A stretch of DNA of 64,000 nucleotides, from NCBI GenBank assembly GCA_965284385.1, contig OZ260077.1, positions 288,329 through 352,328 on the forward strand. Direction: 5' to 3'. A program made the position numbers and the translations under genes. Each line of letters opens with the position of its first letter. Position 1 is the stretch's first letter. The notes below the pieces were generated by a model. That model was not told the origin of the DNA. It saw nothing but the letters and a program-made list of their open reading frames with translations, and ran no database searches. Source of the DNA: Caulobacteraceae bacterium. Its GTDB lineage: Bacteria; Pseudomonadota; Alphaproteobacteria; Caulobacterales; Caulobacteraceae. Positions 1-64,000 of the stretch are shown here, piece by piece.

Positions 1-1131
1 CCGCGCATAGTGTTCCACCCCATCCGCGTCCCTGACCACCACGAACGGCGACGTCCCCGCTTCGTCGTGAAACCCCGTCTTGACCACCACCCCGCGCACC
101 CGCTCCGTCCCCAGCGGCCGCACCTCCCTCGCCCCCTCCAGCCGTCGCTGGTTCAGCGTCCGGATGATGTCGCGCCGCGCCTGCAGCGTCCGCAGCTTCG
201 TCTCCATCTCCTCGTCGAGCCGGTAGCGCCGCCCCGTCCGAACAGCGAGCCCCAGCCCCTCCAGATGCCGCAACCGTCCCCGGGTCAGCGCCGCCCAGGC
301 GTCGTTCACCCCCACGCCGTCCTCGACCGTCCCGTTCACGTCCACCGCCGCCAGCAGCCGCCGGTCGAACCCCGTGAACCGGTCCGCCCCGGTTTCCCTC
401 CAGATGCGCCGTTCCGCCTCCACCCGCGACAGGTCCCCGAGCCGCTCCTGCGCCACCTCCTGCGCCCGCGCCCGGAAGCCGTAGCCGATGTAGTCGCGCG
501 GGATGACCAGGTCCCGCCCGTCCCCTCGCCGCCCCCGCACGAGCACATGGGCGTGCGGCTGATCAGTGTCGTAGTGGCAGGTCGCCACCCACTTCAGATC
601 CGACTCCCCGAGGTCTGCTCCGACCCGCCCCATGACCTCGCGGACATACCCCTTAAGGTCGTCGATCCGGTCGCCGTGCTCCGGCGAGATGATGAAGCGG
701 AAGTGGTGCCGATCCGCGCTCCAGCCTGCCGTCTCGACCGCCGGCCGGACCCCGTCCGCCTCCCGATCGAAGAACTCCGGCCGCGCCCCCTCCACCCCTG
801 CGCCCGATCGTCCCAGGTAACTCACATGCGCCGCCAGCGCCGCCGCCCGGTCGGCGCCCTTGCCGACATGCCGGGACACCAGCGCCTTGACGATGACCCG
901 CTGACGAACGTCCAGACGAAAGGCCCGGCCCGAGCGTCCCTGCGCCGCCCTGAGCACCCCTGACCGATCCCCCAGCGCGAACGCCCGCGAGCTGGCCAGT
1001 CGTCGCAACAGGCCGGTGCGGACGTTCACCCGATCGGGTTTGAGGGACATCGGAAGTCGGACCTGGACCGCCTCCGGGTCCTGACCGGCGCCGGCCGACA
1101 GACGCGACTGGATGGCTTCACGGATCAGCAT
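1..1131 (-). CDS. MOB_P/VirD2-type relaxase with DUF3363-like C-terminal part (3' end beyond window)
   Basis: Manual minus-strand translation (absent from the ORF track because it has no stop in the window): MLIREAIQ...QRVIVKALVSRH...AHVSYLGR...RHHFRFIISPEHG...WVATCHYDTDQPHAHVLVRG (HUH motif). GGAGG RBS upstream. Confidence 0.9.
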   Translation of the reverse strand, partial: MLIREAIQSRLSAGAGQDPEAVQVRLPMSLKPDRVNVRTGLLRRLASSRAFALGDRSGVLRAAQGRSGRAFRLDVRQRVIVKALVSRHVGKGADRAAALAAHVSYLGRSGAGVEGARPEFFDREADGVRPAVETAGWSADRHHFRFIISPEHGDRIDDLKGYVREVMGRVGADLGESDLKWVATCHYDTDQPHAHVLVRGRRGDGRDLVIPRDYIGYGFRARAQEVAQERLGDLSRVEAERRIWRETGADRFTGFDRRLLAAVDVNGTVEDGVGVNDAWAALTRGRLRHLEGLGLAVRTGRRYRLDEEMETKLRTLQARRDIIRTLNQRRLEGAREVRPLGTERVRGVVVKTGFHDEAGTSPFVVVRDADGVEHYAR

Positions 1132-1190
1132 TCCATGCCTCCCACCAAGCCGACGCCGCCGCCCAGGACCGACAACTCACCGCAAGTCGT

Positions 1191-1275
1191 CCAACACCCT
1201 CCAGCGCGCCGCTAACCTGCTGACAGACTACGAAAAACCCGGACCGCCCAACACCCTCTTTTATCTTGCCCTAAG
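1191..1275 (+). other. Candidate oriT/nic site
   Basis: TATCTTG^CCC at 1262-1271 differs by one base from the RP4 nic TATCCTG^CCC. An 11-bp direct repeat CCAACACCCTC lies at 1191-1201 and 1248-1258. The site is directly upstream of the relaxase. Confidence 0.6.
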
Positions 1276-1407
1276 CCCCTTTTTGCAGATTTCCGGACAC
1301 CGCCGTCATACGTTCGCACGTCGGACCAAACCTCATCATCGCATCCCCGGTCCGTCGCCTGGGTGGTCCCCGAGGCGCCGTCTGCGATCGCTCGAACGCC
1401 CCAGACG

Positions 1408-1445
1408 ACAAACAAAAACCCGCCCGGCCGAAGCCGAGCGGGTCG
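1408..1445 (-). terminator. Intrinsic terminator after DUF2493 gene
   Basis: Minus strand reads ACCCGCTCGGC-TTCG-GCCGGGCGGGT followed by TTTTGTTTGT, about 20 nt after the stop at 1466. Confidence 0.7.
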
Positions 1446-1465
1446 TTGGTGTCAGTCTCGATCGA

Positions 1466-2398
1466 TCAGGCCGCGCGCGCCCGGATGGGGACATGCCGCA
1501 GCCCGGACTCCATCGCCTTCTGTCCAAGGTTGAGCGCCGGTCCGAACGGCCGCTGGTCCGCCCGCGCCCGATCCACCGAATGCACCAGGGTGAGGCAGAC
1601 CTCAGGCTCGAGCGCGATCAGCTCGTCGTTCGCCCGGAACGGAGCGGCCTTTCCGTGGGTGTCGAAGTCGGCCCGGGCGAGGATCAGCTTCACCCCCTTC
1701 TGCTGGGCCCATTTGATCGCCAGCTTCTCGGAGCCCTTCGCCCCGGTCGTCGCCAGGGCCATGTCGGGCCACTCCTGTTTCGCCCAGTTCAGGGCGTCGA
1801 AGATCCGCCCGGCGTCTTCCGGGGTATCCGCCGTCGGAGCCCCTCTGAAGGCGATGACCGGACCGCCCGGATCCGCCTCCCCCGCCCGCCGGTTGCGGAT
1901 CGCCCGGATCGCCTGTTTCGCCTCCAGCTGGGCGGCCGTCAGATGCGTGCCGCGCCGGCTGCCGCGCCAGGCCGTCCAGACCTCTCCGGTCGCGACCGTC
2001 CAGGTTTGCGACGCCGCGTCCCGGATCAGTTCGCAGGCCTGCGTCGCCGCATCGCCTGCCCGGGCTTTGGCCGTGGCATCCTGCAGTTCGACGTCGGCCG
2101 CTTCCGATCCGTCGAAGTCCCGGTCGAGCGATCGCATCGTATCGCGCGCCCTATCCGCGTCGCGTTCGATCCGCCCGGCCGCCGAATGGAAGGCGCCGAT
2201 CAGGGCTTCTCCGAGGATCGTTTGGTAGTCCTCGAGCGCGGTGTCCGAGATCACGTCCAGAAGCTCGGTCATGAGCGCGCGCCCGAGCTGGGCCAGGGCG
2301 TCTTCCGTCGGAAGCGGACCGCCTTCCTCGATGGAGGCTGACAGGTTGCCCAGGGCGGAGTCGGATTTGGCGGAGAAGGGTGAGCTGAAGGTTTGCAT
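1466..2398 (-). CDS. DUF2493 (YspA-like SLOG) domain protein
   Basis: C-terminal IFDALNWAKQEWPDMALATTGAKGSEKLAIKWA...GKAAPFRANDELI matches the DUF2493 pattern. Start re-called to MQTFSSPF. Confidence 0.7.
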   Translation of the reverse strand: MQTFSSPFSAKSDSALGNLSASIEEGGPLPTEDALAQLGRALMTELLDVISDTALEDYQTILGEALIGAFHSAAGRIERDADRARDTMRSLDRDFDGSEAADVELQDATAKARAGDAATQACELIRDAASQTWTVATGEVWTAWRGSRRGTHLTAAQLEAKQAIRAIRNRRAGEADPGGPVIAFRGAPTADTPEDAGRIFDALNWAKQEWPDMALATTGAKGSEKLAIKWAQQKGVKLILARADFDTHGKAAPFRANDELIALEPEVCLTLVHSVDRARADQRPFGPALNLGQKAMESGLRHVPIRARAA

Positions 2399-2442
2399 CG
2401 GGTCATTCCGTTTCTGAAATGTCGAAGCGCCCCATGCGCAAC

Positions 2443-2818
2443 GACCCCGGTTTTGGCCACAGCGGGGTCCCCGGCAGTCACCGGAGCGGCCCGCCCCTTG
2501 CGGGCCGTGAAGGGGAACGGCAAAGCCGTTGACTTCCGGGGTGCTGTGACAAAATCGGAGGGCGTTGTGTGGGGGCAAGTCCTCGCCCGCCTTCGGGCGA
2601 GGACACAACTCGGCGCCGTCGCGCCGATACGGACAAAGACGCATCGGTTCGCTTGCCGGCGACGGCGCGCCGTCGCCCATCCGGGACCGGTGTGCTGGAA
2701 GGCGGCGGACCCCGTCCGCCGCGCACGTGGACGAGTCCCCGGCTCTTGAAGCTCGTCCCTGCCTTCGCGGGGGCGCCGAAAGCAGACCAACGGCGGCCTC
2801 GGGGGTCGAGGCCGCCGT
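2443..2818. other. Non-coding block of about nine consecutive hairpins
   Basis: Stems at 2443-2469, 2487-2507, 2516-2530, 2579-2604, 2610-2627, 2658-2677 (20-bp palindrome), 2702-2722, 2729-2758 and 2790-2818 (12-bp stem). Confidence 0.8.
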
Positions 2819-2855
2819 GATGGCGCCGGACTGGGGAGTTCAGCAACGCGGCGTC

Positions 2856-3332
2856 TCAGTCCAGACCCGCGAGTGCCATCAGACTCTCGGCGCTCTGGCG
2901 GACGGGACGGTAGCCGATCTCCGCATGCGCGGCGCAGAAGGCCCCCCTCGCGATCCGCCTGCCGCACAGGGCGAAGCCGGGGTCTCCGGGATCGCCGTAG
3001 GGCCAGCGGCAATCGCGCCGACGCACAAACAGGATGGTCGCCGTCCCATGAGACGGCGCATCCACCCGGCGCGGTGGGCACGACGCCGGACCCGGCGGCG
3101 GCGCGGGCCGGGCCGGCCAGGGCCGACGCGCGACCGGGGGCGCGGCGAGGCCGGCGGACCTTGAGGCCGGCGGCCGAGCGGCCGACAGGCCCAGGCGATA
3201 GACCTTGCCCAGGACCGCGCTTCTTGTGAGGCCGTGATCCAGATCGCTCGCGATCTGTGCGGCGCTACGGCCTTCGAGCCAGAGGGTCTTGAGACGACCG
3301 ACGCGGTCGTCGGTCCAGGCGGAGGCGGTCAT
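2856..3332 (-). CDS. gcrA: GcrA cell-cycle regulator family protein
   Basis: N-terminal WTDDRVGRLKTLWLEGRSAAQIA...TRSAVLGKVYRLGL (GcrA DNA-binding domain) and C-terminal CRWPYGDPG...CG...FCAAHAEIGYRP. Confidence 0.88.
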   Translation of the reverse strand: MTASAWTDDRVGRLKTLWLEGRSAAQIASDLDHGLTRSAVLGKVYRLGLSAARPPASRSAGLAAPPVARRPWPARPAPPPGPASCPPRRVDAPSHGTATILFVRRRDCRWPYGDPGDPGFALCGRRIARGAFCAAHAEIGYRPVRQSAESLMALAGLD

Positions 3333-3362
3333 GGCGGAACTCCGGTGTCAGCGAGCCCAATC

Positions 3363-3392
3363 GGCTCGCCCGCCTCCGCCCTCGCCTCGCCC
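3363..3392 (-). repeat. 30-nt purine-rich upstream element, copy 1
   Basis: Sense strand GGGCGAGGCGAGGGCGGAGGCGGGCGAGCC, 24/30 identical to 8715-8744. Confidence 0.65.
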
Positions 3393-3456
3393 TCCGGGCT
3401 CCCATGGAAACGGCCCGACGCTCGCGCGCCGGGCCGTTCCGCCTTTCGCCGACGGA

Positions 3457-3876
3457 TCAGAACGGGATGTCGTCGTTCAGATCGTATCCGCTCGCCGGCT
3501 CCTGCACCTGCCGGTCGGCGGCGCCGTCGTCCGCCGACGGCCGGTCGCGCCGGTTCTTCAGACGAATGTCGCCGACGATCAGACGCAGATCGTAGTGTTC
3601 GACCCCGTCCTTGCCGGTCCAGGTGTCGTTCTCGACATGGCCCTGGATCACGACCCGGCTGCCCTTGCGGGCGAAGGCCTCGATGTATTTCTCGGCCGTC
3701 GCCTCGTTGAAGCAGATGCAGTTGAAGCCGGTGGTGCGCTCGCCCGGCGTGCCGTCGGCGCGCCGGAAGCGGGTGGTCTCCAGCACGCGGAAGCTCGCGC
3801 GCTTCTTGCCCGAGCCCTGGGCCGACAGGATGGACGGGTCGGCGGCCAGATAGCCTTCGAGGGTGAGGGTTTGCAT
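3457..3876 (-). CDS. ssb: Single-stranded DNA-binding protein with acidic tail
   Basis: OB-fold GYLAADP...KGSRVVIQG...WTGKDG and C-terminal DLNDDIPF. Confidence 0.88.
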   Translation of the reverse strand: MQTLTLEGYLAADPSILSAQGSGKKRASFRVLETTRFRRADGTPGERTTGFNCICFNEATAEKYIEAFARKGSRVVIQGHVENDTWTGKDGVEHYDLRLIVGDIRLKNRRDRPSADDGAADRQVQEPASGYDLNDDIPF

Positions 3877-3910
3877 GGTCAGTCTCCTGAAGATGAAATT
3901 CGGTTGAGGA

Positions 3911-4276
3911 TCAGGCGGCGGCGCGATCGGTTTCGCGGGCGTCGACGGTGTCGGGGTCGCGGGCCTCGGCCCAGTCGAGGACGGTCAGCCGGTTCACCAC
4001 CAGTTCCTTGGCGGTGCGTTCGGTCCCGTCCTTGGCGGCATAGGCCGTGTCGATGAAGGCGCCGACGACGACGGCTTCGCAGCCTTGGGCCAGTCCGCGG
4101 GCGATAACCTTCTCGTTGAGCCCCTTCGACCAGCTGACGCAATTGACCCCGACGAGCCGGTCCTTGCCGGCGGCATCGACGCCGCGCTTTTCGAGCAGCC
4201 GGAACACCGCCTTGGCGAAGTCCGGGCTGATCTGGGGGTCGGCCGCCAACCGGCCGGTGAACACCATGGTCTGCAT
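3911..4276 (-). CDS. Second SSB-family OB-fold protein without DDIPF tail
   Basis: MQTMVFTGRLAADP...GCEAVVVG...YAAKDG. Start re-called, with an AGGAG RBS. Confidence 0.7.
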   Translation of the reverse strand: MQTMVFTGRLAADPQISPDFAKAVFRLLEKRGVDAAGKDRLVGVNCVSWSKGLNEKVIARGLAQGCEAVVVGAFIDTAYAAKDGTERTAKELVVNRLTVLDWAEARDPDTVDARETDRAAA

Positions 4277-4399
4277 GTCAGTCTCCTGTTGATCCGAAGC
4301 GCCGGGGAGCCGATCTCCCCGATCCCGCTTCACCCGGGACCTCCCTTCCTCCAGCCCCTCCTGCCCGGACGGGGCCTTCGCCCCCGCCCGGCGCATGCC

Positions 4400-7300
4400 T
4401 CAGGCGGCCGCTCCGTCGAGGACGGTCTGGACGGGATGGCGGCGCAGCACCGCCTCCACCACCTCAGGCCGATCCGTCGGCGCGAACACCCGGGGCGTAA
4501 AGGCGATGATCTCGACGAAGCACCCGAGCGCGACCAGGGCGTCGCGGTCCGTCCGCCCGCCGACCACCTCGATCCGCCAGCGGTCCATGACCCGCGACCG
4601 CTTGAGCCACAGGCCGCCTTCCAGCGAGAGCTGGACGTTGCGATCCAGTAAGGTGGCGGCGGTCCTTGCCCCGTCCGACCAGGCCTCGCCGACATCTGTC
4701 AGGCCGAGGCTCGCCTTGAGGCTTTGTGCCTGGACCTCGTCCAGCACACGCCCCAGCCAGCGCCGGCCGTCCGGCGCCCTGACCCGACGCACCGAACAGC
4801 CGCGCGCGGGCAGCCGGCCCCAGATCGGCAGCAGCAGACCGGTCGCGAGCGTGAGGTCGCGCGTCCGCCACGGGTCGGTTCCCGCCACCTCCTCATCCCA
4901 GACGCGGCGCCATTCGTTGGTTGCCGCTGGCTTCCAGGCCGATTCCTCGAAGGTCCTCTCTGGCAGGGTCTGACGCCCATCCGGCCGGATCAGGCGAACG
5001 GCGGCGACCAGCCGGTCCTCGTCCGTGGCGGTGGTCAGGCCGAGCTCGGCGACCGCCGCCCGGCCGGATTTGGCGTTGACGACCAGCTGATGGGCGATGT
5101 CGGCGGCCCGGGCCAGCGCGTCATGCGAGAGCAGGATGTCGCGACGAACCCTGAGCGAGAAGGTCACCAGGGCGGTTTCAGCGCCGGTCGAGACATCGGT
5201 CCGGATGGTTTCCTGGTGCAGAACCGCCAGTTCCTCCGCCTCGATGTCTTCAAGTCCACGGTCCAGATCCCCCGACGCGGCCGCACGCTCGAGGATGCCC
5301 GAGAGAATGCGGTCGAAGTCCTCGAACAAGGCGTTCTGGTCGGCGATCCTGAGCGCCAGCAGGCGGTTGAGGAAGGTGTGGATCGGCGGCAGGTCGTCGG
5401 ACGGCTTGAGTCCGCCGTCGGCGTCGAGCAGCTTGAGACCCGTCTTGTGTATGAAGGTCTGGAGCGTCATCGCAGCGAGTTCACCGAACGCCAGGGCCCC
5501 GTAGAAGACCAGCAGGGCCCGGCGCGCCCATGGGCTTTCCAGATTGTCCTCGGCCCGGAAGAGGCCCGCCCCGGCCGTCCGGCGCTCGCCGCGCGTGAGC
5601 GCGCCGAGCGTGTCCAGACGGCGGGCGATGGTCGAGGTGAAGCGTTTTTCGCCCTGGATGTCCGTCGTGACCGGCCGGAACAGCGGGGCCGAGGCCTGGT
5701 GGGTGCGGTGGCTGCGACCCAGCCCCTGGATGGCGGCGTCGGCCCGCCAGCCCGGTTCGACCAGATAGTGGACCCGGCGCTGCTGGTTCGCCGCCGACAG
5801 GTCCGCGTGATAGCTGCGTCCGGTGCCTCCGGCGTCGGAGAAGATCAGCACCCGCTTGCGGCCGCTCATGAAGGCGTCGGTCTCGGCGCGCGCCGCCGAG
5901 GCGCCGCGCCGTTCCACCAGCCTGCGTCCGTCGCGCACGACCACCCGCCGGGACCGCCCGGTGATCTCGGCGACGGCGTCCGCGCCGAGGGCCTCCAACA
6001 GGGCGTCGAGCACCCCCGGCACGGCGGGCAGGCAGGCCATCTGTTCGATCAGGCTCTCGCGCCGGGCCAGCGCCTCCTGGCTGACGGCCGGACGGCCGTC
6101 GTCCATGACCGGAACCAGGGTGACCTCGCCGCTCTCCCCCTCGACCGCCTCCATCAGGTGGATCGGGAATGCCTCGCGCAGGTAGTCGAGGACATATTCA
6201 CGCGGGGTCATGTCTATCGAAAGGTTGTTCCATTCCTCGGGCGGGACGGACGCCAGCCGCCGCTCCATCACCGCCTCATTGGTCGAGACGATCTGGACCA
6301 CGGCCGAGCGATCGTGGCCCAGATCCTCCCGGATCGACGCCACCAGGCTCGGCGCCTTCAGCCCCGCGAGCAGATGGCCGAAGAAGCGCAGCTTGGCGCC
6401 CTCGAAGGCGGAATGGGCCGCCGACGCGGCCTGGCCGCTCCTGGGCTTGCCCGTCTCGTCGTTGACGCCGACGGCCTTCAAGGCCTCGGCGAGATTGGCG
6501 TGGATCAGCTGGAAGGCGTCGGCCCAGGCGTCCCAGATCGCGATGTCGTCGGACGTCAGGGGATGGACCAGCGGCTGGTATTCGACCCCTTCGAACGACA
6601 GGCTCCGCGCCACATAGAGGCCGAGCGCCTTGAGTTCGCGCGCCACCAGCTCCATCGCCGCCACCCCGCCCCGGTCCATGGCGTCCAGGAAATCCGCCCG
6701 CGACATGAAGGGCGCCTCCGGCCCGCCCCACAGGCCCAGCCGGGCGGCATAGGCCAGGTTCTCGGCGGTGGTGGCGCCGGTCGCCGAGACATAGAGGACC
6801 CGCGCATCGGGCAGTCGGTTCTGCAGCGCCAGACCGGCCATCCCCTGCAGCGACGCCTTCTTCGTTCCCCGCGCGCCCTTGCCGCCACCCGCGGCGTTGG
6901 CCATCGCATGGGCCTCGTCGAAGGCGATGACGCCGTCGAAATCCGCGCCGAGCCAGGCGATGATCTGGTCGAGCCGCGATTGACGGGCGCCCCGCGCCGG
7001 TTGGCGAAGCGTCGCATAGGTCGTGAACAGAATGCCCCGGTCGAGCCGGATGGCGTCCCCCTGTTTCCAGCTCGAAAGGGGCACGATGTCATGAGCGCCG
7101 CCGCCGATCGCCGCCCAGTCGCGCCGCGCGTCCTCCAGCAAGGCGTCGTTCCGTGACAGCCATAGCGCGCGCACCCGGCCCTGGCTCATGTTGTCGGCGA
7201 TGACGGCGGCGATCTGGCGGCCTTTGCCGCAGCCGGTGCCATCGCCCAGGAAGAAGCCGCGCCGCAGCTGGACGGCGTCCTCCTGGTCCTCGGGCGCGAG

Positions 7301-8662
7301 CACCATATGGTGGGGCGCCGTGTCCAGCCGCCACTGTCCGGGCAGATGCGCGGCGTGGGCCTCGCCGGCGTAGATGACCATCTCGGTCTGGGCGTCCGAG
7401 ATCCAGCCCTGGTCGCGCATGGCCGGAGGGAGTACCGGTCGATAGGTCGGCGCCGGCGGCGCCACCGAGGCCATGGGCCCGGACTCGACCAGAGGCGACG
7501 GATGCGGGCGGGGCTCGGGCAGAACGATCCGCCCCAGGGCGTGGGCCTGGTATAGCCCGACATCGCGACCCTCCCCCGTCCAGGCGCGAACCTCATAGGT
7601 CAGGGCCGCAGCCCCACCCAGAAAGGCCAGCCGGCCGGAGGGCAAGGCCAGGCCTCGCGCGCGTGGTCCCAGCAGGGCGTCTATCGTCACCGGCAGGCGC
7701 GTTCGCGGCCTGGCGCCGATCCGCGGCGAAATCGCCCCTGTCATCCGCGCCGCGCTCTGCAGGTCGTCGGCGGTCTGGAGCGGCGCGGCGCCCGCGGGAC
7801 CTTCGGCGCGGTCGATCACCAGCAGACCGGTCTCAACGGAGGTCCCATGTTTGGCGAAACCGCCGGACGGCAAGGCGATGCGGCTCACGACGGCGCCGAC
7901 CTCGCAGAGGCGGCGAAGCAGCGCGGCGTCCGTCAGGGCGTTCAGGGGGACGATCGCGGCCAACCGGCCATGGTCGGCCAGGGCCTTCAGGGCCGCCGTC
8001 AGATGGGCGGCCAGGTTCGAGAACGGCGGATTGCACACCACCACGTCGAATTCGCCCGAGCCCGCGGACAGGTCATGGATATGGCGTCCGTCGTGGCGCG
8101 TCCGGTCCGCGCCCGGAAAGAGCCCGTCGAGGAGGTCGGCCCGACCGGTCGCGAGCTCATTCAGGCTCAGCAGCCCACCGCAGGCCTCCGCGACCGAGGC
8201 GATGAGGCCCGTTCCGGCCGAGGGCTCCAGGACGCGGTCGCCGGGACGCACCTGGGCGGCCAGGACGGCGAGCGCGGCCAGATGCGGCGGCGTCGAGAAT
8301 TGATCGAACTCGACCTGCGCCTCGCTGCGCCGGGACTGGGTCAGCCCGAGCGCCGAGACGGCCGCCAGCAGGGCGGTGATCTCCGCCGGCGCATCTTCCA
8401 GGCGGCCGACCTGGGGCGCGAGACGCCGGACCTGCAGGACCGTCGCCGCCTCTATCGCGTCATAGGCGTCGCGCCAGGCCCAGACGCCCTCGGCGTCGGA
8501 CCCGCCGAACGCGGTCGTCATGATGGCGGCGACGAGCTTGCGGTCGAGCGGACGGGACCGCGCCAGATGCGCCGCCAGCGCCCGGGCGGCAGCGAGGATA
8601 TTGGCGGCGGCATCGCCGGCGGCCGGATCGGCGAACAGGGACAGGTTGGGGGTCGAGGACAT
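4400..8662 (-). CDS. N6-adenine methyltransferase-like domain fused to strawberry-notch NTPase/helicase
   Basis: VLEPSAGTG and NPPF (MTase motifs I and IV); LGDGTGCGKGR, FDEAH, GGTGRSYHAD, QGLGRSHRTHQ (SNO motifs). Start re-called to MSSTPNL. Confidence 0.88.
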   Translation of the reverse strand: MSSTPNLSLFADPAAGDAAANILAAARALAAHLARSRPLDRKLVAAIMTTAFGGSDAEGVWAWRDAYDAIEAATVLQVRRLAPQVGRLEDAPAEITALLAAVSALGLTQSRRSEAQVEFDQFSTPPHLAALAVLAAQVRPGDRVLEPSAGTGLIASVAEACGGLLSLNELATGRADLLDGLFPGADRTRHDGRHIHDLSAGSGEFDVVVCNPPFSNLAAHLTAALKALADHGRLAAIVPLNALTDAALLRRLCEVGAVVSRIALPSGGFAKHGTSVETGLLVIDRAEGPAGAAPLQTADDLQSAARMTGAISPRIGARPRTRLPVTIDALLGPRARGLALPSGRLAFLGGAAALTYEVRAWTGEGRDVGLYQAHALGRIVLPEPRPHPSPLVESGPMASVAPPAPTYRPVLPPAMRDQGWISDAQTEMVIYAGEAHAAHLPGQWRLDTAPHHMVLAPEDQEDAVQLRRGFFLGDGTGCGKGRQIAAVIADNMSQGRVRALWLSRNDALLEDARRDWAAIGGGAHDIVPLSSWKQGDAIRLDRGILFTTYATLRQPARGARQSRLDQIIAWLGADFDGVIAFDEAHAMANAAGGGKGARGTKKASLQGMAGLALQNRLPDARVLYVSATGATTAENLAYAARLGLWGGPEAPFMSRADFLDAMDRGGVAAMELVARELKALGLYVARSLSFEGVEYQPLVHPLTSDDIAIWDAWADAFQLIHANLAEALKAVGVNDETGKPRSGQAASAAHSAFEGAKLRFFGHLLAGLKAPSLVASIREDLGHDRSAVVQIVSTNEAVMERRLASVPPEEWNNLSIDMTPREYVLDYLREAFPIHLMEAVEGESGEVTLVPVMDDGRPAVSQEALARRESLIEQMACLPAVPGVLDALLEALGADAVAEITGRSRRVVVRDGRRLVERRGASAARAETDAFMSGRKRVLIFSDAGGTGRSYHADLSAANQQRRVHYLVEPGWRADAAIQGLGRSHRTHQASAPLFRPVTTDIQGEKRFTSTIARRLDTLGALTRGERRTAGAGLFRAEDNLESPWARRALLVFYGALAFGELAAMTLQTFIHKTGLKLLDADGGLKPSDDLPPIHTFLNRLLALRIADQNALFEDFDRILSGILERAAASGDLDRGLEDIEAEELAVLHQETIRTDVSTGAETALVTFSLRVRRDILLSHDALARAADIAHQLVVNAKSGRAAVAELGLTTATDEDRLVAAVRLIRPDGRQTLPERTFEESAWKPAATNEWRRVWDEEVAGTDPWRTRDLTLATGLLLPIWGRLPARGCSVRRVRAPDGRRWLGRVLDEVQAQSLKASLGLTDVGEAWSDGARTAATLLDRNVQLSLEGGLWLKRSRVMDRWRIEVVGGRTDRDALVALGCFVEIIAFTPRVFAPTDRPEVVEAVLRRHPVQTVLDGAAA

Positions 8663-8714
8663 GGCGAAGGCTCCGGCAGCCTGGAGCGGAGGGCGCCTCC
8701 CTCCCGGTCCTGCA

Positions 8715-8744
8715 GGCTCGCCTCGCCCCGCCCTTTCCTCGCCC
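8715..8744 (-). repeat. 30-nt purine-rich upstream element, copy 2
   Basis: Sense strand GGGCGAGGAAAGGGCGGGGCGAGGCGAGCC. A perfect 13-bp hairpin lies nearby at 8772-8800. Confidence 0.65.
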
Positions 8745-8819
8745 TTTCCCACGCCAGGGATTCGCACGACTACGCCGCCCCGGCTGAGCCGGGGCGGCGT
8801 CCGTCAGGAAGACTGGCGG

Positions 8820-10862
8820 TCAGGCGGCGGCGGGATCGAGCGCGGCCTCACCGGCCGGGGTGACGGCGAACGCCCCAACCCCGTCGTCGTCGAACGCAGG
8901 GTCTTGCTCGTCGATGGGCCGGTCGTCAGCTTCGTCGGCATCGTCCTGCGGCGAGCCCGCCCAGGACAGGCCGGCCGGCGCCCAGGTCCGCGACGCCGCC
9001 TGTTCGGCGACCCAGTCGACCAGTTCGGCCTTCTTCAGCGACCTGGCGCGGTCGTCTTCGGCCCCCATGGCCTCGAGCATCACCAGCAGCAGCCCCTTGG
9101 AGTGAAGCTGAAGGAAGGGCGCGTCAGGCGTCCAGTGCAGGGTGATGTCCGCCGCGCAGAGCGCGGCCAGTTCAGCCGCTTCCGCGCGGGCGCTGCGCCG
9201 GATCAGGGTCGTGCGTTCCTCGCGGACGTCGAGGCTGATCGCGGTCAGTTCGGCCAGCAGACCCATCTTCTCGCCATGCGGCAGCGCATGAACCCAGGCG
9301 ATGACGGTCTCGCCCGAAGCCTGCCAGGTCGCGCGGCGATCGTCGAGCCGCTGGCGCACCTCTCCGTCCAGGGGTTCGATCACCCGCCCGCCGGCCGGAT
9401 TGAAGCCGGTGGCGAGGATGGCCAGAGCCGAGTCCGGGCGCGCCACATGGGTGCGCAGCACCAGAACGGTGAACAGGCGCGCGATCAGGGCGGTCAGGGC
9501 GGCGCCCGGGTCATCGGCCAGGGCGCGGATCAGTCCCCGCGTCGCGACGTCGGTGCGCACGCCGTGCAGGGCATGGTTGACGCCGTCGATCTCCGGCGCG
9601 GGCGCCGCCACTTCGGGAGGGACATAGGCCGGCGGAGCCGACGCCTGGTCCGGTGGACCGCTCCCGGTCGAACCGTCCTCCTCGATCTCGGGTTCCTCGG
9701 GCGTGTAGCAGCGCACATCGACGCCCGTGCCGGAGGCGGGCCACATAACCATCGTCGTCACCACCCGCCCGCCGCAACCCGTCTGGTCCGCCGTCACCCG
9801 GGCGCGGATCATGGCGATGATGGCGGCGTCCACAGTCTCGGGGTCGCCGGCCTCCGAGAGAGCCCGCCGGGCCGTCTCCGCCCGCTCATTGAACACCTCG
9901 CGCTGGGCCCGGTAACGCGCCATGTCTTCAGCCGGAAGCTGGCCGCCGTAGACATAGCCCAGCGCTTCCAGGTCGTCGGGCAGTTCAGGCTCGGGTCCGG
10001 CGGTGACATGCACCGCGATCCCCTCGGCCTCGAAGACGGCGGCGATGGCGCGCGCCCGTCGGATCCACAGGTCGGTCAGGATGTCGGGATCGAGCAATAC
10101 GGGCGCCAGCTCCCCGAACAGATCCGCCTCGGTGCGGCCGCCGGCTTCTCCATAGCGGACCGAATCCACCAGGGCGCAGCGGCGGTCCCGGGCGGTGACC
10201 CGCCCTTCGTCGAGCCGTTCCGTGATGCGCCAATCCTGAAATCCATGCCCGTCCAGCGCCGCCTCGGCGAGCTCGGCCTGCTCCGCCTTGTCCGGCAGAC
10301 GGGCCAGCAGCCGGGCCTGTTTGAGGGTCATGCGCCCGGCCTTGAGGGCCGCGAGGGCGACCGGCGGCAGCCCGGCCAGGGCGGCCAGGCGTTTGACGTC
10401 GATCTCGGCGTAACCGAGAGCCCGGGAGATCACGGACACCGTCAGCCTGGATTTCAGCATCCGGCCGATGGCGGCGATGATATCGGCGACATGGACGGGC
10501 ACGGCCGTGTTGGTCAACAGGACGGCCGCCGCCTGGCGAGCCGGATCGGTCTCGACATAGACCGTGACCGGGTAGGTCTCGTCGATCTCCCCCGCGTCCA
10601 GCAGCAAGCCCAGGGCCAGGCGACGACGGCGGCCGTCCAATGCCATCCAGGGCTCCTCTTTTCTGCCGCGGCCGGGGCGGACGGTGAGGCGCTGCAGCTG
10701 GCCGGCGGCCTTCATCGTGGCGGCCAAGGTCGGGATGTCGTCATCCGGCGGCTCATTGAATCGCAGATTCTCGCGGGCGATGCCGATGTCGCCGAGGCGG
10801 ACGGTGCGTTCGTCGCGCGCGACGACGACCGCGGGCATGCTGACAGGAACAAGGTCGGTCAT
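8820..10862 (-). CDS. parB: ParB/Spo0J-family protein (long mobile-element type)
   Basis: N-terminal ParB domain ([17 protein letters not shown]...[10 protein letters not shown]) followed by an HTH. Start re-called to MTDLVPV. Confidence 0.85.
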
Positions 10863-10913
10863 GGGGACTCTCCTGCCGGGCATCGGGGCCCATCCCCGCC
10901 GCTCCGGCGCCCA

Positions 10914-11816
10914 TCAAGACCCTCGCTCCTCTCCTTTCGCCGCGGCGACGGCCACCTCGTTCCAGTCGCCGAACGGCGGGTCTGGAAGGACGATACGGAC
11001 CTCCAGACCGCCGGGCACGAGGCGGCGTCGAAGCCGCGCCGCGCAGCCCTCGCCCGCGGCTCCCCGGTCGGCGGCGATCAGCACGCGGCGCACCCGCGCG
11101 GGCGGCGTCCAGGCCGCGAGGTTGTTCGCCGCCATCAGGGCCCAACCCGGAAGTTGGAAGCGGTCCATGGCGCACAGGGTCGTGACAACGCCTTCCCCGA
11201 CCAGCATCTCCGCAGCCGCCGAAGCCAGACGAACGGCGGCGCCGGCCGGAACCAGACCGACCGTCTTTCGCGTCAGTCGCAGGCCCGAGGCGAGACGCCC
11301 GTTCCGGTCCAGATAGGTCAGCTCCACCGCCGTCAGCCGGTCCTCTCTGTCGCTGATCCGCGCGATCAGGGCGGGGCGACCCCGGCCACGCGGCCGGTAG
11401 ACGGAGATCGGCGCTTCCGGATGGAACCTGAGGTTCGACGCGGCGGCGACGGCTTGAACGGCGCGCCGATGCAGGTAGCGATCGGCGGGGCCGCCGCCAT
11501 CCAGCCCCCGACAACCGGCCCAGAGATCCGAGGCCGTCTGGAGACGAAGACGGGGATCGGGCCTTGGGACCGGCGGACCCGGCGGCCCACCGCCGGTCAA
11601 TCGGCCAGCATCGTCGATGAAGCCCCGGTCGTGCAACTGATCGCGGACGGTCCTCCAGTCCGACCCGCCGAAGCCGTGAATGACGACCCGGTTGTCGGTC
11701 AGCAGCAGCGAGACCGAACGATCCTGCGCGCTATGGCCGGGCGCGGGGACATTGGCGCGCCGTCCGCCGGAATAGAGATCGCCGCCCAGGGCGGCGACGA
11801 TGCGATGCAAGGTCAT
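10914..11816 (-). CDS. DUF7146/Toprim domain protein
   Basis: PAPGHSAQDRS N-terminus; VGEGVVTTL and LIAADRGAAG...DWNE Toprim motifs. Confidence 0.8.
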   Translation of the reverse strand: MTLHRIVAALGGDLYSGGRRANVPAPGHSAQDRSVSLLLTDNRVVIHGFGGSDWRTVRDQLHDRGFIDDAGRLTGGGPPGPPVPRPDPRLRLQTASDLWAGCRGLDGGGPADRYLHRRAVQAVAAASNLRFHPEAPISVYRPRGRGRPALIARISDREDRLTAVELTYLDRNGRLASGLRLTRKTVGLVPAGAAVRLASAAAEMLVGEGVVTTLCAMDRFQLPGWALMAANNLAAWTPPARVRRVLIAADRGAAGEGCAARLRRRLVPGGLEVRIVLPDPPFGDWNEVAVAAAKGEERGS

Positions 11817-11823
11817 GGCCGCC

Positions 11824-12522
11824 TCAGATCAGGCCGAGGGCCTTGAAGCTGGCCGTGCCTTCCCGGCCGACGACGAGGTGGTCATGGACCTGCAGATTGA
11901 AGACCCGCGCCGCCTCGACGATCTGTCGCGTCATCTGGATATCGGCCTGCGACGGCGTCGGGTCGCCGGAGGGATGATTGTGGACCAGGATCAGGGCCGA
12001 CGCCGAAAGTTCAAGCGCCCGGCGAATGATCTCGCGCGGATAGACAGGGGCATGGTCAACTGTCCCGTCGGCGACGAGTTCGTCCCGCATCAGCTGGTTC
12101 CTGCGATCCAGAAACAAGGTCCTGAACTGCTCGCGCGGCTCGTGAGCGAGCGCCGCCCGCACATAGGCCACCAGCGCGGTCCAGGACGTGATGACCGGGC
12201 GGCGGCTGGCTTCGGCGCGCGCAAGACGGACCGCGAACTCGCGCAGAAGCGTCAGCTCGGCCCGGAGGACGGCCCCCACGCTGGACGCCTGGGCCAGATC
12301 GCCGGGCGCCGCGCCGGCGACGCCGCCGAGGCTCCCAAACTGTTCGAGCAAGGCGGCGGCGAGCCGCGCAGAATCCGTCTCCGGATCCATCCGCTCCAGT
12401 ATCAGAGTCAGCAAGGTCTGATCGTCCAGCGCCGCAGGGACGAGGGTCGGCGACGCGGGACGGCGCCCGCGTGGTTCGGGGGCCGGCGCCCGGATCAGGG
12501 TCGGGGTCGGGGTCGGTCTCAT
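11824..12522 (-). CDS. radC: RadC/JAB-domain protein
   Basis: EQFRTLFLD...GTVDHAPVYPREI...HNHPSGDPTPSQAD...HDHLVVG. Start re-called to MRPTPTP. Confidence 0.92.
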   Translation of the reverse strand: MRPTPTPTLIRAPAPEPRGRRPASPTLVPAALDDQTLLTLILERMDPETDSARLAAALLEQFGSLGGVAGAAPGDLAQASSVGAVLRAELTLLREFAVRLARAEASRRPVITSWTALVAYVRAALAHEPREQFRTLFLDRRNQLMRDELVADGTVDHAPVYPREIIRRALELSASALILVHNHPSGDPTPSQADIQMTRQIVEAARVFNLQVHDHLVVGREGTASFKALGLI

Positions 12523-12625
12523 GGCGGTCTCCTTCTCCGCTCCACCACGGAGCGCCCGCCGTCCGGCCTTCCTTTCTCTCCACGCCGGGCTTGTCCCCGA
12601 CCCGGCGTCGCGCCACCCTGGGCCG

Positions 12626-13033
12626 ATGAAATGGCTTCTGATCACCGCCGGACTCCTGCTGGCGCCGGCCGTCGCCCGGGCCGATCCGTGCGAGGGCCGG
12701 CTGCCCGCTCGCGCCGGGGAAGCCTTTGAGGGGATCGTGCGCTACGTCGGCGACGGCGACAGTCTGTGCGTGGGTGACGCCGTCGACCCGGCCGCCTGGA
12801 TCGAGGTGCGCCTTTCGGACTTCGACGCCCCCGAACTGCACAGCGCCACCGGCCGCGCGGACCGTGACCGCCTGGCTCGCCTCGTCGCCCGCCGCCGGCT
12901 CGATTGCGTCGCGGTTCGGGGCCGGAACGGCCGGGTCATCGTCCACGACCGCGTGATCGCCTCCTGCAGGCTGAACGGACGTCGGGTCGGCGACCTCCTC
13001 CGCGCCGCCGGGGGCCGGGAGGGTGGAAACTAA
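12626..13033 (+). CDS. Secreted thermonuclease (SNase-like) protein
   Basis: Signal peptide MKWLLITAGLLLAPAVARA; VGDGDSL and VRLSDFDAPE motifs. Confidence 0.75.
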   Translation: MKWLLITAGLLLAPAVARADPCEGRLPARAGEAFEGIVRYVGDGDSLCVGDAVDPAAWIEVRLSDFDAPELHSATGRADRDRLARLVARRRLDCVAVRGRNGRVIVHDRVIASCRLNGRRVGDLLRAAGGREGGN

Positions 13034-13164
13034 GGCCCCGATCTCCGGTCGCCCTGAGGGACCGTTCCGCGGATAGACAACCTGTCGAACCCGGGTGGCG
13101 CGGCGTGGAGCAGCTCCCGCCTCACCGCGTGGGTGGTCAGGAAAGGCCGGGCTGATGCGTGGGC

Positions 13165-13470
13165 TGCGCCACATCACGCCAAGCCGTCAGTCGTGAACAT
13201 CTCCGGCTCAATTGGCTGATTGTGCAGAGGCCGGGCTCTGCTTCGATGCGGCCTCTGTGTGGCGCCGGTGCTGGACAACGAGGTCGAGGAAATCACCCTC
13301 ATCGTCCACGACCCGCTGCAGGTGCATGCGTCTGCTCACGATCCAGCAGACCAACTCGTCGAGATGCCAGCGGGGCGACGGCGCGGGCCGTCGGCGCTTC
13401 AAGCGGCCGGGCGATCAGAGGCCCTTCACTCGGCGCATGACGGCGGTCGCCGGCAAATTGCGCCAATCCG
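13165..13470 (-). pseudogene. IS6-family transposase remnant
   Basis: KRRRPAPSPRWHLDELV...VDDEGDFLDLVVQHRRH resembles the IS6 DDE core. It is frameshifted and truncated; no terminal IRs seen. Confidence 0.7.
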
Positions 13471-13534
13471 GCTCCGTCCCGGATCTCAAGCCGCGGACGG
13501 AGCCGGATTGGCGCGCCGGATCGCCGTTCTCAGC

Positions 13535-14119
13535 TCAGGCCTTCGCCTCGGCCGGCGCGTGATGGTGCCGCTGTTGGGCCGCGTGACCTTCATGGCCGGC
13601 GCAGGTGCCATGATGAACCTGCAAGTCGCTGGGCGCGGCTGACTTCAGCAACACCTGAACGCGCTTGATCTCTTCCGGCGCGCCGTGGGCCAGGACCAGG
13701 AATTTGTCCGCCTTGACTGCTTCCTGGTAGCGGATAACCGAGTCCTTCGGGATGCCGATGCCAGCCAGGGCGCCTGCGAGAGCGCTTACGCCGCCGACCA
13801 GTAGCGCGCCCTCGACGGCGCCCAGGAGCATGGCGGCGAGATGCCCCAGCACGACCACGGGACCGATCAGCGGCACTGTCATGAAAATGCCGCCCACGAA
13901 GAGGCCCCATAGGCCGCCCCAGAAAGCGCCGTTCGTGCCCCAGAGCTTGATTCGATCGCCGACGTTGTAGAAGCCGATCACCTTCTCGTCGCTGTGATAG
14001 CCTTTACCGATGATGGTGAGCTGCCGAACTGGAAAGTCCGAGCGGCCGATTTCACGGACCGCTTCCTCGGCTTCGGCATGGTTGTCAAACACCGCGACAA
14101 CAACATTTTCTTCGCTCAT
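13535..14119 (-). CDS. DUF1269/general-stress-type membrane protein
   Basis: VVAVFDNHAEAEEAV...GYHSDEKVIGFYNVGDRIKLWG..GAFWGGLWG glycine-zipper pattern. Confidence 0.65.
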   Translation of the reverse strand: MSEENVVVAVFDNHAEAEEAVREIGRSDFPVRQLTIIGKGYHSDEKVIGFYNVGDRIKLWGTNGAFWGGLWGLFVGGIFMTVPLIGPVVVLGHLAAMLLGAVEGALLVGGVSALAGALAGIGIPKDSVIRYQEAVKADKFLVLAHGAPEEIKRVQVLLKSAAPSDLQVHHGTCAGHEGHAAQQRHHHAPAEAKA

Positions 14120-14215
14120 GGCTCCGCCCTTTGATCTTGCTGTCCGACCCTCTTGGTCCTGACCGGGACAAGACGCGCACGGTCCGGCGGCATTACATGA
14201 TCCCGGCCAGTCAGC

Positions 14216-15436
14216 TTAGACAAGCAACCGGCGCTCCTCGTCGATCATGTAGTCACGCGTGGGCGGGGAAGCCTTGATGCTTCGCGTGAGCTGAATCTGG
14301 AACACCGTCATATTGCCGCCCCTGAACGCCGCCTCGCAGGCTGCAAGGTAAAACTCCCACATCCGACAGAAGCGCTCGTCGTAAATCTCGGCCGCGCGGG
14401 CCCGATGAGCCCGAAACCGCTCGGACCAGCACCGAAGGGTCTCGGCGTAGTGGAGCGGCAGGAGTTCCACATCAGTCACGCGGAGCCCGCTAGGTTCGAT
14501 CGCGGTGAACACTTCCGACAATGCCGGGCAGTAACCGCCGGGAAAGATATATTTTTCGATCCACGGGTCACAACCCGACGGCGGACCCGTTCTGCCGATC
14601 GCGTGGATGACGGCGAGCCCGTCCGGCGCCAGCAATCGATGTACGATATTGAAGAACTCTCCAAAGTGCGTCGGGCCGACATGTTCAAACATCCCGACCG
14701 ACACGATCCGGTCGTAGACCCCGGTCTCATGACGGTAGTCGCGAAGGTGAAACCGCACGTGCGGCTCCAGACCGCCGTCCGCCACACGGGCGGTGGCGAC
14801 CTTGAACTGTTCCTGTGAGAGCGTCAGACCATCGACTTCGACGCCGTGCCGGCTCGCCAGCTCAAGCGCCAAGCCACCCCAGCCACTTCCTATATCGAGC
14901 ACGCGGGCGCCGGTCTCCAGACGCAGCTTCGCGGCGATGTGACGCTTCTTCTTGGCCTGGGCCAGTTCAAGACTTTCGTCCCCATCCTGGAAATAGGCGC
15001 AGGAGTACTGCAGGTCGGGGTCGAGGAAGAGGCGATAGAGTTCCTCGGAAAGGTCATAGTGGTGCGCGACATTGGCGCGAGCCCGTTCGACCGGGTTGGG
15101 CCGTTGGGGCTTCTGGGACGGGCTGGCGAAATCACTGGCGATGGAAGCCCCCATCATCAGGAAGTCGCGCAGCGAACCCTGTTCCAGGACAAGCGTGCCG
15201 TCCATGTAGGCTTCACCCACGCCCAGCATGGGGTCGGCCAGTACGCGCCCCGGGATTCGGGGATCCGTGAGCCGGATGCTCGCCGTTGGCGTGTCGTCCG
15301 GGCCGAAGACATGCCGCTGTCCCCAGGGATCGACAACCACGAGCGAGCCATGCTGTACGGCACGCCCAAGCGCCGTGGCGAGAAGGTGGAATGCGGTGCG
15401 GTCGGGCAGAATTGACCGGAGGGCTTCCTTGATCAT
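14216..15436 (-). CDS. cfa: Cyclopropane-fatty-acyl-phospholipid synthase family
   Basis: NVAHHYDLS, YSCAYF, VLDIGSGWGG, SVGMFEHVG, YIFPGG, WEFYLA. Confidence 0.9.
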   Translation of the reverse strand: MIKEALRSILPDRTAFHLLATALGRAVQHGSLVVVDPWGQRHVFGPDDTPTASIRLTDPRIPGRVLADPMLGVGEAYMDGTLVLEQGSLRDFLMMGASIASDFASPSQKPQRPNPVERARANVAHHYDLSEELYRLFLDPDLQYSCAYFQDGDESLELAQAKKKRHIAAKLRLETGARVLDIGSGWGGLALELASRHGVEVDGLTLSQEQFKVATARVADGGLEPHVRFHLRDYRHETGVYDRIVSVGMFEHVGPTHFGEFFNIVHRLLAPDGLAVIHAIGRTGPPSGCDPWIEKYIFPGGYCPALSEVFTAIEPSGLRVTDVELLPLHYAETLRCWSERFRAHRARAAEIYDERFCRMWEFYLAACEAAFRGGNMTVFQIQLTRSIKASPPTRDYMIDEERRLLV

Positions 15437-15654
15437 CAGGCTCACCGTGGTGGAGAGGGGGCGCACGGTGAGACGCCGGAGTCTGGGGGACATTACAGGC
15501 AACGCGGTTTGCGAACCAAACCCAACGTCCAACGCTTGCCTTGCTCTTTGGGGCTCAGGGGCACGCCGCCCCGACATGTAATGGAAGGGCCGCCGGGGCG
15601 TCCCTTGTAATGATTGGAGCGTTCCTCCCAGTCGTTCCGTGAGCGGAGGGTCTC

Positions 15655-16434
15655 GTGTCTACGCTACGTTCACTCGCGTTTGGCGGTCTGTGGGGACTCT
15701 GGACCGCGCTTTTTGGTCTGGCGATCCCGCTCGTATCGATCGCCGGGTCCCCGCCGGCGGCGGTGCGAACCCTGTCGCGGGTCTGGGCCCGCGGCGTGCT
15801 GGCCCTGCTGGCTGGCGTCGTCGGATTGCGGCATCGGGAGCGGGGCCGGGAGCACGTTCATCCTATGCCGGGTCTGATTGTCTCCAACCATCAATCGACC
15901 TGGGAAACCTTGGCGGCCCTCATCCTGTTTCCTGATGTTGCGATTGTGGCCAAGCGCGAACTCCTGCGTATCCCGGTGATGGGCTGGTACCTGAGGCACT
16001 CGCCGATGATCCTGATCGATCGGGCATCGGCGGCCGCCTCCCTCCGGGAGATGACATTGCAAAGTCGGGCGGCCCTGGCGCTCGGACGCCCCGTGCTGAT
16101 CTTTCCGGAAGGCACCCGCAGGGCGGTCGGCGAACCGATCGAGTTCCGGCGTGGTGTGGAGTTTCTCTACAAGGCGCTCGGCGTCCCGGTCCTCCCTGTT
16201 GTCCTGGATTCGGGGCGCTTCTGGGGTCTCGGCGGCCTTCCCGAACGGTCAGGGGTAATCACCCTGTCGCTCCTGGAGCCGATCAACCCCGGCCTCAGCG
16301 CAAAGGATTTCACCCGGACGGCGCAAGCCGCCATGCAAGCCGAGGTCGGTGCGATCGAGAAGCGGCGGGTGGCGGCGCCCGGCTTGTCGGCGGGTTGGCT
16401 CGCATCTCCTCAAATGCCGGAGCTCCGTCCATGA
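15655..16434 (+). CDS. plsC: 1-acyl-sn-glycerol-3-phosphate acyltransferase family
   Basis: NHQSTWET and LIFPEGTR motifs; GTG start with GGAGG RBS. Confidence 0.85.
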   Translation: MSTLRSLAFGGLWGLWTALFGLAIPLVSIAGSPPAAVRTLSRVWARGVLALLAGVVGLRHRERGREHVHPMPGLIVSNHQSTWETLAALILFPDVAIVAKRELLRIPVMGWYLRHSPMILIDRASAAASLREMTLQSRAALALGRPVLIFPEGTRRAVGEPIEFRRGVEFLYKALGVPVLPVVLDSGRFWGLGGLPERSGVITLSLLEPINPGLSAKDFTRTAQAAMQAEVGAIEKRRVAAPGLSAGWLASPQMPELRP

Positions 16435-17537
16435 AGATCGCCCAGGTCACGCCGCTGTACGAAGCCGTGCCACCCAGGCTGTATGGCGGCACCGAGCGGG
16501 TCGTCGCCCACCTGACCGACGCTCTGGTAGATCTGGGCCACGACGTCACCCTGTTCGCCTCGGCCGACGCCGAGACGCGCGCGCGGCTCATCCCCGTACG
16601 CGATCAGGCGATCCGGCTGGATCCGGCGCCGTTCAAGTCGGACCTGGCCGCACACATGGTCATGCTGTCGGAGGTGCTGAAGCGCGCCGACGACTTCGAC
16701 GTCATCCACTTCCACACCGACATGATCCAGTTCCCGATGTTCGAGCGGTACGCCGATCGGACCCTCACCACCCTGCACGGGCGCCTGGACATGAAGGATA
16801 TCGGCGGCGTCTACGAGCGCTGGCCGCAGTTCGGCCTCGTCTCGATCTCGGACGACCAGCGACGCCCCCTGCCCTTCGCCAACTGGAAGGCCACGGTGCA
16901 CCACGGCATGCCGGGCGAGACCTACAAATTCTCGCCGAAGCCGGAGGGCTATCTGGCCTTCCTGGGCCGGATTTCACCCGAGAAGCGGCCGGACCGGGCC
17001 ATCCAGATCGCTACCCGGCTGAACAAGCCACTAAAGATGGCGGCCAAGGTCGACGCGGCCGACAAGGTCTATTGGGAGACCGTCATCAAGCCGATGGTCG
17101 ATGGCAATCCGCTGGTCGAGTTCATCGGCGAGATCGGCGACCACCAGAAGTCGGCCTTCCTTGGCGGGGCCGAGGCCCTGCTGTTCCCCATCGACTGGCC
17201 CGAACCCTTCGGCCTGGTGATGATCGAGGCCATGGCCTGCGGCACGCCGGTCGTCGCCTTCCGCTGTGGTTCGACCCCCGAGGTCATCGAGGACGGCGAG
17301 ACCGGCTACCTCGTCGACACCCTGGAACAGGCCGTCGCGGCTGCCGGCCGGGCGCATCTGCTGGACCGCGCGGCGATCCGCGCCCGGTTCGACCTGCGGT
17401 TCTCGGCCACGGCCATGGCGAGGCGCTATCTGGACGTCTATGGCGACCTGTCGGCGCAACGGCCTTTTGCCGAACAATTGATCGACGGCTACGCGGCGCC
17501 CCGGCACGAACCGTTGAGCTTCGCAGTCCTGGCCTGA
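16431..17537 (+). CDS. Glycosyltransferase family 4
   Basis: MKIAQVTPLYEAVPPRLYGGTERVV; EPFGLVMIEAMACGTPVVA. ATGA overlap with plsC. Confidence 0.9.
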   Translation: MKIAQVTPLYEAVPPRLYGGTERVVAHLTDALVDLGHDVTLFASADAETRARLIPVRDQAIRLDPAPFKSDLAAHMVMLSEVLKRADDFDVIHFHTDMIQFPMFERYADRTLTTLHGRLDMKDIGGVYERWPQFGLVSISDDQRRPLPFANWKATVHHGMPGETYKFSPKPEGYLAFLGRISPEKRPDRAIQIATRLNKPLKMAAKVDAADKVYWETVIKPMVDGNPLVEFIGEIGDHQKSAFLGGAEALLFPIDWPEPFGLVMIEAMACGTPVVAFRCGSTPEVIEDGETGYLVDTLEQAVAAAGRAHLLDRAAIRARFDLRFSATAMARRYLDVYGDLSAQRPFAEQLIDGYAAPRHEPLSFAVLA

Positions 17538-17918
17538 GACAAGCCCGCCAGTATCGCTCTTGCCCGGTCCGGCGCACCGGCCAGAAGACATGACCGGCGC
17601 GCCGGATCATGCGGCTGTGCTGACCTCAGGTGGTCGCCGCCCCCTTCCACGCCCCGGCGCCACCACAGCCTTGGCGGCATGAGCGTCGCGAGCGTGACAC
17701 CCGCGCGGGCAGGTCAGGGGCGAGTTTGTCGCGGGATCCGGCACAGGATCAGTTCGAGGCAGAGGACGGTTCGAAGGACGCGGACGCCGGAGCGCGGCGC
17801 GGACCCCTTCCTTTTCTCACAAAGGCCTGGCTCTTGCTTCAGCCCCAGCCCGCGAATTTCGGGAGTCAGGCGTCGTGAGCGACTGAACGCCTTTCGCGCC
17901 CCCATCCGCAACGCCCTG

Positions 17919-18575
17919 TCAAACAGCGGGCGAGCGAAGCTGTGAGGTCGGAGGTCGCCGAGGGAAGTGCAGCAACACGATGACACTGAGCACTGCCGCG
18001 AAAAAGCACCACACGGAGATCAACCATACGGCGTAAAAAACATAGGCCCCGACGAAGGCCACGAAGGCCGCGAGACCAAACAGCCTGACCCTGGAGTGGC
18101 TCGAAAAAAGCATGCTGACGCAAGTGCTGAGCACGTACAGCAACATTACAGCGGCGGCATAGAAGTGTGGGGACACGTAGGCGATGTGCGCGCCCTGCAC
18201 CTTCGAAACGATCGGCAAGTTCACGATGAAATACAGGAGGTAGAGGCCTACCGCGGCCCCGACGAACGCAATGGCGAGCAACACCCGGCGACGCCACGGT
18301 ATGGGCTCAAGCAGCAGAACCGCGATCGGAACATAGACCGGCCAAAGCACGTGCGAGAAAACCGAATAGGCGACCGTCAGAACTGTGTTCAACAGCGGCG
18401 CCTTGTCGGGAAACGTCAGCCAGATGGCTCCCTCGATCAGCTGTTGAATGCCGAACAAGACCGGAATCAAAGCAAAGGGCAGTTCAGCGCGCCGCCGTGC
18501 GCGCCGAACCGTCACCGTGCCGATGATCAGCAGCGCGGCGCCTGCTGAGAAACTGGCCGTGGCTGAAAAACACAT
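17919..18575 (-). CDS. DUF6629-like multi-pass membrane protein
   Basis: MCFSATASF start, QQLIEG, SVWCFFAA; several transmembrane segments. Confidence 0.7.
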   Translation of the reverse strand: MCFSATASFSAGAALLIIGTVTVRRARRRAELPFALIPVLFGIQQLIEGAIWLTFPDKAPLLNTVLTVAYSVFSHVLWPVYVPIAVLLLEPIPWRRRVLLAIAFVGAAVGLYLLYFIVNLPIVSKVQGAHIAYVSPHFYAAAVMLLYVLSTCVSMLFSSHSRVRLFGLAAFVAFVGAYVFYAVWLISVWCFFAAVLSVIVLLHFPRRPPTSQLRSPAV

Positions 18576-18913
18576 GCGTGTTCAATCCCAAACGCTCGAC
18601 AGTCTCGGGGACGGGTTGGCCGGACTATATCCCGCCGGCCAATAAAGTCCCGAGCCAAAAAGCCGGCGGTGATCAATCTCAAACGACACGGGTCCGGTCA
18701 GACACCCAGAGACGCGATCTGTCCGTGCGAAACCGTCCTGACCCCGAGACTTCAAAAGCGGCGGCGCCCGAAGCGCTCCCGGCGTGATCCGCCCCTGTTC
18801 TGTAAGGAGCCTGGATCGGCCGCGTCATAGGTTTCATCGGAGCGATCCTGACAAGACTTCGGCCATGCCGGAGATCGGACCGAACGCTCCACCGAAAGAT
18901 CCAGGAAAGACCG

Positions 18914-19102
18914 ATGAATTGGGTGGTGGACAACTGGCCTTGGCTCCTGTTCGGGGCAGCCTTCATAGGGCTGCACCTTGTGGGGCATGGCGGTCATGGC
19001 GGGCACGGCGGGCACGGCGGTCGTGGGTCGCGCCGAGCCGAGGAGGACAGCGATGGCGGCGTTTCGCGAGAGGACGACCGAAAACCGCCCCATGTCCACT
19101 GA
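18914..19102 (+). CDS. DUF2933-like small His/Gly-rich membrane protein
   Basis: WPWLLFGAAFIGLHLVGHGGHGGHGGHGG. Confidence 0.7.
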   Translation: MNWVVDNWPWLLFGAAFIGLHLVGHGGHGGHGGHGGRGSRRAEEDSDGGVSREDDRKPPHVH

Positions 19103-19162
19103 GCGGGATCGGGCCCGGGCCCGGGCCCGGCCAAGTTGCAGAACCATCGAAGGAAACGCCGC

Positions 19163-19423
19163 ATGATGGACACTAAAATTGTGAGCTGGGCCCTCGGCAT
19201 ATGGGCGTTGGTGACGTTCCTCCTGTGCGTGGTCTACGGTTTGATCGCGCCCGAGAATTTGCATGCGCAGGCTCTGCTGGAGCAGCTGTTGCCCGCCTTC
19301 CAGTGGCTGACATGGCCCGGATTTCTGTTGGGCCTTGCCGAGAGCTTTCTCTACGGGGCCTACGCCGGATTGGTTTTTTGCCCCGTCTACAACTGGCTGA
19401 ACCGGCGCTGGGGTCGGGGTTAG
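19163..19423 (+). CDS. DUF5676-like membrane protein
   Basis: LLCVVYGLIAP...LEQLLPAFQWLTWPGFLLGLAESFLYG...YN. Confidence 0.65.
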   Translation: MMDTKIVSWALGIWALVTFLLCVVYGLIAPENLHAQALLEQLLPAFQWLTWPGFLLGLAESFLYGAYAGLVFCPVYNWLNRRWGRG

Positions 19424-19600
19424 ATCGGAAGGCCATCGGGCTTTCGGGACTCCCGGGATCGGGCGACGCTTAGCGCGCGCGTCACGGTCCCGTTGCTGAC
19501 GCGATAAGAGAATCACGAGTGGGAAACCACTGACCGGCGTCGTCACGGCGTCCGCAGATGGGCATTGAAACGCAAGTCATCCCAACAGGAGTCTTCGGCC

Positions 19601-21235
19601 ATGGCAGAAAACGTCCGCGCCATCGACACTTCCCTGGGCGAGGATCGTGACACGGATCGACGCCCTCCCAAGGCGTATCTGGTCGGGGGGGGCATCGCTT
19701 CGTTGGCAGCGGCCGCATTCATGATCCGCGACGGCGACATTCCTGGCCAGCAGATCACGATCCTGGAGGAACTGAACACCATCGGCGGCAGCCTCGACGG
19801 TTCCGGATCGCCTGAGGAAGGCTATGTGTTGCGCGGCGGCCGGATGCTGGAGAGCAAATACCTTTGCACATTCGAGCTGTTCTCTTCCATTCCCGCGCTC
19901 ACCGACGACAAGACAGTCACCCAGGAGATCTTCGAATGGAATGAGACGATAAAGACATCGTCGAAATCACGCTTGTTCCGAAACGGCAAGAGGCAGACCG
20001 CACCGGAGTTCGGCCTCCGCGAGACGCATATCTTGACGATTGAGCGGCTCGCGATCGAACCGGAAGCCATGCTGGGCAGAAGCACGATCGCGGATCAGTT
20101 CGATCCGACGTTCTTCAAAACGGATTTCTGGTTCATGTGGTGCACGACCTTCGCTTTCCAGCCGTGGCACAGCGCCGTTGAGTTCAAGCGGTATCTGGTG
20201 CGGTTCGCCCATATGGTGGGGGGTTTCGAGCGTCTCGAAGGCATTCTGCGAACCGTCTACAACCAGTACGATTCGCTCGTGCGGCCGCTGCGAAAATGGC
20301 TCGACGACCGCGGGGTGGTGTTCGAGATGAACTGCCGCGTCACCGATCTCGTCTTTGGCGGACCGACCGGCCGGGAGTCCGTCGCACGCATTGCGTGCGC
20401 TCGAAACGGCGTGCCGGAGGAGATTGTGATTGACACGGACGACCTCGTGCTGGTGACCCTCGGTTCAATGACCGAGGCGTCAAGCCTGGGCTCAATGGAC
20501 CAGGCGGCGTCGCTCAACGGCAAACGCGACGGCGGCGCCTGGACGCTCTGGGAGACGATCTCGGCGGGTCGGCCTGCATTTGGACGACCTTCCGCCTTCG
20601 CCGATCATATCGGCGAGTCCAAATGGCTGTCGTTCACCACGACCCAGAGCGATCCAACGTTCCTGCACATCGTCCGCGACCTCACAGGCAATGTGCCGGG
20701 CGAAGGGGGCCTGATCACATTCCCCGAGTCGAGCTGGCTAGCGTCCATCGTCATCCCCCACCAGCCACACTTCATCGGTCAGCCTGAAGACGTCAGCGTC
20801 TTCTGGGGCTATGGCCTCGCGGTTGATCAGCCGGGCGATTTCGTCAGAAAGCCGATGTCGGCCTGCAACGGCCGCGAGATCATGACAGAGGTGCTCGGTC
20901 ATCTGGGAATCGGCTCGGGGGCTCCAGGGATTCTGGAAACCTCCATCTGTATCCCCTGCATGATGCCGTTCATCACCAGTCAGTTCCTCCCCCGCGGGAA
21001 GGGGGACCGCCCGCAGGTGATCCCGACCGGATTCACAAATCTGGCGTTCATCGGCCAGTTCTGCGAATTGCCGGATGATGTCGTGTTCACGGTCGAATAC
21101 TCGATCCGTTCGGCACAGGTCGCGGTCTATGAACTCCTGGATCTGAAGCTGACGCCACCGGCGGTTTACAAGGGCCAATCCGACCCACGCGTGCTCTACC
21201 GGGCCTTCAAGGCGCTGCACGACATTCGATCCTGA
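19601..21235 (+). CDS. ohyA: Oleate hydratase (MCRA family)
   Basis: AYLVGGGIASL, GGSLDG, RGGRML, YNQYDSLV, GQFCE, VFTVEYSIRSA. Confidence 0.92.
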   Translation: MAENVRAIDTSLGEDRDTDRRPPKAYLVGGGIASLAAAAFMIRDGDIPGQQITILEELNTIGGSLDGSGSPEEGYVLRGGRMLESKYLCTFELFSSIPALTDDKTVTQEIFEWNETIKTSSKSRLFRNGKRQTAPEFGLRETHILTIERLAIEPEAMLGRSTIADQFDPTFFKTDFWFMWCTTFAFQPWHSAVEFKRYLVRFAHMVGGFERLEGILRTVYNQYDSLVRPLRKWLDDRGVVFEMNCRVTDLVFGGPTGRESVARIACARNGVPEEIVIDTDDLVLVTLGSMTEASSLGSMDQAASLNGKRDGGAWTLWETISAGRPAFGRPSAFADHIGESKWLSFTTTQSDPTFLHIVRDLTGNVPGEGGLITFPESSWLASIVIPHQPHFIGQPEDVSVFWGYGLAVDQPGDFVRKPMSACNGREIMTEVLGHLGIGSGAPGILETSICIPCMMPFITSQFLPRGKGDRPQVIPTGFTNLAFIGQFCELPDDVVFTVEYSIRSAQVAVYELLDLKLTPPAVYKGQSDPRVLYRAFKALHDIRS

Positions 21236-21561
21236 GGGCTGTGACCGCCATCGAGCGCCATCGACGGCGCGGACGGCCGGCGTGCGCGCCTCGGCCTTCA
21301 ACCGTTTGACGGGGCTGGCGACACAATCGCGAGACCACCGAGCCGCCCTCCAGGCCGATCAACAGCCTGTGGGAACCTTGCCCCGGTGAATCGGCGGGAG
21401 GCGGCCGCCGCTGCATTTTTGGGCCGTGTCCCGACCGTTCAGCCTCACCCTCGTCGATCCCGGGGGCGGCCCCGTAAACTCCAGGCTCGCCGCGCGTCAT
21501 GGTCTTCGCCAGCACGGGCCGACGATTGTCGCGGACCCGACCAGCCTCAAAGAGGATCGCC

Positions 21562-21855
21562 ATGACTGAAGCCAAAGTCCTGCCGGGACGCACCCGCCTG
21601 CGTGTCCTTCGCGTCGCGAGCACGGGCGCATTCGCGACGCTATGGCTCTTTGTTCTGGGGTGGATATGGGCCGCCCTGGGCCTGCCCGGAGCCGACGCCT
21701 TCATCGGCCTGTTCACAACGCAACTCACAGACCAATCCGTGGGTTCTGTCGCGGCGCTGGGGATCGGCAGCCTGTGCGCCTTCCTCGTGGGCGGAATTTT
21801 CGGCGTGCTGATAGCCCACTGCTACAATCTGGCGGGACGGGTGCTCGGCGAATAA
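21562..21855 (+). CDS. Small hypothetical membrane protein
   Basis: Two hydrophobic segments; GAGG RBS. Confidence 0.55.
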   Translation: MTEAKVLPGRTRLRVLRVASTGAFATLWLFVLGWIWAALGLPGADAFIGLFTTQLTDQSVGSVAALGIGSLCAFLVGGIFGVLIAHCYNLAGRVLGE

Positions 21856-22106
21856 CACCCGTTGATCCGCCTCAGTGAAACAAATGTGCTGCAGCACGCC
21901 GCCGAACCCGATGATCAACGGGTGGTGGACTGGGCGGTGATCCATTCGGCCAGCAGAAGCCGCAATCCGGCTCATCCTGCGCCGGAGAGGCGGGTTCGAA
22001 GCGGTCGTCCGGCCGTGTGGGGACGGAAGTCCTGTAATGTCGGCGCGCGGGCGCGCGTCATTGATCGATGAGCGTTCAGTTCCGATCACCGCGAAAAGGC
22101 CGGAAG

Positions 22107-22631
22107 ATGTCTGTCGTCCACTCCTTGCGCCACAGGGCGCGCCCGTTCCTGCTGGGCGTCTTTGGGGCGCTGTCGCTGGCGTCCTGCCAGGCCGAGCCCT
22201 CCCATGACCCCTCGCAGACCGTGGACGGCCAGTCGCAGACCTTTGACGGTCAATCCCAGACCGTTGACGGGCTGCGACTTGAGTATGGCGTGGTCGATAG
22301 CGCGACCGTGGCCGCCCACCCCCGGTCCCACCCCGAGTCCGGGATGCACGACGGGCCGCCTTCGGGGACCGATCACGTCACGCTCGCTGTGTTCGACGCC
22401 GCAACAAACCGGCGCATCGATGACGCCGAGGTGTCCCTGAGCATCAGCGGGCCACATAACCCCGGCCCCGGAGCCGGGCCGCTGGAACTCATGCCCCTGG
22501 ACGGTTTCGCCACCTACGGCGGCTATGTCTCGCTTCGGCGACCCGGGCGCTACCTGCTGACCTTTCACGTGGCGCGCCCTGGTCGGCGTGATGATCCGGT
22601 CAGGGCCGTCTTCGCCTATGAACGGTCGTGA
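22107..22631 (+). CDS. Putative lipoprotein, P19/Tp34-like metal-binding fold suspected
   Basis: Lipobox ALSLASC; AHPRSHPESGMH...HVTLAVFD...M...YGGYV pattern. Confidence 0.6.
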   Translation: MSVVHSLRHRARPFLLGVFGALSLASCQAEPSHDPSQTVDGQSQTFDGQSQTVDGLRLEYGVVDSATVAAHPRSHPESGMHDGPPSGTDHVTLAVFDAATNRRIDDAEVSLSISGPHNPGPGAGPLELMPLDGFATYGGYVSLRRPGRYLLTFHVARPGRRDDPVRAVFAYERS

Positions 22632-23974
22632 CAGGCCGCGCCGGGTGACGGTTCGGCGGCGCCGGGGCACTCATCAATGTCGGCCACGGTTGCCGGCAGA
22701 ACGAGGACCGGCGCGAAACCACCGCCCGGCGTGCGCATGTTGGTGGTCTGCCCCTGGTAGAGCCGGGCGGCCGCGAGCAGCATCCTTCCCCCGTAGGTGT
22801 AGAGGCGCACATCGACCTTCAGACTGACCGGCTCGGCGGCGGGCGGGATGCGTCGTTCTCCCGGAGCGGCATAGGTCTGGGCGACGTAGGTGGCGTTCTT
22901 GATCTCTTCCCAGACCCGCCGGGTGAGTTTGTCGCCGCGGTAGGCCGCCTTGCTGGCGTGGCCCCGGGCCGGCTTGAAGAACCAGTTGCGCCGGTCCGCC
23001 CAAAGCTCGGCGGCGTTTTCCGGCCGTACGAGGATGGTGCGGGGAACGGCCGCCGCAAGAACCGCGGCCGGCTCCGCCGCCAGTCCCCAGCTGCGCAGGC
23101 TGTCGGGGTCGGACAGCAGGGTGAGGTTCTGCTTGTCCGCGAGGCGGCTATAGATGTGCGGGTTGGGCGTGACCACCACCAGGCCTCGCTCATAGGCCTG
23201 CCTCAGGACCGCATGGGTCGGCTGCTCCAGCAGAAAATCGACGAGGCGATTGTAGACGATGTCCACCCGGACGCCGCCGAGCATCAGCGCATCACCTACG
23301 ATCGTCAGATCGCGAGGGTCCGCGACAAGGGCTTCAAGGCCGGCCGCCCGAAGCTGGGCCTGGGCGAGCCTGAACTCCGGGTAAAGCGGCTGCGCCTGCG
23401 GATCATCATCGAGGATGGCCACCGTTGCGGGCGTCCCTTTCCCGTTTTGCAGTCGCCACTCTTTACGGAACATCTCGCCGACCTGCTGCTGGAACGCAGC
23501 GGGTCCGGGCGTTTCGACACCGGCGACGACGCCGGCGCAACAGATCTGCTGCGAGCGGGCGAGAACCGCGTTCAGGAAGGCGCCTCCGGCGTTGGTGTTG
23601 ATCTCGATGAGCTTGGGGCCGGAAGGCGTGACGTGGAAGTCATACCCCATGAAGACACCATGAGGACCGGGATCCCGACGTGCGAGCGGGGGCGTCCATG
23701 CAGCCGCCGCTTCGCGATAGCCGGGTAGCATTACCGCCGTTTCCGCGGCCGCGACCACGGCCATCATCCGGTCGAGCGTCTCCGCGGGCAGGAAGACGGG
23801 GGACCGCGCGAACAGCCAGGGGTGGGTTTCCGCCAGGTCCGCGGCAAATCCGGGGATCCCCGTCTCACGATCAAGCGCGGCCGCGAGGGCCGTCTGATCC
23901 ACCCCCACGCAGAAGCAGCCGCCGTTTAGCTGGTCTGCGCGTACGGAGCCGGCCGAGGGCGACAGGTCGGACAT
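22616..23974 (-). CDS. ATP-grasp (glutathione synthetase/circularly permuted-type) ligase
   Basis: GYDFH...PKLIEINTNAGG; VYNRLVDF; FFKPARGHASKAAYRG; YVAQ; DVRLY...GGF. Confidence 0.75.
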   Translation of the reverse strand: MSDLSPSAGSVRADQLNGGCFCVGVDQTALAAALDRETGIPGFAADLAETHPWLFARSPVFLPAETLDRMMAVVAAAETAVMLPGYREAAAAWTPPLARRDPGPHGVFMGYDFHVTPSGPKLIEINTNAGGAFLNAVLARSQQICCAGVVAGVETPGPAAFQQQVGEMFRKEWRLQNGKGTPATVAILDDDPQAQPLYPEFRLAQAQLRAAGLEALVADPRDLTIVGDALMLGGVRVDIVYNRLVDFLLEQPTHAVLRQAYERGLVVVTPNPHIYSRLADKQNLTLLSDPDSLRSWGLAAEPAAVLAAAVPRTILVRPENAAELWADRRNWFFKPARGHASKAAYRGDKLTRRVWEEIKNATYVAQTYAAPGERRIPPAAEPVSLKVDVRLYTYGGRMLLAAARLYQGQTTNMRTPGGGFAPVLVLPATVADIDECPGAAEPSPGAACHDRS

Positions 23975-24023
23975 CAATGAACGGGCCTCCTTGTGGTGGC
24001 GAACCGGCGTGAACCGCGCCGGG

Positions 24024-25193
24024 TCACCGGTCAAGGCCGAGCAGCCGCGACGTGTGGCGGGCGATCACGCGTTCTTCATCTGTGCGGATCATCCGGACGG
24101 TGACGGGAGCGCCGACCGGGCTCAGGCGTCCAGAACCGCGACGATTGGCGGCCGGGTCGAGTTCGACCCCCAACCAGGCGAGCCGTGCGCAGGTCTCCGC
24201 GCGGATCCGCGGCGAATTCTCGCCGATGCCCGCGGTGAAGACCAGACCGTCGAGACCCTCCAGGCTCCCCGCCAGGGCCGCGACCTCGCGCGCCGCCCGA
24301 TAGACGAACAGATCGACCGCCTCCCGCGCGGCCGGGCTGTCGCTTTCCAGCAAAACCCGCATGTCGCCACTGAGACCCGAGACGCCCAGCAGGCCGGAGC
24401 GCCGATAGAGCAGATCGACCAATCCGGCGGCGTCGAGGCCCCCGGCTTGCTGCAGATAGAGCACCACCCCAGGGTCCAGGCTCCCACAGCGCGTGCCCAT
24501 GACCAGGCCGTCGAGCGGCGTGGCGCCCATGGTGGTGTCGATGCTCCGGCCGTTCCTCAGCGCGCAAAGGCTCGCGCCCGAACCCAGATGGGCCGCAACC
24601 ACGCGTCCCTCAGCCATCGACGGATCGAGCATCGCAAGCTGTCCGGCCACAGACTCGTAGGACAGGCCGTGGAAGCCGTAGCGGCGAAGCCCTCTGGCTT
24701 CCCAGAGCCGGGGCAGACCCAGCCGATCCGCCACGGGGTCGTGACCGCCATGGAAGGCGGTATCGAACGTCAGGACCTGAGGCAGATCGGGACACGCCTT
24801 GCGGAGCGCCCGGACCCCCGCAAGTCCTTGCTGCTGGTGCAGGGGCGCAAGCGGGGCAAGGGCCTCAAGGCTCTCGAGAACGGGGTCGGAGGCGGCGACC
24901 GCCTGGCTGAAGTCGGGGCCGCCGTGGACCACGCGATGTCCGACCGCAGCCACGGGCCCGGCCAGTCGCGCCTCCACCCAACGCAAGAGATCTGACGTCG
25001 CGTCGTCGCCCCCGGCGACCCAGGGCGTTTCGGACAGGACGCCGCCGGCGGCGTCCTGGCTCACGAGCCGTCGACCCGCGCCGTTAGATTCGATCCGGCC
25101 CCTCAACACCGGTGCAAGGTGTCCCCGGGCGGCTTCGAACACGCCGAACTTGACCGTGGAGGAGCCGATGTTGAGGGCGAGGACAGGCGGCAT
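24024..25193 (-). CDS. ackA: Acetate/propionate kinase
   Basis: LALNIGSSTVKF, GHRVVHGG, FDTAFH, RRYGFHGLSY, AHLGSGAS, GTRCG, VFTAGIGENS, RTDEE. Confidence 0.95.
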   Translation of the reverse strand: MPPVLALNIGSSTVKFGVFEAARGHLAPVLRGRIESNGAGRRLVSQDAAGGVLSETPWVAGGDDATSDLLRWVEARLAGPVAAVGHRVVHGGPDFSQAVAASDPVLESLEALAPLAPLHQQQGLAGVRALRKACPDLPQVLTFDTAFHGGHDPVADRLGLPRLWEARGLRRYGFHGLSYESVAGQLAMLDPSMAEGRVVAAHLGSGASLCALRNGRSIDTTMGATPLDGLVMGTRCGSLDPGVVLYLQQAGGLDAAGLVDLLYRRSGLLGVSGLSGDMRVLLESDSPAAREAVDLFVYRAAREVAALAGSLEGLDGLVFTAGIGENSPRIRAETCARLAWLGVELDPAANRRGSGRLSPVGAPVTVRMIRTDEERVIARHTSRLLGLDR

Positions 25194-25390
25194 CCTGGCG
25201 TTGACCTCGGGCTGGCGCACGCCGGGCGTGCTGTTCACGTCCTGACGCAGCCAATCCTCGCCCGTTACAGACCCGACCGCGCCGGCCGCCTCGCCGCCCT
25301 CACCCTCGATCCGGGCGCGGCGTAATACTTTGCCGCCGGCGGCGTCTGACAGGCAGCGATGTTCAGTCTCTCCCGAAAGGATTCAGCCCC

Positions 25391-25630
25391 ATGGCTTCGA
25401 ACCGACCAGGACGCATCCTGAATCTCCTCACCTTCGCAGCCTTCGGCGCAGGGTTGGCCTATCTGCTCATCGGGGAGCATCGTGTTCATCTCCTCGGCTG
25501 GCTGCCGTTCCTCCTGATCCTGCTCTGCCCGCTGCTGCACATGACCATGCACGGCGGTCATGGGCGTGGGCATCGTCAGGGACCGCCGGGCCCTTCGGCC
25601 GCCGATTCCTCCCATCCGCACCAATCCTGA
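25391..25630 (+). CDS. DUF2933 domain protein
   Basis: EHRVHLLGWLPFLLILLCPLLHMTMHGGHG. Confidence 0.8.
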   Translation: MASNRPGRILNLLTFAAFGAGLAYLLIGEHRVHLLGWLPFLLILLCPLLHMTMHGGHGRGHRQGPPGPSAADSSHPHQS

Positions 25631-25641
25631 GCGAGGTTCCC

Positions 25642-26301
25642 ATGCCCGAACCGCAAGCCTACGGCCTCTGGTCCCTGGTCATCCTGAACTCGGTCCTCTT
25701 CATCTTTTTCGCCTTCACCTTCTTCAAGCCGAGGACGGGCCGGGACTGGCGCTCGTTCGGCGCCTTCAGCGCCTTCCTGGTGGCGCTCTTCACCGAGATG
25801 TACGGCTTTCCGCTCACCCTCTATTTCCTGTCCGGCTGGCTGCAAACGCGCTTCCCCGGCGTCGATTGGTGGTCGCACGACGCCGGCCACCTCCTGGAGA
25901 CGATGTTCGGCTGGAGGGCGAACCCCCATTTCGGACCCTTCCACATCCTCAGCTTCGCCTTCATCGGCGGCGGCTTCTGGCTCATCTCCGCGGCCTGGCC
26001 GGTGCTCTATCGCGCTCAGCAGGAAGGCGCATTGGCCGCCAGCGGACCCTATCGGTCCATCCGCCATCCGCAATACGTCGGCTTCGTCCTGGTGATGTTC
26101 GGCTTCCTGTTGCAGTGGCCGACGGTTCTCACCCTGGCCATGTTCCCGGTCCTGGTCTTCATGTACTGGCGGCTGGCAAGGAGCGAGGAACGCGAGACCG
26201 AAGCCCGCTTCGGCCCGGAGTACGCAACCTACAGGCGGGCCACGCCGGCCTTCATTCCGCGGCTGCGCTCCCGGGCGGCCCCGGCGCCTTCCCGCCTCTG
26301 A
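25642..26301 (+). CDS. Isoprenylcysteine carboxylmethyltransferase (ICMT/PEMT) family membrane protein
   Basis: YGLWSLV...EMYGFPLT...GPYRSIRHPQYVGF...EE...FG..Y..Y....PAFIP. Confidence 0.85.
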   Translation: MPEPQAYGLWSLVILNSVLFIFFAFTFFKPRTGRDWRSFGAFSAFLVALFTEMYGFPLTLYFLSGWLQTRFPGVDWWSHDAGHLLETMFGWRANPHFGPFHILSFAFIGGGFWLISAAWPVLYRAQQEGALAASGPYRSIRHPQYVGFVLVMFGFLLQWPTVLTLAMFPVLVFMYWRLARSEERETEARFGPEYATYRRATPAFIPRLRSRAAPAPSRL

Positions 26302-26508
26302 TATTCCGTTCGGGTCCCGATCTCAAAGCTCCCTACGCCCATTACAGGTCGGCGATTGGCGCCGCCTGCATCCGAAGGGCGCTCACCACACGACCGCAGG
26401 ATTCGTTTCAGCTTTCGCCGGACGGCCTTGCCTCGCTCACAGAGCCAATACGCGCCGCAAAGGACAATCCCTCGGAATATCGGCTGCAAATATTCTTGAT
26501 CTGACCGT

Positions 26509-26522
26509 TTGATCTATCGCAA
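26509..26522. promoter_or_regulatory. FixK/FNR-type box
   Basis: TTGATCTATCGCAA (TTGA-N6-GCAA), centred about 65 nt upstream of the ECF sigma ATG. Confidence 0.65.
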
Positions 26523-26580
26523 TCCCAGCCGACATTTCCGGACCGATCCTGCCTTCATGTTGAAGAGCGGGACTTGTCAG

Positions 26581-27267
26581 ATGAGCCTGAATTGCGCCTC
26601 CATATTGACCGCGGCCGGGACAGCGCGCGCTCCGCTCGGCCTTGTCCCGGCGTCGGCCCGTCCCGAGGACATTCACCAGCTCGTGGAACTCCGGCTTCGA
26701 AAGGGCCGGGCCGGCCATTTGCGTTTCCTCAGGCGACGCCTCCGGTCCCAGGAAGACGCCGAAGACGTTCTGCAGGAGTTCGCCCTGAAGGCCACCCAGG
26801 GTGCAAGACGCGTGACCAACCCCGGCAAGATTGACGCATGGCTCGGCATCGCGCTGCGCAACGCCCTGTTCGACCGCTACAGGCGCAATGCGAGCCGTAC
26901 ACGGCTGAATGAGGCCATGCTGTCGGAGTTTCCTGTACCCGCCGCAGATGATGCGCCCGAGGGTCTGGACCGGGCTTTGCAATGCTTGGCGGGAGCACTG
27001 GACGACCTGGGGCCGGAGACCGCCCAGCTCCTGCGGCGCGCCGAGCTCCAGGAGACGCCTCTGAAGGTGATCGCCCGTGAGATGCAGCTGACCACCAACA
27101 ACATCGGTGTTCGGGTCCACCGCGCCCGGGCGGCGCTGCGGGAACGCATGCAGGCGCGTTGCGGCGCCTGTCCGGAGCCCTGCGCCCTCGCGGCGCGGTG
27201 GAGGCAAGCCGTCGATACGGCGGGTCAGGCCTCGATATCGATCATATCGCCATGCGCCGCCGCATAG
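26581..27267 (+). CDS. ECF sigma-70 factor with Cys-containing C-terminal tail
   Basis: Region 2 (AEDVLQEFALKA...WLGIALRNALFDRYRR) and region 4 (LKVIAREMQLTTNNIGVRVHRARAAL), then CGACPEPC. Start uncertain. Confidence 0.8.
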   Translation: MSLNCASILTAAGTARAPLGLVPASARPEDIHQLVELRLRKGRAGHLRFLRRRLRSQEDAEDVLQEFALKATQGARRVTNPGKIDAWLGIALRNALFDRYRRNASRTRLNEAMLSEFPVPAADDAPEGLDRALQCLAGALDDLGPETAQLLRRAELQETPLKVIAREMQLTTNNIGVRVHRARAALRERMQARCGACPEPCALAARWRQAVDTAGQASISIISPCAAA

Positions 27268-28751
27268 TCGAGCGCATAGGCGAGTTCGCCCGCCGTCTCG
27301 GCGTGCACCGTCAACAATGGCTGGCCCGCTGAGACTTCGGTGCCCAGGCGCACCTGCATCTGGACGCCGGCGGCCTTGCGTTCAGGCGCGCCAGCCAGTT
27401 TGGCGAGCGTAGCGACCTGGCGGTTGTTGATGAGGATGACGCGGCCGGATCGGGTCGCATGGATGGGCGCCCGCTGGGCCGCGACGGGCGGTGTGCGCAT
27501 GCCCCCTTGCGCCTCGCAGATCCGCTCAAATCTTGCCCAGGCGCGACCATCAGCGAGAACAGCCTCGGCCGCTTGGGCGCCCAGACCCGCTTTCGCCACG
27601 CCGGCGAGTTCGAGCGCGGCGCCCGCCAGCAGGCAGGCGCGTTGGCGCAGGTCCTGCGGCGCTTCGGGTCGGTTCTGCAGCACCGCCAGGACATCAAGCG
27701 CTTCCAGCGCCGGGCCGATGCCGACGCCGACCGGCTGCTCCCCGTCGGTCTGAACGCAGAGGGCCTTCAGGTCGAACCGGGCCGCGATCTCGACGAGCCG
27801 TTTCGCCAACTTCGCGGCCGCCTCTCTCGTCCGCACCTTGGCGGTGGAGCCTACGGGAATGTCCAGCACCACATGGGTGGAACCCGCCGCGATCTTCTTG
27901 GACAGAACCGAGGCGATCAGCTGGCCTTCGGTGTCGACGTCGAGGACCCGCTCTACACGGATAAAGATGTCGTCGACCGGGCTGAGCTTCACAGCCCCGC
28001 CCCAGACGACGCAGCCGTTCTCGGCTTCCACCACGCGGCGCATGGCGGGCAGATCGAGATCGACCGGCGCCAGGGTCTCCATGGTGTCGGCCGTGCCGGC
28101 CGGTGAAGTGATGGCCCGCGAGGAGGTCTTGGGCGTGACCAGGCCGCAGGCGGCGAGGATGGCGACGACGATCGGCGTCGTGCGGTTGCCGGGAAGTCCG
28201 CCGATGCAGTGTTTGTCCATGACGATATCCGACGGCCAGCTCAGGCGGTCGCCGACGTCCACCATGGCCCGGGTCAGCGCCCCCGTCTCGGCGTCGTCCA
28301 TCGGCAGCACCGATGTCGCGGTCAGAAAGGCCGCGAGATGGATCGGCGTGTATCGCCCGGCGGCCACGTCCCTGACGACACCCCGGATCGCGGCTTCATC
28401 CAGCCGCGCTCCATAGATCCGGCGGCGAACGCTGGACATGGATTCGATGGCCGGAGCGTGTCGCACGACGACGGGATCGCCCGGCGCCACCGCCAACTGC
28501 CGCCAGGCCTCTTCGGAGAGCGCCGCCTCGTCGAGGCCGAGAACGTCGCCGTCCATCTGGTACAGGGTGGCGTAGACCTCCCGGCCGGCGGCCGAAAGCA
28601 CCACCTGGGAGCGGGACGACAGGCCTTCGGAGCGGCAGACGTGGCAGTCGCGCCGCATCAGCACGATCGACTCGTGCTGGGCGTACAGGCCGAAGCGGCG
28701 CGCTTTGAGGGGCGCCGCCGCATGGGGTGCAGTCTTGACCACTTTGCTCAC
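27225..28751 (-). CDS. Thymidine-phosphorylase family, AMP-phosphorylase-like
   Basis: DKHCIGGLPGNRTT, PKTSSRAITSPAGTADTME, SKKIAAG, plus an N-terminal extension. GTG start overlaps the upstream stop (GTGA). Confidence 0.88.
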   Translation of the reverse strand: MSKVVKTAPHAAAPLKARRFGLYAQHESIVLMRRDCHVCRSEGLSSRSQVVLSAAGREVYATLYQMDGDVLGLDEAALSEEAWRQLAVAPGDPVVVRHAPAIESMSSVRRRIYGARLDEAAIRGVVRDVAAGRYTPIHLAAFLTATSVLPMDDAETGALTRAMVDVGDRLSWPSDIVMDKHCIGGLPGNRTTPIVVAILAACGLVTPKTSSRAITSPAGTADTMETLAPVDLDLPAMRRVVEAENGCVVWGGAVKLSPVDDIFIRVERVLDVDTEGQLIASVLSKKIAAGSTHVVLDIPVGSTAKVRTREAAAKLAKRLVEIAARFDLKALCVQTDGEQPVGVGIGPALEALDVLAVLQNRPEAPQDLRQRACLLAGAALELAGVAKAGLGAQAAEAVLADGRAWARFERICEAQGGMRTPPVAAQRAPIHATRSGRVILINNRQVATLAKLAGAPERKAAGVQMQVRLGTEVSAGQPLLTVHAETAGELAYALDYAAAHGDMIDIEA

Positions 28752-30106
28752 AGCTCGTGCCGCTCCATCATCTGCGGGATGACGCAGTCCCATCCGAGCC
28801 GGTCCTGAATCCGGACCCGCAGGGCGTCCGCCGCATGGGGCTCGCCGTGAACGATGAAGGTCTTGCGCGGCGGTCGCTTGAGGCCGGAAAGCCAGCGCAG
28901 GATTTCCTCGTAGTCGGCGTGGGCCGAGAGCATCGGCAGGTTGGCCACCTCCGCTTTGACCTGAACCCACTGACCGTGGATCTTCACCTCCTTGGCGCCC
29001 TCGACCATCGAACGCCCGCGGGTTCCTGCCGCCTGGAAGCCTGAAAACAGGATGGTGTTGCGCCGGTCCGGGCCGAAGGCCTTGATATGGTGGAGCACCC
29101 GCCCGCCGGTGGCCATGCCGCTGGCCGAAAGGATGACCTTGGGCATGGGGCTGGCGGTGAGTTTCTTGGAGGCGTCCACATCGCGCACATAGGTGGCGAT
29201 GCCGCAGGCGGCGTCGCACACGTCGGCCGGCATGCGGTGGTCCTCCAGGTGCGCGCACAGGAGGTCGGTGGCGTTGATCGCCATGGGGCTGTCCATATAG
29301 ATCGGCGTCAGGCCGATCCGCCCCGCCTGCTTCAGCCGCCAGATGTGGTACAGCAGCGACTGGGCCCGGCCGACGGCGAAGGTGGGAATGACCACGGTCC
29401 CGCCGCGCGCGGTGGTGCGTTCGATGATCTCGCCGAGGGCTTCCGTGGGGTCCTGGGGGTCATGGAGTCGGTCGCCATAGGTCGATTCCACCACCACATA
29501 GTCGGCCTCCGCCACCGGCTCGGGATCGACCATGGTGGCGTCGCCGTAGCGGCCGAGATCACCGGAAAACAGGATGGTCGTCCCGTTCCACGTCACCTCG
29601 GCGGTGGCCGCGCCGAGGATGTGCCCGGCGCGCCGCAGCGTCAGGCTGGCTCCGCCCGGCAGCTGGACCGACGTGTGGAACGGCGTCGGGGCGAACCGCT
29701 CCACCGCGCGTTCGGCGTCGTGCACGCCATAGAGGGGCAAGGCCGGCTTGTGTTTGCCGTAGCCGTAGCGGTTGGCCTGTTCGGCGTCCTTTTCCTGGAT
29801 ATGGCCGCTGTCGCGCAGAATGATCTCCGCGACATCCCGCGTCGCGGCGCTGGCCAGGATGGGCCCGCGAAAACCGTCCTTCACCAGTTTCGGCAGGTAG
29901 CCGGAGTGGTCCAGGTGGGCGTGGGTCAGGACCACCGCGTCGATGCTTGAGGGCTCGATCTGGAGGGGGGCCCAGTTCTGTTCGCGCAGGGTCTTGAGGC
30001 CCTGGAAAAGGCCGCAGTCGATCAGGATGCGGCGGCCATCGGCCTCCAGCAGGTGTTTTGATCCGGTGACGGTGCCGGCGCCGCCGAGGCTGGTGAGACT
30101 GATCAC
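28748..30106 (-). CDS. MBL-fold beta-CASP nuclease (YSH1/RNA-processing type)
   Basis: GGAGTVTGS, DCGLFQG, LTHAHLDHSG, ESTYG, FAVGRAQ, SAHAD. GTG start overlaps the xfp stop. Confidence 0.9.
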   Translation of the reverse strand: MISLTSLGGAGTVTGSKHLLEADGRRILIDCGLFQGLKTLREQNWAPLQIEPSSIDAVVLTHAHLDHSGYLPKLVKDGFRGPILASAATRDVAEIILRDSGHIQEKDAEQANRYGYGKHKPALPLYGVHDAERAVERFAPTPFHTSVQLPGGASLTLRRAGHILGAATAEVTWNGTTILFSGDLGRYGDATMVDPEPVAEADYVVVESTYGDRLHDPQDPTEALGEIIERTTARGGTVVIPTFAVGRAQSLLYHIWRLKQAGRIGLTPIYMDSPMAINATDLLCAHLEDHRMPADVCDAACGIATYVRDVDASKKLTASPMPKVILSASGMATGGRVLHHIKAFGPDRRNTILFSGFQAAGTRGRSMVEGAKEVKIHGQWVQVKAEVANLPMLSAHADYEEILRWLSGLKRPPRKTFIVHGEPHAADALRVRIQDRLGWDCVIPQMMERHEL

Positions 30107-32484
30107 GATGGAGATCCTTCCGGGGGTGAAACTTGCAGGACGCGGGGGTGTGCTTCGCCGCGGACGGCGGCCAGCTCCCCGGGTGTCAGGACATCGGCCG
30201 CGTCGGCGCCGAGGAGGTCCGCACAGGCGACCGCGGCGTGAGCCCAGGTGCAGCGGTTGGCGAACAGCATGCCGGGGGTGTCGAGCGTCCCGCCACGGCT
30301 GAGGTAGCCGAGCGCCCGGGTGCGCTCGGGCCCTCCGTCGAGGCGGCGCAGCAGTCCGAGCATCGGCTCCGGGCGGGTGTGGGTGAGGATCAGACGGGGA
30401 AGGCGTCGGGGAAAGAGCGCTTCCAGCGCCTCGGCCGAGACCACGTGCGCCGCCTCGATCTCGTCCCTCGGGGCCCGGAATCGTCCCGGTTCGAGCAGAG
30501 CCGTGACACAGGCGCGGCGGCCATGATGCGTGAGTCGCGCAGCCGCCGCCAGCGCTTCCCGCGCCTGGTAGGCGCCGACCGCAACGATCTGGATCTCGGC
30601 CCTGTCCAGGTCCCCGGCGATGAGCGCCGCGCCCCGCTCCCAAAGATCCTGGGCCGCGGCCCCGTCGAGCACCTGCGGCAGCGTCCGTTTGGGCGTGATC
30701 AGGCAGGCGACCTCGCCGCGCCGGCCGTAGACCCCGCGGAGCGCGGCGACGGCGCTGTTGGCGTCCAACGGGAACAGCACCCGGGCGGTGTCCGACATCT
30801 CCCCGAGCAGGGCCTCGGCGAGCGTGGGATCCTGGTGCGACTGTTCGTTCTTGCCGTTCTCCCAGGTGTGGGATGTGGCCAGCAGCGGGACGGCGAGCCA
30901 TCCGGGGACCTGGCCGCTCTCGCGCTGATGGCGCGCGAAAATCACCTCCTGGCGCAGGAGACCCAGCATCTTCACCGCAAACGCTTCGTAGCTGACGATG
31001 AGATTGAGCCCGCCCTTGTTGCCGAGCGCGGCGCCGGCCACCGCTTCTTCATTGAGGGCGGTGATCACCGCCCCGTCGATCGCCTCGGGAACGCCGGGTT
31101 CCGGTCGGTTCACCCGGTGGCCAAGCCGGTCGAGCGTACGCCCCATGCCATTGCTGCGAAGCTCGTCGGGATTGCCGAGGCGGACGCGCAGGCCCGGGTT
31201 GGCGTCGACGAATTCCACGAACCAGGCGTCGATCGCCTCCATCGGGGACCTCGCCCTGTCCGACCAGTCCGGAATGGGCCGCTCGGGCGGCGGCGGCGCG
31301 CGCCGCGCGGCCGGATGGCGGCTTTCCAAAGGCCGGCGCTGCAGGTCGTGGGTCGTGAGAACCCCCAGGGCGGCGTCGAGCTCGCTTCCCTGCACGAACA
31401 GCGCCGCCGCCGCGGCGTTGAACGCCGCCCGCGCCCCCTCGTCCGTTCGAGGATCGCCCTCCAGTGGCAGGTTGTGGGCGCGGTTCGTCCCGGCGCCTGG
31501 AAAGCCAAACCCCTTGACCGCCCGCGCGATCACATAGGGCAACGCCGCCGGATAGGCCCGGGCGGGATCCGCTGTGAAGCGCTTCATCCGCTCGTCGGAG
31601 TCGAGAATGGCCCACGCCACGGCGGCTGGATCGTGACCGTCGATCTGGATCGGGTCGAAACCGTTCAGGCGCAGGTGTCGTTCGAGCCAGCCCGCGCCGC
31701 CGTCCTGGGCGATCTCCGTGCGCTCCTCTATGCGCCGCCCGTTGAGGATCATGAGGGGCGTCACCAGGCCGCAGTCTTCCGCCCGCCACCAGCGCGGGGA
31801 CCAGTCGGAGCCACGCTGCTCCTCGAAGGCGCCGTCGCTCAGGAAGGCGACAAGGCTCTCCCCGCGCAGCGGCATGTGGACATATTCGAGCTCGGCGAAG
31901 CCCAGATAGCCGCCCTCCGAGACGGCTCCGGCCGTGTCCGGCCCGGCATGGCTGCCAAGCGGCGCGGCGGGCCGGCCGTCGGCGCCAATGGCGTAGCTGT
32001 AGAAGTCCGAAACGAGCTGGGACAAGCCGGCGTCCGAGCGGCTGTACCGACCCTTTTGCCGGGCAGAGACATCGCCGGTCAGCGCATTGACCGCCTCGAT
32101 CGCAGCGACGCAGTGCCCCTGGCCCATAATCCAGGACCGCGTGACGCCGGACAGGGCGTTCGCCAGCAGATAGCCGACGAAGGCCGGGACCATGTTCAGC
32201 GAGCCGCCGGTATGGCCCTCCGGCAAGTCCTTGAAGGCTTCCGTCGGCAAGGGCGCTCCGGACAGATCCACCCGGCGTGCATAGGTCATGTGCGCCACCA
32301 GCCACATGCCGGCGCTCGCCAGCCGATCGGCGGCGGCCACCAGACGGTAGACCGACTCCTCGTCCGGCCAGACGCCTCGGCGCACGAGACGCTGCGCCAT
32401 GTCCTCGATCCGCGTGACGGTGTCGGCTTGCCGGACCAGAGGCCCATAGCCGGGTTTCCACGTTTCGGCCCAGGTGATCGACAC
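30103..32484 (-). CDS. xfp: Xylulose-5-P/fructose-6-P phosphoketolase
   Basis: GHTGGSLN, MGQGH, FLSDGAFEEQ, ILNG, NPDELRSN, SYEAF, SHTWENGKNEQSHQDP; about 793 aa. Confidence 0.88.
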   Translation of the reverse strand: MSITWAETWKPGYGPLVRQADTVTRIEDMAQRLVRRGVWPDEESVYRLVAAADRLASAGMWLVAHMTYARRVDLSGAPLPTEAFKDLPEGHTGGSLNMVPAFVGYLLANALSGVTRSWIMGQGHCVAAIEAVNALTGDVSARQKGRYSRSDAGLSQLVSDFYSYAIGADGRPAAPLGSHAGPDTAGAVSEGGYLGFAELEYVHMPLRGESLVAFLSDGAFEEQRGSDWSPRWWRAEDCGLVTPLMILNGRRIEERTEIAQDGGAGWLERHLRLNGFDPIQIDGHDPAAVAWAILDSDERMKRFTADPARAYPAALPYVIARAVKGFGFPGAGTNRAHNLPLEGDPRTDEGARAAFNAAAAALFVQGSELDAALGVLTTHDLQRRPLESRHPAARRAPPPPERPIPDWSDRARSPMEAIDAWFVEFVDANPGLRVRLGNPDELRSNGMGRTLDRLGHRVNRPEPGVPEAIDGAVITALNEEAVAGAALGNKGGLNLIVSYEAFAVKMLGLLRQEVIFARHQRESGQVPGWLAVPLLATSHTWENGKNEQSHQDPTLAEALLGEMSDTARVLFPLDANSAVAALRGVYGRRGEVACLITPKRTLPQVLDGAAAQDLWERGAALIAGDLDRAEIQIVAVGAYQAREALAAAARLTHHGRRACVTALLEPGRFRAPRDEIEAAHVVSAEALEALFPRRLPRLILTHTRPEPMLGLLRRLDGGPERTRALGYLSRGGTLDTPGMLFANRCTWAHAAVACADLLGADAADVLTPGELAAVRGEAHPRVLQVSPPEGSPS

Positions 32485-32679
32485 GATAGCGCCTTGCCAC
32501 GAACAGGCGGACGCCGTGCCCGCTCCGGAAATATGACGCCCGCCCCCCGGAACGCTTACATCTCCCGGATAGACGGCCGACAAGATCACCGGATCCAGAC
32601 CTGTGCTCCCCGCCTGTATGGCCGAGCCCGGCCATGAACTCCCGGTTCTCACCGCCCACGCCCGGCGCGGCGCGACAGC

Positions 32680-33129
32680 TTATGCGCGGGGGCCCATGCG
32701 CCCCGCGTCGGCCCAGGACAGCGCAAGGGCCACCACCCACGGCAGGGTGAAGCCCAACAGCAGCCATCTGAAATCGGAGTTGATGGCGAAGTTGGTGACG
32801 GCCATGCCGCCGATCGATACCAGCCCCGAGACGGCCGCGATCATCGTCGCGCCGCGCCGGCCAGACCGGAAAGTCGTCATCGCGACATGGACGGTCAGCA
32901 GACCGGTGGCGAGCATATAGCCCCCGAGCACGCCGAAGACGCGCCGGAGCCACGGGGCCAGCCGGGGCAGGATGTCCTGGATCTGCGCCACGGTGGATCC
33001 CATGTATCTGGCGTCTTCAGGCAGCAGCGCCGGTCGCATGAAGACGAAGTAGAGTCCCAGGCCGATGAGGATCAGTCCCCCCACGGCGAGAGCGCCCGCC
33101 GCGAGAGACCGCAACCTCACCCCGGTCAT
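32680..33129 (-). CDS. Hypothetical membrane protein
   Basis: Four hydrophobic segments; ATGA-type overlap with the upstream gene. Confidence 0.65.
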   Translation of the reverse strand: MTGVRLRSLAAGALAVGGLILIGLGLYFVFMRPALLPEDARYMGSTVAQIQDILPRLAPWLRRVFGVLGGYMLATGLLTVHVAMTTFRSGRRGATMIAAVSGLVSIGGMAVTNFAINSDFRWLLLGFTLPWVVALALSWADAGRMGPRA

Positions 33130-33620
33130 GGAAGCCGTTCGTCCCGGTGATCGGACGGGGCTTGACGGCCACCCAACTCGATCAGATCCGTCTGACCAAA
33201 GGATCGGCTGTAATCCAGAAGTGACACAATGGTCGGGCGCAGGCGAACGACAGCCACCCCCTCGAACACCGCCGCCGGCGCAGGCCGCCCCGGTCTGGGA
33301 AACTTCTTCAGAACCAGTCCGGCCACGTTCAACAGCTCCCCGGGGTCCGTAACCCGCTGCGCCACCGCCGCGAGCGAGATCGCCTGGATGGGTTTCGACG
33401 TCTCATGCTCGGGGGTGACGGTCGCTGACACCCGGGAGTCCCGGGCGATGTTTTCCAGCTTCTGCGAGTGAAAAGTCGTCCCGAAATAGAGGTCGAGGTC
33501 GTCGTTCACGAAACTCACGACCGTCGCCTGCGGCCAGCCGTCTTCACGGACCGTCGCCACGGTCAGGGTGTCTGCCCGGCTGAGAATGGAGAGGATCAAC
33601 TCTCTCTGTTCAAGGTCCAA
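33126..33620 (-). CDS. Pyridoxamine-5'-phosphate-oxidase-like FMN-binding protein
   Basis: LTVATVREDGWPQATVVSF...LYFGT...KLENIARDSRVS; TTG start with GGAGG RBS. Confidence 0.8.
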   Translation of the reverse strand: MDLEQRELILSILSRADTLTVATVREDGWPQATVVSFVNDDLDLYFGTTFHSQKLENIARDSRVSATVTPEHETSKPIQAISLAAVAQRVTDPGELLNVAGLVLKKFPRPGRPAPAAVFEGVAVVRLRPTIVSLLDYSRSFGQTDLIELGGRQAPSDHRDERLP

Positions 33621-33699
33621 CTCAAATCCTCCAGGCGGCAAGCGACGTTGGACGGCGACAGCAGAGTGCGCGGGAGCTCCGCCGTGCCGCCCTCAACAG

Positions 33700-34227
33700 T
33701 CAACCCGGATGGCGCTCAAGCCAGGATTCCAGTGCGGCGATCTCTGGCGTCACCGTATCAACTACGGCCTGGGCCATGCGGCGGGCTTCAGGGTCTGGCG
33801 CATCACTGCCCAGCAGCGCCTGTGACATCGCGATGGCCCCGCGATGGTGGGCGATCATCTTGCGGGCCCACGTGCGCTGTGTGTTCACGTCGGTCGCCAT
33901 CATCATGGCGCGGTGCATGCCCATCTCGGCCTCGGAGAAGACGGTCCGAGGCACGTTCATCCCCGGCGGCATCGCATGATCCTGGCCCATCATGCCACCA
34001 CCGGAGACGGCTTGCGGCATGCCCATGCCCGGCGGCATCGCGTGACCCTGGTTCATCATGCCGCTGCTCGAGGCTGGCTGTGGCATGTTCATGCTGGCCA
34101 TCGGCCGATCCGGCATCGCCATATCGGCGTCTGACGCGGTGGCGGCGCACCCGGCGGCGGCGAGCAAGGACAGAGTCGACAACGCAATGGCCGTCCGCCT
34201 GACGGGCCGTTCGGAGAAGTTAAACAT
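33700..34227 (-). CDS. DUF305 (CopM-like) Met-rich periplasmic or lipoprotein
   Basis: Signal/lipobox LLAAAGC, Met/His-rich repeats, MIAHHRGAIAMS...MAQ..I..Q/V..EI motif. Confidence 0.75.
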   Translation of the reverse strand: MFNFSERPVRRTAIALSTLSLLAAAGCAATASDADMAMPDRPMASMNMPQPASSSGMMNQGHAMPPGMGMPQAVSGGGMMGQDHAMPPGMNVPRTVFSEAEMGMHRAMMMATDVNTQRTWARKMIAHHRGAIAMSQALLGSDAPDPEARRMAQAVVDTVTPEIAALESWLERHPG

Positions 34228-34291
34228 GGGGGTGGATCCTTTGGATCTAGTCACCAGCCAACCGGACGTGACGTCCAGACCGCGGCGACTG

Positions 34292-35587
34292 TCATTTCAA
34301 CGAACGCCGTCGCCGTTGGTTCAGTTCGCCAGGCGAGGCGCAGCCGGGTCGGCGCCGGCCGAGCATCCGGGGCAAGCCGAGGCTGAGCACCACGCCGAAA
34401 ACGGTCACCGCGGCCATGACGAGGAACGACGCATCGGGCAACCAGGCGACGTCGTACAACAACCCTCCCGCCGCCGAACCGACGGCCGCCCCCAGGCTTG
34501 CAGCGGCTGTCTGCTTGCCGAGTTGCGCCCCTTGAGCCTCGCCGGCCTTGCTGGAGGTCCAGTAGGTCAGGATCGGCGCCAGAATGCCGGCGCTGGCCGC
34601 CACCGCGCCGATCACCGCGAGCATCAGGTTGAAATCGGTGGCGCGCGGCAGCAGAAACAATCCGATCCCCAGGACAGCCAGCGCCGGCGCGATCAGCCAG
34701 CGGGTCGTCGAGGGTTTGACCCAGGGGGAAAACACAAGGGCCTGCACCACGAGCATGACCAGGCTGCACTCCGTGAACATCAGTGCGATCTGGGTGGGGG
34801 TCATGCCCAGTTCCTGTTTCCCGCGCAGCGCCAGCCCGACCTCGAACACCCCTACTCCGGCCGCGACGATGAACCCCAGGATCAGCAGATTGGGGATCAG
34901 CCAGCGGCTTGTCGGCGACACCGTGGCGTCAAGCGTGGCGAGCCGACCCTGGCTCCGGGTTCGCGGCAGGGCGAAGACGGCAGCGCCGGCGATGGCAAAC
35001 GCCAGAACGGCCGTCGCGGCCAGCGGAAACGTCAATGACGCCATCGGATCGGCGGTCGCGACCATGTCGGCGCCGGCGCGAGCGATGAAGACGCCCAGCA
35101 TGGGTCCCAGTAGAAATCCCGAAATCCCCGCCAGGCTGACGAAGGTCAGGCGGCGCGCCCGCGCCTCTTCGGTCGCCGCCAGATCTCCGACGGCGGCCAG
35201 CGCCACCGGCGTGACAGCTGCGGCGAACAGGCCGCTAAGGACACGCTCCGCGTAGACGGCGACGAGGCTCTCGACGAAGGCGAAGACCAGCATGGTGGCG
35301 CCGAAGCCGATCAGGCCGATCAGCAGGACGACACGGCGCCCATACCTGTCGGACAGGCGTCCCCACATGGGCGCGAAGAGAAACAGCGACAGCATGTAAA
35401 GGCCGGTCAGCAAGCCTGTCGCCCGGGAGATCTGTCCTGCCTCAGCCCCCCCGCCAAGCAGCCGTTCAATCAGGAAGGGCAGCAGGGGCAGGACGACTCC
35501 GAAGCCCATCGACACCGTGAAGGCCGACGCCATAAGCACGGCCATGGTTACGGGAGAAATGTTCGAGGATTCGGCCCTCTCGTTCAT
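34292..35587 (-). CDS. MFS transporter (TetA/DHA1-like)
   Basis: Motif A WGRLSDRYGRR; about 12 transmembrane segments. Confidence 0.88.
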   Translation of the reverse strand: MNERAESSNISPVTMAVLMASAFTVSMGFGVVLPLLPFLIERLLGGGAEAGQISRATGLLTGLYMLSLFLFAPMWGRLSDRYGRRVVLLIGLIGFGATMLVFAFVESLVAVYAERVLSGLFAAAVTPVALAAVGDLAATEEARARRLTFVSLAGISGFLLGPMLGVFIARAGADMVATADPMASLTFPLAATAVLAFAIAGAAVFALPRTRSQGRLATLDATVSPTSRWLIPNLLILGFIVAAGVGVFEVGLALRGKQELGMTPTQIALMFTECSLVMLVVQALVFSPWVKPSTTRWLIAPALAVLGIGLFLLPRATDFNLMLAVIGAVAASAGILAPILTYWTSSKAGEAQGAQLGKQTAAASLGAAVGSAAGGLLYDVAWLPDASFLVMAAVTVFGVVLSLGLPRMLGRRRPGCASPGELNQRRRRSLK

Positions 35588-36747
35588 GACGCCGCTGTCC
35601 GGTGGGTTTGGTCCAGCCAGTTGACGATCGTCTTCAAGGCCAGACCGTAGTTGCCGACCTGGCAGTGATTTCCAGCGCTCTCGTTGGGCGTGAACAGCCG
35701 TGCCGTGAGGGAGCGGGCGTTCGGGAGCGTTCTGATCTGGTTATGCCACTGGGAGATCGGCACATAGTGATCGTCGCTCCCGGCCATCAGGAGGACGTCC
35801 TGCGTGACCAATGCGGACACATCCGCCGTCCGGTATTGCCTGGCCGTCTGAAGGAAGTCGAACGCCGAGGCTGTACCGGTCACGTGCATGCCATGCCGGA
35901 TGCCCCAGTCCACGACAGGACTTTTCGCGCGCACCCTGGCGGCCATTGCGTTCACCAGACCGGCAGCTCCGAGCGTCAGCAGCCCCTTCAACACGCCGCG
36001 GCGCAGCGGTTGGATCAGGCGCAAATTGCTTTCGAGGAAATCCGGGAAAACATCGTAAGCGACCACCCGTTCGATCCGCGGCTCAAAGGCGGCGGCGCGG
36101 ATCGCGAGGCAGCCGCCCAATGACAGTCCGACCAGTGCGGCCCGCTCAATCTCGAAGTAGTCGAGCACCGCGCCCACGGGCGTGTGCCACGCCGGGGTCA
36201 TCGGCAGGCCTGACTCGTGGAGCGCGCCGCCCTGGCCGGGTCCCTCGAAAGCGATGACGTCGTAGCCGGCGTCGCGAAAGTATATGAATGCCGGGGTCAG
36301 CTCCTCGATCGAGCTGTCGAAGCCACCGAAGAAGACGATCGTCGATTTGGGGCGCCGCGGCGTCAATCGATACGCCGGCAGAAACCCGCTGAGACGACCA
36401 TCGACATGGGGAACGGCGTGACGCTCACCGAGATCGCTCCCATACGCCGACAGCACCGCGCCCATGAACTTCTCCCGTGCACCCTTTCGCTCGGGATCAT
36501 CGGGTCGCATGAAGAATTCCGCCGACCGCCAGTAGTATCCCGCTCTCAGTGCATGGCCCTGGTGGGAAGCGCACTCGGCGAGCGCCACGAACTCCCGCGT
36601 CCAGTCGTCATAGGTCGCGATGCGCGGCGCCACGATCCGCATCTCTTCCAGCATGTCGGGCTCACCCACCCAGCCGAACCACCGGTTCATCTGGAAGTTC
36701 AGGCTCACATCGCTATGGAGACGATAGTAGCCGACGGGAAAGGTCAT
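35584..36747 (-). CDS. Alpha/beta hydrolase (FrsA/UPF0255-like)
   Basis: FGGFDS, FEGPGQG, nucleophile elbow GLSLGG, HCQVGN. Confidence 0.85.
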   Translation of the reverse strand: MTFPVGYYRLHSDVSLNFQMNRWFGWVGEPDMLEEMRIVAPRIATYDDWTREFVALAECASHQGHALRAGYYWRSAEFFMRPDDPERKGAREKFMGAVLSAYGSDLGERHAVPHVDGRLSGFLPAYRLTPRRPKSTIVFFGGFDSSIEELTPAFIYFRDAGYDVIAFEGPGQGGALHESGLPMTPAWHTPVGAVLDYFEIERAALVGLSLGGCLAIRAAAFEPRIERVVAYDVFPDFLESNLRLIQPLRRGVLKGLLTLGAAGLVNAMAARVRAKSPVVDWGIRHGMHVTGTASAFDFLQTARQYRTADVSALVTQDVLLMAGSDDHYVPISQWHNQIRTLPNARSLTARLFTPNESAGNHCQVGNYGLALKTIVNWLDQTHRTAAS

Positions 36748-36841
36748 GGACGGCCTCGATGAACGCGGTCGGTCCATCGCGCTACCCCACGAAGACAGGG
36801 CGACAACCGGACCTCCGTGCCGCGAAGGGCGGTGCGTTGTT

Positions 36842-39274
36842 TCACGCCGCCGCCGTGGCTGCAGCGGGCGCGGAGGCTATGGACGCCTCCCCCTGGCGGC
36901 GGATGCCGGTCAGCCTAGTCCGCTTCAGCATCAGGGCGTTGATCGCCACCAGGGCCGAGCTGCCGGACATGGCGATGGCGGCGATGCTCGGCCCGAGCAG
37001 GAACGGATAGAACACGCCGGCCGCCAGCGGGAAGGCGATGACATTGTAACCGACCGCCCACCACAGGTTCTGGTGCATCTTCCCGAGCGTGGCGCGCGAC
37101 AGTTCGATGGCGCCCACGACGTCGAACGGATCGCTCCTCATCAGCACGATGTCCGCGCTTTCCATGGCCACGTCCGTACCGGCGCCGATCGCGAAGCCGA
37201 CATCGGCCTGGGTCAGGGCGGGCGCGTCGTTGACGCCATCGCCGACCATGCCGACCTTCTTGCCCTGGGCCTGGAGTTCCTTGACCTTGCTCGCCTTGTC
37301 GCCGGGCAGGACATCGGCGAACACGCGGTCGATGCCGAGACCCTTGGCGATCCGTTCGGCCGTACCCTGGTTGTCCCCGGTCAGCATGATGACCTCGACG
37401 CCCCGAGCGCGCAGGGCCTTGACCGCCTCGACCGCCGTGGGCCGCACCGCGTCGGCGATGGCGATCAGACCCACCAGCTTGCCGCCCACGGCAAGGTGGA
37501 CGACGGTCCGGCCGGCGCCCTGCAGCGCTTCGGACTTCTCGCCGAGTTCGCCCAGGTCGATCTTGTTCTCCGTCATCAACCGCTTGTTGCCCAGCAGCAC
37601 AGTCTTGCCGCCGATCCTGGCGCGAGCGCCCTTGCCTTCGATATTGGTGAAGCCGGTCGCCTTGGGCGCCTTGACCTTGGCCGCCCGGCGCAGGATGGCC
37701 TGGGCCAGGGGATGGTCCGATCCGGCCTCCACGGCCGCGGCCGCGGCCAGCAACTGATGCTCTGTGGCGCCGTCCGCCGTCACCAGATCGACCACCTCGG
37801 GCTGGCCCATCGTCAGGGTGCCGGTCTTGTCGAAGATGATGACGTCCAGCTTGGTCGCGTCCTCGAGCGACGACGCGTTCTTGAACAGGATGCCGTTCAT
37901 GGCGCCGAGCCCGGTCCCGACCATGATCGCCATCGGGGTCGCCAGGCCCAGCGCGTCGGGACAGGCGATGACAAAGACGGTGATGGTCAGGCTGACGGCG
38001 AACAGGAGGGGCTGGCCGATGACCCAGAACCAGACCACGAAGGTCAGCAGCCCGACAATGATAGCGGCCCAGACCAGCCATTGAGCCGCGCGATCCGCCA
38101 ATAGTTGTGACGGCGCCTTGGAGTTCTGGGCTTCCTGAACCAGCTTGACGATCTGGGCCAGCGCGGTGTCCGCGCCGACCTTGGTGGCAGTATACTGGAA
38201 CGTGCCGCTCTTGTTGATCGTCGCGCCGATGACGGTGTCGCCGACCTTCTTTTCCACCGGCATCGACTCGCCGGTCAACATCGATTCATCGACGAGCGAC
38301 GCCCCCTCGAGCACCGTTCCATCGACCGGGATCTTGTTGCCGGGCCGGATCACCACCGTATCGCCGGAGACGACCTCGGCGGTCGGCACCTCCAGTTCCT
38401 TGCCGTCGCGCAGGACGGTGGCCATGGGTGGGGTCAGATCCATCAGGGCGCGGATGGCCTCGGACGCGCCTGCCCTGGCGCGCATCTCCAGCCAGTGACC
38501 CAGCAGGATGAAGACCAGCAGGATGGACGATGCTTCGTAGAACTGCTGGCCGCCGTAGATGAAGGTCGATCCGACGCTGAAGAAATAGCCGGTGCCGACG
38601 CTGAGGACGACGAGCACCGCCATATTGGCGACGCCGCTTCGCAGCGAGCGCCAGGCCGCGACGACGAAGGGCCAGACCGGATAGAGGATCGCGCCGCTGG
38701 CCAGAATGAACAGGACGAGGTCCAGCCTCAGGCCGAACGGGGGCGGGATCCGGATGAAGTCCATGCCCATCGGCGAAAAGGCGAAGATGGGCAGGCTGAA
38801 GCCCAGAGCGATCCAGAAGCGGTTGCGCATGTCGCGCACCATCGACTGCATGTCCTTGCCGGATCCATGGCCCATTTCATGGGCCATGGCGTCTTTCTGC
38901 GCCTTGCCGTGCGCCGGGTCTTTCCCCTTCTTCGCGACGGGCTTCACCTCGGCGGATGCGCTCCCGGCATGCCCTCGATGCGCTGCGGCGGCTGCGGATC
39001 CGACCGGCTCCGGGGCGCCTTTGGCCGGCGCCGGGTGGTCCTGGCAAACATGTTTGGGCAGGGCCTCCCCAGCGCAGTGAAAGCCGCAGGCCTCGATCGC
39101 CGCCCTGATATCAGACAGGCTGGTCCTGGCCGCATCATAGGCGACCGTCGTGGAGCCGGACACCGGGTTCACCGACACGCGGCCGACGCCGTCGATGCGG
39201 CGCAGTTGTCGCTCTATCCCGCGCGCTCCAAGGACGGAGAACAGATTGCCGACGTCGAGTGTGCGGGTGGTCAT
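36842..39274 (-). CDS. copA: Heavy-metal (copper-type) P1B ATPase
   Basis: [35 protein letters not shown] and MSGSS motifs. Start re-called to MTTRTLDV. Confidence 0.92.
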
Positions 39275-39361
39275 GGCTGCTTTCTGACTGGTGACGGGAC
39301 GTCCGAAGGACACCCCGCTCGATTGTCTTCGCCCTCTCTGACGGCGACGACCCGGCTCTCG

Positions 39362-40447
39362 TTACAAATCTATCTCGGGCAGCGGCGACTCCGACGTCCA
39401 GACCCGCTTCCCGGCGAACAGGTCGTTGTCGATCCCCATGGCCAGATCCGTCGCGGCGATCGACCGGCGGCCCGACGTCTCGCGTCCGTCGAGCGCCCTT
39501 ATGGCGTCGATGGTTTCCGGCACGACGATCGCCTGATTGTCGACCATATAGGCGTAGAAGAGTTCATCGCCCTGCACCGTGAGCATGTCGGCCCAAAGCG
39601 CCACCTCATAGAGGTCGCTGCGGGATCGGCCCCGATCCGCCATCAGCTCCTTGACGGCATTGAGGGCATCCAGACCATACTCGTCCTTCATCAGCAGGAT
39701 GCGTGACGAGGATCGGAAGGCGTCGAGCACTTCCTCCTTGGCCGCCGGTCGGGTCATCTGGACCGACCAGTAGTGCAGGTGGGCGATGGTCTCCGGCACC
39801 TTGACCGCCATGGTCACCACATCGAGGTCCGGATCGACGGTTTGGGCGTCGGGACCCTGGTGACTGGGGATTTCGGGCTCCGGGACGAGGGTGTTCATGA
39901 TGCCGCCCTGGTGGCTTTCCCACGGATCGGTCGCGCGTCGAAGCAGGGTGCCCCGGGCCCGTAGAAGCAGACCGGCGCGCTTGAGAGCGCCCAATGTCCG
40001 TACCGTCGCGGTCGTATTGCAGGAGACCACCCGGGTCGCCTGGCGGCCGACAGCCGTCTCGTAATTGGCCTCCGCGACGAAAGAGTGTCCCGTGACGGCG
40101 TGCTTCTCTCCCCCCTGAAGGATGAACTTCAGGCCCCGGGCTCGGTAGAGGGGAACGTTGTCCGCCGCCACGTGCTTGGGCGTGCAGTCAATGATGACAT
40201 CGACCTCGCCCAACAGATCGTCCAGCTGACCGGCCGTTTGGCGTCCCGCGGCCCGGAGTTCGTCAAATGCCTTGGGCGTGGCGGCAAAGAGCGGCACGCC
40301 CTTGGTCTGAAGGACCCGGGTGCGCCAGTCCGTCGCGACGTCGGCGACGCCGATCAGGGTCATGTCCTTCTGAGCCTTGACCGCATCGGCGACGCGTTTG
40401 CCGATGACGCCATATCCGTTCACGGCGACCCGTATTGGTTTGATCAT
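39362..40447 (-). CDS. gap: Type II (archaeal-type) glyceraldehyde-3-phosphate dehydrogenase
   Basis: VAVNGYGVIGKRVADAV, DCTP, QGGEK, VVSCNTT, RRATDP, PSHQGPD. Confidence 0.9.
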   Translation of the reverse strand: MIKPIRVAVNGYGVIGKRVADAVKAQKDMTLIGVADVATDWRTRVLQTKGVPLFAATPKAFDELRAAGRQTAGQLDDLLGEVDVIIDCTPKHVAADNVPLYRARGLKFILQGGEKHAVTGHSFVAEANYETAVGRQATRVVSCNTTATVRTLGALKRAGLLLRARGTLLRRATDPWESHQGGIMNTLVPEPEIPSHQGPDAQTVDPDLDVVTMAVKVPETIAHLHYWSVQMTRPAAKEEVLDAFRSSSRILLMKDEYGLDALNAVKELMADRGRSRSDLYEVALWADMLTVQGDELFYAYMVDNQAIVVPETIDAIRALDGRETSGRRSIAATDLAMGIDNDLFAGKRVWTSESPLPEIDL

Positions 40448-40498
40448 AAGGAACTCTCGCTTGGGAGATCACAGAACAGACGTTGCACGGCCGGCACA

Positions 40499-40512
40499 TT
40501 GATCCGGATCAA
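40499..40512. promoter_or_regulatory. Perfect FNR box
   Basis: TTGAT-CCGG-ATCAA between the divergent gap and pgmB genes. Confidence 0.85.
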
Positions 40513-40613
40513 AGTTCGGCGCGCCGGCGCATGTCACTCTGGGTCGATGGCGGATGAACCGGAAGCCCGACACGAATGACCGCAAAAGCCGCATCGTGGG
40601 CGGATCGCAGCGA

Positions 40614-41312
40614 ATGCTGACTGCGGGCATCTTCGACGTGGATGGGGTCCTGCTCGCATCGCCTCACGAGCGAGCGTGGCGCGACGCGCTCGACGGCTTC
40701 GCTGAACGGGAGCGCTTCACGACGGCGATGTACCAGTCCCAGGTCGCGGGCAAGCCCCGTCTCGACGGAGCCCGTTCCGCCCTTGAGGCCCTGGGCGTGC
40801 GAGATGCCCAGGGTCGCGCGGCCGCCTACGCCCAACGAAAACAGGCCCGGCTGGAGATGCTGATCCAGACCGGCGCGGTCGCAGCCTACCCGGACGCCCT
40901 GCGTTTCGTCGAGGCGGTCGCTGCTCTCGGCTGGCCGATGGCGGTCGCTTCATCCTCCAGAAACGCCACCGACATGATGCGATCGGTCATCCTCAGCACC
41001 GGCCAGAGCCTGCTCGACATCTTCCGCGTCAATGTTTCCGGCCGCGATCTGAAGCACGGCAAGCCGGATCCGGAGCTTTTCCTGATCGCGGCCGCCGAAC
41101 TGGGTGTTTCGCCGGCGCAGTGCTTCGTGGCCGAGGACGCACCTGTGGGTGTTCAGGCCGCTCGCGCCGGCGGGATGGCGGCGCTCGGCGTCGCCCGGCT
41201 GGGCGACGCTGCCCAACTGCGCGAGGCCGGCGCGGATCTGGTGGTCACCAACCTCGACGAGGTTGCGATCATAGATCTTGCGGACGGACGACTCCGTGGA
41301 CGGACACCATGA
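40614..41312 (+). CDS. pgmB: HAD-family beta-phosphoglucomutase-like phosphatase/mutase
   Basis: IFDVDGVL, ASSS, GKPDPELF, AEDAPVGV. Overlaps the GH65 start. Confidence 0.8.
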   Translation: MLTAGIFDVDGVLLASPHERAWRDALDGFAERERFTTAMYQSQVAGKPRLDGARSALEALGVRDAQGRAAAYAQRKQARLEMLIQTGAVAAYPDALRFVEAVAALGWPMAVASSSRNATDMMRSVILSTGQSLLDIFRVNVSGRDLKHGKPDPELFLIAAAELGVSPAQCFVAEDAPVGVQAARAGGMAALGVARLGDAAQLREAGADLVVTNLDEVAIIDLADGRLRGRTP

Positions 41313-43621
41313 CGAACCCCCGGACCATGAAACAGGCGCTGGAGCCGTCGGCGGATGCCGCCTGGGTCCTGAACGACGATGGCTGCGATCCGCTCCGCGA
41401 GAGCGATCGCGAAACCCGCTTCACGGTCAGCAACGGTTTTCTCGGGGCCCGGGCCTCCCACGCCGTCAATCGATCGTTCCGGCGCCTCGTTTCGCCGAAC
41501 TCCTATGTCGCCGGGCTGTTCGATACGCCAGACACGGACCGGCCAGTGCCGGAAAGGGTCTTCGCGCCAGACTGGTTGGACGTCCGCATCGGCCTGGCGG
41601 GAGGACCGCTCGTCCATCACTTCGGGCAAGGGCCGTCACACCCACTGACGCTCGACATGCGGCGCGGCCTGGCGCTCGCCGAATGTCGCCTGGTGGAAGG
41701 AACAGCCGTGAGCGTCCGACTGGGTCTCCTGCGCTTCGTCTCGCAGAGCCGGCGGTCGCTCGGCCTGCAGTTGCTGCATCTGGAGGTCGATCAGGGCGAG
41801 ACTGACATCACACTGGAAGCTTCCTTCGAAGGCGGCGATCACGACCTCATTTCCGAGCGCCTCGAGACCGAATTCGGCCTGTGGCGCACTCATCGCTCCG
41901 GCAAACGTCTCGCCATGGCGGCAGCCGTGGCCTTGCGGATCGACGGTCAGCATCTGCCGCCGACGGCGCTCGCCCCGCTCAAATGGTCGTGGACCTGGCC
42001 AGCCCACCCGGGGCAAGTCGTCTGTCTCGAGCGCATCGTGGCGGTGGCGCGAAGCGACGGTCCCGATCAGGACCCTGGCGCGATTGTCCGGAATGACCTT
42101 TCGGACGCCCGACGGTCAGGCTGGCGAAGCGTGATGGAGCAACACGAAACGGCATGGGCAAATCGTTGGTCGTGCAGCGACGTCGGGGTAGAAGGCGACG
42201 CCGCGGCGCAGAAGGCGCTACGGTTCGCGGTCTACCACCTGAACAGCGCCGCCAACCCGGACGACCCGCGGGTCTCGATCGGAGCCCGGGCCCTGACCGG
42301 CGCCGACTATCGCGGGCACGTGTTCTGGGACACCGAAATCTTCCTGCTGCCCTTCTATATCCTGACCTGGCCCGAGGCGGCCCGGTCCTTGCTGATGTAC
42401 CGCTTCCATACCCTGGACGGCGCGAGAGCGAAGGCGGCCGAGAGGGGCTGGCGGGGCGCCTTCTACGCCTGGGAGTCCACCGACACCGGGCTGGAAGCGA
42501 CACCGGAGCAGGCCGTCGGTCCGGACCGGCAGATCATCGACATCCTCACCGGCGCCCAGGAGCAACACATCAGCGCCGACGTCGCCTATGCCGTCTGGCA
42601 ATACTGGCAAACGACGGGCGACGACGAATTCCTGGTCGCGGCCGGCGCGGAAATCCTTCTCGAAACCGGACGCTTCTGGGCCAGTCGGGCCCAACCCGAG
42701 GCGGACGGCTTGCACCACATCCGCGGCGTCATCGGCCCGGATGAGTATCACGAGAATATCGACGACAACGCCTTCACCAACGTCATGGCGCGCTGGAACA
42801 TCCGGCGCGCACTTGAGGTCGCGGCCATGCTGCGCGAGCAGTGGCCCGCACAATGGACCGCCCTCTCCCGCCGCCTCGACCTGAACGAGTCCGAACTCGA
42901 ATACTGGACCGGCGTCGCGGAGACGATGGCGACCGGCCTGGATTCGGGCACGGGCCTGTTCGAGCAGTTCACGGGCTATTTCAATCTCGAGGACGTGGAC
43001 TTGTCGGCCTACGCGGGTCGCACTGTCCCGATGGACGTGGTCCTCGGACGCGAACGCACGCAGCAGTCCCAAGTGATCAAACAGGCCGATGTCGTGGCTC
43101 TGCTGGCCCTGCTGCCTGAGGAATTCGCGGGCGCCGCCGGCAAGAAAAACTTCGATTACTACGAACCACGGTGCGGTCACGGCAGTTCACTGAGTACCGC
43201 CTTGCACGGGCTCGTCGCCGCACGCCTAGGCGATGTCGAGATGGCCCTGGACTATTTCCACAGGACGGCGGCGATCGATCTCGCCGACACCAAGGTGGCG
43301 ATCGGCGGCGGCATTCACATCGCGGCCCAAGGCGGCCTCTGGATGATGTCGGTCTTTGGGTTCGCCGGACTGTCGTTGCGGAGCGACGGCCTCGCCTTTG
43401 CGCCGCACTTGCCCGCAAGTTGGTCCAGCCTGAGCTTCAGCGTCCAGTGGCGAGGGCGACGCCTGAGCGTCAGGGTAGACCAGGTCAATCAGCAACTCGA
43501 AGCCTCCCTGGAAGTCGGCGAACCGATGATCCTGATCGTCGGTGGCCGACCATACCCGCTCGCTTCCGAGGCCCCCCTTATCCTCCACCTCGAGTCGCCT
43601 CCGCCTTTATCAGGTAACTGA
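41309..43621 (+). CDS. Glycoside hydrolase family 65 phosphorylase (trehalose/kojibiose/maltose type)
   Basis: NGFLGAR, GHVFWDTE, EQHISADVA, GPDEYHE..DDNAFTN, KQADV, HGSSLS. Confidence 0.92.
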   Translation: MTNPRTMKQALEPSADAAWVLNDDGCDPLRESDRETRFTVSNGFLGARASHAVNRSFRRLVSPNSYVAGLFDTPDTDRPVPERVFAPDWLDVRIGLAGGPLVHHFGQGPSHPLTLDMRRGLALAECRLVEGTAVSVRLGLLRFVSQSRRSLGLQLLHLEVDQGETDITLEASFEGGDHDLISERLETEFGLWRTHRSGKRLAMAAAVALRIDGQHLPPTALAPLKWSWTWPAHPGQVVCLERIVAVARSDGPDQDPGAIVRNDLSDARRSGWRSVMEQHETAWANRWSCSDVGVEGDAAAQKALRFAVYHLNSAANPDDPRVSIGARALTGADYRGHVFWDTEIFLLPFYILTWPEAARSLLMYRFHTLDGARAKAAERGWRGAFYAWESTDTGLEATPEQAVGPDRQIIDILTGAQEQHISADVAYAVWQYWQTTGDDEFLVAAGAEILLETGRFWASRAQPEADGLHHIRGVIGPDEYHENIDDNAFTNVMARWNIRRALEVAAMLREQWPAQWTALSRRLDLNESELEYWTGVAETMATGLDSGTGLFEQFTGYFNLEDVDLSAYAGRTVPMDVVLGRERTQQSQVIKQADVVALLALLPEEFAGAAGKKNFDYYEPRCGHGSSLSTALHGLVAARLGDVEMALDYFHRTAAIDLADTKVAIGGGIHIAAQGGLWMMSVFGFAGLSLRSDGLAFAPHLPASWSSLSFSVQWRGRRLSVRVDQVNQQLEASLEVGEPMILIVGGRPYPLASEAPLILHLESPPPLSGN

Positions 43622-43925
43622 CGGTCAGCATTGTCTTAGCCGAGGTCGACGCAACGGGTAGGCGTGCGGCCGCCTCCCTTGAGGTCACGCCTCACACCGG
43701 CTTAACTTGCTCAGGACGACCATAGCCAATTCCTCGTCGGCGGCGACGACGCCCGCGGCGCGCGCTAGATGTTATTCAGGCGCGTAACGCGCGTTCTACT
43801 CAGTTGCGCTCATTTGCGTTGGCTTTTGACACTGCGCCGACAGGCGTGGCGAGCGGCTCATTGTCGAGCGTCACTGGACATCACTTTCGTTTCGCTGCAA
43901 GCGTCGCGTTGCGGGGCGAAAACAG

Positions 43926-44972
43926 ATGAAACGCAGCGACCGCGTAACCCCGGACCAGAAGCGGCCTCCGGCAGAGTTCCCCTTCGGCGAAGATTTTCAA
44001 ACCATCTTGTCCTTGATCGGGGATGGCGTGGTCAGCACCGACCAGGATGGTCGCATTATTCTGTTCAACCGAGCGGCCGAAGACATTTTTGGCTACACGA
44101 TGAACGAAGTGCTTGGCTATTCAATCGATACTCTCATTCCAACGCGTTTTCATGACCACCATCGCGAAGACGTCAAGCGCTTCTGTTCGTCAGACGCCCC
44201 GTTGCGCCGATCCATGGGGGCCGGCCGCGAAGTCCTCGGACGACGAAAGGACGGTCGGGAACTGGCCATCGAGGCGACGCTCTCTCGGCAAATGATCGGG
44301 GGCCAACACATCGTCACGGCCGTGGTCCGTGATGTCAGTGACCGGAAAACTGTGGAAAGGCAGGGTCAGGTCGTCGCGAACGAGGTCGCTCATCGCCTGC
44401 GGAACACTATGGCGGTCGTCGATTCGATCGTGACGCTCACCGCCCGAACGGCGCCGTCTGTCGCCGAATTCAAAGAGGCGCTGTTGGGGCGTTTCGCGGC
44501 CATATCGCGCACGAACGATTCCCTTATTCGCGGCTCATGGACCGAGGCCAGCGTTCGCCTTCTCCTTGAAACAGAGCTGGCCCCTTACCAGGACAGCGAG
44601 GGAAAGATCACCCTCACAGGACCGGATATCAGTATCGATGGGCAGGTCGCCGTGGCATTGGCGCTTGTCCTCCACGAACTGGCGACAAATGCGGCCAAGT
44701 ATGGCGCGCTTTCAACGTCAGCCGGGCTGCTGCGCGTGGATTGGCAAGTGTCGGCGGACGCAATCCCTCTGATTGAACTCCTCTGGGAGGAACGGGGCGG
44801 GCCCACGGTTGTCGCACCGACGCGCCGGGGATTTGGAAGCGAACTTATCGCTCGCAGCCTTGGCCCCCATGGCGGTAAAGCCGCCTCGACCTATGCACCG
44901 CAGGGCGTCAACTGCCTCATCAGGCTGCCGTTCCGTAGCGTCAGCCGACCAGCGGACAATCCTGTTCAATGA
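43926..44972 (+). CDS. PAS-domain HWE-family sensor histidine kinase
   Basis: PAS (FNRAAEDIFGY...GRRKDG), H-box EVAHRLRN, ELATNAAKYG, WEERGGP...RGFGS. Confidence 0.9.
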   Translation: MKRSDRVTPDQKRPPAEFPFGEDFQTILSLIGDGVVSTDQDGRIILFNRAAEDIFGYTMNEVLGYSIDTLIPTRFHDHHREDVKRFCSSDAPLRRSMGAGREVLGRRKDGRELAIEATLSRQMIGGQHIVTAVVRDVSDRKTVERQGQVVANEVAHRLRNTMAVVDSIVTLTARTAPSVAEFKEALLGRFAAISRTNDSLIRGSWTEASVRLLLETELAPYQDSEGKITLTGPDISIDGQVAVALALVLHELATNAAKYGALSTSAGLLRVDWQVSADAIPLIELLWEERGGPTVVAPTRRGFGSELIARSLGPHGGKAASTYAPQGVNCLIRLPFRSVSRPADNPVQ

Positions 44973-45040
44973 CTGCAACTCCGGCCCCTCGGCGGAGCCG
45001 ATGACTTTTGCCGGCGGCGGCGCCTGGCGAGGTCAGGATG

Positions 45041-45979
45041 TCAGCCGGCCAGGTCCATACTCGCGAGAGCTTGCTGCAAAGCCTTTGCGGATGCACCCAG
45101 CATTGTGTTCTCCGCGGGGGACAGCGCCGGCAGCAAAATCCTCTCGACCCCGCCGGCCCCGAGGATGCACGGAAGGCTGAGGCATACATCGGCGAAGCCG
45201 TATTGTCCGGTCAACAGCGTCGACACCGGCAGCACCGCCCGCTCATCGCGCAGTATGACCTCGCATATCCGCACAATCGCGGTCGCGACGCCGAAGGACG
45301 TGTAGCCCTTTCCCTGGACGATACGGTAGCCGGCGTCGCGCACTTCCGTGGCGATCTGGTCCTGGTCGAGTTCCTGTCCCGAAGGACAGAAATCGCTTAG
45401 CGGCAGCCCTCCGACCAGGACCGTAGAGAATGCGGCCACCTCGGTATCGCCATGCTCACCCAGAACGACCCCATCAATGGACCCGGCCGCGACCCTCAGG
45501 CTCTCGGCGAGGGCTTGTTTGAGACGGCTGGAATCGAGCAATGTGCCCGTGCCGATGACCCTCGCTGCGGACAAGCCTGAGCGCCGCAGCGCCACCAGCG
45601 TCATCAAATCCACCGGGTTGGCGGCGACAAGGATGATCCCCGTGAAACCGGCCTGGACCAGTTCTCCGACGCAGGTCGAGACGATCATGGCGCTTTGCGA
45701 CGCGACCGACAGGCGACTTTCCGCGCCGTGCGTCGCTGCTCCGGCGGTGATAACGGCGATCCGGGCTGTCGCCGCATCGGCGTAGCTTCCCGCCCAGATG
45801 CGCGCGGGTCTGGCAAGGGCGTTCGCATCGGAGAGGTCGGCGGCTTCGGCCTCGGCGAGCCCGGCGTCACTGTCGATCAGGACGATCTCGCGGACCAACG
45901 CGCGAAGCATCAGCGCATAGGCGGCCGTCGATCCGACGTGGCCTGCACCGACGATCACAATCCGGTCGTGTGCGATCAT
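45041..45979 (-). CDS. ldh: L-lactate dehydrogenase family
   Basis: IVGAGHVG, ANPVD, GTLLDSSR, GEHGD, KGYTSFG. Confidence 0.88.
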   Translation of the reverse strand: MIAHDRIVIVGAGHVGSTAAYALMLRALVREIVLIDSDAGLAEAEAADLSDANALARPARIWAGSYADAATARIAVITAGAATHGAESRLSVASQSAMIVSTCVGELVQAGFTGIILVAANPVDLMTLVALRRSGLSAARVIGTGTLLDSSRLKQALAESLRVAAGSIDGVVLGEHGDTEVAAFSTVLVGGLPLSDFCPSGQELDQDQIATEVRDAGYRIVQGKGYTSFGVATAIVRICEVILRDERAVLPVSTLLTGQYGFADVCLSLPCILGAGGVERILLPALSPAENTMLGASAKALQQALASMDLAG

Positions 45980-46016
45980 CGGATAGTCCTTCCTGTCGGC
46001 GCGGCTGGTGTCGGCC

Positions 46017-46520
46017 TCACCGCGCCGCCTCCATGCCGGCGGCGCCGACGGAGAAACATTCTGATCGACTTCGGCCCTGGGTGACGCTGACGGCCGAGAT
46101 GATCTCGGGTTGGATCCGGATCAGGGCGACCGAGTCGCCCGATGGGCAATAGACACTGAGGCCCGGATAGCGCGAGAAAACGAGCTGGTTCAGATGCTCG
46201 ATATCCTCGGCGACGGTCACCTCCTCCGCCCTGCCGGCCAGGGACAGCCCCACGGCGCCGTCCGCGGCGCTCTCGCTTCTTATCGCGGCGGAAACGCGGG
46301 GATCGGCCTGAATATTCGCCAGCTTCTGACTGTCGCGCGCGGTCACGAAATACAGATTGAGCCCCTCGTTGACATAACCCAGCGTCGTGACCTGGGGCCA
46401 TCCGTCCGGTCGGTTGACGCCCAGGCTCATCAATCGTTCGCTGGTCAAAAGGACCACAACGGCGTCGACCGCCCGCCCGTGGATGGGTGTACAGCCCGGC
46501 GTGACGTCCTGGATCGGCAT
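46017..46520 (-). CDS. Pyridoxamine-5'-phosphate-oxidase-like FMN-binding protein (second paralog)
   Basis: LGVNRPDGWPQVTTLGY...LYFVT..DSQKLANIQADPRVS. Confidence 0.8.
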   Translation of the reverse strand: MPIQDVTPGCTPIHGRAVDAVVVLLTSERLMSLGVNRPDGWPQVTTLGYVNEGLNLYFVTARDSQKLANIQADPRVSAAIRSESAADGAVGLSLAGRAEEVTVAEDIEHLNQLVFSRYPGLSVYCPSGDSVALIRIQPEIISAVSVTQGRSRSECFSVGAAGMEAAR

Positions 46521-46572
46521 CGGAAAAATTCCTCGCTGGAATCACCCTTGGCCCGGCTCAGGGACAACGGCT

Positions 46573-46586
46573 TTGATCTGGCTCAA
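46573..46586. promoter_or_regulatory. FNR/FixK box
   Basis: TTGATCTGGCTCAA, about 60 nt upstream of the start at 46520. Confidence 0.7.
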
Positions 46587-47359
46587 GCACCCCCCGGGTA
46601 TTGCAGTTCGCCGTCTGCAAGAGCGCGCAGCATCTCACGATGGACGATCCTGAGTTCGGACCGTGACAACAGTTGGATGACATCCTGCTTTTTCAACCTG
46701 GTCAGAACGCGGCTCACGGTCTCGATCGTCAGACCCAGATAGTCCGCGATCTCGCCGCGCGTCATCACCAACCGGACACGATCGGCACGAGTCGGACGCA
46801 ACGGGTCGTGGCCGGGGAGATCGAGCAGGAACCAGGCCACGCGTTCGATCGCCGTTTTGCGCCCGAGCAAGAGCATCTGGTTCTGAGCGGCGGCCAGCTC
46901 ATGCGAGGTCCGGTTCAACAGGGCGTGCTCCAGGGAGGGACAGTCCTGGATCAGCGACCTGAATGCGGTTTTCCGGAACCGGCATACCGACGCCGGCTCC
47001 ATCGCCTCGGCGGAGAAGACATAGGCGTCACCGACGGCCAGACCGAGAAAGTCACCCGCAAAGAGAAAGCCGATGATCTGACGGCGACCATCGGGCAGGA
47101 GTTTGTAGACCCTGATCGAACCCGAGGAGATGTTGAAGATATGCGGCGCGCGGTCGCCTTCACGGATCAGGACCTCACCCGCCGCGAGCATGACGGGTTC
47201 AGCAATGGCTGCGAGCCGATCCATGGCGATATCGTCTGTGCTGCCGCAAACGCTGAAGGCTCGCGCCCCACAGCTACCACAGACGTTTAAAGGTCGCCGA
47301 TCCGCACACCCGGCTGGAAGGGTGGTAAGCGCCAGCCTTGGTGTCGTCCTGGCTTCCAT
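46583..47359 (-). CDS. fnr: Crp/Fnr regulator, [4Fe-4S] FnrN/FnrL type
   Basis: N-terminal C-x2-C-x7-C (CGSCGARAFSVC), central Cys (SVCRF), HTH with ETVSR. Confidence 0.9.
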   Translation of the reverse strand: MEARTTPRLALTTLPAGCADRRPLNVCGSCGARAFSVCGSTDDIAMDRLAAIAEPVMLAAGEVLIREGDRAPHIFNISSGSIRVYKLLPDGRRQIIGFLFAGDFLGLAVGDAYVFSAEAMEPASVCRFRKTAFRSLIQDCPSLEHALLNRTSHELAAAQNQMLLLGRKTAIERVAWFLLDLPGHDPLRPTRADRVRLVMTRGEIADYLGLTIETVSRVLTRLKKQDVIQLLSRSELRIVHREMLRALADGELQYPGGA

Positions 47360-47391
47360 GGCGTCGGACGCGGTTCCGCTCTCAGATGTTG

Positions 47392-47405
47392 TTGACGTGA
47401 ATCAA
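47392..47405. promoter_or_regulatory. FNR box (candidate autoregulatory site)
   Basis: TTGAC-GTGA-ATCAA between fnr and the divergent ORF at 47440. Confidence 0.8.
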
Positions 47406-47439
47406 AGCGCGGTGACCCCGGACGTTCCAGTTTGACCGG

Positions 47440-47868
47440 ATGACCGCCGCTGTCGTTAGTCGATTGGTCCGAGCCGCGATTGACGAATCCTTCGTCCTGG
47501 CGCGCCTGGGATACCCCGACCTGACCTTGATCGCCTGGCGACGGGCTGCGCGGCGACAGCTTGACCGTAGCGCTGCCACCGGGGGCATCCTGATCGCCCG
47601 GGACGCCGTCGGGCGCCTGAATGGTCTGGTGCTCTATTCGCATTCCGCCTGCATCGCGGCCAGGCCGTGCGTGCAGATCGAGCGACTGGTGAGCTTTGAC
47701 GTCTCTTCCCCCCGATCTGTCGCCGACAAGCTCGTCTCGGAGGTCATGCGCCTGGGTCATCTGGCTGGCTGCGACAGCCTGAGCCTGGTTCGCCCCTGCC
47801 GTCCGCCCGCCGACACAACGCCCCTGGTTCTGGCGTCCGAGACGTCGGTTGCATGCCAGATGTTCTGA
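47440..47868 (+). CDS. Hypothetical protein (possible GNAT-like fold)
   Basis: Clean ORF divergent from fnr; GILIARDAVGRLNGLVLY...GCDSLSL pattern. Confidence 0.55.
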   Translation: MTAAVVSRLVRAAIDESFVLARLGYPDLTLIAWRRAARRQLDRSAATGGILIARDAVGRLNGLVLYSHSACIAARPCVQIERLVSFDVSSPRSVADKLVSEVMRLGHLAGCDSLSLVRPCRPPADTTPLVLASETSVACQMF

Positions 47869-48051
47869 GGGGAGCGGTCTGCGTCAAGTCATTCCTCTCA
47901 TCCGCAAGCCCGCCCGACATCCCGGAGGGATAGGAGAGTCGCGGTCGCTTCGTCTGCGAAATGTCTCCGCCCAAGACCGGTACTGTGACGACCTCGGCCA
48001 GAACGATAAGGCGGGGCACCGTTGAAGCATCGGCCGGCGCCCGCTGGCCGG

Positions 48052-48459
48052 CTAAGGTCTCGAATGGTTCTGCACATCCTGAAGGTAGGCGATCAGATCC
48101 GCGATCTGGTCGCCCTCCAAGGTGATTTCCGGCATCTTCCTGTGGCCGTTGGTCATGCCCTCGGCGAAGGCTTCCTGAAGATCCGTCACGGGATAACGGG
48201 TTCCCAGGTGGCGGAGCGGGGGCGCGGCCGCCACCGGGCTTTCGCCGGTCGGCCCGACCGAATGGCACGCCGCGCACCGGCTCTGCACGAGCGCTCGGCC
48301 CCGCGCCGCCGAGACGAGGTCCACAGCCTGTTTGGGATAGTATTTCGCCGCTTCAGCCGTGCCAGCAGCTTCGCGAAATTCGGGACCAGCCGTACATCCC
48401 GTCAGCATCAACACGCCGACAATCGCGATCAGCCTCAAGACGCTCTCCATACCGCACAT
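48052..48459 (-). CDS. Class I cytochrome c, probable lipoprotein
   Basis: CAACH heme motif, lipobox MLTGC, GHRKMP axial Met. Confidence 0.85.
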   Translation of the reverse strand: MCGMESVLRLIAIVGVLMLTGCTAGPEFREAAGTAEAAKYYPKQAVDLVSAARGRALVQSRCAACHSVGPTGESPVAAAPPLRHLGTRYPVTDLQEAFAEGMTNGHRKMPEITLEGDQIADLIAYLQDVQNHSRP

Positions 48460-48492
48460 CGACCAGCCTGATCTTCGACGAGGCGCCCGGCA

Positions 48493-48506
48493 TTGATCTC
48501 GATCAA
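48493..48506. promoter_or_regulatory. Perfect FNR box
   Basis: TTGAT-CTCG-ATCAA upstream of the cytochrome c gene. Confidence 0.85.
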
Positions 48507-48855
48507 TGTCATCGTGGCGCACCCGTTGGACCTTCGACGCCTGTCGGGAGCGGAAACTCCGTGAAAAATGTCGTCCTCACTGGCACGCAAACCCCGCCTT
48601 CCGTCCAGGACTCACCTGACCCCGACGACCTGGTGAGGGCCTTGGTGGAGCGGGGCTTCTACGTCTTCCGTCGGCTCAATACTCAACAGACCGGCAAGGG
48701 TGGAAAGACCGTCGCCTCCACAGCGCAGGACGTTGCATGGGGCGGACGAGCCGAACCGGTTCCGTCATTCGACCTGAATACAGCATCGGGGGCCGGCCCG
48801 GCGCCATCCTCCAACCTGATCGATGGACCGTCCTCATCGCATGACGCTCCGAGGA

Positions 48856-49233
48856 TCAATGGGGGTAGATCGCCGTCACCTCTCCGGCTCCGTCTCGAAC
48901 TGTCAGATCGAACTGGATACGGTCACCGACGGCGGCCTCCTGCAATACAGCCGGCGAAGCCTTGAACTTCATGGTCATCGCGGGCCACCCGATTGAACGG
49001 ATGGCCTCGTGGTTGATGGTGATCGTCGCCGCCGCCGGGTCCACGGCTGTGATGACGCCCGCGCCGTCTGCGGTCGTGGGGTCGGCGGCCGGCGACGTCG
49101 AGGCGCCATCCGCGCCAACCGTCGGTGATCCGGACTGGGCCATCGGGACCGCCGGGCTTTCGGGTTCCGCCTGCTGACCGCAGGCGGCCAGAACGGCAGT
49201 GATACCGGTCAGCAGGATTATACGGCGCTTCAT
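48856..49233 (-). CDS. cusF: CusF-like periplasmic copper chaperone (lipoprotein)
   Basis: Lipobox VLAAC; [16 protein letters not shown] metal site. Confidence 0.88.
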
Positions 49234-52200
49234 TGTGTGTCTCCTCGAAGGACGGGGGTCGAACGGAACCTGCGGCGTCTCAGCAGCAGATAGCCCGCGG
49301 GGATAACGAGCATCGACAGCAAAGGCGCCGTGATCATGCCGCCTATAACGGGCGCGGCGATCCGGCTCATGATCTCCGAGCCGGCGCCGTGGCCGATCAG
49401 GATCGGGAACAGGCCCGCCAGGATCACAGCCACGGTCATCGCCTTGGGCCGAACCCGCAGCAGAGCGCCCTCCCGGACCGCATCCTCGACCTGCAGGGCG
49501 TCCGGATCGGGGCCCCGATCCCTCAGCGCGTGCTTGAGGTAGATCAGCATCACCACGCCGAACTCGGCCGACAGGCCGGCCAGGGCGATGAACCCCACCC
49601 CGGTCGCGACCGACTGGTTGAAGCCGAGCAGGTAGAGCATCCATACGCCCCCGGTCAGGGCGAAGGGCAGCGTCGCCATGATCAGGGCGGCTTCGTCGAA
49701 CCGGCCGAAGGTCAGGTAGAGCAGCAGGAAGATGATCGCGAGCGTCGCCGGCACGACGATCTTCAGGCGGTTGGCGGCGCGCTCGAGATATTCGAACTGC
49801 CCGGAGTAGGCGATGCTCACCCCGGGGCCGAGATCGACCTCCGCCGCGACCGCCCGCCGCAGGTCCCCTACCACGGAGGCCAGATCCCGACCGCGGACGT
49901 CGATATAGACCCAGGTCGACGGCCGTCCGTTCTCGGACTTGAGCATCGGCGGCCCGTCGGCGATGCGGATGTCGGCGACCGCGCCCAGGGTGATCTGCTG
50001 GCCCGCCGGGGTCAGGATCGGAAGATTCCGCAGCTGTTCGGGATTGTCGCGCAGTTCGCGGGGGTAGCGGACGCTGATCGGATAGCGCGCCACCCCCTCA
50101 ATGGTTTGACCGATGGTCTCGCCGCCGATGGCGCCGCCGACGATCGACTGGACATCGGCGATGGTGAGCCCGTAGCGGCCGACGGCGGCGCGATCGATAT
50201 CGACATCCACATACCGGCCGCCGGTCAGGCGCTCCGCGATCGCCGAGCTCACCCCCGGCACATCCCCCGCGACCTCGGCGACGCGGCCGGCGATGCGGTC
50301 GATCAGGGCCAGATCGGCCCCGGAGACCTTGACGCCGATGGGGCTCTTGATGCCGGTCGCCAGCATGTCGATGCGGTTGCGGATTGGCGGCACCCAGACG
50401 TTGGCCAGGCCCGGAACCTGAACCGCGCGGTCGAGCTCCTCGACCAGCTTCTCCGGCGTCATGCCGGGGCGCCACTGGTCGCGTGGTTTGAACTGGATCG
50501 TAGTCTCGAACATCTCCAGCGGCGCTGGATCGGTGGCGGATTCCGCCCTCCCCGCCTTGCCGAACACGGTGGCGACCTCGGGAATGGTGCGGATCATCCG
50601 GTCTGTCCTCTGCAGCAGCGCTGACGCCGCCGCCGCCGACAGACCCGGCTGGGCGGACGGCATATAGAGCAGATCGCCCTCGTCCATGGCGGGCATGAAC
50701 TCGCCGCCGACCTGGCTGAGCGGCCAGGCGGTGGTGGCGAAGGCGATGACGGCGACCGCCAGGGTCGTCCGGGGTCGCTTGAGCACCCAGTCGAGCGGGC
50801 CGCGGTAGAGATGCGTCAGCCACCGGTTGACGGGATTGGACTGCTCCGCGGGGATGCGCCCCCTGATGAGATAGCCCATCAGGACCGGCACCAGGGTGAC
50901 CGAAAGAATGGCCGCCGCCGCCATGGCGTAGCTCTTGGTGAAGGCCAGCGGCGCGAACAGCCGGCCCTCCTGGGCCTGCAGGCTGAACACCGGAATGAAC
51001 GACAGGGTGATGATCACCAGGCTCAGAAACAGGGCCGGACCGACTTCCGCCGCTGCGTCGGTGATCACCTTCCAGCGGGTCTCTCCCGCGAGTGGTTCAT
51101 CGGGGTGCTCATGCTCCCAACGCTCGATATGCTTGTGGGCGTTCTCGATCATGACTACGGCCGCATCGACCATGGCGCCCACGGCGATGGCGATGCCGCC
51201 CAGGGACATGATGTTGGCGTTCACCCCCTGCAGGTTCATGACCAGGAAGGCGGCGAGCACCCCCAGCGGCAGGGTCAGGATGGCGACCAGGGCGGAACGG
51301 GCGTGCCACAGGAAGAGGCCGCAGACGAGGGCGACGACGATGAACTCCTCGATCAGCTTTGTGCTGAGATTGGCGATGGCGCGGTCGATGAGCTGCGAGC
51401 GGTCATAGGTCGTCACCACCTCGACCCCGGGCGGCAATCCGGCCTTCAGGGTCTCAAGCCGGTCGGCGACGGCGGCGATGGTGGCCCGGGCGTCGCCGCC
51501 CGAGCGCAGGATGACCACCCCCCCGGCCACCTCGCCCTCGCCGTTCAGCTCGGCGATGCCGCGCCGCATTTCGGGACCGACCTGAACGGTGGCGACGTCG
51601 CCGAGGGTGACGGGCACGCCTCCCGCCGCCGTGCGGACGGGGACAGCCCGGAAATCGTCGAGACTGGTCAGATAGCCGTTGGCCCTGACCATATATTCGG
51701 CTTCGGCCAGCTCCAGCACCGAACCGCCGGTCTCCGAATTGGCGCGTCCGATGGCCTCGACCACGGCCTGGTGGGTGACGCCATAGGCGGCCAGCCGGAC
51801 GGGGTCGAGCACCACCTGATACTGCCGGACCATGCCGCCGATGCTGGCCACCTCGGCCACGCCTGGAACGGTTTTCAGCTCATATCGGAGGAACCAGTCC
51901 TGCAGGCTTCTCAACTGGGCCAGGTCGTGGCGGCCGGAGCGGTCGACGAGGGCGTATTCATAGACCCAGCCGACGCCTGTGGCGTCCGGGCCCAGGGCGG
52001 GACGGGCGCTCTCCGGAAGGCGCGCCTGCACCTGGTTCAGATACTCCAGCACTCGCGACCGCGCCCAGTAGAGGTCGGTCCCCTCGTCGAACAGGACGTA
52101 GACGAAGCTGTCGCCGAAGAAGGAGTAGCCGCGCACGGTGCGGGCGCCGGGCACCGACAGCATGGTGGTCGCCAGCGGATAGGTGACCTGGTTCTCGACG

Positions 52201-52379
52201 ATCTGCGGGGCCTGGCCGGGATAGCTGGTGCGAATGATGACCTGGACGTCGGACAGATCCGGCAGGGCGTCGACCGGGGTCGTCCGCACCGCCCAGAGGC
52301 CCGCCGCCGCCAGGGCGACAGCGGCCATGAGCACAAGAAAGCGAGCGCGAACGGAGGCGCGGATGAGGGCGGCGATCAT
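49230..52379 (-). CDS. cusA: CusA/CzcA-family heavy-metal RND pump
   Basis: [51 protein letters not shown]; about 1049 aa. Confidence 0.95.
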
Positions 52380-53689
52380 TGCGCGGCTCCCCCGTGGCCG
52401 GCGTGCCCGTTCGCCGCGGCCGGCGCAGGGGGCGTGGCGGATGAAGCCGGAGGCACAGTCGGGCGCTCGCCCGAGATCGGGCGGGCCGCCATCCCGGACA
52501 GGCTGGCTTCGGAATCGATCAGGAACTGACCCGAAGCCACGAGGCGTTCGCCCTCCGCCAGCCCGGCTACGATCTCGGTCATCCCGCCGGATTCCCGTCC
52601 GGTCCGAACCTCGGCCGGCTGGTAGCGCCCCTCGGGCAGGGCCAGCATGACGAGGGTTCTTTCGCCCGTTCGGATCACGGCCTCGGACGGAACCACCAGA
52701 ACCGCTCCGCCGCCGCCGCCGAAGGTGATCTGCCCGTACATGCCGGGCCGCAGGCGTCCCGCGCGATTGGCCATCTCGATGCGCGCCGTGAGCGTGCGGC
52801 TGTCCCCGGAGACCTCGGGCAGCAGCGCCGTCAGACGTCCGCTGAACCGTTCGCCGGGGAAGGCCGAAAGCGCCACCTCCACGGATTGGCCCAGGCGCAG
52901 ACGGCCCGCCTGGAGCTCGGGTATGGCGGCGTTCAGCCAGACCGTCGACAGTCCGCTGATCTCGGCCAGGGTCATGCCCGGGGTGACGCTCATGCCGGCC
53001 CGAACGCCCAGGGTGCGGATGGCGCCGGCGGACGGGCTGGCGACAGTCACCGTGGTCCTCGGCCGTCCGGTCCGTTCGACCTGGACGATCAGCGCCTCGG
53101 ACATCCCGAGCAACAGGAGCCGGCGCCGGGCCGCCTCGATCAGGGCCGCGTCGCCCGTCCGCCGGACAGCCAGATACTCGCCCTGGGCCCCGGCCCACTC
53201 CGGGATGAGCAGGTCGACCAGGGGCGCGCCGGCGGCGATCACGTCGCCGGGCGCACGGCCGTAGACCCGCTGGACGAAGCCCCCGGCGCGGGCCTGGACG
53301 ATGGCCACGTCGCGCTGGTTGTAATCGATGACAGCGGAGGCGTTGAGATCGCCCTCCAGCGACGCCCGGCGCACCGTCGCCAGACGCATGCCGAGATTCT
53401 GGGCCAGGGAGGGATCGATGCGCACGCCGGGCGCGCCGTCCGCCTCGTCGGCGTATTTCGGGATCAGCTCCATGTTCATCGAGGAGCGGCCCGGACCCGG
53501 GTAGCGTTCATTGGGCAGCATCGGATCGTACCAGTAGAGAATCTCGCGCTCCGCGGATGCGGTCTGGCCGGCGGCGGCCCCATTCGCGCGCTCCAGCATG
53601 GGGCGGCCGATCAGGCCGGCCGCGAGGCCCACGCCGAGGACCAGGACAGCGCCCGCGACGAGCGCGACGCGAGGGTTGGAACCGGTCAT
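52376..53689 (-). CDS. cusB: CusB-like RND membrane fusion protein
   Basis: YWYDPMLP...[12 protein letters not shown] heavy-metal motif, biotinyl-lipoyl and beta-barrel regions, [10 protein letters not shown]. Confidence 0.92.
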
Positions 53690-55026
53690 TGGTCGTCGCT
53701 CCTGTAGGCGAGGGTGATGCGGACGGTGTCGCGAGCGACGGCGGCTTCGCGGTCGAGGGCTTCCAGACGCGCGTCGGCCAGGGCGGTGAAGGCGTTCAGG
53801 ACATCCGCCAGGCCCGCCCGCCCGGCGGCGTAGCTGGCGGTTTCCAGATCGGCCTGCTGGCGGGCGGCCGGGACGATGACATCGCGCGACCGGACCCACT
53901 GGTCGCGGCGGGCGGCGAGATCGGCGAGGTCGGCGTCCAGGGAGGCGCGCAGTTCGCGCGCCGCGGCCTCGCGCTCCAGCCGGACGCCCAGGGCGTCGGC
54001 CGAGCGGGCGGCGATCAGCGGCTCCTGGCGCTGATTGGCGAAGAGCGGCAAACGGACGCTGGCGCCCACCGACAGCATGTCTCCGAACATCGGATCGCGG
54101 CGACCGTAGCTGACCTCGAAGGCCCAATCGGGCCGTCGCCCCGATCGGGCGAGGGCGACCTCGGCGTCGGCGCGGCTTCCAGCCGCCCGCCAGGCCTGCA
54201 GGGTCGGAAGGCGCTCAAGACCCGCCCTCAGACCGGCCGGGTCGATCTCGAGGTCGGGAGCCGGCCCGCTCGCCGCCGGGTCCGCGTCGCCGGTCCAGCG
54301 CGTCAGTTCGGCGCGCGCCCTCGCCACATCGGCCATGAGCCTGCTGTGCCTGTCCTGCAGGGCGGCCTCCAGCAGGACGGGGGTCAGGGCGCCGGCCGGC
54401 CGGTCCGTTCCGGCGGCTACGCCCGCGGGGGCGGCCTCCCAGAGCGGCTCCAGCGCCGACAGCACCTCCTCGAGCGTCGCGAGCCGGCGCCCGGCGTAGT
54501 GCAGATCGAGCCAGGCCACGCCGGCGGCCACCCGCGCCTCGCGGCGCGTGATCGCGTCGGCGGCGGCGGCCACGTCGATGTCGGCCTCCGCCACGGCGCG
54601 TTCCGCCCGTCGCCGGGCGCGGCTGGGGACCTCCTGCATGAGGCCGATGCGCGCCATGGTCATTTCGTCGTCGCCGAACCGCCCGGCCATGGGGCCCGAG
54701 ACCGGCAGGTTGTCGATTCCGAACCGGAGCTGTGGATCCGGGAGACGACCCGCCGCCGCCGAGGCCGCCGAGGCCGCCTCCACGCCGAGGGCGCTGGCCC
54801 GCAGCTGCGGAGCGGTGGTTGCGGCGAGCGCGAGGGCCTCGTCGAAAGTCATCGGCTCCGCCGCAGCGGGCATGCCAATGGCGGCGAACAGGCCGATGGC
54901 GGCCGCGGCGGCGGCCACCGTTCCCCTGGGGGCGATCCTGGCCAGCCGGAGTGATTTTCCGCGATCGGGATCGACCGCGGCGCTCGACATGTGACGGCCT
55001 GGAGCCGTCCGATAGCCGGAGTTCAT
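53686..55026 (-). CDS. TolC/CusC-like outer-membrane efflux protein
   Basis: LPDPQLRFGIDNLP, QEVPSRARR, helical repeats; in the cus operon. Start uncertain. Confidence 0.85.
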   Translation of the reverse strand: MNSGYRTAPGRHMSSAAVDPDRGKSLRLARIAPRGTVAAAAAAIGLFAAIGMPAAAEPMTFDEALALAATTAPQLRASALGVEAASAASAAAGRLPDPQLRFGIDNLPVSGPMAGRFGDDEMTMARIGLMQEVPSRARRRAERAVAEADIDVAAAADAITRREARVAAGVAWLDLHYAGRRLATLEEVLSALEPLWEAAPAGVAAGTDRPAGALTPVLLEAALQDRHSRLMADVARARAELTRWTGDADPAASGPAPDLEIDPAGLRAGLERLPTLQAWRAAGSRADAEVALARSGRRPDWAFEVSYGRRDPMFGDMLSVGASVRLPLFANQRQEPLIAARSADALGVRLEREAAARELRASLDADLADLAARRDQWVRSRDVIVPAARQQADLETASYAAGRAGLADVLNAFTALADARLEALDREAAVARDTVRITLAYRSDDQ

Positions 55027-55129
55027 GGGAATGTCCTCGAGCCCCGCGTCGATCACCTTGGTGCGACGCGGGATGCTAGTCGTTCGATCACCGCCCGCGC
55101 GAGCGCGGGCCATGGTCAGCGAAGTTGGG

Positions 55130-55492
55130 CTATGCCGGAGTCTTGGGAGGGTCGCCCAGGGGCGTCGGCCGCTCCCCTGCACGGGTGTCGTCGGCGCTCA
55201 ATGCGACCTGCTGGCGATGCGGCGCCGACGGCCGGGCCGTGACGCCCGCGTCGGACGGAAGAGGAACCGCGACTGCCGCGCAGGCAGCGAGGCCCAGGCA
55301 GTGGGGCCCAGAGTCATCGCAGGGCGCCGGACCTTCGGCTCCTGCCTGCATCATCATTTCGGCGCAATCCGGCATGCCGGCCATGGCGTCTGCGGTCACG
55401 CCCGGCCGCTGGGGCGCGGCGAACGCCGACGCCTGGCCGATGGAGCCGGCCAGGGCGAGGGCGAACAAAAGCGTGCGAACGATGCGCCACAT
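55130..55492 (-). CDS. Small Cys/Met-rich secreted protein heading the cus operon (CopL/DUF2946-like)
   Basis: Signal peptide, DCAEMMM...PCDD...HC...C, C-terminal P..PP motif. Confidence 0.6.
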   Translation of the reverse strand: MWRIVRTLLFALALAGSIGQASAFAAPQRPGVTADAMAGMPDCAEMMMQAGAEGPAPCDDSGPHCLGLAACAAVAVPLPSDAGVTARPSAPHRQQVALSADDTRAGERPTPLGDPPKTPA

Positions 55493-55688
55493 GCCATCGA
55501 CGTTCCGCTTCGCTCTCCGGCGTGTCAAGACGGCGACCGCTCCGCTCAAACCCCGGCTTGACATTCCGAACGAGAGGGGTCTGCGGCCGTGCCGCAAGCT
55601 CGCCCGGGCGGGCCTCCGGGCGCCGATGAAGTGGGAACGAACCAGGTTCCACTGTCCGCGTCTCATTCGCCTCTCCCTTGCGAGATGT

Positions 55689-56624
55689 TCATCCTGGACC
55701 CTCGGTGGCGCCGGCATCGGAACGGCGGCGGCGCACCAGCCCCGCGGCCTCAGGTTCACGCAGCGCCGACGCCAGCAGCGGCGCCAGGGAGATGGCGTTG
55801 CTCGGGTGCGGCACGCTGTCGGTGGACACCACCTGATCAGACACCCGGGCCAGTTCCTCGAAGGCGTTATCGGCGAACACCGCATGCACGACGACGCAGA
55901 CCGGCGGCTTCAGACCCTGGGCCTGGAGCCGCCGGGCGGCCTCGATCAGGGTGCGTCCCGAGGAGGCGATGTCGTCGATCAGCACGGGCCGTCTGCCGGT
56001 CCAGGCTTCGAGATCGGGCAGAACGATCTCGACCTCGCGATCGCCCCGGCGGATCTTGCGCAACACAATATGCGGGGCTCCCACCCGGGCGGCGACGGCC
56101 GCGACCCATTGTTCGCTCTCCTCATCCGGACCGATGATCAGGGCATCCGGAACCTCGGCCGCGATCCAGTCCGCCAGCACGGGCGCCGCGTGCAGCGTCG
56201 CGGTCGGAATGGCGTAAAGGGCCGCCAGATCCGGATAGCGGTGGAGGTGGGGGTCCACCGTGATCAGTCGGTCGAACGCCCCGGAGAGCAGACGGGCGAA
56301 CGGACGGGAGGTGACCGCTTCCCCGGGTTTGAACCGCCGGTCCTGGCGCATATAGGCGAGGTAGGGCGCGATCAGGCTCACCTGCGCGGCGCCGAGATCC
56401 CGCGCCGCGTCGGCCGCGAACAGCAGGCTCAGAAAGCCCGGGTCCGGGCGGGCCAGGCTGCAGACCAGATCGACCGTCCGCCCCGCCATATCCGAGAGGT
56501 GACGGACGTAGCTCTCGCCGTCCGGAAAGCGACGTGTTTCGAGACGGCCCAGTTCGAACCCGCCGGCCGTGGCGAGCCGTTTGGCGAAGGCCTCATTTCC
56601 AGGCAGCGGCACGATCAGTCGCAC
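55689..56624 (-). CDS. prs: Ribose-phosphate pyrophosphokinase-like protein
   Basis: RFPDGE, PYLAYMRQD, VDPH, LRKIR, DDIASSGRT. Confidence 0.9.
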   Translation of the reverse strand: MRLIVPLPGNEAFAKRLATAGGFELGRLETRRFPDGESYVRHLSDMAGRTVDLVCSLARPDPGFLSLLFAADAARDLGAAQVSLIAPYLAYMRQDRRFKPGEAVTSRPFARLLSGAFDRLITVDPHLHRYPDLAALYAIPTATLHAAPVLADWIAAEVPDALIIGPDEESEQWVAAVAARVGAPHIVLRKIRRGDREVEIVLPDLEAWTGRRPVLIDDIASSGRTLIEAARRLQAQGLKPPVCVVVHAVFADNAFEELARVSDQVVSTDSVPHPSNAISLAPLLASALREPEAAGLVRRRRSDAGATEGPG

Positions 56625-56819
56625 GAGAACCTCCGATGGACCGGCGGACGGCCGGCAGGCTCTCCGACAGACGTCGGCGCGCGTGAAATCTTACTGCGGC
56701 GCCGGCCTGATCGCGAAAGCGGGCGTCGGCGGACTGCGGAAGGATGCGGCTCCGGCGGTCGGGCATGGTCCGACGACGCTCAGGTCGCCCCCCCCCCGGC
56801 GATGGTGAGGCCGGCATGA

Positions 56820-57179
56820 TCGCCGTCACCACGTTCCGGGCCGCGCCCGCGGCATAGGCTTCGATGTTGCCGAGGGTGCTCTCGATGATCCTGTCGACCG
56901 CCTCCTGGGTGTTGTAGGCGATGTGCGGCGTGACCAGGACATTGGGCAGCCGAACCAGGGCGTGATCCGCCAGCAACGCGCGCAGCCGGGCCGGATCGAC
57001 CGGGGCGTGCAGCGAAATCACGTCCGAGGCGGCGAGAAGCTCCGACAACGGCACGGCGTGGAAGTCGGCATCCTTTCGCGCTGCGGCGTCCGGGGAGTGC
57101 AGTCCAGGGCGTGGTCCCCGGCGAGGCGGGCGCAGGTGGCCGCCTCCCACTGCTCGGTTTCGAAGATCACGATCGTCAT
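56820..57179 (-). pseudogene. D-2-hydroxyacid (D-lactate-type) dehydrogenase remnant with two internal deletions
   Basis: Three abutting fragments: MTIVIFETEQWE...; ...LSELLAASDVISLHAP; ...LPNVLVTPHIAYNTQEAV. About 360 bp versus roughly 1 kb for an intact gene, with a frame change at the first junction. Confidence 0.75.
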
Positions 57180-57195
57180 CAGGACCCTCCCGGCT

Positions 57196-58299
57196 CTACC
57201 AACGGCGCCTGAAGACCAGCCAGGCGCTGAGGAACATGGCGCCGCTGATGGCGGCCAGGGCCAGCGCCTGGCGCCACAGTTCGGCCAGTCCCGCGCCCTT
57301 GAGAAACAGGCCGGAGACGATCTCGACATAGTGGCGCTGCGGACTGGCCAGCGAGGCGGTTTGCAGCCAGGGGGGCATGCTCTCGATGGGGGCGATGCTC
57401 CCCGACAGGAACAGCAGCGGAAACAGGCCGAAGAAGCCCACGAGCATCGCCTGCTGGAGGGTCTGGGTGATGGCTCCCACGAAGGTGCCGAGCGAGACGG
57501 CGCTCAACAGGTAGACGACGGTGAGACCGAGCAGAATGAACACATCGCCCCGCATCGGCACGCCCATGAGCGTCATGATGACCAGGGCGGGAAAGACCGC
57601 TCCGGTGCAGATCACCAGGGTCGGGGTGATCTTGGCGATGAACAGTTCGTGGGCGCGGATCGGGGTGACCCGGAGTTGCTCGATGGTGCCTTCCTGCTTT
57701 TCCCGAACGATCGCGGCCGCCGGCAGGACCACGCCGAGCATCAGCCCGGCCTGGGCCAGCATCGACAGGGCCATGAACCGGGTGTTGGTCAGGTCCGGAT
57801 TGTACCAGACCCGCACTTCCGGCCGAACGGCGGCCCGCCGCTCCCCGGCCGGACGCCGGCTCTCCACGAAGCGGGCGCTCTGTTCGATCACATAGGCGCG
57901 CGCCCGCGCCGCGACATTGCCGTTGGATCCGTCGACCACGACGCCGAACGACGCCGGGCGTCCGGCGGCCAGCCTGGCGCCCATGCGCGGCGGTATTTCG
58001 ACGACCACGTCGAGTGCGCCGCGCCTTAGCCGGTCTTCCGCCTCGCGCAGACTGGTGAATTGATCGGCGAGCACGAAATTGTCGCCCGTGGTCAATTCCT
58101 CGATCAGGGCGCGGCTGACGGCGGAGCGGTCGTGATCGACCACGGCCAGCTTGAGATGCTGGACGTCGAAACCCAGGGCCATGGTGCACATGACCAGTTC
58201 GGCCGTGTAGAGAAAGATCACCACGAACAGCATCACCGGGTCGCGCAGAAACTGGGCGAATTCCTTGGTGATCAATCCCCCGAGACGGCCGGACAGCAT
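57196..58299 (-). CDS. ABC-2 type permease (YbhR-like)
   Basis: KEFAQFLRDP, WYNPDL, REKQEGTIEQLRVTP. Confidence 0.88.
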   Translation of the reverse strand: MLSGRLGGLITKEFAQFLRDPVMLFVVIFLYTAELVMCTMALGFDVQHLKLAVVDHDRSAVSRALIEELTTGDNFVLADQFTSLREAEDRLRRGALDVVVEIPPRMGARLAAGRPASFGVVVDGSNGNVAARARAYVIEQSARFVESRRPAGERRAAVRPEVRVWYNPDLTNTRFMALSMLAQAGLMLGVVLPAAAIVREKQEGTIEQLRVTPIRAHELFIAKITPTLVICTGAVFPALVIMTLMGVPMRGDVFILLGLTVVYLLSAVSLGTFVGAITQTLQQAMLVGFFGLFPLLFLSGSIAPIESMPPWLQTASLASPQRHYVEIVSGLFLKGAGLAELWRQALALAAISGAMFLSAWLVFRRRW

Positions 58300-59393
58300 C
58301 AGGCGATCCTCTTGCGGAACCGCCAGGCGGCGAGCGCGAACACCGTCGCGGTATAGGCCGCCAGTACGAGGACGTTGGGCCAGAGATCCCCGAGCCCCGC
58401 GCCCCGCAGCACGACCCCGCGTGAGAACTCGAGAAAATAGCGCGTGGGCAGGACCGAGGCGTAGGCCTGAAACGCCGGCGGCATGGTGAAGAGCGGATAG
58501 ACGAAGCCGGAAAACAGGAAGGCCGGCATCAGGGTCACGATCAGGGCCGTCAACATGGCGGCCAGCTGGGTGCGCACGAGGGTGGAGACGAGCAGTCCGA
58601 TGGAAACCGTGCAAAGAACATAGAGAAGCCCCACGGCGAGAAGCAGCCCCACGCTCCCCCGTACGGGCACGTCGAACCAGACCACCCCGCCGAAGACGAC
58701 GAGGAGAAATTCCGCATAGGCGATTACGGCGTAGGGCAGCAGTTTGCCGGCGATGAACTCGCTCCCGGTCAGCGGCGAGGCGTATATCTGGGCGATGGTG
58801 CCCAGCTCCTTTTCGCGCGCGACGGCCAGCGCCGTTAGCAACGGCGGAAAGGCCATGAGGATCACCGCGAACAGGCCCGGTACGATGAAGTTGCGGCTGC
58901 GCAGTTGCGGATTGTACCAGACGCGCACCTCGGGCCTGAGAGGGAGGCGCACCTCCTCCGGGTAGGTGTGGAGGATGGCCCGGCCATAGGCCGACAGGAT
59001 CGCCGCCGTGCTGGCGTAGGTGCCGTCGACCACGAACTGCACGGGCGCGTCCTCGCCGCGTCCGAGGCGCGCGGAGAAGCCCGGCGGGATGAACAGGGCC
59101 GCCCGGGCCGTCCCGCGCATCAGGGCGTGCTCGGCCGAGCGTTCGTCCTCCGGCGCCGCCTGGAGGACGAAATATCCCGAGTTGAGAAACCGCGCCTGCA
59201 GCTCCCGGCTGGCGGCGGTCCGGTCATGGTCCACCACGATCAGCGGCGCCCGGTCGACGTCCAGCGATATGCCGTAGACGAACAGGAACAGCATCATCAG
59301 GGGCATGAACAGCGCCACTCCCATGGTGAAGCGGTCGCGGGAGATCTCCAGCACCTCCTTGCGGGCGAAGGCCAGAACGCGCCGCGCCTTCAC
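58299..59393 (-). CDS. ABC-2 type permease (YbhS-like)
   Basis: KEVLEISRD, WYNPQLRSRNFIVPG, REKELGT. Confidence 0.88.
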   Translation of the reverse strand: MKARRVLAFARKEVLEISRDRFTMGVALFMPLMMLFLFVYGISLDVDRAPLIVVDHDRTAASRELQARFLNSGYFVLQAAPEDERSAEHALMRGTARAALFIPPGFSARLGRGEDAPVQFVVDGTYASTAAILSAYGRAILHTYPEEVRLPLRPEVRVWYNPQLRSRNFIVPGLFAVILMAFPPLLTALAVAREKELGTIAQIYASPLTGSEFIAGKLLPYAVIAYAEFLLVVFGGVVWFDVPVRGSVGLLLAVGLLYVLCTVSIGLLVSTLVRTQLAAMLTALIVTLMPAFLFSGFVYPLFTMPPAFQAYASVLPTRYFLEFSRGVVLRGAGLGDLWPNVLVLAAYTATVFALAAWRFRKRIA

Positions 59394-61099
59394 GCCGCCC
59401 TCCCCTGCCCGGCGCGTTCGCGCTCGATGAAGCCGAGAAAGACCGCCTCGACATCGGGCGTCGTGAGCCCGAGCTCGGCGGCCAGCCTCGTCAGCGGGCC
59501 CAGGGCGATGAGCCGGCCGTCCATCATCAGCCCGAGGCGATCACAGAAGGCGGCCTCCTCCATGTAGTGGGTGGTGACGACGATCCCGACGCCGTCGGCG
59601 GCCAGGGCCGCGATCAGGCGCCAGAATCGGAACCTGGACAGGGGGTCGACCCCGGAGGTCGGCTCGTCGAGGAAGAGCACCCTGGGCCGGTGAACGATGG
59701 CGCAGGCGAGCGCCAGCCGCTGGCGTGTGGCGCCGGACAGGTCGCGCGCCGCGCCCTCCCCCGCGTTCTCGAGGCTGGCGCGCGCGCTGGCCCAGGCGAT
59801 GCGCTCGCGCAGCTGGGATCGGGGCACGCCATAGGCGCGCGCGAAGAACGTCAGGTTCTCGCGCGCGCTCAGGTCGGGATAGAGGGAGAACCGCTGGGAC
59901 ATGTAACCGATGCGCGCACGCACGGCCTCGCTCTGGCGCGCCACGTCGAACCCCGCCACCTCGGCGGTCCCCTCCCCCGGCGAGAGGAGCCCGCACAGGA
60001 TGCGGATCAGGGTGGTCTTGCCCGCGCCGTTGGGGCCGAGCAGGCCCAGGATCTCCCCCTCGGCGACCGTGATCGTCACATCGTCCACAGCCTTGAAATC
60101 CCCGAACCGGACGCTGACGCCGCGCGAGACGATCACGTCATTGCGGACGCGCGGCGGCGGCGGCGGCGCGGCGGCGCGGCCGGAAGCCGCGCCAGGCGGC
60201 GCGGGCGGGGGCGCCGAGGCGAAGGTGAACACATCCTCCATGGTGGGAACGGCGGCCTCCGCCACGGCCGCCTCGATCGGCGCCAGCCTCGACCCGTCCC
60301 TGACCTGCGCTCGCACTTCCCGGCCCGCGCGGCGCTGGAAGCTGATCACGCCGACGTCGGTCTCGAGCGCCGCCTCGATCCGGTCCAGGGCCGGACCGGT
60401 GATCCTGTAGACCTGCCCGGCCACGTCACGTCGCAACTCCTGCGGGGCTCCAAGCGCGAGGGGCTTTCCATCCCGCAGAAGCAGGACGCGGTCGCAGGCG
60501 TCGGCCTCGTCCATGTAGGAGGTCGCGAACACGATCGTCCGGCCCTCGGTTCGCGCCCGGTCGAGGATTCGCCACAGCTCCCGTCTCGACAGCGGGTCCA
60601 CGCCCAGGCTGGGCTCGTCGAGGATGAGCAGCGGGGGTTCGTGCATGAGGTTGGCGCACAGGGCCAGCTTCTTGCGCATGCCGCCGGACAGTTGTCCCTC
60701 GCGGCGGTGCTGGAAGCGGTCCAGCCCGGCCATGCGGAGCAGCTCGGCGCCGCGCACGGCCCGGTCCGGTCCGGTGACGTCGCGGATGTCCGCCGCGAAC
60801 GCCAGATTCTCCGCGACGGTGAGGCGATCGTACAGGGAGAAGCCCTGCGACATGTAGCCGACCCGCGCCTGCACCCCGGCCGGATCGCGCCGGACGTCCC
60901 GCCCCAGCACCTGGCATGTCCCCGCGCTCGGGCGCAGGATGGCGGCCAGCATCTGCAGCAGGGTGGACTTGCCGGCCCCGTCGGGGCCGACCACGCCGAA
61001 GACCTGCCCGGCATGGACGTCGAGGTCGATGTTCTCCAGCACCGTGCGGGCGCCGTATCGGCGCCCCAGTCCGCGGGCCTCGACGACAGCCTCGGCCAT
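59390..61099 (-). CDS. ABC transporter ATP-binding protein with two NBDs (YbhF-like)
   Basis: GPDGAGKST/LSGGM/LDEP and GPNGAGKTT/LSGA/LDEP. Confidence 0.9.
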   Translation of the reverse strand: MAEAVVEARGLGRRYGARTVLENIDLDVHAGQVFGVVGPDGAGKSTLLQMLAAILRPSAGTCQVLGRDVRRDPAGVQARVGYMSQGFSLYDRLTVAENLAFAADIRDVTGPDRAVRGAELLRMAGLDRFQHRREGQLSGGMRKKLALCANLMHEPPLLILDEPSLGVDPLSRRELWRILDRARTEGRTIVFATSYMDEADACDRVLLLRDGKPLALGAPQELRRDVAGQVYRITGPALDRIEAALETDVGVISFQRRAGREVRAQVRDGSRLAPIEAAVAEAAVPTMEDVFTFASAPPPAPPGAASGRAAAPPPPPRVRNDVIVSRGVSVRFGDFKAVDDVTITVAEGEILGLLGPNGAGKTTLIRILCGLLSPGEGTAEVAGFDVARQSEAVRARIGYMSQRFSLYPDLSARENLTFFARAYGVPRSQLRERIAWASARASLENAGEGAARDLSGATRQRLALACAIVHRPRVLFLDEPTSGVDPLSRFRFWRLIAALAADGVGIVVTTHYMEEAAFCDRLGLMMDGRLIALGPLTRLAAELGLTTPDVEAVFLGFIERERAGQGRAA

Positions 61100-61103
61100 C
61101 CCC

Positions 61104-62075
61104 CTACTCCGGCACGGCGAGACGGTCGGGCCAGCCGGCGGAGGCGTCCCACAGAACCCAGGCGTCGGCCGGCATGCCGGGCTTGAGCAGCCCGTCCGGA
61201 TTTTCAGCCTCCAGAGTGACCCCGTAGACGGTCCGGCCCCGTTCGTCCTGCATGTGAATGTCGCGCGGGGTGAACTGGGCCTGGGCGTCGACCCGGGCCA
61301 CGCGCGCCGCGAAATCCCGGCCGGGAAAGGCGTCAACCCGCAGCCTGGCGGGAGCCCCCAGACGGACCTTGCCCAGGTCCGGCTCCCGAACGAACACGCG
61401 CAGCCTCACCCGAGACAGATTGGCCAGCACCACCACGGGCTGGCCGGCGACGATCACTTCGCCGGGCTCGGCGAGACGCTCCAGCACCGCCCCCGATATC
61501 GGCGAGGCGATATGGGTCCTGACCAGCTGCGATCGGCCCAGGGCCAGGGTCTGGGACGCCGCCTCGGCCTGGGCGACGGCCTCGCCCCGGCGAGCCTCGA
61601 GCAGGCTGATCTGATCATTGGCGGCCTGATAGGCGTTGCGGACGCCGTCGAGGCGTTGGGCCGTGACATATCCCTCGCGCGCCAGGGCCTCATAGCGGGC
61701 CAGATCCGTCCGGGCCGAGGCGGCGTGGTGTCGGGCCAGGTCGATCTGACTGCTCACCTGGGCCACGGTCTGCCCGGCGGCGGCGCGCTGGGCGGCGGCC
61801 CGATTCATCAGCAGACGGGCGTCGGACGGGTCGATCGAGGCCAGCGGGGCTCCGGCCAGGACCGGGGCGCCTTCCAGGGCGTGGTTCTGCAGCAGACGGC
61901 CGGAGAGCTCAAAGGAGACACGCACCTCGTCGACCTCGATGCGGCCGCTGCCGTAGATGACCTGCGCCGGCGCCGGAGCGGGCTGCAGCCGCCAGAAGGC
62001 GACGGCGGAGCCGGCGGCGACCAGAATGAGGCCGACAGCGACCAGCACCGTCAGACGTCGCCCCTGAATCCTCAC
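61104..62075 (-). CDS. HlyD-family secretion/membrane fusion protein (YbhG-like)
   Basis: N-terminal TM, SGRIE, SPISG, PRDIH, LKPGMPA. GTG start re-called. Confidence 0.85.
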   Translation of the reverse strand: MRIQGRRLTVLVAVGLILVAAGSAVAFWRLQPAPAPAQVIYGSGRIEVDEVRVSFELSGRLLQNHALEGAPVLAGAPLASIDPSDARLLMNRAAAQRAAAGQTVAQVSSQIDLARHHAASARTDLARYEALAREGYVTAQRLDGVRNAYQAANDQISLLEARRGEAVAQAEAASQTLALGRSQLVRTHIASPISGAVLERLAEPGEVIVAGQPVVVLANLSRVRLRVFVREPDLGKVRLGAPARLRVDAFPGRDFAARVARVDAQAQFTPRDIHMQDERGRTVYGVTLEAENPDGLLKPGMPADAWVLWDASAGWPDRLAVPE

Positions 62076-62549
62076 ATCCTGCCTCCCGGCGCGTCCGCCT
62101 GTTTCGATGCGCTGATCCTGAAGACGCCGGCTGGAAGGATTGCTTACGCCCTTGCAAAGCCGCCCGCGACGGCGCCCGCCGCGTAAGGGACAGCCGCGCT
62201 TCGAGCCTGGAGAGGAGATCTGGCGCCGAAGTCCCCGCCAAGGCTTCGTCGGACACGATCGCGCCAGCCGGGGGCGCCGCGGCGTGCGTCTCGATCCGGC
62301 CGCGCAGACAGGGCGCCAGTCCGCCCGGCCCCTTGGCGAAGACGCCGAACTAGCAGGTCCAGGCCCGCTGTTGGGAGCGACGATAAACGGCTTGCCCCGA
62401 CTGTGTCCTTGATCGGACAATGATCTGATGGCCCACGGTCTGACGCCGGCGACCGGCGGGTCTTTGGAGCGTCGGCCTTCCGCGTCGGTAATGGCCGGTC
62501 GGGTGCGGCGTCAGACGGCGGGTGGCATTCAGAACGGAAGGGGCCTCGC

Positions 62550-62924
62550 ATGACCTCCAATCCCACCGGGGCCGGCCGGGTCTTCAGGCGCCGGGCTCTG
62601 GCTCACCTCCGCCTGGCCGGTGCTTCATCGCGCCCAACGCGACGGCAGGCTGGCGACGACCGGTCCCTGCAAATCCATCCGCCACCCGCAGCATGCCGGC
62701 TTCGTGCTGATCATGATCGGCTTTCTGCTTCAGTGGCCGACGCTGCTCGCCCTGGCGATGTTTCCGGTGCTCGTTGTCCCGTACTGGCGCCTGGCCGTGG
62801 AGGAGGAGCGCGAAACCGCCGCCCGCTTCGGCCCGGCCTGGGCCGAATACAGGCAGGCGACGCCGGCCTTCATCCCTCGGCTCCGTCCGTGTCGGGGGCC
62901 AGGGCCTCGCGGCCGCAAGTCTGA
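62550..62924 (+). pseudogene. Deleted DUF2933/ICMT cassette remnant
   Basis: The start MTSNPTG resembles the DUF2933 start at 25391. After a frame change the sequence matches the C-terminal half of the ICMT at 25642 (SAWPVLHRAQ...IRHPQHAGF...PAFIPRL). Confidence 0.7.
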
Positions 62925-62944
62925 TCTGACCGGAGTTCCTGCGC

Positions 62945-64000
62945 ATGACCACCACGACCGTCGATGTTTCCGGATTCAGCACGCCGCTCGATCCCCTGGT
63001 GATCGAAAAGCACCTGCGGGGCCTGCCTGGCGTGCTGGACGTCGCCGCCAACTTCGGCTCGGCGACCGCGACGATCCGGTTTGACGAAACCCGGGTTAGC
63101 CAGATCGAGCTGGAACAGGCGGTGCGGGACTGCGGTTTCCACTGTCGCGGCAAGGTCATGCCCCGGCACGTCTGCGTCCCGCAGGAGGATGCCGTGGACG
63201 CCCGGACCTCGCATCGCCACCATCCCCCGGCGGGGGCGGCGGCCCCTGAAGGCCCCTCGGCCCACGCTCTCCCGGCCCACGCCGACCCGGACGACATGGC
63301 GGAGATGGGGCACGGCCCGGGCATGGACATGCAGGCCATGGCCCGGGACATGCGCAACCGCTTCCTGATCGCCGTCGCCTTCACCGTCCCGATCTTCTTC
63401 CTCGCCCCGATGGGCATGGAATTCATGCGCGTGGAGCCCCCGTTCGGCCTGCCGCTGAAGCCCCTGCTGTTCGTTTTGGCCAGCGCCGCCATCCTCTATC
63501 CAGGCTGGCCCTTCTACATCGCCGCCGTCCGGGCGCTGCGTCGCGGCGTGCTCAACATGGCGGTGCTGGTCCTGCTCAGCGTCGGCACCGGCTTTCTGTT
63601 CAGCGTCGGAGCCACCTTCCTCTTCGATGCGCCGGACTTCTACGAGGCCTCGGCCCTGCTGCTGGTCTTCATCCTGATGGGCCACTGGCTCGAGATGCGG
63701 GCCCGGGCCGGGGCGTCGGACGCCATCCGCAGGCTGATGGACCTGGCGCCGCCCACCGCCCGGGTGCTGCGCGACGGCGTCGAGGTCGAGGTCCCGACCT
63801 CCGCCGTTCTGGTGGGCGACCGGGTGGTGGTCCGGCCGGGCGGCCGCATTCCCGTGGATGGCGTCATCGAGGACGGCGGATCGGAGGTCGACGAGTCCAT
63901 GCTCACCGGCGAATCCCTGCCGGTGATGAAGGGGGTCGGCGATCCCGTGACCGGCGGCGCCATCAACAAGACCGGGGCCTTCCGCTACAGCGCCACCCGG
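62945..64000 (+). CDS. copA: Second copper-type P1B ATPase (3' end beyond window)
   Basis: Manual translation MTTTTVDV...CGFHC...HVC...MRNRF...[13 protein letters not shown]...[10 protein letters not shown]; paralog of 36842-39274. Confidence 0.9.

Follow-up and report, generated by a model that had tools for sequence, protein, structure and literature searches.

A conserved strand-specific hairpin next to oriT in Caulobacterales conjugative elements: a candidate single-stranded DNA promoter of a new class

The gap between a gcrA gene and a YAcAr/DUF2493-type gene in an ICE of a Caulobacteraceae bacterium is packed with stems, which raises the question of what these stems do and on which strand they fold. 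The gap has 457 nt and lies between the start of the YAcAr/DUF2493 gene (2398) and the stop of gcrA (2856) in the window, the whole 64,000-nt stretch of DNA that was analysed. Pfam assigns both neighbors as a reading made earlier from the letters alone (the sequence-only reading) had named them: a GcrA-family gene (2856-3332, minus strand; PF07750, E 1e-31) upstream of the gap, and a SLOG gene of the YAcAr/DUF2493 type (1466-2398, minus strand; PF10686, E 2.9e-16), which is the first gene after oriT and has a canonical terminator at 1444-1417 on the same strand. Upstream of gcrA are the genes for an SSB (3457-3876) and, beyond an SSB-like ORF (3911-4276), for a Sno-type helicase of 1455 aa (4400-8767), both assigned from Pfam and the ORFs. 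All four, gcrA included, are on the minus strand and read towards oriT, and a relaxase gene (Pfam) stands at the left edge of the window. The F plasmid has the same order of leading genes, oriT and relaxase, all on one strand.

Folding bears out that the gap is rich in hairpins. For 2399-2855 the z scores are -5.7 (minus strand) and -6.5 (plus strand) with RNA parameters, and -6.5 (minus) and -6.6 (plus) with DNA parameters; none of 100 dinucleotide shuffles matched the stability of the natural sequence. The three stems quoted in the sequence-only reading are where it had placed them: GTCCTCGCCC/GGGCGAGGAC at 2579-2604, the palindrome GGCGACGGCGCGCCGTCGCC at 2658-2677 and ACGGCGGCCTCG/CGAGGCCGCCGT at 2790-2818. 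Additional stems lie at 2611-2626, 2701-2722, 2729-2758 and 2760-2784. The ORFs that cross the gap had been dismissed as non-coding, and they indeed have no coding sign; a coding reading was rejected because the conservation takes the form of covariation between paired columns, with indels that vary the length of one arm (P6, below). The search of Rfam that had been suggested returned no family, with no match in the whole window at gathering thresholds and only chance-level matches (E 0.4-6.6) for 2300-2950 at E <= 10. The anatomy first proposed, nine back-to-back hairpins acting as one ssDNA element, proved wrong. The left third of the gap (2425-2581) is a single composite structure of 157 nt, which begins 18 nt to the left of the hairpins then described and had been missed.

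This composite element, which folds on the plus strand as a long imperfect hairpin branched at a three-way junction, is the sole part of the gap that is conserved beyond the immediate ICE family. When 2399-2855 was compared by blastn (word 11) with the 72,556 plasmids of PLSDB, only 2455-2565 found matches, in three Caulobacterales plasmids. A pattern scan and a covariance model together located 108 copies, which belong to 87 loci in Caulobacterales and in a small number of other Alphaproteobacteria. Most copies were retrieved by a pattern requiring GCCGTTGAC; about 35 of its 119 genome hits (Arthrobacter, Streptomyces and others) were left out as chance matches in coding sequence, a choice made by eye and guided by arm complementarity. 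A single pattern hit in viral contigs, which scored 18.5 bits with the model, was likewise judged to be chance. There is no further copy in the 64-kb window, where the next best model hit reaches 12.6 bits.

The element covaries strongly. When 36 representatives were aligned with MAFFT, blind to structure, 92.7% of cells paired, as against 77.9% in shuffles, and 156 cells showed double changes, as against 45, although such counts overstate the number of independent events because the sequences are related. None of 500 shuffles reaches the observed pairing or covariation, and slid controls give 26-48%. A lack of covariation among homologues was among the outcomes that the sequence-only reading had named as refuting it, and covariation was found. 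The segment 2425-2581 is a real conserved structure.

The strand that folds is the plus strand, antisense to the adjacent YAcAr/DUF2493 gene. The covariance model (R1) scores 2425-2581 at 147.9 bits on the plus and 23.6 bits on the minus strand. The DNA fold of the plus strand has -54.4 kcal/mol (z -6.1, with none of 200 shuffles as good), and that of the minus strand -44.5 kcal/mol (z -3.6). Among 38 representatives the plus strand is the more stable in 36, by a mean of 8.5 kcal/mol with RNA parameters and 5.9 kcal/mol with DNA parameters. Paired columns hold G:T 209 times and A:C 34 times, 135 of the 209 G:T pairs coming from three positions. The next three hairpins, H2 (2579-2604), H3 (2611-2626) and H4 (2658-2677), identified in the alignment, have the opposite bias. 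Their minus strand is more stable at 32 of 39 loci with RNA parameters and at 30 of 39 with DNA parameters, and their GU count (118 vs 63; RNA parameters, 39 loci) also favors the minus strand. The plus-strand preference of the element is therefore not an artefact of composition.

Because their minus strand is favored, H2-H4 (2579-2677) were excluded from the ssDNA element. They are conserved, with covariation, inside this ICE family only, and are probably stems that form in RNA, in the 3' region of gcrA, or else insulators. Further right, 2680-2855 is not conserved and matches only relatives of 98-99% identity; elsewhere the spacer is about 100-160 nt shorter, and at other loci similar stems occur in the same spacer. 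The GC-rich stems of this part (2701-2722, 2729-2758, 2760-2784 and then 2790-2818) are assigned to the minus strand, on which 2790-2818 forms a 12-bp stem followed by UUGGUCUGCUUU and is the probable terminator of gcrA. A strict terminator scan called none in the gap, 2790-2818 included, and the other stems have no U-runs. The best reading of 2579-2818 is that these are minus-strand RNA hairpins downstream of gcrA, separate from the element. An ncRNA or leader, which had been offered as alternatives for the whole gap, is reasonable here in the form of 3'-UTR or terminator stems, and is disfavored for 2425-2581.

The architecture of the element suggests what it may do. In the minimum-energy DNA fold its 5' arm (2429-2480), the proposed template arm, pairs with the 3' arm and carries a 4-nt bulge, GGGT (2465-2468). 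Between the arms the junction sends out two stems. In the side arm P6 (2481-2516) a stem-loop (2486-2508) that varies and covaries stands between CCGGAG and GGAGGGGAAC, both nearly invariant; helices 5 and 6 provide the evidence for this arm, and all five pairs of helix 6 show double changes. The apical hairpin P7 (2517-2529, AACGGC-AAA-GCCGTT) caps the duplex upstream of a -35 box; in other copies its stem is switched to AACCCGC/GCGGGTT, with AAC...GTT kept. The -35 box, TTGACT (2529-2534), is duplexed in the predicted fold by coaxial stacking of P7 (T2529-A2517) on P5 (2530-2534 with 2476-2480). TTGAC is present in 37 of 37 clusters (85% identity), an invariance that is in part by construction because the search pattern required GCCGTTGAC. 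It is also present in all 13 copies that the model found without the pattern, in which the neighboring stem covaried. The -35 pairs never covary, though the stems beside them do.

An extended -10 element follows at 2547-2555, with TG at 2547-2548, an A, and CAAAAT at 2550-2555, which pairs with GTTTTG at 2450-2455 (T2555.G2450 being a wobble). Across the clusters the -10 box reads yAnnnT, with A2 in 31 of 37, T6 in 29 and TG (-15/-14) in 23 at fixed spacing, and in most exceptions an indel has displaced the same hexamer; the box is conserved within a helix that otherwise covaries. This is the sole plus-strand TTGACN-N14-18-nAnnnT in the first 14 kb of the window, in which no hairpin promoters of the TTGAC type were found upstream of gcrA, ssb or the helicase. 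The spacer of 15 nt is shorter than the E. coli sigma-70 optimum of 17 +/- 1, and a standard promoter scan (spacers of 16-18 nt) did not call the boxes. It is within the reported range for Caulobacter sigma-73 promoters (TTGACGS-N10-14-GCTANAWC). In a divergent subfamily the boxes are about 24 nt apart. Both boxes lie in the 3' arm with the -35 box nearest the loop, the only arrangement in which a hairpin promoter would read through its base into the gene on the 5' flank. The predicted transcription start, placed from the position of the -10 box only, is at about 2443-2445 on the template, and RNA would run leftwards with a 5' UTR of about 45 nt to the ATG at 2398. Public RNA runs yielded only unstranded metatranscriptome contigs from relatives of 90-95% identity, possibly DNA carry-over, which are uninformative on start sites.

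The position of the copies is in keeping with such a role. They lie 10-30 nt upstream of start codons on the opposite strand (27 nt in the window), and in annotated plasmids an opposite-strand CDS starts 10-22 nt away in eight of nine copies. The genes downstream are of many kinds, most of them uncharacterised. Of 13 loci with more than one copy, 12 have their copies in the same orientation, and arrays are often beside relaxase genes. Plasmids carry four to six co-oriented copies, each 10-30 nt from a different start codon; in a B. vesicularis plasmid with an array of five to six, all show the spacing to an opposite-strand CDS start that is seen in the annotated plasmids. The ICE of the window has a single copy, near oriT. 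The two copies of a B. nasdae plasmid are in opposite orientation, each facing its own gene, and thus could not both be on one transferred strand without rearrangement.

The transferred strand can be predicted from nick motifs. A MOBP-like motif, CTTTTATCTTGCCCT (1258-1272, plus strand), marks a putative oriT nick region, and its core, TATCTTGC, is one position off the MOBP consensus YATCCTG|Y, for which 5' attachment of the relaxase is described (PMC3772185). By this consensus the putative nick would lie between G1268 and C1269, in which case the plus strand would be transferred, 5' to 3' towards higher coordinates. The motif is on the same strand as the element and 1.16 kb 5' of it. Of 39 unique related ICE loci, 36 have TATCTTGC unchanged and on the strand of the element, in flanks that otherwise vary. 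Two other oriT types show the same arrangement. The P. zucineum HLK1 plasmid has a perfect TATCCTGC on the strand of the element and 5' of it, and MOBQ plasmids (L001/L002) have an inverted repeat and CATAACTGCGCCCTT (TAACTGCGCCCT) likewise placed. Nick consensus sequences (PMC3772185; PMC3832669) of three unrelated oriT types are thus found on the strand of the element, 0.6-1.2 kb 5' of it, and their orientation suggests that the transferred strand is the plus strand.

We propose, with a probability of roughly 0.7, that 2425-2581 is an ssDNA promoter of the Frpo kind but of a new class, unrelated in sequence, possibly with a role in priming too. The sequence-only reading had suggested that Frpo/ssi has an alphaproteobacterial counterpart here, some 1.2 kb past the nick, and that idea survives for 2425-2581, where covariation, the plus-strand fold, the -35 and -10 boxes in the 3' arm and the nick motif on the same strand (1258-1272) speak for it; it fails for the three stems then given as examples. 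The structure and its covariation, the preferred strand, the conserved motifs, and the position, orientation and genomic context of the copies were computed. From them we infer the transferred strand, polymerase binding, the start site and the timing, as follows. During conjugation the plus strand would be nicked at about 1268/1269 and enter the recipient 5' end first. The element would arrive about 1.2 kb later and fold back on itself, with TTGACT, the 15-nt spacer with its TG, and CAAAAT presented as duplex by the 3' arm, and with the -35 box made continuous by the apical hairpin stacking on the main stem across the three-way junction. This pseudo-duplex would be bound by the RNA polymerase of the host, carrying the housekeeping sigma factor. 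Transcription would proceed to the hairpin base, templated first by the 5' arm and after that by the incoming strand, and would produce YAcAr/DUF2493 mRNA before a complementary strand exists. In the double-stranded state the hairpin would be gone and the boxes would face away from the gene, making expression transient. Synthesis of the complementary strand may be primed by the short RNA as well, a function shown for Frpo.

Two other readings also place a folded strand at the center. One is that the element is a single-strand initiation site or origin, where RNA polymerase or a primase, drawn in by the hairpin, would supply the primer for complementary-strand synthesis in the recipient, gene expression being incidental. 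The same strand and structure evidence would apply, Frpo does both jobs according to the passage on Masai and Arai (1997) in PMC12672017, and the need of ICEs for a site of this kind is established (sso of ICEBs1; PMC4595007). The single copy near oriT in the window's ICE would suit this role, the conserved junction loops could be the site of a non-sigma protein, and a Toprim/DUF7146 protein is encoded at 10914-11816. We nevertheless consider it unlikely, as one priming site is enough, yet plasmids hold four to six co-oriented copies by different start codons, and tight coupling to start codons is demanded by gene expression, not by priming. Promoter and priming roles are mutually compatible. 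The strongly conserved junction nucleotides GTCACCGGAG and GGAGGGGAAC are not accounted for by a plain promoter, and a tentative extension, to which we give only limited credence, is that alphaproteobacterial conjugative elements carry here a dedicated ssDNA module with two functions, early transcription and the priming of the complementary strand, in which GTCACCGGAG/GGAGGGGAAC would be read by a factor beyond the sigma-70 holoenzyme alone, such as an element-encoded or co-transferred protein; the copies would then mark largely unexplored establishment or anti-defence genes in Caulobacterales. The other reading, a structured 5' leader (a cis-regulatory RNA) in a minus-strand transcript from a promoter further upstream, would suit the location directly upstream of start codons in every context and the residual fold of the minus strand (z -3.6). 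It is very unlikely in view of the strand data: the minus strand folds less well in 36 of 38 representatives, plus-strand G:T pairs become C:A mismatches in minus-strand RNA (209 vs 34), and the model gives 148 bits on the plus and 24 on the minus strand. The invariant blocks read as -35 and -10 only on the plus strand, a scan of the minus strand upstream found no sigma-70-like promoter, and no Rfam family matches.

The boxes exist in duplex DNA too, and a stable TTCG-loop hairpin (2579-2604) lies about 20 nt past the would-be start, as would be convenient for an ordinary double-stranded promoter firing rightwards to make an antisense or regulatory RNA, with the inverted repeat as a protein operator. 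This is highly improbable: the rightward RNA has neither hairpin arm and so cannot account for arm covariation over about 150 nt, no plus-strand gene follows in any context, and operators do not hold pairing while both sides change sequence. A mobile or recombination element that folds as ssDNA (a MITE, an IS200/IS605-type end or an integron attC-like site) would account for multi-copy, co-oriented, strand-specific arrays between small genes, and the arrays here do separate short ORFs of unknown function. Integron attC sites are likewise imperfect, strand-specific ssDNA hairpins in co-oriented arrays. The element differs from them in having no R''/R' core sites at its base and no integron integrase nearby, and in its promoter boxes and adjoining relaxases. 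Its AAC/GTT blocks (GGGGAAC and GTTGACN) are at the hairpin apex, not the base, and do not fit RYYYAAC/GTTRRRY; the neighbors are relaxases, ParB, SSB and oriT-like sites, with no adjacent integrase or transposase; and the next start codon is at constant distance, with about 200 nt to the previous stop. The attC and MITE readings were rejected, and we hold the mobile-element explanation in general to be barely plausible.

Known systems offer precedents for the promoter reading. ssDNA promoters with reconstituted -35 and -10 boxes drive leading genes in F, ColIb-P9 and pESBL (PMC9849209; PMC12672017; PMC11541004). Those of class 1, Frpo1/Frpo2 of F and ssi1-3 of ColIb-P9/pESBL, resemble the element in lying on the transferred strand of the leading region, a few kb from oriT at most, in the long imperfect hairpin that rebuilds the boxes directly upstream of leading genes read towards oriT, in having several near-identical copies per element and in being expected to be silent once double-stranded (PMC9849209; PMC12672017; PMC11541004). 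There is no detectable sequence similarity between them. In PLSDB, which we take to include IncF/IncI plasmids, blastn of 2399-2855 gave Caulobacterales plasmids only and no homology to Frpo/ssi, so the element is not class 1 and at most a new class of the same functional kind. Unlike class 1 it has about 157 nt, is branched by a three-way junction and has its -35 box across two stacked helices. It is also very GC-rich, with a 15-nt spacer, an extended -10 TG and no A+T-rich UP element; its hosts are Alphaproteobacteria, and its promoter function is predicted from sequence. What it has of the features of ssDNA promoters is a position in the leading region (with the nick placed by consensus), a hairpin beyond chance, boxes oriented into the downstream gene (at the short spacing noted) and placement upstream of co-oriented genes.

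In pESBL/F the promoters of classes 2 and 3, which precede klcA/ardA and M.EcoGIX, came from hairpin mining and were confirmed by 5' RACE (PMC12672017). They are a precedent for unrelated hairpin sequences doing the same job in one leading region; they are enterobacterial and have mapped starts, whereas the element has covariation across about 37 clusters and a predicted start only. At the ssoA-type single-strand origins of rolling-circle plasmids host RNA polymerase starts RNA on the incoming or displaced single strand, and their hallmarks are an RSB and the CS-6 loop TAGCGT. An ssoA reading was rejected, as TAGCG is absent from 2425-2581; it occurs in Hellea/Litorimonas variants of the element, probably by chance. 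Likewise strand-specific ssDNA hairpins, these origins and sso1 of ICEBs1, a hairpin recognised by host RNA polymerase for RNA synthesis on the single strand (PMC4595007), use the enzyme that we propose for the element. They serve priming without coupling to start codons, whereas the copies of the element are so coupled. The EGeRS of pLS20 was dropped as a Gram-positive precedent, its authors having argued that ssDNA promoters are unlikely there (PMC8708921).

No prior description of the element was found in the literature searched, in which experimentally established ssDNA promoters are those of enterobacterial IncF/IncI plasmids only, in classes 1-3 (PMC12672017; PMC9849209). In a broad survey of leading regions, others were picked up by visual inspection or by BLAST with the known sequences (PMC11541004). 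Base-pair covariation lends the element support of a kind that no known class has had, and a differently built, sequence-unrelated hairpin in GC-rich Alphaproteobacteria shows the same logic. The branched form, with its -35 box across a junction, is of interest for research on promoter recognition. If the proposal is true, transcribing early from the incoming strand would be a strategy of conjugative elements at large and not an enterobacterial peculiarity, the covariance model could be used to find the leading region and the strand transferred in plasmids and ICEs of Caulobacterales, and the dozens of small uncharacterised genes directly downstream of the copies would become candidate establishment or anti-defence genes.

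The window opens, at its left end, with the transfer-proximal part of a conjugative element. A relaxase gene with MobA/VirD2 nuclease and DUF3363 domains (ORFs, Pfam) runs from 1131 off the window edge (-), and an oriT gap of 334 nt separates it from a YAcAr/DUF2493-type SLOG gene (2398..1466, -). Further right are a 457-nt gap with hairpins (2399-2855), a GcrA-family gene (3332..2856, -), a bona fide SSB gene and, next to it, a second, SSB-like ORF without a Pfam match (together 3457-4276, -), and the gene for a 1455-aa Sno-type helicase (4400-8767, -), with ParB-like and Toprim/DUF7146 genes further upstream. The 1455-aa leading-region protein has AAA_34 and Helicase_C_4 (Strawberry-notch-type) domains and an N-terminal methyltransferase-like region. 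All listed genes are on the minus strand, so that the transcription order is from leading genes to oriT gap to relaxase, the same as in plasmid F. A canonical intrinsic terminator (1417-1444, -; 12-bp stem, TTCG loop, T-run) directly past the DUF2493 stop stands between this gene and the oriT gap, indicating that U-run terminators are used in this organism.

The gap folds beyond chance on both strands with RNA and DNA parameters (z -5.7 to -6.6 against dinucleotide shuffles; no shuffle out of 100 matches the fold of 2399-2855), and the stems quoted in the sequence-only reading, which saw the gap as filled with hairpins, lie where that reading placed them. The gap is, however, two different things: a conserved element on the plus strand (2425-2581), and the quoted stems further right, where the hairpins next to the element have the opposite strand preference. 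Rfam 15 gives no match at gathering thresholds in the whole window, and chance-level matches only in the gap. In a blastn comparison with 72,556 plasmids, 2455-2565 is the only part of the gap matched. The matches are intergenic DNA of three Caulobacterales plasmids; on two of these a MobQ relaxase is 2-3 kb away, and the relative orientation is that of the window. The alignment of these four sequences shows a long imperfect hairpin with a three-way junction and 15 compensatory pairs, the plus strand already being the better folder.

A retrieval pattern built from the invariant blocks, which required GCCGTTGAC, returned 119 loci from genomes, of which about 84 are genuine; the others were dismissed as chance matches within coding sequence. 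The genuine hosts are Brevundimonas, Caulobacter, Asticcacaulis, Phenylobacterium and Hellea/Litorimonas, with a few Bradyrhizobium, Methylocystis and Sphingomonas MAGs. A covariance model trained on 36 representatives has a single hit in the window (2425-2581, +; 147.9 bits, as against 23.6 bits on the reverse strand) and 108 copies over 87 loci. Low-GC versions (49-54% GC) occur at two loci of Litorimonas and Hellea MAGs, L026:1946-2091(-) and L036:2979-3124(-), and have a near-consensus extended -10 (TGA TAAATT / TGA TAGATT) and, in the region of the side arm P6, TAGCGA, similar to the ssoA CS-6 motif.

Covariation among homologues, which the sequence-only reading had proposed as a check, is present. 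In a MAFFT alignment fitted to no structure, 92.7% of cells form standard pairs (77.9% when shuffled), 156 cells are changed on both sides (45 when shuffled), and the covariation score is 0.396 (0.146 when shuffled). None of 500 shuffles reaches any of these values, and sliding the partners by 1-3 columns lowers pairing to 26-48%; the copies are mutually related, which inflates the counts. Covariation is heavy in helices P1, P3, P4 and P6, and never occurs in the pairs composing the -35 box described below.

Which strand folds tells an mRNA leader from a transferred DNA strand. In 36 of 38 representatives the plus strand, which is antisense to the downstream gene, has the more stable fold; its advantage averages 8.5 kcal/mol under RNA parameters and 5.9 kcal/mol under DNA parameters. 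For the window element, the DNA fold has -54.4 kcal/mol (z -6.1) on the plus strand and -44.5 (z -3.6) on the minus strand. An A:C on the plus strand is a G:U on the opposite strand, so that an excess of G:T also reports the folding strand: paired columns of 99 unique copies hold 209 G:T and 34 A:C, and although 135 of the 209 come from three positions, the rest still exceed A:C by more than 2:1. Strand composition is not the explanation, since the hairpins directly right of the element prefer the opposite strand and serve as an internal control.

The plus strand is very probably the transferred strand, as judged from motifs of three unrelated oriT types that are concordant. MOBP relaxases nick at the consensus YATCCTG|Y and remain on the 5' end after nicking (PMC3772185). 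The core of CTTTTATCTTGCCCT (1258-1272, +) is one base off this consensus, and 36 of 39 unique loci of the window's ICE family carry the motif unchanged between flanks that vary. Situated about 1.1 kb 5' of the element and on its strand, the motif is likely the oriT nick region of the DUF3363-type relaxase; no obvious inverted repeat is found 5' of it. On the P. zucineum HLK1 plasmid, the element's strand bears a perfect TATCCTGC 565 nt 5' of a 128-bit copy, which is 22 nt ahead of a minus-strand CDS with the relaxase just past it. In Caulobacter MOBQ plasmids, an inverted repeat followed by CATAACTGCGCCCTT lies on the same strand as the element, between mobQ and four copies; the MOBQ nick consensus is NWACCNNTAAGTGCGCCCTYNN (PMC3832669). 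By these consensus motifs the element would enter about 1.16 kb after the nick, in agreement with the 1.2 kb of the sequence-only reading.

The predicted fold places promoter boxes in duplex form. The -35 box TTGACT (2529-2534, +) is duplexed because T2529-A2517, which closes the apical hairpin, is stacked on 2530-2534 paired with 2476-2480 (pair table); the box is continuous across the junction, and the variable arm P6 leaves from the opposite strand. A 4-nt bulge (2465-2468) in the template arm lies inside the spacer. The -10 box CAAAAT (2550-2555, +), preceded by the TG of an extended -10 (2547-2548, +), pairs with 2450-2455, the sole A+T-rich stretch, and ends in a T.G wobble. In a Caulobacter plasmid copy inspected by hand, the -10 region is apparently in an internal loop. 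Since both boxes belong to the 3' arm and the -35 is closest to the loop, polymerase would travel to the hairpin base. It would read the 5' arm as template first and the plus-strand 5' flank next, and the product would be sense RNA for the minus-strand gene, with a start probably templated near 2443-2445, about 45 nt ahead of the ATG at 2398.

To count conservation of the boxes, copies were clustered at 85% identity. All 37 clusters have TTGAC, in part by construction, since the pattern demanded GCCGTTGAC; in 13 copies found by the model alone, GTTGAC is kept while the adjoining stem is switched from AACGGC/GCCGTT to AACCCGC/GCGGGTT. A hexamer yAnnnT follows at a fixed 15-nt spacer (A2 in 31/37 clusters, T6 in 29/37), and most clusters without A2 or T6 at this spacing are indel variants with the same hexamer displaced. 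A2 and T6, the -10 positions read most specifically by sigma-70, are fixed within a helix whose remaining positions covary, and a TG is one base ahead of the hexamer in 23/37 clusters, in the style of an extended -10. TTGACN-N14-18-nAnnnT has a single plus-strand occurrence in the first 14 kb of the window. A 15-nt spacer is short by E. coli standards, and is among the lengths reported for Caulobacter sigma-73 promoters. In a divergent subfamily (33-52 bits; L004:1149-1309(-), L037:1649-1809 and 6009-6168(+), L060:673-820(-), L003:5818-5974(-)), a 9-nt GATAACCGG-like insertion separates TTGACG from a TAGGAT/CAAACT hexamer and puts the boxes about 24 nt apart; the insertion may be bulged out, or else these copies work in a different mode. 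Outside the boxes, the junction nucleotides GTCACCGGAG and GGAGGGGAAC (2481-2516 and the homologous columns of alignments A4/A5) are nearly invariant in all subfamilies, suggesting that they make a tertiary contact or bind a specific partner.

The copies face genes. On annotated plasmids, 8 of 9 are 10-22 nt from the start of an annotated opposite-strand CDS, and the ninth is upstream of a conserved ORF without annotation. All five pattern copies at the B. vesicularis plasmid locus adjoin an opposite-strand gene start, and the covariance model recovers the same copies; co-orientation holds in 12 of 13 multi-copy loci. The downstream genes are diverse and mostly without a Pfam family (YAcAr/DUF2493, PAPS-reductase-like, DUF6884-like, many small proteins). 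RadC-like and SSB genes are present in the same stretches, a gene make-up as reported for leading regions (PMC11541004). Two loci, L004 1-8000 (B. vesicularis plasmid NZ_CP085235) and L050, have 4-6 copies per 8 kb alternating with RadC-like, PAPS-reductase-like and DUF6884-like genes and several ORFs without a Pfam family, and look like candidate anti-defence or establishment islands. On the B. nasdae plasmid NZ_CP080035 (L003), typed non-mobilisable, copies at 3968-4122(+) and 5818-5974(-) are oppositely oriented and each faces a separate gene. An SSB gene separates the two copies, and a recombinase is close by. This arrangement fits the ssDNA-promoter reading poorly; it may be a rearranged leading region.

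The stems right of the element read as RNA-level 3'-end or terminator structures. Three hairpins (2579-2604, 2611-2626, 2658-2677) are kept across the ICE family with clear compensatory changes, and their minus strand is the better folder: RNA parameters show this in 32 of 39 loci (GU pairs, 118 vs 63), DNA parameters in 30 of 39. One has a CTTCG loop and all three are without U-runs; candidate roles are 3'-UTR stabilisers, Rho-independent-like stops or insulators. Past 2680, matches occur only in relatives of 98-99% identity, and in other ICE-family members the spacer is about 100-160 nt shorter. The stem 2790-2818 (-), followed by UUGGUCUGCUUU 38 nt past the gcrA stop, is likely the gcrA terminator; comparable stems occur in the same spacer of other loci, and a strict terminator scan did not call it. 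The stems may insulate the DUF2493 gene against read-through, which, speculatively, would leave this gene reliant on the proposed hairpin promoter.

Other readings of the element can be weighed against these data. An ncRNA or mRNA leader, an alternative raised by the sequence-only reading, is disfavoured by the strand tests, which favour the strand antisense to the downstream gene. That the boxes form an ordinary promoter is disfavoured because its RNA would hold neither arm of the covarying hairpin, and genomic context and the positions of the conserved motifs speak against a mobile element. The element may instead be a priming site only; sequence cannot part this role from that of a promoter, and the two may well coexist, as in Frpo.

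Known ssDNA promoters are Frpo1/2 of F, ssi1-3 of ColIb-P9/pESBL (class 1) and classes 2/3 of pESBL/F. In each, an ssDNA hairpin rebuilds -35/-10 boxes and drives leading genes transiently, ahead of complementary-strand synthesis (PMC9849209; PMC12672017). A survey in Nature in 2024 enlarged this set through BLAST, starting with five known sequences plus a handful of candidates chosen by hand (PMC11541004). For the EGeRS repeats of pLS20, their own authors consider an ssDNA-promoter role improbable (PMC8708921), and a full-text literature search found no paper tying ssDNA promoters to Caulobacter or Brevundimonas. In the plasmid blastn the element shows no sequence similarity to the known promoters, and it is not counted as a member of the Frpo sequence family. 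It has every defining feature of theirs that is testable from sequence, and differs in its predicted branching, its 15-nt spacer, the lack of an A+T-rich UP element and its alphaproteobacterial hosts. It is therefore assigned to a candidate new class of ssDNA promoter.

Follow-up and report, generated by a model that had tools for sequence, protein, structure and literature searches.

The question raised by this locus is what a relative of the transcription cofactor GcrA would be doing among the transfer genes of a mobile element. GcrA has so far been regarded as a cell-cycle factor of the host and is, to our knowledge, the only well-studied bacterial activator which rides on region 2 of sigma70 and also reads DNA methylation. 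Phage homologues were reportedly noted in 2012, and within the literature searched no paper was found linking GcrA to conjugative or integrative elements; the family is also absent from the searched supplementary family tables of a large leading-region survey. On balance, we favour the view that the gene encodes a paralogue of this sigma70 cofactor carried on the element, and that it belongs to the core of a Brevundimonas ICE/mobilizable family and is not the host gcrA.

The window (the whole 64-kb stretch of DNA that was analysed) holds on its minus strand an ATG-to-stop open reading frame of 158 aa at positions 2856-3332, with GC contents of 0.72, 0.67 and 0.82 at the three codon positions. 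The product matches the Pfam GcrA profile PF07750 with 110.8 bits (curated cut-off, 26.9 bits) over residues 5-148 and profile positions 2-152 of 155, and chain 7ye1_G of C. crescentus GcrA in the PDB with E = 1e-29. The AlphaFold model, with a pLDDT of approximately 90-95 in both domains, consists of a DNA-binding domain (DBD; residues 1-50, nt 3183-3332) with predicted helices at 8-19, 24-31 and 37-47, a disordered Pro/Ala-rich linker (residues 51-94), a sigma70-interacting CCCH zinc-knuckle domain (SID; residues 95-145, nt 2898-3050) and a conserved non-basic C-terminal tail, SAESLMALAGLD, at residues 147-158. In Foldseek comparisons, the DBD superimposed on 5yiv_A with 0.6 Å over 44 residues (TM 0.92) and the SID on 5yix_B with 0.9 Å over 46 residues, and the zinc ligands C108, C123, C133 and H136 keep the exact C-X14-C-X9-C-X2-H spacing. 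The reading frame is real and belongs to the GcrA family by sequence and predicted fold, an assignment to which the residue table and the dN/dS values given below also contribute. The original prediction of a complete 158-aa GcrA-family gene is thus borne out, as is its position, with ssb (3457-3876) on one side and non-coding DNA of strong structure (2399-2855; RNA fold z = -5.1) on the other.

The surroundings of the gene form a co-oriented block in the order RadC-Toprim-ParB-(Sbno methylase/helicase)-SSB'-SSB-GcrA-SLOG-RlxS-like relaxase, and all nine of these genes are on the minus strand. RadC (11824-12645), a DUF7146-Toprim protein (10914-11816) and a ParB-like protein (8820-10862) were assigned by Pfam, NCBIfam and synteny, and the Sbno-like amino-methyltransferase (EPSAGTG...NPPF)/helicase (4400-8662) by Pfam, NCBIfam and a PADLOC MTase-type match. 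Two SSB genes follow, assigned by Pfam SSB (52.3 and 16.6 bits), PHROG 44 and synteny: ssb itself (3457-3876), whose product of 139 aa ends in an acidic tail, DDIPF, and a divergent SSB-like gene (3911-4276). The gcrA-like gene has a constant partner downstream, as judged by synteny, which encodes a SLOG/YAcAr (DUF2493) protein of 310 aa, counted from a homologue-supported internal Met (1466-2398; PF10686, 58.8 bits). At the left edge of the window, off which it runs, lies the gene of an RlxS-like MobA/VirD2 relaxase (1-1131, N-terminal 377 aa), which carries the histidine motif HYDTDQPHAH and matches NF041267 RlxS with 224 bits (profile positions 51-386 of 654) and DUF3363 with 39.9 bits, its 22.2 bits against Pfam Relaxase being below the cut-off; in a near-identical relative the relaxase has 412 aa. 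None of the GcrA/SLOG/SSB trio matched a PADLOC defence system, and the small ORFs which occur 3' of the gcrA-like gene at other loci have no counterpart in the window.

It could be argued that the gene is the gcrA of the cell itself, or a spare copy of the gcrB kind that lies near mobile genes by chance. The database name, 'GcrA family cell cycle regulator', would agree with this, as would the partial complementation of a C. crescentus gcrA deletion by over-expressed gcrB (PMC3885167), which implies that paralogues can engage the same machinery. Nevertheless, the protein scores only 115 bits against the NCBIfam GcrA equivalog NF050816, far under the cut-off of 280 bits; there are up to three copies per genome (two in strain LM2, three in B. 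bullata S00223), and every copy found lies within a transfer-gene (relaxase/SSB) block, whose neighbourhood differs from the argD/argF-gcrA arrangement of the canonical-type locus. The loss of the basic patch, the altered pockets and the rapid divergence between elements, all described below, point the same way, and the explanation is very improbable. The gene thus resides on a mobile element, as had been foreseen, and is not the syntenic gcrA of the host. The phylogenetic comparison with chromosomal GcrA that had been proposed gave a neighbour-joining tree in which a clade of approximately 33 terminals, that of the elements, leaves out C. crescentus GcrA. By its sequence, then, the gene is distinct from the host cell-cycle gcrA. 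A canonical gcrA is expected to be co-resident in the genome of the element, on the basis of the literature, which describes a canonical GcrA/CcrM system in Brevundimonas (PMC7987155), and of indirect evidence; in a protein search with canonical GcrA as query, the 120 matches listed were without exception unnamed or came from Caulobacteraceae MAGs.

The block is common to approximately 76 of 80 genome loci, and a gcrA-like variant from another cluster sits in it too; the gene therefore belongs to the core of a family of integrative elements of Brevundimonas. Some members of this family have a Trb-type T4SS, with TrbB/E/L at related loci, and a close relative of the window element is chromosomal (1.9-Mb contig). 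In PLSDB only 9 records contained a relative, mostly chromids or mislabelled chromosomes, and the family is therefore found chiefly on integrated elements rather than on plasmids. No integrase was present among the scanned ORFs of the window, nor was any tRNA gene found in it.

Regarding its expression, the gene is preceded by a spacer (3333-3456, minus strand) which contains, besides the hairpin that terminates the ssb operon (3409-3438), a further conserved hairpin, GCGAGCC-GATTG-GGCTCGC (3351-3369), a conserved purine-rich tract and a GGAG ribosome-binding site (3340-3343), an architecture conserved in 52 distinct loci. In the upstream hairpins, 90.9% of the cells are paired and 9 pairs have changed on both sides, which none of 500 shuffles matched. 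Since their G·U pairs lie on the coding strand, these hairpins function as RNA, and their use as a single-stranded DNA promoter was ruled out for this same reason. On the other side, 38 nt past the stop codon, a perfect 12-bp hairpin (2790-2818, minus strand; inverted repeat I6, 100% complementary, also detected by RNA folding) is a probable terminator. With terminators upstream and downstream, the gcrA-like gene is therefore a monocistronic unit. Scanning of 13.5 kb including the gene gave no sigma70-type promoter, as is to be expected in DNA of 70% GC with a promoter consensus that differs; there were no CtrA boxes in the block, alphaproteobacterial LexA boxes occurred at chance level only, no Rfam family was matched in the block at E <= 0.1, and no candidate binding motif shared across the intergenic regions of the element was found. 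Nor were any RNA runs that contain the locus evident.

The gene is intact at all the loci examined, and both folded domains are under purifying selection, omega (dN/dS) being 0.09-0.2 in the DBD and 0.14-0.27 in the SID, compared with 0.5-0.8 in the linker. These values bear on the possibility that a decaying passenger without function is being observed, for which it may be said that the linker is nearly neutral and that the gcrA-like gene evolves faster than its neighbours: with respect to one related locus (L017), it shows 61% identity, while the SSB and the relaxase show 92%. However, omegas well under 1 in both domains, together with the intactness of the gene, zinc ligands kept in all 58 proteins compared and regulatory hairpins conserved with compensatory changes, leave this explanation extremely improbable. 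The fast divergence itself could reflect either diversification of specificity or a weaker constraint.

What the protein has kept and what it has lost was assessed with a residue table of 58 distinct element proteins, residue roles being taken from PMC5887438. The window protein is approximately 42% identical to C. crescentus GcrA (PDB 5YIV, 5YIX and 7YE1), with which it has in common the two domains, the disordered linker and the CCCH zinc knuckle. The C-X14-C-X9-C-X2-H ligands are present in 58/58 element proteins, and the DNA contacts W3, W15, R33 and R42 (all 58/58), G38 (57/58) and K39 (55/58), all shared by the window protein, are constant or nearly so. As regards the SID, mutagenesis has established that K119, W120, D124, G129, F130, F132, Y142 and Y151 are needed for binding to sigma70 region 2 (PMC5887438); in the window protein, the residues at these eight positions are R, W, D, G, F, L, F and Y, that is, five identical residues, two conservative changes (K to R and Y to F) and one changed residue (F to L). 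Throughout the clade, W120 (55/58), G123 (58/58), F130 (55/58) and Y151 (56/58) are retained, as they are in the window protein, K119 is replaced by R in 58/58, F132 by L in 53/58 and Y142 by F in 49/58. The G129 position is occupied by D in 16/58 element proteins, the window protein having G; in C. crescentus two-hybrid assays, G129D led to loss of the interaction (PMC5887438). The differences at three positions of the interface (F132, Y142 and G129) weigh against docking on sigma70.

The m6A-reading pockets of GcrA are built from R33, N34, I37 and G38 (PMC5887438), of which the window protein keeps R33 and G38 and differs by N34 to S and I37 to L. The original prediction had pointed to substitutions in the recognition helix, TRSAVLGKVYR here as opposed to TRNAVIGKVHR in C. 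crescentus GcrA, and this proved exact. Regarding their meaning, the prediction holds in part: the changes at positions 34 and 37 are typical of the clade (position 34 is S in 35 members, N in 12, C in 9 and H in 2, and I37 is L in 57/58), whereas Y45 is not, position 45 merely varying inside the clade (H 27, Y 16, R 7 and A 7). After the SID, the window protein ends in RPVRQSAESLMALAGLD. This tail, of 17 aa and with no more than 4 K+R in most members of the clade, has a conserved S-L-x-x-L-A-G-L where C. crescentus GcrA has its basic patch, which is absent here; that patch makes contact with the discriminator, and the open complex is stabilised by it (PMC9976885). Helix and tail signatures co-vary among the relatives, and the sequence comparisons place the window protein as a member of a distinct clade. 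The element variant would thus have kept the polymerase-docking module, with an altered methyl-reading pocket and the activating basic patch lost, and its clade may be regarded as a natural separation-of-function variant for dissecting GcrA.

Such a combination might suggest a competitive antagonist, which would occupy sigma70 region 2 without an activating patch, damp the host GcrA regulon and delay S-phase or division genes while the element is transferred or established. The conserved SID core and the replacement of the basic patch by the 17-residue, K+R-poor tail are in agreement with this, as are the reduced activation in vitro when the patch is deleted from GcrA and the much tighter binding of GcrA to RNA polymerase (60 nM) than to DNA (48 µM) (PMC9976885). 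There is also a precedent in HerB, a leading-region protein that reprogrammes host transcription (bioRxiv 10.64898/2026.07.07.736705). However, the DBD is the most constrained part of the protein and its base-contact arginines are invariant, features needless for a pure blocker of sigma70, and we regard the antagonist as unlikely. Interference with the cell cycle of the recipient by the gcrA-like protein is possible.

Another explanation, which develops the original prediction, is that the element uses its own GcrA as a sensor of methylation: in the leading region, just after transfer, the protein would read GANTC in its unmethylated, hemimethylated or fully methylated state and activate early genes. 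The host lineage does methylate GANTC: the window contains 95 sites as against approximately 321 expected, a 3.4-fold depletion, and in B. subvibrioides 99% of the sites are methylated (PMC7987155). The arginines which read guanine are conserved together with the floor of the pocket (G38), complementary-strand synthesis on the transferred strand is known to give hemimethylated DNA, and the three GANTC sites that had been cited (2733, 8759 and 10866) do lie in intergenic segments, given the homologue-supported starts of the Sbno (8662) and ParB (10862) genes. Nevertheless, the block has only 2 sites in 1,269 bp of intergenic DNA and 15 in 11,931 bp of coding DNA, so that there is no intergenic enrichment; GANTC occurs at two of the cited junctions in just 4/33 and 5/47 distinct loci and in the upstream spacer of the gcrA-like gene in 4/52 loci, and the alignments revealed no positionally conserved GANTC upstream of the gcrA-like, SLOG or relaxase genes. 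The extended GcrA box YGAKTCK is found 0 times in the 13.2-kb block, where approximately 11 would be expected per strand, and the residues replaced are precisely N34 and I37 of the pocket. Moreover, the upstream hairpins fold on the coding-strand RNA and not on the template single-stranded DNA, no single-stranded DNA promoter being evident for the gene. The reading of CcrM methylation at GANTC sites of the element therefore finds no support, given sites that are not conserved, the lack of YGAKTCK and the differing methyl-pocket residues, and the sensor is distinctly unlikely. GANTC, neither enriched nor conserved in the intergenic DNA, and YGAKTCK, which is absent, were also rejected as conserved cis elements of the block. 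An obligate writer-reader pairing of the Sbno-like amino-methyltransferase (NPPF) with the gcrA-like protein was discarded as well, since Sbno is missing from 10 loci that have the gcrA-like gene, and the residue in the pocket does not follow the presence of Sbno.

The position of the gene within the element provides further indications. The spacer between the SLOG and relaxase genes (1132-1465), studied by an alignment of 50 distinct loci, the alignment with a 98-99% identical relative (L011) and a terminator scan, contains the terminator of the SLOG gene (1417-1444) together with two cores that hardly vary, GGAAATCTGCAAAAAGGGGCTTAGGGCAAGATAAAAG at approximately 1254-1294 and GACGACTTGCGGTGAGTTGTCG at approximately 1170-1191, and is a candidate for oriT and promoter region. 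The gcrA-like gene lies some 1.4-1.7 kb from this candidate oriT; the block and the relaxase are on opposite sides of it, and the genes of the block point to it. In known leading regions, the genes of SSB, methyltransferase and similar proteins likewise lie on one strand, towards oriT and opposite the relaxase (PMC11541004), and a leading-region placement of the gcrA-like gene is plausible if this polarity of the nick is assumed. Were the nick oriented as in other systems, the gcrA-like gene would be the second to enter the recipient. With respect to the conjugative leading region that had been proposed, the adjoining relaxase and candidate oriT speak for it, but neither T4SS nor coupling-protein genes (TrbB/C/D/E/L, TraG homologues) were found in the 64-kb window; in the relative L011 the relaxase is followed by DsrE, 5'-nucleotidase and Dsb genes, with no T4SS there. 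With no T4SS in the window element, a role in self-transfer should therefore not be assumed for this copy.

Between the gcrA-like and SLOG genes, a conserved non-coding element (2429-2627, plus strand) is formed by a long imperfect hairpin of approximately 150 nt (2429-2576) and two short perfect ones (2579-2604 and 2610-2627). Most of its columns are at least 80% conserved in 43 distinct loci, and 14-18 pairs show compensatory changes. Read on the plus strand, the element has 1330 Watson-Crick cells, 104 G·T and 24 mismatches, while the coding-strand version of the same pairs has 126 mismatches; judging from these counts, selection has favoured folding of the long hairpin on the plus strand, which is the template and the predicted transferred strand. 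Leading regions can have, on the transferred strand, a single-strand promoter or a priming hairpin of the Frpo/ssi kind; no mimic of -35/-10 boxes was identified by the scan of the present hairpin. The long hairpin sits downstream of the gcrA-like gene, not upstream.

The most likely role suggested by these sequence features would be that of a sigma70 cofactor which is encoded by the element and has a specificity of its own. The GcrA variant is a conserved core gene beside a candidate oriT, and the island therefore probably tunes transcription for its own benefit. In such a mechanism, as conservation suggests, the C-terminal CCCH zinc-knuckle domain would dock on region 2 of the host housekeeping sigma factor, and by this docking the protein is proposed to travel with RNA polymerase like canonical GcrA. 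The N-terminal three-helix domain, retaining the two arginines which read the outer G:C pairs, might then, because of the altered methyl-pocket residues, steer a fraction of the holoenzyme to sites other than YGAKTCK boxes. Since the basic patch is missing, the protein is proposed to be a modulator or redirector of the sigma70 holoenzyme rather than a replacement for GcrA. The beneficiaries of the redirection may be transfer, establishment or maintenance genes of the element, or selected host genes.

A more ambitious reading joins the gcrA-like gene, its SLOG/DUF2493 partner and the strand-biased hairpin in an establishment module, with the protein as a sigma70 'appropriator'. Should this be true, the module would occupy the foremost part of the DNA being transferred, and the housekeeping holoenzyme of the recipient (or donor) would be partly captured via the GcrA docking site and redirected to element-specific sites; with no basic patch, the host GcrA regulon would be damped, transfer or establishment would be coupled to the host replication cycle, and the rapid divergence between co-resident elements would correspond to element-specific promoter recognition. 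Taken as a whole, this reading is speculative and seems improbable. The preferred reading, an element-encoded cofactor of sigma70, would already provide a concrete example, accessible to experiment, of a mobile element which taps the central transcription machinery of its host in Alphaproteobacteria.

In this context, the comparison with known proteins is of use. The chromosomal paralogue of C. crescentus, GcrB (CC_1211 / CCNA_01269), is 44% identical to GcrA, a level similar to that of the element protein, and appears in the literature uncharacterised and solely as a deletion background. The phiCbK-type Caulobacter phages (e.g. CbK_gp222) also have a GcrA-family gene on a mobile element, with the same CRWPYGDP zinc-knuckle motif, but their proteins are only approximately 29% identical to that of the window and have followed the reverse path, with a strongly diverged helix (TKSAVCGKADR) and a basic tail that was kept, whereas the element clade has kept the helix and lost the basic tail. 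HerB (YfjB), from enterobacterial plasmids, shares the concept of a leading-region gene which affects host expression at establishment; it differs in its ParB/CTP clamp fold, in binding chromosomal DNA and not sigma70, in its host clade and in the early expression that has been demonstrated for it. Finally, the transfer-proficient plasmid NZ_CP048816 (MPF_T) of Caulobacter rhizosphaerae carries a GcrA-family gene followed immediately by a SLOG/DUF2493 gene and an ssb. Its DUF2493 protein is 63% identical to the SLOG protein of the window, but the plasmid GcrA, whose helix is canonical (TRNAVIGKIHR) and whose tail is basic, shares only 38% identity with the window protein and represents a different paralogue lineage, on a plasmid and not on an integrated element. 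The recurrence of the GcrA-SLOG/DUF2493-SSB trio on two element types, with two GcrA lineages, hints at a functional unit.

The gcrA-like gene is real and element-borne. Its open reading frame starts with ATG and spans 158 codons (2856-3332, minus strand), with a codon-position GC like that of real genes in the 70% GC sequence of the window. The product scored 110.8 bits against the Pfam GcrA family (PF07750; cut-off 26.9), covering nearly the entire profile, and was aligned with the solved C. crescentus GcrA chain at E = 1e-29 through both the DNA-binding domain (DBD, residues 5-49) and the sigma-interacting domain (SID, 81-148). An AlphaFold model (30 homologues) gave both domains with confidence and a disordered linker, and lay within 0.6 Å of 5YIV over 44 residues and 0.9 Å of 5YIX over 46 residues. 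The complete reading frame, the Pfam and structure-chain matches and the predicted fold all agree with the GcrA-family assignment of the original prediction, whose recognition-helix substitutions (TRSAVLGKVYR versus TRNAVIGKVHR in C. crescentus) were exact.

This gene belongs to the core of an element family and is not the host gcrA. Against the NCBIfam GcrA equivalog the protein reached only 115 bits, the cut-off being 280, and a canonical-type gcrA has argD/argF beside it. In Brevundimonas subvibrioides, the canonical GcrA has the same ChIP-seq motif as that of Caulobacter, and CcrM methylates 99% of GANTC sites (PMC7987155). Close homologues of the GcrA-like protein (50-99% identity) came almost throughout from Brevundimonas. 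A scan taking one genome per species yielded 169 confirmed relatives, and 80 loci were probed with the window's own proteins; about 76 of them carried the same co-oriented RadC-Toprim-ParB-(Strawberry-notch)-SSB'-SSB-GcrA-SLOG-relaxase block, which was missing only in the four most distant matches (34-38% identical, outside Caulobacterales). Independent locus look-ups gave the same arrangement. Moreover, one copy sits on a 134-kb Brevundimonas plasmid, and some genomes hold several (two in strain LM2, three in B. bullata S00223). That it might be the sole, syntenic chromosomal gcrA was thus contradicted on every line checked, namely equivalog score, copy number, block synteny and the different canonical neighbourhood, and a further, canonical gcrA in the host genome is probable. 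Near-identical copies of 1100-4400 (65-86% of sampled words) are also present in many metagenomes (from groundwater, aquifers, lakes, sediment and rhizosphere), the element lineage being environmentally widespread.

In the window, every gene between 12645 and position 1 lies on the minus strand. Profile searches identified, from 12645 downward, RadC, a DUF7146-Toprim protein and a 680-aa ParB-like protein, followed by a 1,420-aa Strawberry-notch-like protein (4400-8662), a divergent SSB and an SSB just before the gcrA-like gene, a SLOG/YAcAr (DUF2493) protein after it and, beyond a 334-bp spacer, the first 377 codons of a relaxase (1-1131) with an HYDTDQPHAH motif (224 bits with the RlxS model, profile positions 51-386 of 654). 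Given the N-terminal EPSAGTG...NPPF amino-methyltransferase signature of its Strawberry-notch-like helicase, the element probably methylates adenine (or N4-cytosine). The gaps on either side of the gcrA-like gene are insertion hotspots (10466-12148 in locus L004, 5033-10000 in L006/L007, and also in L005), containing, depending on the locus, small ORFs, DUF4238, a cupin, or a two-tyrosine-recombinase cassette with DUF6878/DUF6915 genes; the spacer towards the SLOG gene ranges from about 200 to 1,900 bp.

The cargo extends from 13.2 kb on, and begins with an IS6-family (IS240-type DDE) transposase remnant of 64 aa (13208-13402) marking its junction with the conserved transfer block. It contains lipid-modifying enzymes, phosphoketolase with acetate kinase, a copper-type P-type ATPase, a GH65 phosphorylase, an RND efflux pump with outer-membrane factor, and ABC transporters. 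Many stress and envelope functions are found from 13.5 to 62.4 kb, and further genes encode a YflT-like protein, cyclopropane-fatty-acid synthase, an acyltransferase, a GT4 glycosyltransferase, oleate hydratase (MCRA), an ECF sigma factor, a beta-CASP RNase, DUF305, lactate/malate dehydrogenase, a Crp-family regulator and an ABC-2 exporter with a HlyD-like protein. Two stretches, 14-22 kb and 44-48 kb, have a lower GC content (0.61-0.63), and no tRNA gene was found in the 64 kb.

According to published surveys, genes for SSB, methyltransferase and anti-defence functions share one strand and lie across oriT from the relaxase (PMC11541004), a layout which the block fits. In an alignment of 50 distinct loci, the spacer upstream of the relaxase (1132-1465) holds near-invariant AT-rich cores, GGAAATCTGC.AAAAGGGGCTTAGGGCAAGATAAAAG (about 1254-1294) and GACGACTTGCGGTGAGTTGTCG (about 1170-1191), both good candidates for the oriT/nick region. 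Furthermore, the 457 bp of non-coding DNA that follow the gcrA-like gene are strongly structured (z = -5.1), and the roughly 200 nt of them nearest to the SLOG gene are more conserved than the coding sequence of the gcrA-like gene. Here, between the gcrA-like and SLOG genes, lies a conserved non-coding element on the + strand (2429-2627), matched by no Rfam family, with a hairpin of about 150 nt, downstream of the gcrA-like gene, and two short perfect hairpins. The large hairpin shows 14-18 compensatory pairs, and 104 alignment cells that are G·T on the + strand, against 126 mismatches on the coding strand; since G·T pairs of the + strand become mismatches on the coding strand, it has been selected to fold on the template (+) strand. 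The element may represent a single-strand promoter, a priming site or a + strand RNA. Given the usual nick polarity, the + strand would enter the recipient 5' to 3', with SLOG first and then hairpin, gcrA-like gene and SSB, and this order and the + strand folding would be consistent with a leading region and a single-strand element.

The proposal that the gene lies in a conjugative leading region is plausible, block layout, candidate oriT and strand-biased hairpin being consistent with it; the conjugative machinery itself did not appear, no Trb, VirB or other T4SS homologue and no coupling protein being present in the 64-kb window. TrbB/C/D/E/J/L genes adjoin the block in several related loci. 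Six loci carry a gcrA-like gene 98-99% identical to that of the window, one of them on a 1.9-Mb chromosomal contig of Brevundimonas sp. BR2-1, where the relaxase is complete (412 aa) and is followed by DsrE, 5'-nucleotidase and Dsb genes, with no T4SS; the lineage of the window may thus transfer by mobilization in trans and not be self-transmissible. The relaxase of the family is only 411-416 aa long (window 1-1131; 12207-13445 in L011, a near-identical relative) and covers the N-terminal 386 of 654 RlxS positions. Many loci, such as those of LM2 and BR2-1, have no T4SS after it and others carry Trb genes, and the family seems to mix self-transmissible with mobilizable or decayed members. In a Brevundimonas MAG (L002/L014, 10689-11696) a deletion has taken out the relaxase and joined the SLOG N-terminus to a C-terminal portion of a TraG-like coupling protein, leaving the gcrA-like gene directly upstream of the trb operon.

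With regard to expression, the architecture of the 124-bp spacer between ssb and the gcrA-like gene is conserved in 52 distinct loci: a GC-rich terminator hairpin, a purine-rich tract and a second hairpin immediately before the ribosome-binding site. Both hairpins covary (90.9% of cells paired, nine pairs changed on both sides), a result matched by none of 500 shuffles and far above slid controls. Their many G·U pairs lie on the coding strand, so that they act in RNA, and a role as a single-strand promoter on the template strand was ruled out for the same reason. This upstream terminator, together with a perfect hairpin 3' of the stop codon, makes the gcrA-like gene a separate transcription unit. 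A promoter scan found no sigma70-type promoter for it, and the block held neither a CtrA box nor LexA boxes above chance.

The original prediction had also suggested that the protein reads GANTC methylation on incoming element DNA. The sites cited (2733, 8759, 10866) are present, all intergenic under homologue-supported start codons. However, neither site distribution nor conservation supports this function. GANTC is 3.4-fold under-represented in the whole window (95 observed versus about 321 expected), a depletion consistent with a CcrM-bearing host, and within the block intergenic DNA is no richer in it than coding DNA. The upstream spacer of the gcrA-like gene contains GANTC in 4 of 52 loci, and the two junctions cited in 4 of 33 and 5 of 47; across related loci, its density 3' of the gene and ahead of the relaxase is that of the background, the best alignment column upstream of the relaxase reaching 10 of 50 loci. 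The extended GcrA box, YGAKTCK, occurs 13 times on both strands of the window (about 97 expected) and on neither strand of the 13.2-kb block, where about 11 per strand were expected. Low conservation and the lack of this box indicate that the cited sites are lineage-specific chance occurrences, and any action of the protein on the element does not go through canonical boxes. Obligate pairing with the element's own methyltransferase was rejected too, since the ten loci of one sub-lineage lacking the Strawberry-notch-like gene keep the gcrA-like gene.

The residues of 58 distinct element-borne proteins were tabulated, with roles taken from the GcrA structural papers. All four zinc ligands are kept (58/58), as are the DNA interface (W3, W15, R33 and R42 in 58, G38 in 57, K39 in 55) and the sigma70 interface (G123 in 58, Y151 in 56, W120 and F130 in 55 each, with K119 replaced by R in all). 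The methyl pockets have changed: N34, which lines both, is S in 35 proteins, N in 12, C in 9 and H in 2, while 57 have L in place of I37, which forms the floor of the first pocket. Position H41 varies as well (27 H, 16 Y, 7 R, 7 A). At the sigma70 interface, F132 became L in 53 and Y142 became F in 49; position 129 is G in 24, including the window protein, and D in 16, G129D being a substitution that abolishes sigma70 binding in C. crescentus. The C-terminal basic patch, which contacts the discriminator strand and whose deletion lowers activation, is absent from the element clade, replaced by a conserved tail of about 17 residues (S-L-x-x-L-A-G/R-L), predicted to be helical. The best-supported reading is a putative sigma70 cofactor, encoded by the element, that lacks the activating basic patch and whose DNA and methyl specificity is altered; interference of the element protein with host GcrA remains a rival.

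The L-type helix and the conserved tail co-occur in the closest 25 or so of 150 family representatives, most of which have TRNAVIGKVHR and K/R-rich tails, and a neighbour-joining tree (no bootstrap) put the window protein in a clade of about 33 terminals with C. crescentus GcrA outside. Among known systems, GcrA paralogues have been described in many alphaproteobacteria, and homologues in phages (Haakonsen et al.); C. crescentus gcrB partly complements a gcrA deletion (Murray et al.) and appears in later work only as a deletion background. The phage homologue phiCbK gp222 is the opposite of the element clade, with a heavily diverged helix and the basic tail kept. On a Caulobacter rhizosphaerae MPF_T plasmid (NZ_CP048816.1, 39846-42631), GcrA, DUF2493 and ssb stand in a row as in the window, the DUF2493 protein being 63% identical to the window's SLOG protein, although this GcrA is a different paralogue with canonical-type helix and basic tail; GcrA, SLOG and SSB are thus associated in more than one type of element. 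A full-text literature search linked neither GcrA nor GcrA-like proteins to conjugative or integrative elements, and the searchable supplementary family tables of the leading-region survey include a Strawberry-notch/methylase family and no GcrA.

The protein is 61% identical to that of the related locus L017, with SSB and relaxase at 92% each. It is the fastest-evolving gene of a block that is well conserved in other respects (examples are L017 and L002), a second comparison giving 77% against 99% for SSB. The dN/dS was 0.09-0.2 in the DBD, 0.14-0.27 in the SID and 0.5-0.8 in the linker, which explains this divergence only partly. Finally, three large family representatives, P0139 (617 aa), P0140 (482 aa) and P0177 (1,350 aa), show 3-8 separate DBD-segment matches each; the small GcrA DNA-binding domain exists elsewhere in tandem arrays.

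Follow-up and report, generated by a model that had tools for sequence, protein, structure and literature searches.

Gene sets that support survival at low oxygen are known in aerobic bacteria. The FixK2 regulon of Bradyrhizobium diazoefficiens includes an operon with phosphoketolase-family and AckA genes, an operon running from a thymidine-phosphorylase-family gene to an MBL gene, an operon for PNPOx and cytochrome c proteins, and the genes for oleate hydratase and PpsA (PMC9104804). In Pseudomonas, PA3613 and PA3614 are given as low-oxygen induced (PMC8575079). Burkholderia survives anoxia less well when its lxa locus is deleted, and lxa is also associated with pentose turnover and RNase induction (PMC3721108).

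The window, which is the whole 64,000-nucleotide stretch of DNA that was analysed, carries genes with similar annotations. Matched in this way, the Bradyrhizobium counterparts are FixK2-dependent and those in Pseudomonas and the Burkholderia lxa locus are low-oxygen induced, and the FixK2 or Anr dependence of such genes elsewhere is experimental. We read the region as conjugative-element cargo within a Brevundimonas chromosome that forms a mosaic stress island, an overall reading whose chances we put at about even. The island is a mobile, mix-and-match form of the low-oxygen survival gene sets known in other aerobes and not a fixed new pathway. Its FNR/FixK-controlled carbon genes probably allow the aerobe Brevundimonas to make ATP without respiration from stored sugar, and perhaps from RNA as an additional source. 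Portability, as claimed in the original prediction, is borne out by the following backbone, which has homologues on Caulobacter and Phenylobacterium conjugative plasmids:

1 to 13000, minus strand: conjugative-element backbone with a DUF3363 relaxase-like protein, two SSBs, a strawberry-notch methylase/helicase, a ParB-like protein, a Toprim protein and RadC

All six fermentation-type genes that had been named as a kit (AckA, Xfp-like, GAPDH, bPGM, GH65 and LDH) are real and lie inside 24024 to 45979, with copper-resistance, membrane-lipid and regulatory genes scattered between them. Gene products were scored in NCBIfam bits against the curated cut-offs and were also scanned for Pfam families. 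The noted lack of Pta was confirmed, with no Pta or Ptb family match among the scanned window ORFs (every ORF with coding-like GC3), as was that of a sugar importer, since the window holds no sugar porter and its sole MFS protein is Tet/DHA-like. Contigs from sediment metatranscriptomes, 95-99% alike, span the phosphorylase-to-GH65 stretch, although they are weak as expression evidence.

Low-oxygen control of the island genes, in line with the hypoxic role originally proposed, is supported by a four-Cys FNR and by predicted binding sites for such regulators:

26509 to 27267, plus strand: ECF sigma factor; the FixK-like box TTGATCTATCGCAA (26509-26522) precedes its probable start codon, Met17 or Met25
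40499 to 40512, unstranded: perfect FNR/FixK box TTGATCCGGATCAA, in the promoter region between the divergent GAPDH and bPGM-GH65 genes
43926 to 44972, plus strand: PAS-HWE histidine kinase, belonging to a variable cassette
45041 to 45979, minus strand: L-LDH-family 2-hydroxyacid dehydrogenase (TIGR01771, 324 bits against a cut-off of 304; best PDB match Thermus L-LDH 2E37, E 4e-70)
46017 to 46520, minus strand: PNPOx-like flavoprotein, leading the PNPOx-LDH operon
46573 to 46586, unstranded: FNR box TTGATCTGGCTCAA, its centre 59 bp ahead of PNPOx2-LDH
46583 to 47359, minus strand: FnrN/FnrL-type CRP-FNR regulator (C-x2-C-x7-C plus a central Cys; E--SR recognition helix)
47392 to 47405, unstranded: FNR box TTGACGTGAATCAA between fnr and a 142-aa ORF
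48052 to 48459, minus strand: lipoprotein cytochrome c (CAACH)
48493 to 48506: perfect FNR box, ~40-50 bp upstream of the likely cytochrome c start

Four FNR/FixK boxes compare with 0.15-0.46 expected by chance, none of 100 shuffles of the sequence gave four, and all occupy promoter positions, namely those of GAPDH and bPGM-GH65, PNPOx-LDH, the four-Cys fnr and cytochrome c. Loci L007-L014 conserve the box ~58 bp ahead of GAPDH, and it is seen again in Burkholderiales and Marinobacter. Across wider samples, a box precedes GAPDH in 14 of 78 loci (background 0.016 per 280 bp), bPGM in 8 of 13 loci, and cytochrome c in all five relatives; among metagenome loci centred on GH65, only 5 of 52 have one ahead of bPGM. 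The box at the ECF sigma factor is at chance level taken singly, and in P. zucineum a perfect box stands 72 bp ahead of the homologous gene. Neither the AckA gene nor that of XfpL (the Xfp-like protein) has an FNR box to itself, either in the window, including the 92-bp gap upstream of AckA, or in 16 other loci. The kit is also not a unit: its LDH-FNR cassette is absent from the closest relatives, which are 92-97% identical.

Such variability raises the question of whether the grouping is coincidental, unrelated metabolic genes having gathered in an ordinary cargo island for metal and membrane stress without a common physiological role. Genes for a copper ATPase, CopM/DUF305, CusABF, ICMT, CFA synthase and oleate hydratase are interspersed, the 92-97% identical relatives differ in module content, and the whole gene pool is reshuffled between loci. 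However, the enrichment and promoter placement of the boxes, the repeated co-occurrence of the same families across phyla, and the experimental co-regulation of similarly annotated genes by FixK2 or Anr make coincidence very improbable.

The entry point of the proposed sugar route comprises three features:

15655 to 17537, plus strand: PlsC-type acyltransferase and a coupled GT4 (~16431-17537) homologous to the alpha-1,2-glucosyltransferase TeGSS
40554 to 41312 (alternative start 40614), plus strand: bPGM-like HAD hydrolase with the DxDG motif FDVDGV
41309 to 43621, plus strand: GH65 alpha-glucoside phosphorylase, kojibiose-phosphorylase-like (best PDB match 3WIQ, E 9e-127)

The bPGM stop overlaps the GH65 start in an ATGA at 41309-41312, and the two genes are therefore translationally coupled, as had been noted; 43 of 48 loci have bPGM ahead of GH65. 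The bPGM-like protein falls under both relevant cut-offs (TIGR02009, 128 vs 153; the equivalog TIGR01990, 95 vs 189). GH65 retains the catalytic acid E479 and the whole phosphate site (R327, Y334, S626, S627, H670), and it carries K591/Q592 as well as W388, E389 and T414. By these residues, the enzyme is predicted to be a true phosphorylase and not a hydrolase, in agreement with the original assignment. Its loops 3 and 7 are long and loop 11 is short, a signature that is kojibiose-type (alpha-1,2) and not trehalose-type by sequence. The GT4 matches TeGSS at E 2e-87 with Tyr18 and Arg179 retained, lies directly 3ˊ of bPGM-GH65 on the same strand in locus L012, apparently within one operon, and adjoins GH65 in L093, L099, L102 and L157. 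Of the stored substrates first suggested, trehalose is thus unlikely, and an internal alpha-1,2-glucoside appears likelier because the kojibiose-type signature is joined on the island by an alpha-1,2-glucosyltransferase homologue.

Divergent from this pair is the GAPDH gene, followed by an insert that is variable among relatives:

35584 to 39313, minus strand: alpha/beta hydrolase and copper P-type ATPase, a variable insert
39362 to 40447, minus strand: type II (archaeal-type) phosphorylating GAPDH (NF003251, 441 bits against 185; catalytic Cys motif SCNTT)

The GAPDH label needed correction to the archaeal type II enzyme. The protein keeps 68% identity or more across Proteobacteria, Acidobacteriota and Gemmatimonadota, and is recurrently accompanied by GH65, LDH, pyruvate kinase, AckA and Xfp. 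Window positions 35563-38940 are missing from L007 and L009.

These same enzymes could operate in an anabolic or protective direction, whereby low-oxygen cells build the alpha-1,2-glucoside to serve as protectant or as carbon sink, and do not burn it, by way of a gluconeogenic type II GAPDH, reversed bPGM and GH65, and GT4 extension. Type II GAPDH in archaea is mainly gluconeogenic, and its mostly anabolic role there fits this direction, as do the presence of PpsA, a FixK2 target, beside it in three loci, the apparent shared operon of L012 and the accumulation of glucosylsucroses by cyanobacteria under stress. GH65 phosphorolysis is also reversible (PMC11442529). Nevertheless, the recurrent neighbours are pyruvate kinase, PfkB, LDH, AckA and phosphoketolase, and synthesis would spend ATP and reductant just when both are scarce. 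With the bPGM equilibrium and cellular phosphate also favouring breakdown, we consider net synthesis improbable.

The remaining carbon genes in the preferred, catabolic reading, listed with their neighbours, are as follows:

22616 to 24034, minus strand: 472-aa ATP-grasp-like ORF with high GC3, overlapping the AckA stop
24024 to 25238, minus strand: AckA, acetate/propionate kinase (Pfam Acetate_kinase, E 1e-96; TIGR00016, 318 bits against 293)
27225 to 28742, minus strand: archaeal-type nucleotide (AMP) phosphorylase-like protein (NF003338, 656 bits against 434)
28748 to 30106, minus strand: beta-CASP metallo-beta-lactamase RNase (Pfam Beta-Casp, RMMBL and Lactamase_B; best PDB match RNase TTHA0252, E 2e-78)
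30103 to 32484, minus strand: XfpL, a divergent phosphoketolase-family protein of 793 aa (Pfam XFP and XFP_N)
32680 to 35587, minus strand: 149-aa ORF, PNPOx-like protein, DUF305/CopM protein and Tet/DHA-like MFS transporter, co-directional
55689 to 56624, minus strand: Prs-like ribose-phosphate diphosphokinase (NF005537, 433 bits against 322)

The ATP-grasp-like ORF has no Pfam or NCBIfam match, and in 15 of the 47 full-length loci its homologue sits beside either AckA or the type II GAPDH gene. The order of the four genes from the 149-aa ORF to the MFS transporter is kept in L002-L014.

XfpL, first labelled Xfp, belongs to the phosphoketolase family but is not canonical: it reaches 118 bits where the cut-off is 962 and a canonical Xfp scores 1500 with the same model, and it passes no curated phosphoketolase cut-off. 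Of the 13 active-site residues published, ten are the same in XfpL, and His64, His97, His142, His320, His553, Glu479, Tyr501, Asn549, Ser440, Gly155 and Lys605 are retained and invariant across 12 homologues. Three substrate-pocket positions are changed (Gln321 to Asn, Gln546 to Asn, His548 to Lys), and SDG replaces GDG. Given these changes and the low scores, the substrate of XfpL may differ from that of the canonical enzyme.

The XfpL stop overlaps the beta-CASP start (GTGA), and the phosphorylase-like gene begins with GTG 5 nt past the beta-CASP stop. In related loci XfpL is usually locked to these two genes and to the Prs-like gene, which stands apart in the window, and this association suggests nucleotides or RNA as a second feed. 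The phosphorylase-like protein is below the TIGR03327 AMP_phos cut-off (467 vs 535), and its top PDB match is 4GA5 (E 2e-95), thymidine phosphorylases reaching only ~1e-39.

Two independent modules might share only the island and its regulator, with GH65 not feeding phosphoketolase here. XfpL, the RNase, the AMP-phosphorylase-like and Prs-like proteins and AckA would degrade RNA or nucleotide ribose as far as acetyl-phosphate, while GH65, bPGM, type II GAPDH and LDH would form a separate homolactic route from glucoside to lactate. Consistent with this, the Prs-like, XfpL, beta-CASP and phosphorylase-like genes make up a tight operon that is widely conserved without GH65, the last two of these products match an RNase and an archaeal AMP phosphorylase best in the PDB, the lxa system shows pentose turnover with RNase induction, and pentose phosphate conversion to acetate plus lactate is redox-balanced. 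FNR boxes flank the GH65, GAPDH and LDH genes but not those of XfpL and AckA. Locus L022 has an FNR box followed by GAPDH, a bPGM::GH65 fusion, PfkB, pyruvate kinase, LDH and PpsA; phosphoketolase is absent from the range covered. The closest XfpL loci (L002-L004) have no GH65 within ~4 kb upstream of GAPDH; in L014, which overlaps this group, GH65-bPGM lies ~6.5 kb upstream.

Against such a separation, 14 of 48 loci have homologous GH65-bPGM pairs next to a canonical phosphoketolase, joined by FBA, TIM and AckA in L089 and by Zwf and Gnd in L091, and the link from GH65 to phosphoketolase is therefore real in relatives. In L044, canonical Xfp, AckA and an MFS gene are divergent from type II GAPDH, and L121 brings together GH65, LDH and FNR. 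Moreover, the Brevundimonas XfpL operon runs co-directional behind the FNR-boxed GAPDH, and nothing was seen that would carry the AMP-phosphorylase product on to a ketose phosphate, be it a ribose-1,5-bisphosphate isomerase or another link. The predicted functional link of GH65-bPGM to phosphoketolase and AckA is thus supported, and independence of the two modules is possible but rather unlikely.

In the linked arrangement, the carbon-metabolism genes would be an FNR/FixK-controlled set for substrate-level ATP when respiration fails, a proposal that we rate as equally apt to prove right or wrong, with flux directions and substrates inferred. At low oxygen, the island FNR, and presumably host FixK as well, would bind the TTGAT-N4-ATCAA boxes and switch on bPGM-GH65, PNPOx-LDH, cytochrome c and type II GAPDH, the last together with the long run of co-directional genes that follows it. 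An internal alpha-1,2-glucoside, probably made by the TeGSS-like enzyme, would be phosphorolysed by GH65 to beta-G1P at no ATP cost and converted by bPGM to G6P. XfpL would split a ketose phosphate of the F6P/Xu5P type into acetyl-phosphate and GAP or E4P, and AckA would convert acetyl-phosphate to acetate and ATP; Pta would be unnecessary because phosphoketolase yields acetyl-phosphate directly. Further ATP would come from type II GAPDH and housekeeping lower glycolysis, and the RNase, AMP-phosphorylase-like and Prs-like proteins would likely supply pentose phosphate from RNA or nucleotides.

NADH would be re-oxidised by the LDH-family enzyme. The LDH label holds at the level of family score and catalytic R, D/R and H motifs (ESRL, LDSSRL, GEHGD), but specificity for pyruvate is no more than putative, since Thr stands where L-LDHs carry Gln102. 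Overall, the original observation was confirmed and its fermentation interpretation partly supported, with trehalose as the substrate, unit status and the heterolactic-like route to acetate plus lactate being the parts that were not supported. When hexose is turned into these products along the oxidative heterolactic pathway, 2 NAD(P)H remain unbalanced, and redox balance is reached only via a bifid-shunt or pentose-phosphate route, not by classical hexose heterolactic fermentation.

GC3-guided gene calling, combined with Pfam and NCBIfam scans in which bit scores were compared with curated cut-offs, recovered all of the genes on which the original prediction of a portable, heterolactic-like fermentation kit, fed by stored trehalose or another alpha-glucoside, was built. 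The ends of the 24024-45979 stretch coincide exactly with the ORF ends of the acetate kinase (AckA) and lactate dehydrogenase (LDH) genes, and the named genes are arranged as follows.

24024-25238, minus strand, acetate kinase AckA (TIGR00016, 318 versus a cut-off of 293)
30103-32484, minus strand, phosphoketolase-family protein (Pfam XFP and XFP_N; NCBIfam 118 versus 962)
39362-40447, minus strand, type II GAPDH (NF003251, 441 bits versus 185)
40554/40614-41312, plus strand, beta-phosphoglucomutase-like HAD protein, bPGM (under the equivalog cut-off)
41309-43621, plus strand, GH65 protein (best PDB hit 3WIQ, E 9e-127)
45041-45979, minus strand, L-LDH-family gene (TIGR01771, 324 bits versus 304)

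Pta/Ptb domains are absent from all scanned ORFs, as originally noted, and no sugar importer is evident. The sole transporter of the stretch is an MFS protein, whose Tet/DHA-like character rules it out as a sugar importer. A 472-aa ATP-grasp-like ORF (22616-24034), for which Pfam and NCBIfam give no hit, overlaps the stop codon of AckA, and 15 of 47 full-length comparison loci from Alpha- and Gammaproteobacteria have a homologue (50-85% identity) next to AckA or type II GAPDH.

The type II GAPDH has an invariant SCNTT catalytic Cys motif and shows at least ~70% identity among Alpha-, Beta- and Gammaproteobacteria, Acidobacteriota (Vicinamibacterales) and Gemmatimonadota (39362-40447 of the window and comparison loci L007-L086), which indicates that the gene has probably undergone wide and recent horizontal spread. 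To our knowledge, enzymes of this type have rarely been studied in bacteria. The catalytic residues of L-LDHs are classically Arg109, Asp168, Arg171 and His195, with Gln102 serving pyruvate specificity. The LDH-family protein has L-LDHs as its nearest structures (the Thermus enzyme first, E 4e-70), keeps the ESRL, LDSSRL and GEHGD motifs, and carries Thr at the Gln102 position.

The phosphoketolase-family protein (793 aa, hereafter the Xfp-like protein) is not a canonical Xfp. It falls under every tested curated phosphoketolase cut-off, and the model that gives its best score of 118 bits returns 1500 bits for the canonical Xfp of L044, a comparison locus from Acidobacteriota. Solved phosphoketolases match it at E 1e-20 to 1e-29 with about 20-25% identity, and it has no XFP_C Pfam hit. 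The family to which it belongs is large and conserved, with more than 3000 proteins matched and ~70% identity across Alphaproteobacteria, and its members carry the annotation 'xylulose 5-phosphate 3-epimerase' or 'phosphoketolase family protein'. The active site was read by profile alignment to Bifidobacterium Xfp (3AHC) against a published residue list (PMC10547157). Ten of 13 positions are identical (H91, H124, H179, H337, H550, E479, Y499, N546, S444 and G192), and K599 aligns with Lys605 of the Bifidobacterium enzyme. In 12 homologues, His64, His97, His142, His320, His553, Glu479, Tyr501, Asn549, Ser440, Gly155 and Lys605 (Bifidobacterium numbering) are invariant. The pocket differs at three residues (Gln321 to Asn, Gln546 to Asn and His548 to Lys), and the GDG motif reads SDG while the Asn of LNG is kept. 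Because the active-site residues are mostly retained and the pocket is partly altered, phosphoketolase-type chemistry is plausible, and the sugar-phosphate substrate is possibly different from that of canonical enzymes.

The GH65 protein is predicted to be a phosphorylase and not a hydrolase, consistent with the phosphorolytic entry originally proposed, in that it has the catalytic acid and a full phosphate site in place of a catalytic base. Its residues E479, R327, Y334, S626, S627 and H670 align with E483, K330, Y337, S631, S632 and H675 of the kojibiose phosphorylase CsKP (PDB 3WIQ/3WIR), and the catalytic acid and phosphate-site residues are invariant in eight homologues. In common with CsKP and other GH65 phosphorylases are the catalytic acid, the K/R-Y-SS-H phosphate site, K596/Q597, W391/E392/T417 (the W-E-T motif W388, E389 and T414 of the window protein), the loop pattern and a bPGM partner gene. 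The differences from CsKP are that the TPK of kojibiose phosphorylase reads TPE and that the N-domain match is weak; Thr414 is Cys in most close relatives. Loops 3 and 7 are long and loop 11 is short, with alignment to CsKP free of gaps except for one residue. Trehalose phosphorylases of GH65 have short loops 3, 7 and 11, whereas trehalose-6-phosphate phosphorylases share the kojibiose phosphorylase pattern (PMC11442529). The CsKP-like lengths of loops 3 and 7 thus argue against a trehalose phosphorylase, and trehalose was rejected as the stored substrate.

The bPGM protein scores under both relevant cut-offs (TIGR01990, 95 versus 189; TIGR02009, 128 versus 153) and carries FDVDGV, a DxDG nucleophile motif. 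Its stop codon overlaps the GH65 start in ATGA, and a bPGM gene precedes GH65 in 43 of 48 loci of at least 8 kb that were compared around GH65.

A candidate source of the phosphorylase substrate is also encoded in the window. A GT4 protein (~16431-17537) aligns over its full length with the alpha-1,2-glucosyltransferase TeGSS (E 2e-87), with Tyr18 and Arg179 kept. In one comparison locus (L012), the GT4 gene directly follows bPGM-GH65 on the same strand, and TeGSS-like genes adjoin GH65 in four of the 48 GH65-centred loci. Chromosomal GT4 orthologues of Brevundimonas and Aquidulcibacter adjoin a GDE/MGH1-like glycoside hydrolase. The combination of an alpha-1,2 transferase, an alpha-1,2-type phosphorylase and the absence of an importer fits an internal alpha-1,2-glucoside that would be recoverable by ATP-saving phosphorolysis. 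The proposal of an internal store is therefore kept, with trehalose replaced by a putative alpha-1,2-glucoside. The stop codon of an adjacent acyltransferase gene (15655-16434) apparently overlaps the likely ATG of the GT4 gene (16431-17537), which suggests that the two are coupled in expression and that the glucoside product may be acylated.

Comparative analysis shows how loosely these genes travel together. Our GAPDH-centred comparison comprised 80 loci, from 585 relatives found. Type II GAPDH has a reshuffled pool of neighbours that includes a copper ATPase, ICMT, ECF sigma, CFA synthase, PPK2 and the ATP-grasp-like protein, as well as Prs-like, Xfp-like, beta-CASP and phosphorylase genes, PfkB, pyruvate kinase, PpsA and LDH. 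The GH65-bPGM pair occurs in 12 of 47 full-length loci of this set. In a Burkholderiales locus (L022), a perfect FNR box stands before GAPDH, a bPGM::GH65 fusion, PfkB, pyruvate kinase, LDH and PpsA, and L044 has canonical Xfp, AckA and MFS genes divergent from GAPDH. Three loci (L002-L004) have no GH65 within ~4 kb upstream of GAPDH; L014, which overlaps them, has GH65-bPGM ~6.5 kb upstream.

The link between GH65-bPGM and phosphoketolase is recurrent, since a canonical phosphoketolase adjoins the pair in 14 of the 48 GH65-centred loci. Beyond GH65-bPGM and Xfp, L089 carries FBA, TIM, PPK2 and AckA; together with L044, this upholds the proposed link to AckA. On the alphaproteobacterial contig of L091 (14325-18705), GH65-bPGM and canonical Xfp are accompanied by two sucrose-6-phosphate-phosphatase-like HAD genes, Zwf and Gnd, which amounts to a predicted near-complete upper heterolactic branch beside sucrose-type synthesis genes. 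The Xfp-like protein of the window appears to fill the place held elsewhere by canonical Xfp.

The gene set is variable even among close relatives. In two Brevundimonas loci (L007 and L009) that are otherwise colinear and 92-97% identical, the 4.5 kb at 43531-48043 (PAS-HWE kinase, LDH, the flavoprotein gene PNPOx2, FNR and a 142-aa ORF) is replaced by ~185 bp, with no clear repeats seen at the indel junctions. A second indel (35563-38940) removes an alpha/beta hydrolase and a copper P-type ATPase from the same loci, and L011 has the ATPase without the hydrolase. LDH and FNR adjoin GH65 in two of the 48 loci. The LDH-FNR pair of the window recurs beside GH65 in L092, where the two proteins are 100% and 98% identical, and in L121, which is more distant (68% and 66%). 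These indels and reshuffled loci rule out one conserved operon of the six genes, and the notion of a fixed kit was dropped.

The stretch also encodes a predicted nucleotide and RNA module. The AMP-phosphorylase-like protein (gene at 27225-28742, minus strand) is of the long-form thymidine-phosphorylase family and misses the AMP_phos equivalog cut-off (467 versus 535). Its best structural relative is 4GA5, which we take to be the Thermococcus AMP phosphorylase. The best hit of the beta-CASP RNase (28748-30106, minus strand) is TTHA0252. A Prs-like gene lies at 55689-56624, and Prs-like, Xfp-like, beta-CASP and AMP-phosphorylase-like genes normally form one operon.

Phosphoketolases give acetyl-phosphate directly, and the absence of Pta is therefore expected. 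AckA and GAPDH act on their two products, and the genes of both recur around phosphoketolase. Three routes into this trunk can be weighed by their redox balance. Conversion of hexose via Zwf and Gnd to acetate and lactate leaves 2 NAD(P)H, for which residual respiration or some other sink would be needed. The bifid shunt converts two hexose phosphates to three acetate and two lactate with ~3.5 ATP each and is balanced, as is cleavage of pentose phosphate to acetate and lactate with ~3 ATP. Pfam scans found no Zwf, Gnd, Rpe, Pta or AdhE in the window. With both the oxidative-branch and the ethanol-branch genes missing from the window and 2 NAD(P)H unbalanced, the classical heterolactic scheme does not hold. 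The pentose route fits the presence of the beta-CASP RNase, the AMP-phosphorylase-like protein and the Prs-like gene, from which it would draw its substrate.

Low-oxygen control of the island is suggested by its regulator. The CRP/FNR protein encoded at 46583-47359 has a C27-x2-C30-x7-C38 cluster and a central C126, which would ligate a [4Fe-4S] cluster, and ETVSR in its E--SR DNA-recognition helix. This Cys cluster, the helix and the cognate boxes are the features of an FNR-type oxygen sensor, which the protein is predicted to be. The window contains four TTGAT-N4-ATCAA boxes, compared to 0.46 expected with at most one mismatch; for TTGA-N6-TCAA, 0.15 are expected and no shuffle gave more than one. 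All four lie within 40.5-48.5 kb at promoter positions:

between GAPDH and bPGM-GH65, a perfect FNR box
59 bp before PNPOx2-LDH, an FNR box
between fnr and the 142-aa ORF, an FNR box
~45 bp before a lipoprotein cytochrome c gene, an FNR box

No FNR box with up to two mismatches is found upstream of AckA or the Xfp-like gene. Ten co-directional genes with short gaps run from GAPDH down to the AMP-phosphorylase-like gene, which makes read-through from the GAPDH promoter into the Xfp-like operon possible. Both in the window and on a P. zucineum plasmid, the ECF sigma gene has a FixK-like box upstream. A relaxed TTGA-N6-GCAA search gave one hit, which is at chance level, and promoter and terminator consensus scans revealed no enrichment over shuffles. 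Sediment metatranscriptome contigs, which are short and have unreliable depths, cover much of the phosphorylase-to-GH65 stretch, leave LDH essentially uncovered and are weak evidence of expression. Overall, the FNR-type regulator, its four promoter-placed boxes and the low-oxygen control of similarly annotated genes elsewhere argue for low-oxygen control of the island.

The ECF sigma factor (26509-27267) ends in a Cys-rich tail, CGACPEPC, and its gene converges on the AMP-phosphorylase-like gene with a 43-nt overlap of the 3' end. Weak FNR-like boxes with two mismatches are present at 18669 and 21862. A membrane-lipid block (13535-21235) encodes a YflT-like protein, CFA synthase, a PlsC-type acyltransferase, DUF6629, DUF5676 and oleate hydratase; the last of these is listed as a direct FixK2 target in B. 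diazoefficiens (PMC9104804).

Several known systems resemble the island. The low-oxygen-activated (lxa) locus of the obligate aerobe Burkholderia cenocepacia encodes AckA, Pta/Ptb, a metal-dependent RNase, Anr-like regulators, cytochrome c and a cation ATPase, is associated with a TGA-N6-TCA motif, and lowers anoxic survival when deleted (PMC3721108). The island is like lxa in being clustered and horizontally variable and in having Anr/FNR-type motifs, AckA, a beta-CASP-type RNase, CRP/Anr regulators, cytochrome c and a cation ATPase. However, the six universal stress proteins, Hsp20, PHA synthesis, Pta/Ptb, alcohol dehydrogenases and class II ribonucleotide reductase of lxa are all missing from the window, where no scanned ORF has a universal stress protein domain. 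Conversely, the island has GH65-bPGM, type II GAPDH, LDH and a phosphoketolase-family gene, none of which is listed for lxa, and it is carried by a predicted conjugative element.

In the published B. diazoefficiens regulon, bll2518-bll2517, bll3117-bll3115, blr4240-blr4241 and blr1289 have a TTGA-N6-TCAA or GCAA box and show 7- to 83-fold FixK2 dependence at 0.5% O2. The FixK2-dependent microoxic set described there includes operons for phosphoketolase-family protein and AckA, thymidine-phosphorylase-family protein and MBL hydrolase, and PNPOx and cytochrome c, as well as oleate hydratase and ppsA (PMC9104804). These annotations match the window, a likeness judged by product names alone. The Bradyrhizobium genes form scattered chromosomal operons, whereas those of the window form one mobile island, which also has GH65, type II GAPDH and LDH, none of them among the rows covered of the FixK2 regulon table.

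Similarly, P. aeruginosa is described as surviving anoxia by Anr-dependent formation of lactate and acetate (ldhA, ackA-pta) with ATP from AckA, although this pathway starts from pyruvate and uses Pta, which the window lacks. Its PA3613 (annotated phosphoketolase) and the adjoining PA3614 (MBL superfamily) are listed as low-oxygen induced (PMC8575079), and a PA3613 mutant had no virulence phenotype. These low-oxygen-responsive proteins are not biochemically characterised in PMC3721108, PMC9104804 or PMC8575079, and we found no literature joining at least four of phosphoketolase, thymidine phosphorylase, acetate kinase, hypoxia and universal stress protein.

The phosphoketolase pathways of lactic acid bacteria and Bifidobacterium have in common with the island an Xfp-fold ThDP enzyme, the catalytic His/Glu/Tyr/Asn set, ATP from acetyl-phosphate via AckA without Pta, and a path from GAP to lactate. 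In lactic acid bacteria, GH65 and bPGM deliver G6P at no ATP cost. Unlike these pathways, the island resides in a respiring aerobe, is under predicted FNR control and lacks an ethanol branch, and its enzyme has three changed pocket residues and no XFP_C. Its role is likely to be survival and not growth. With the archaeal AMP phosphorylase/pentose bisphosphate pathway, the island shares a long-form enzyme of the thymidine-phosphorylase family and a putative salvage of nucleotide ribose for energy, but it has phosphoketolase-like, beta-CASP RNase and Prs-like partners instead of ribose-1,5-bisphosphate isomerase or RuBisCO.

We regard the island as a modular and mobile form of the low-oxygen survival loci and regulons already known. 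Of the original prediction, low-oxygen control, entry by phosphorolysis, the link between phosphoketolase and AckA, and portability survive; trehalose, the classical heterolactic scheme and the fixed kit do not. What the island adds is a testable hypothesis of an alpha-1,2-glucoside reserve, together with a functional setting for a phosphoketolase clade that is uncharacterised. This bears on the long-standing question of how strict aerobes in groundwater, sediments, biofilters and biofilms survive anoxia. Transcriptomics already shows these gene families responding to low oxygen, and the island joins a divergent phosphoketolase, a bacterial type II GAPDH and an AMP-phosphorylase/beta-CASP pair into one testable scheme of substrate-level ATP formation, points to a glucoside made by the TeGSS-like transferase as candidate fuel, and carries this putative capacity on conjugative elements as interchangeable cassettes. 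If the scheme is confirmed, thousands of proteins annotated 'xylulose 5-phosphate 3-epimerase' or 'phosphoketolase family' would gain functions.

A bolder interpretation, which we regard as rather unlikely, sees in the island an anoxic battery of obligate aerobes, self-contained and transferable by conjugation. Here, an FNR switch would direct both an alpha-1,2-glucoside (made by the TeGSS-like enzyme and recovered by GH65 without ATP) and ribosomal RNA (through the beta-CASP, AMP-phosphorylase-like and Prs-like proteins) into one acetyl-phosphate/GAP trunk around the previously uncharacterised phosphoketolase clade, yielding ~3-3.5 ATP per sugar phosphate with only acetate and lactate as outputs. 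Were this true, alpha-1,2-glucosides would be energy reserves of a new class, used by bacteria in hypoxia.

The portability of the genes is supported by the 1-13 kb region, which encodes a relaxase-like DUF3363 ORF, SSBs, a methylase-helicase, and ParB-like, Toprim and RadC proteins with homologues on conjugative plasmids. Related modules are present on the conjugative P. zucineum plasmid, and GC content drops from 0.70-0.73 to 0.61-0.68 in the cargo. The window does not reach the T4SS, the integrase or the ends of the element, and it has no tRNA gene that would mark an integration site. The open-ended ORF at 1-1176, which matches DUF3363 and, weakly, MobA/VirD2 relaxase, is probably the relaxase of the element. 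The nearest loci are from Brevundimonas, and metagenomes from drinking water, groundwater, sediment, biofilters and mine drainage contain near-identical DNA. At 48856-64000 are genes for CusF, CusA, CusB and an outer-membrane factor, followed by the Prs-like gene, an ABC-2/HlyD transporter set and a second heavy-metal P-type ATPase. The cargo thus continues beyond the window end. The ABC-2/HlyD transporter set is also located beside the module in Agrobacterium and P. zucineum.
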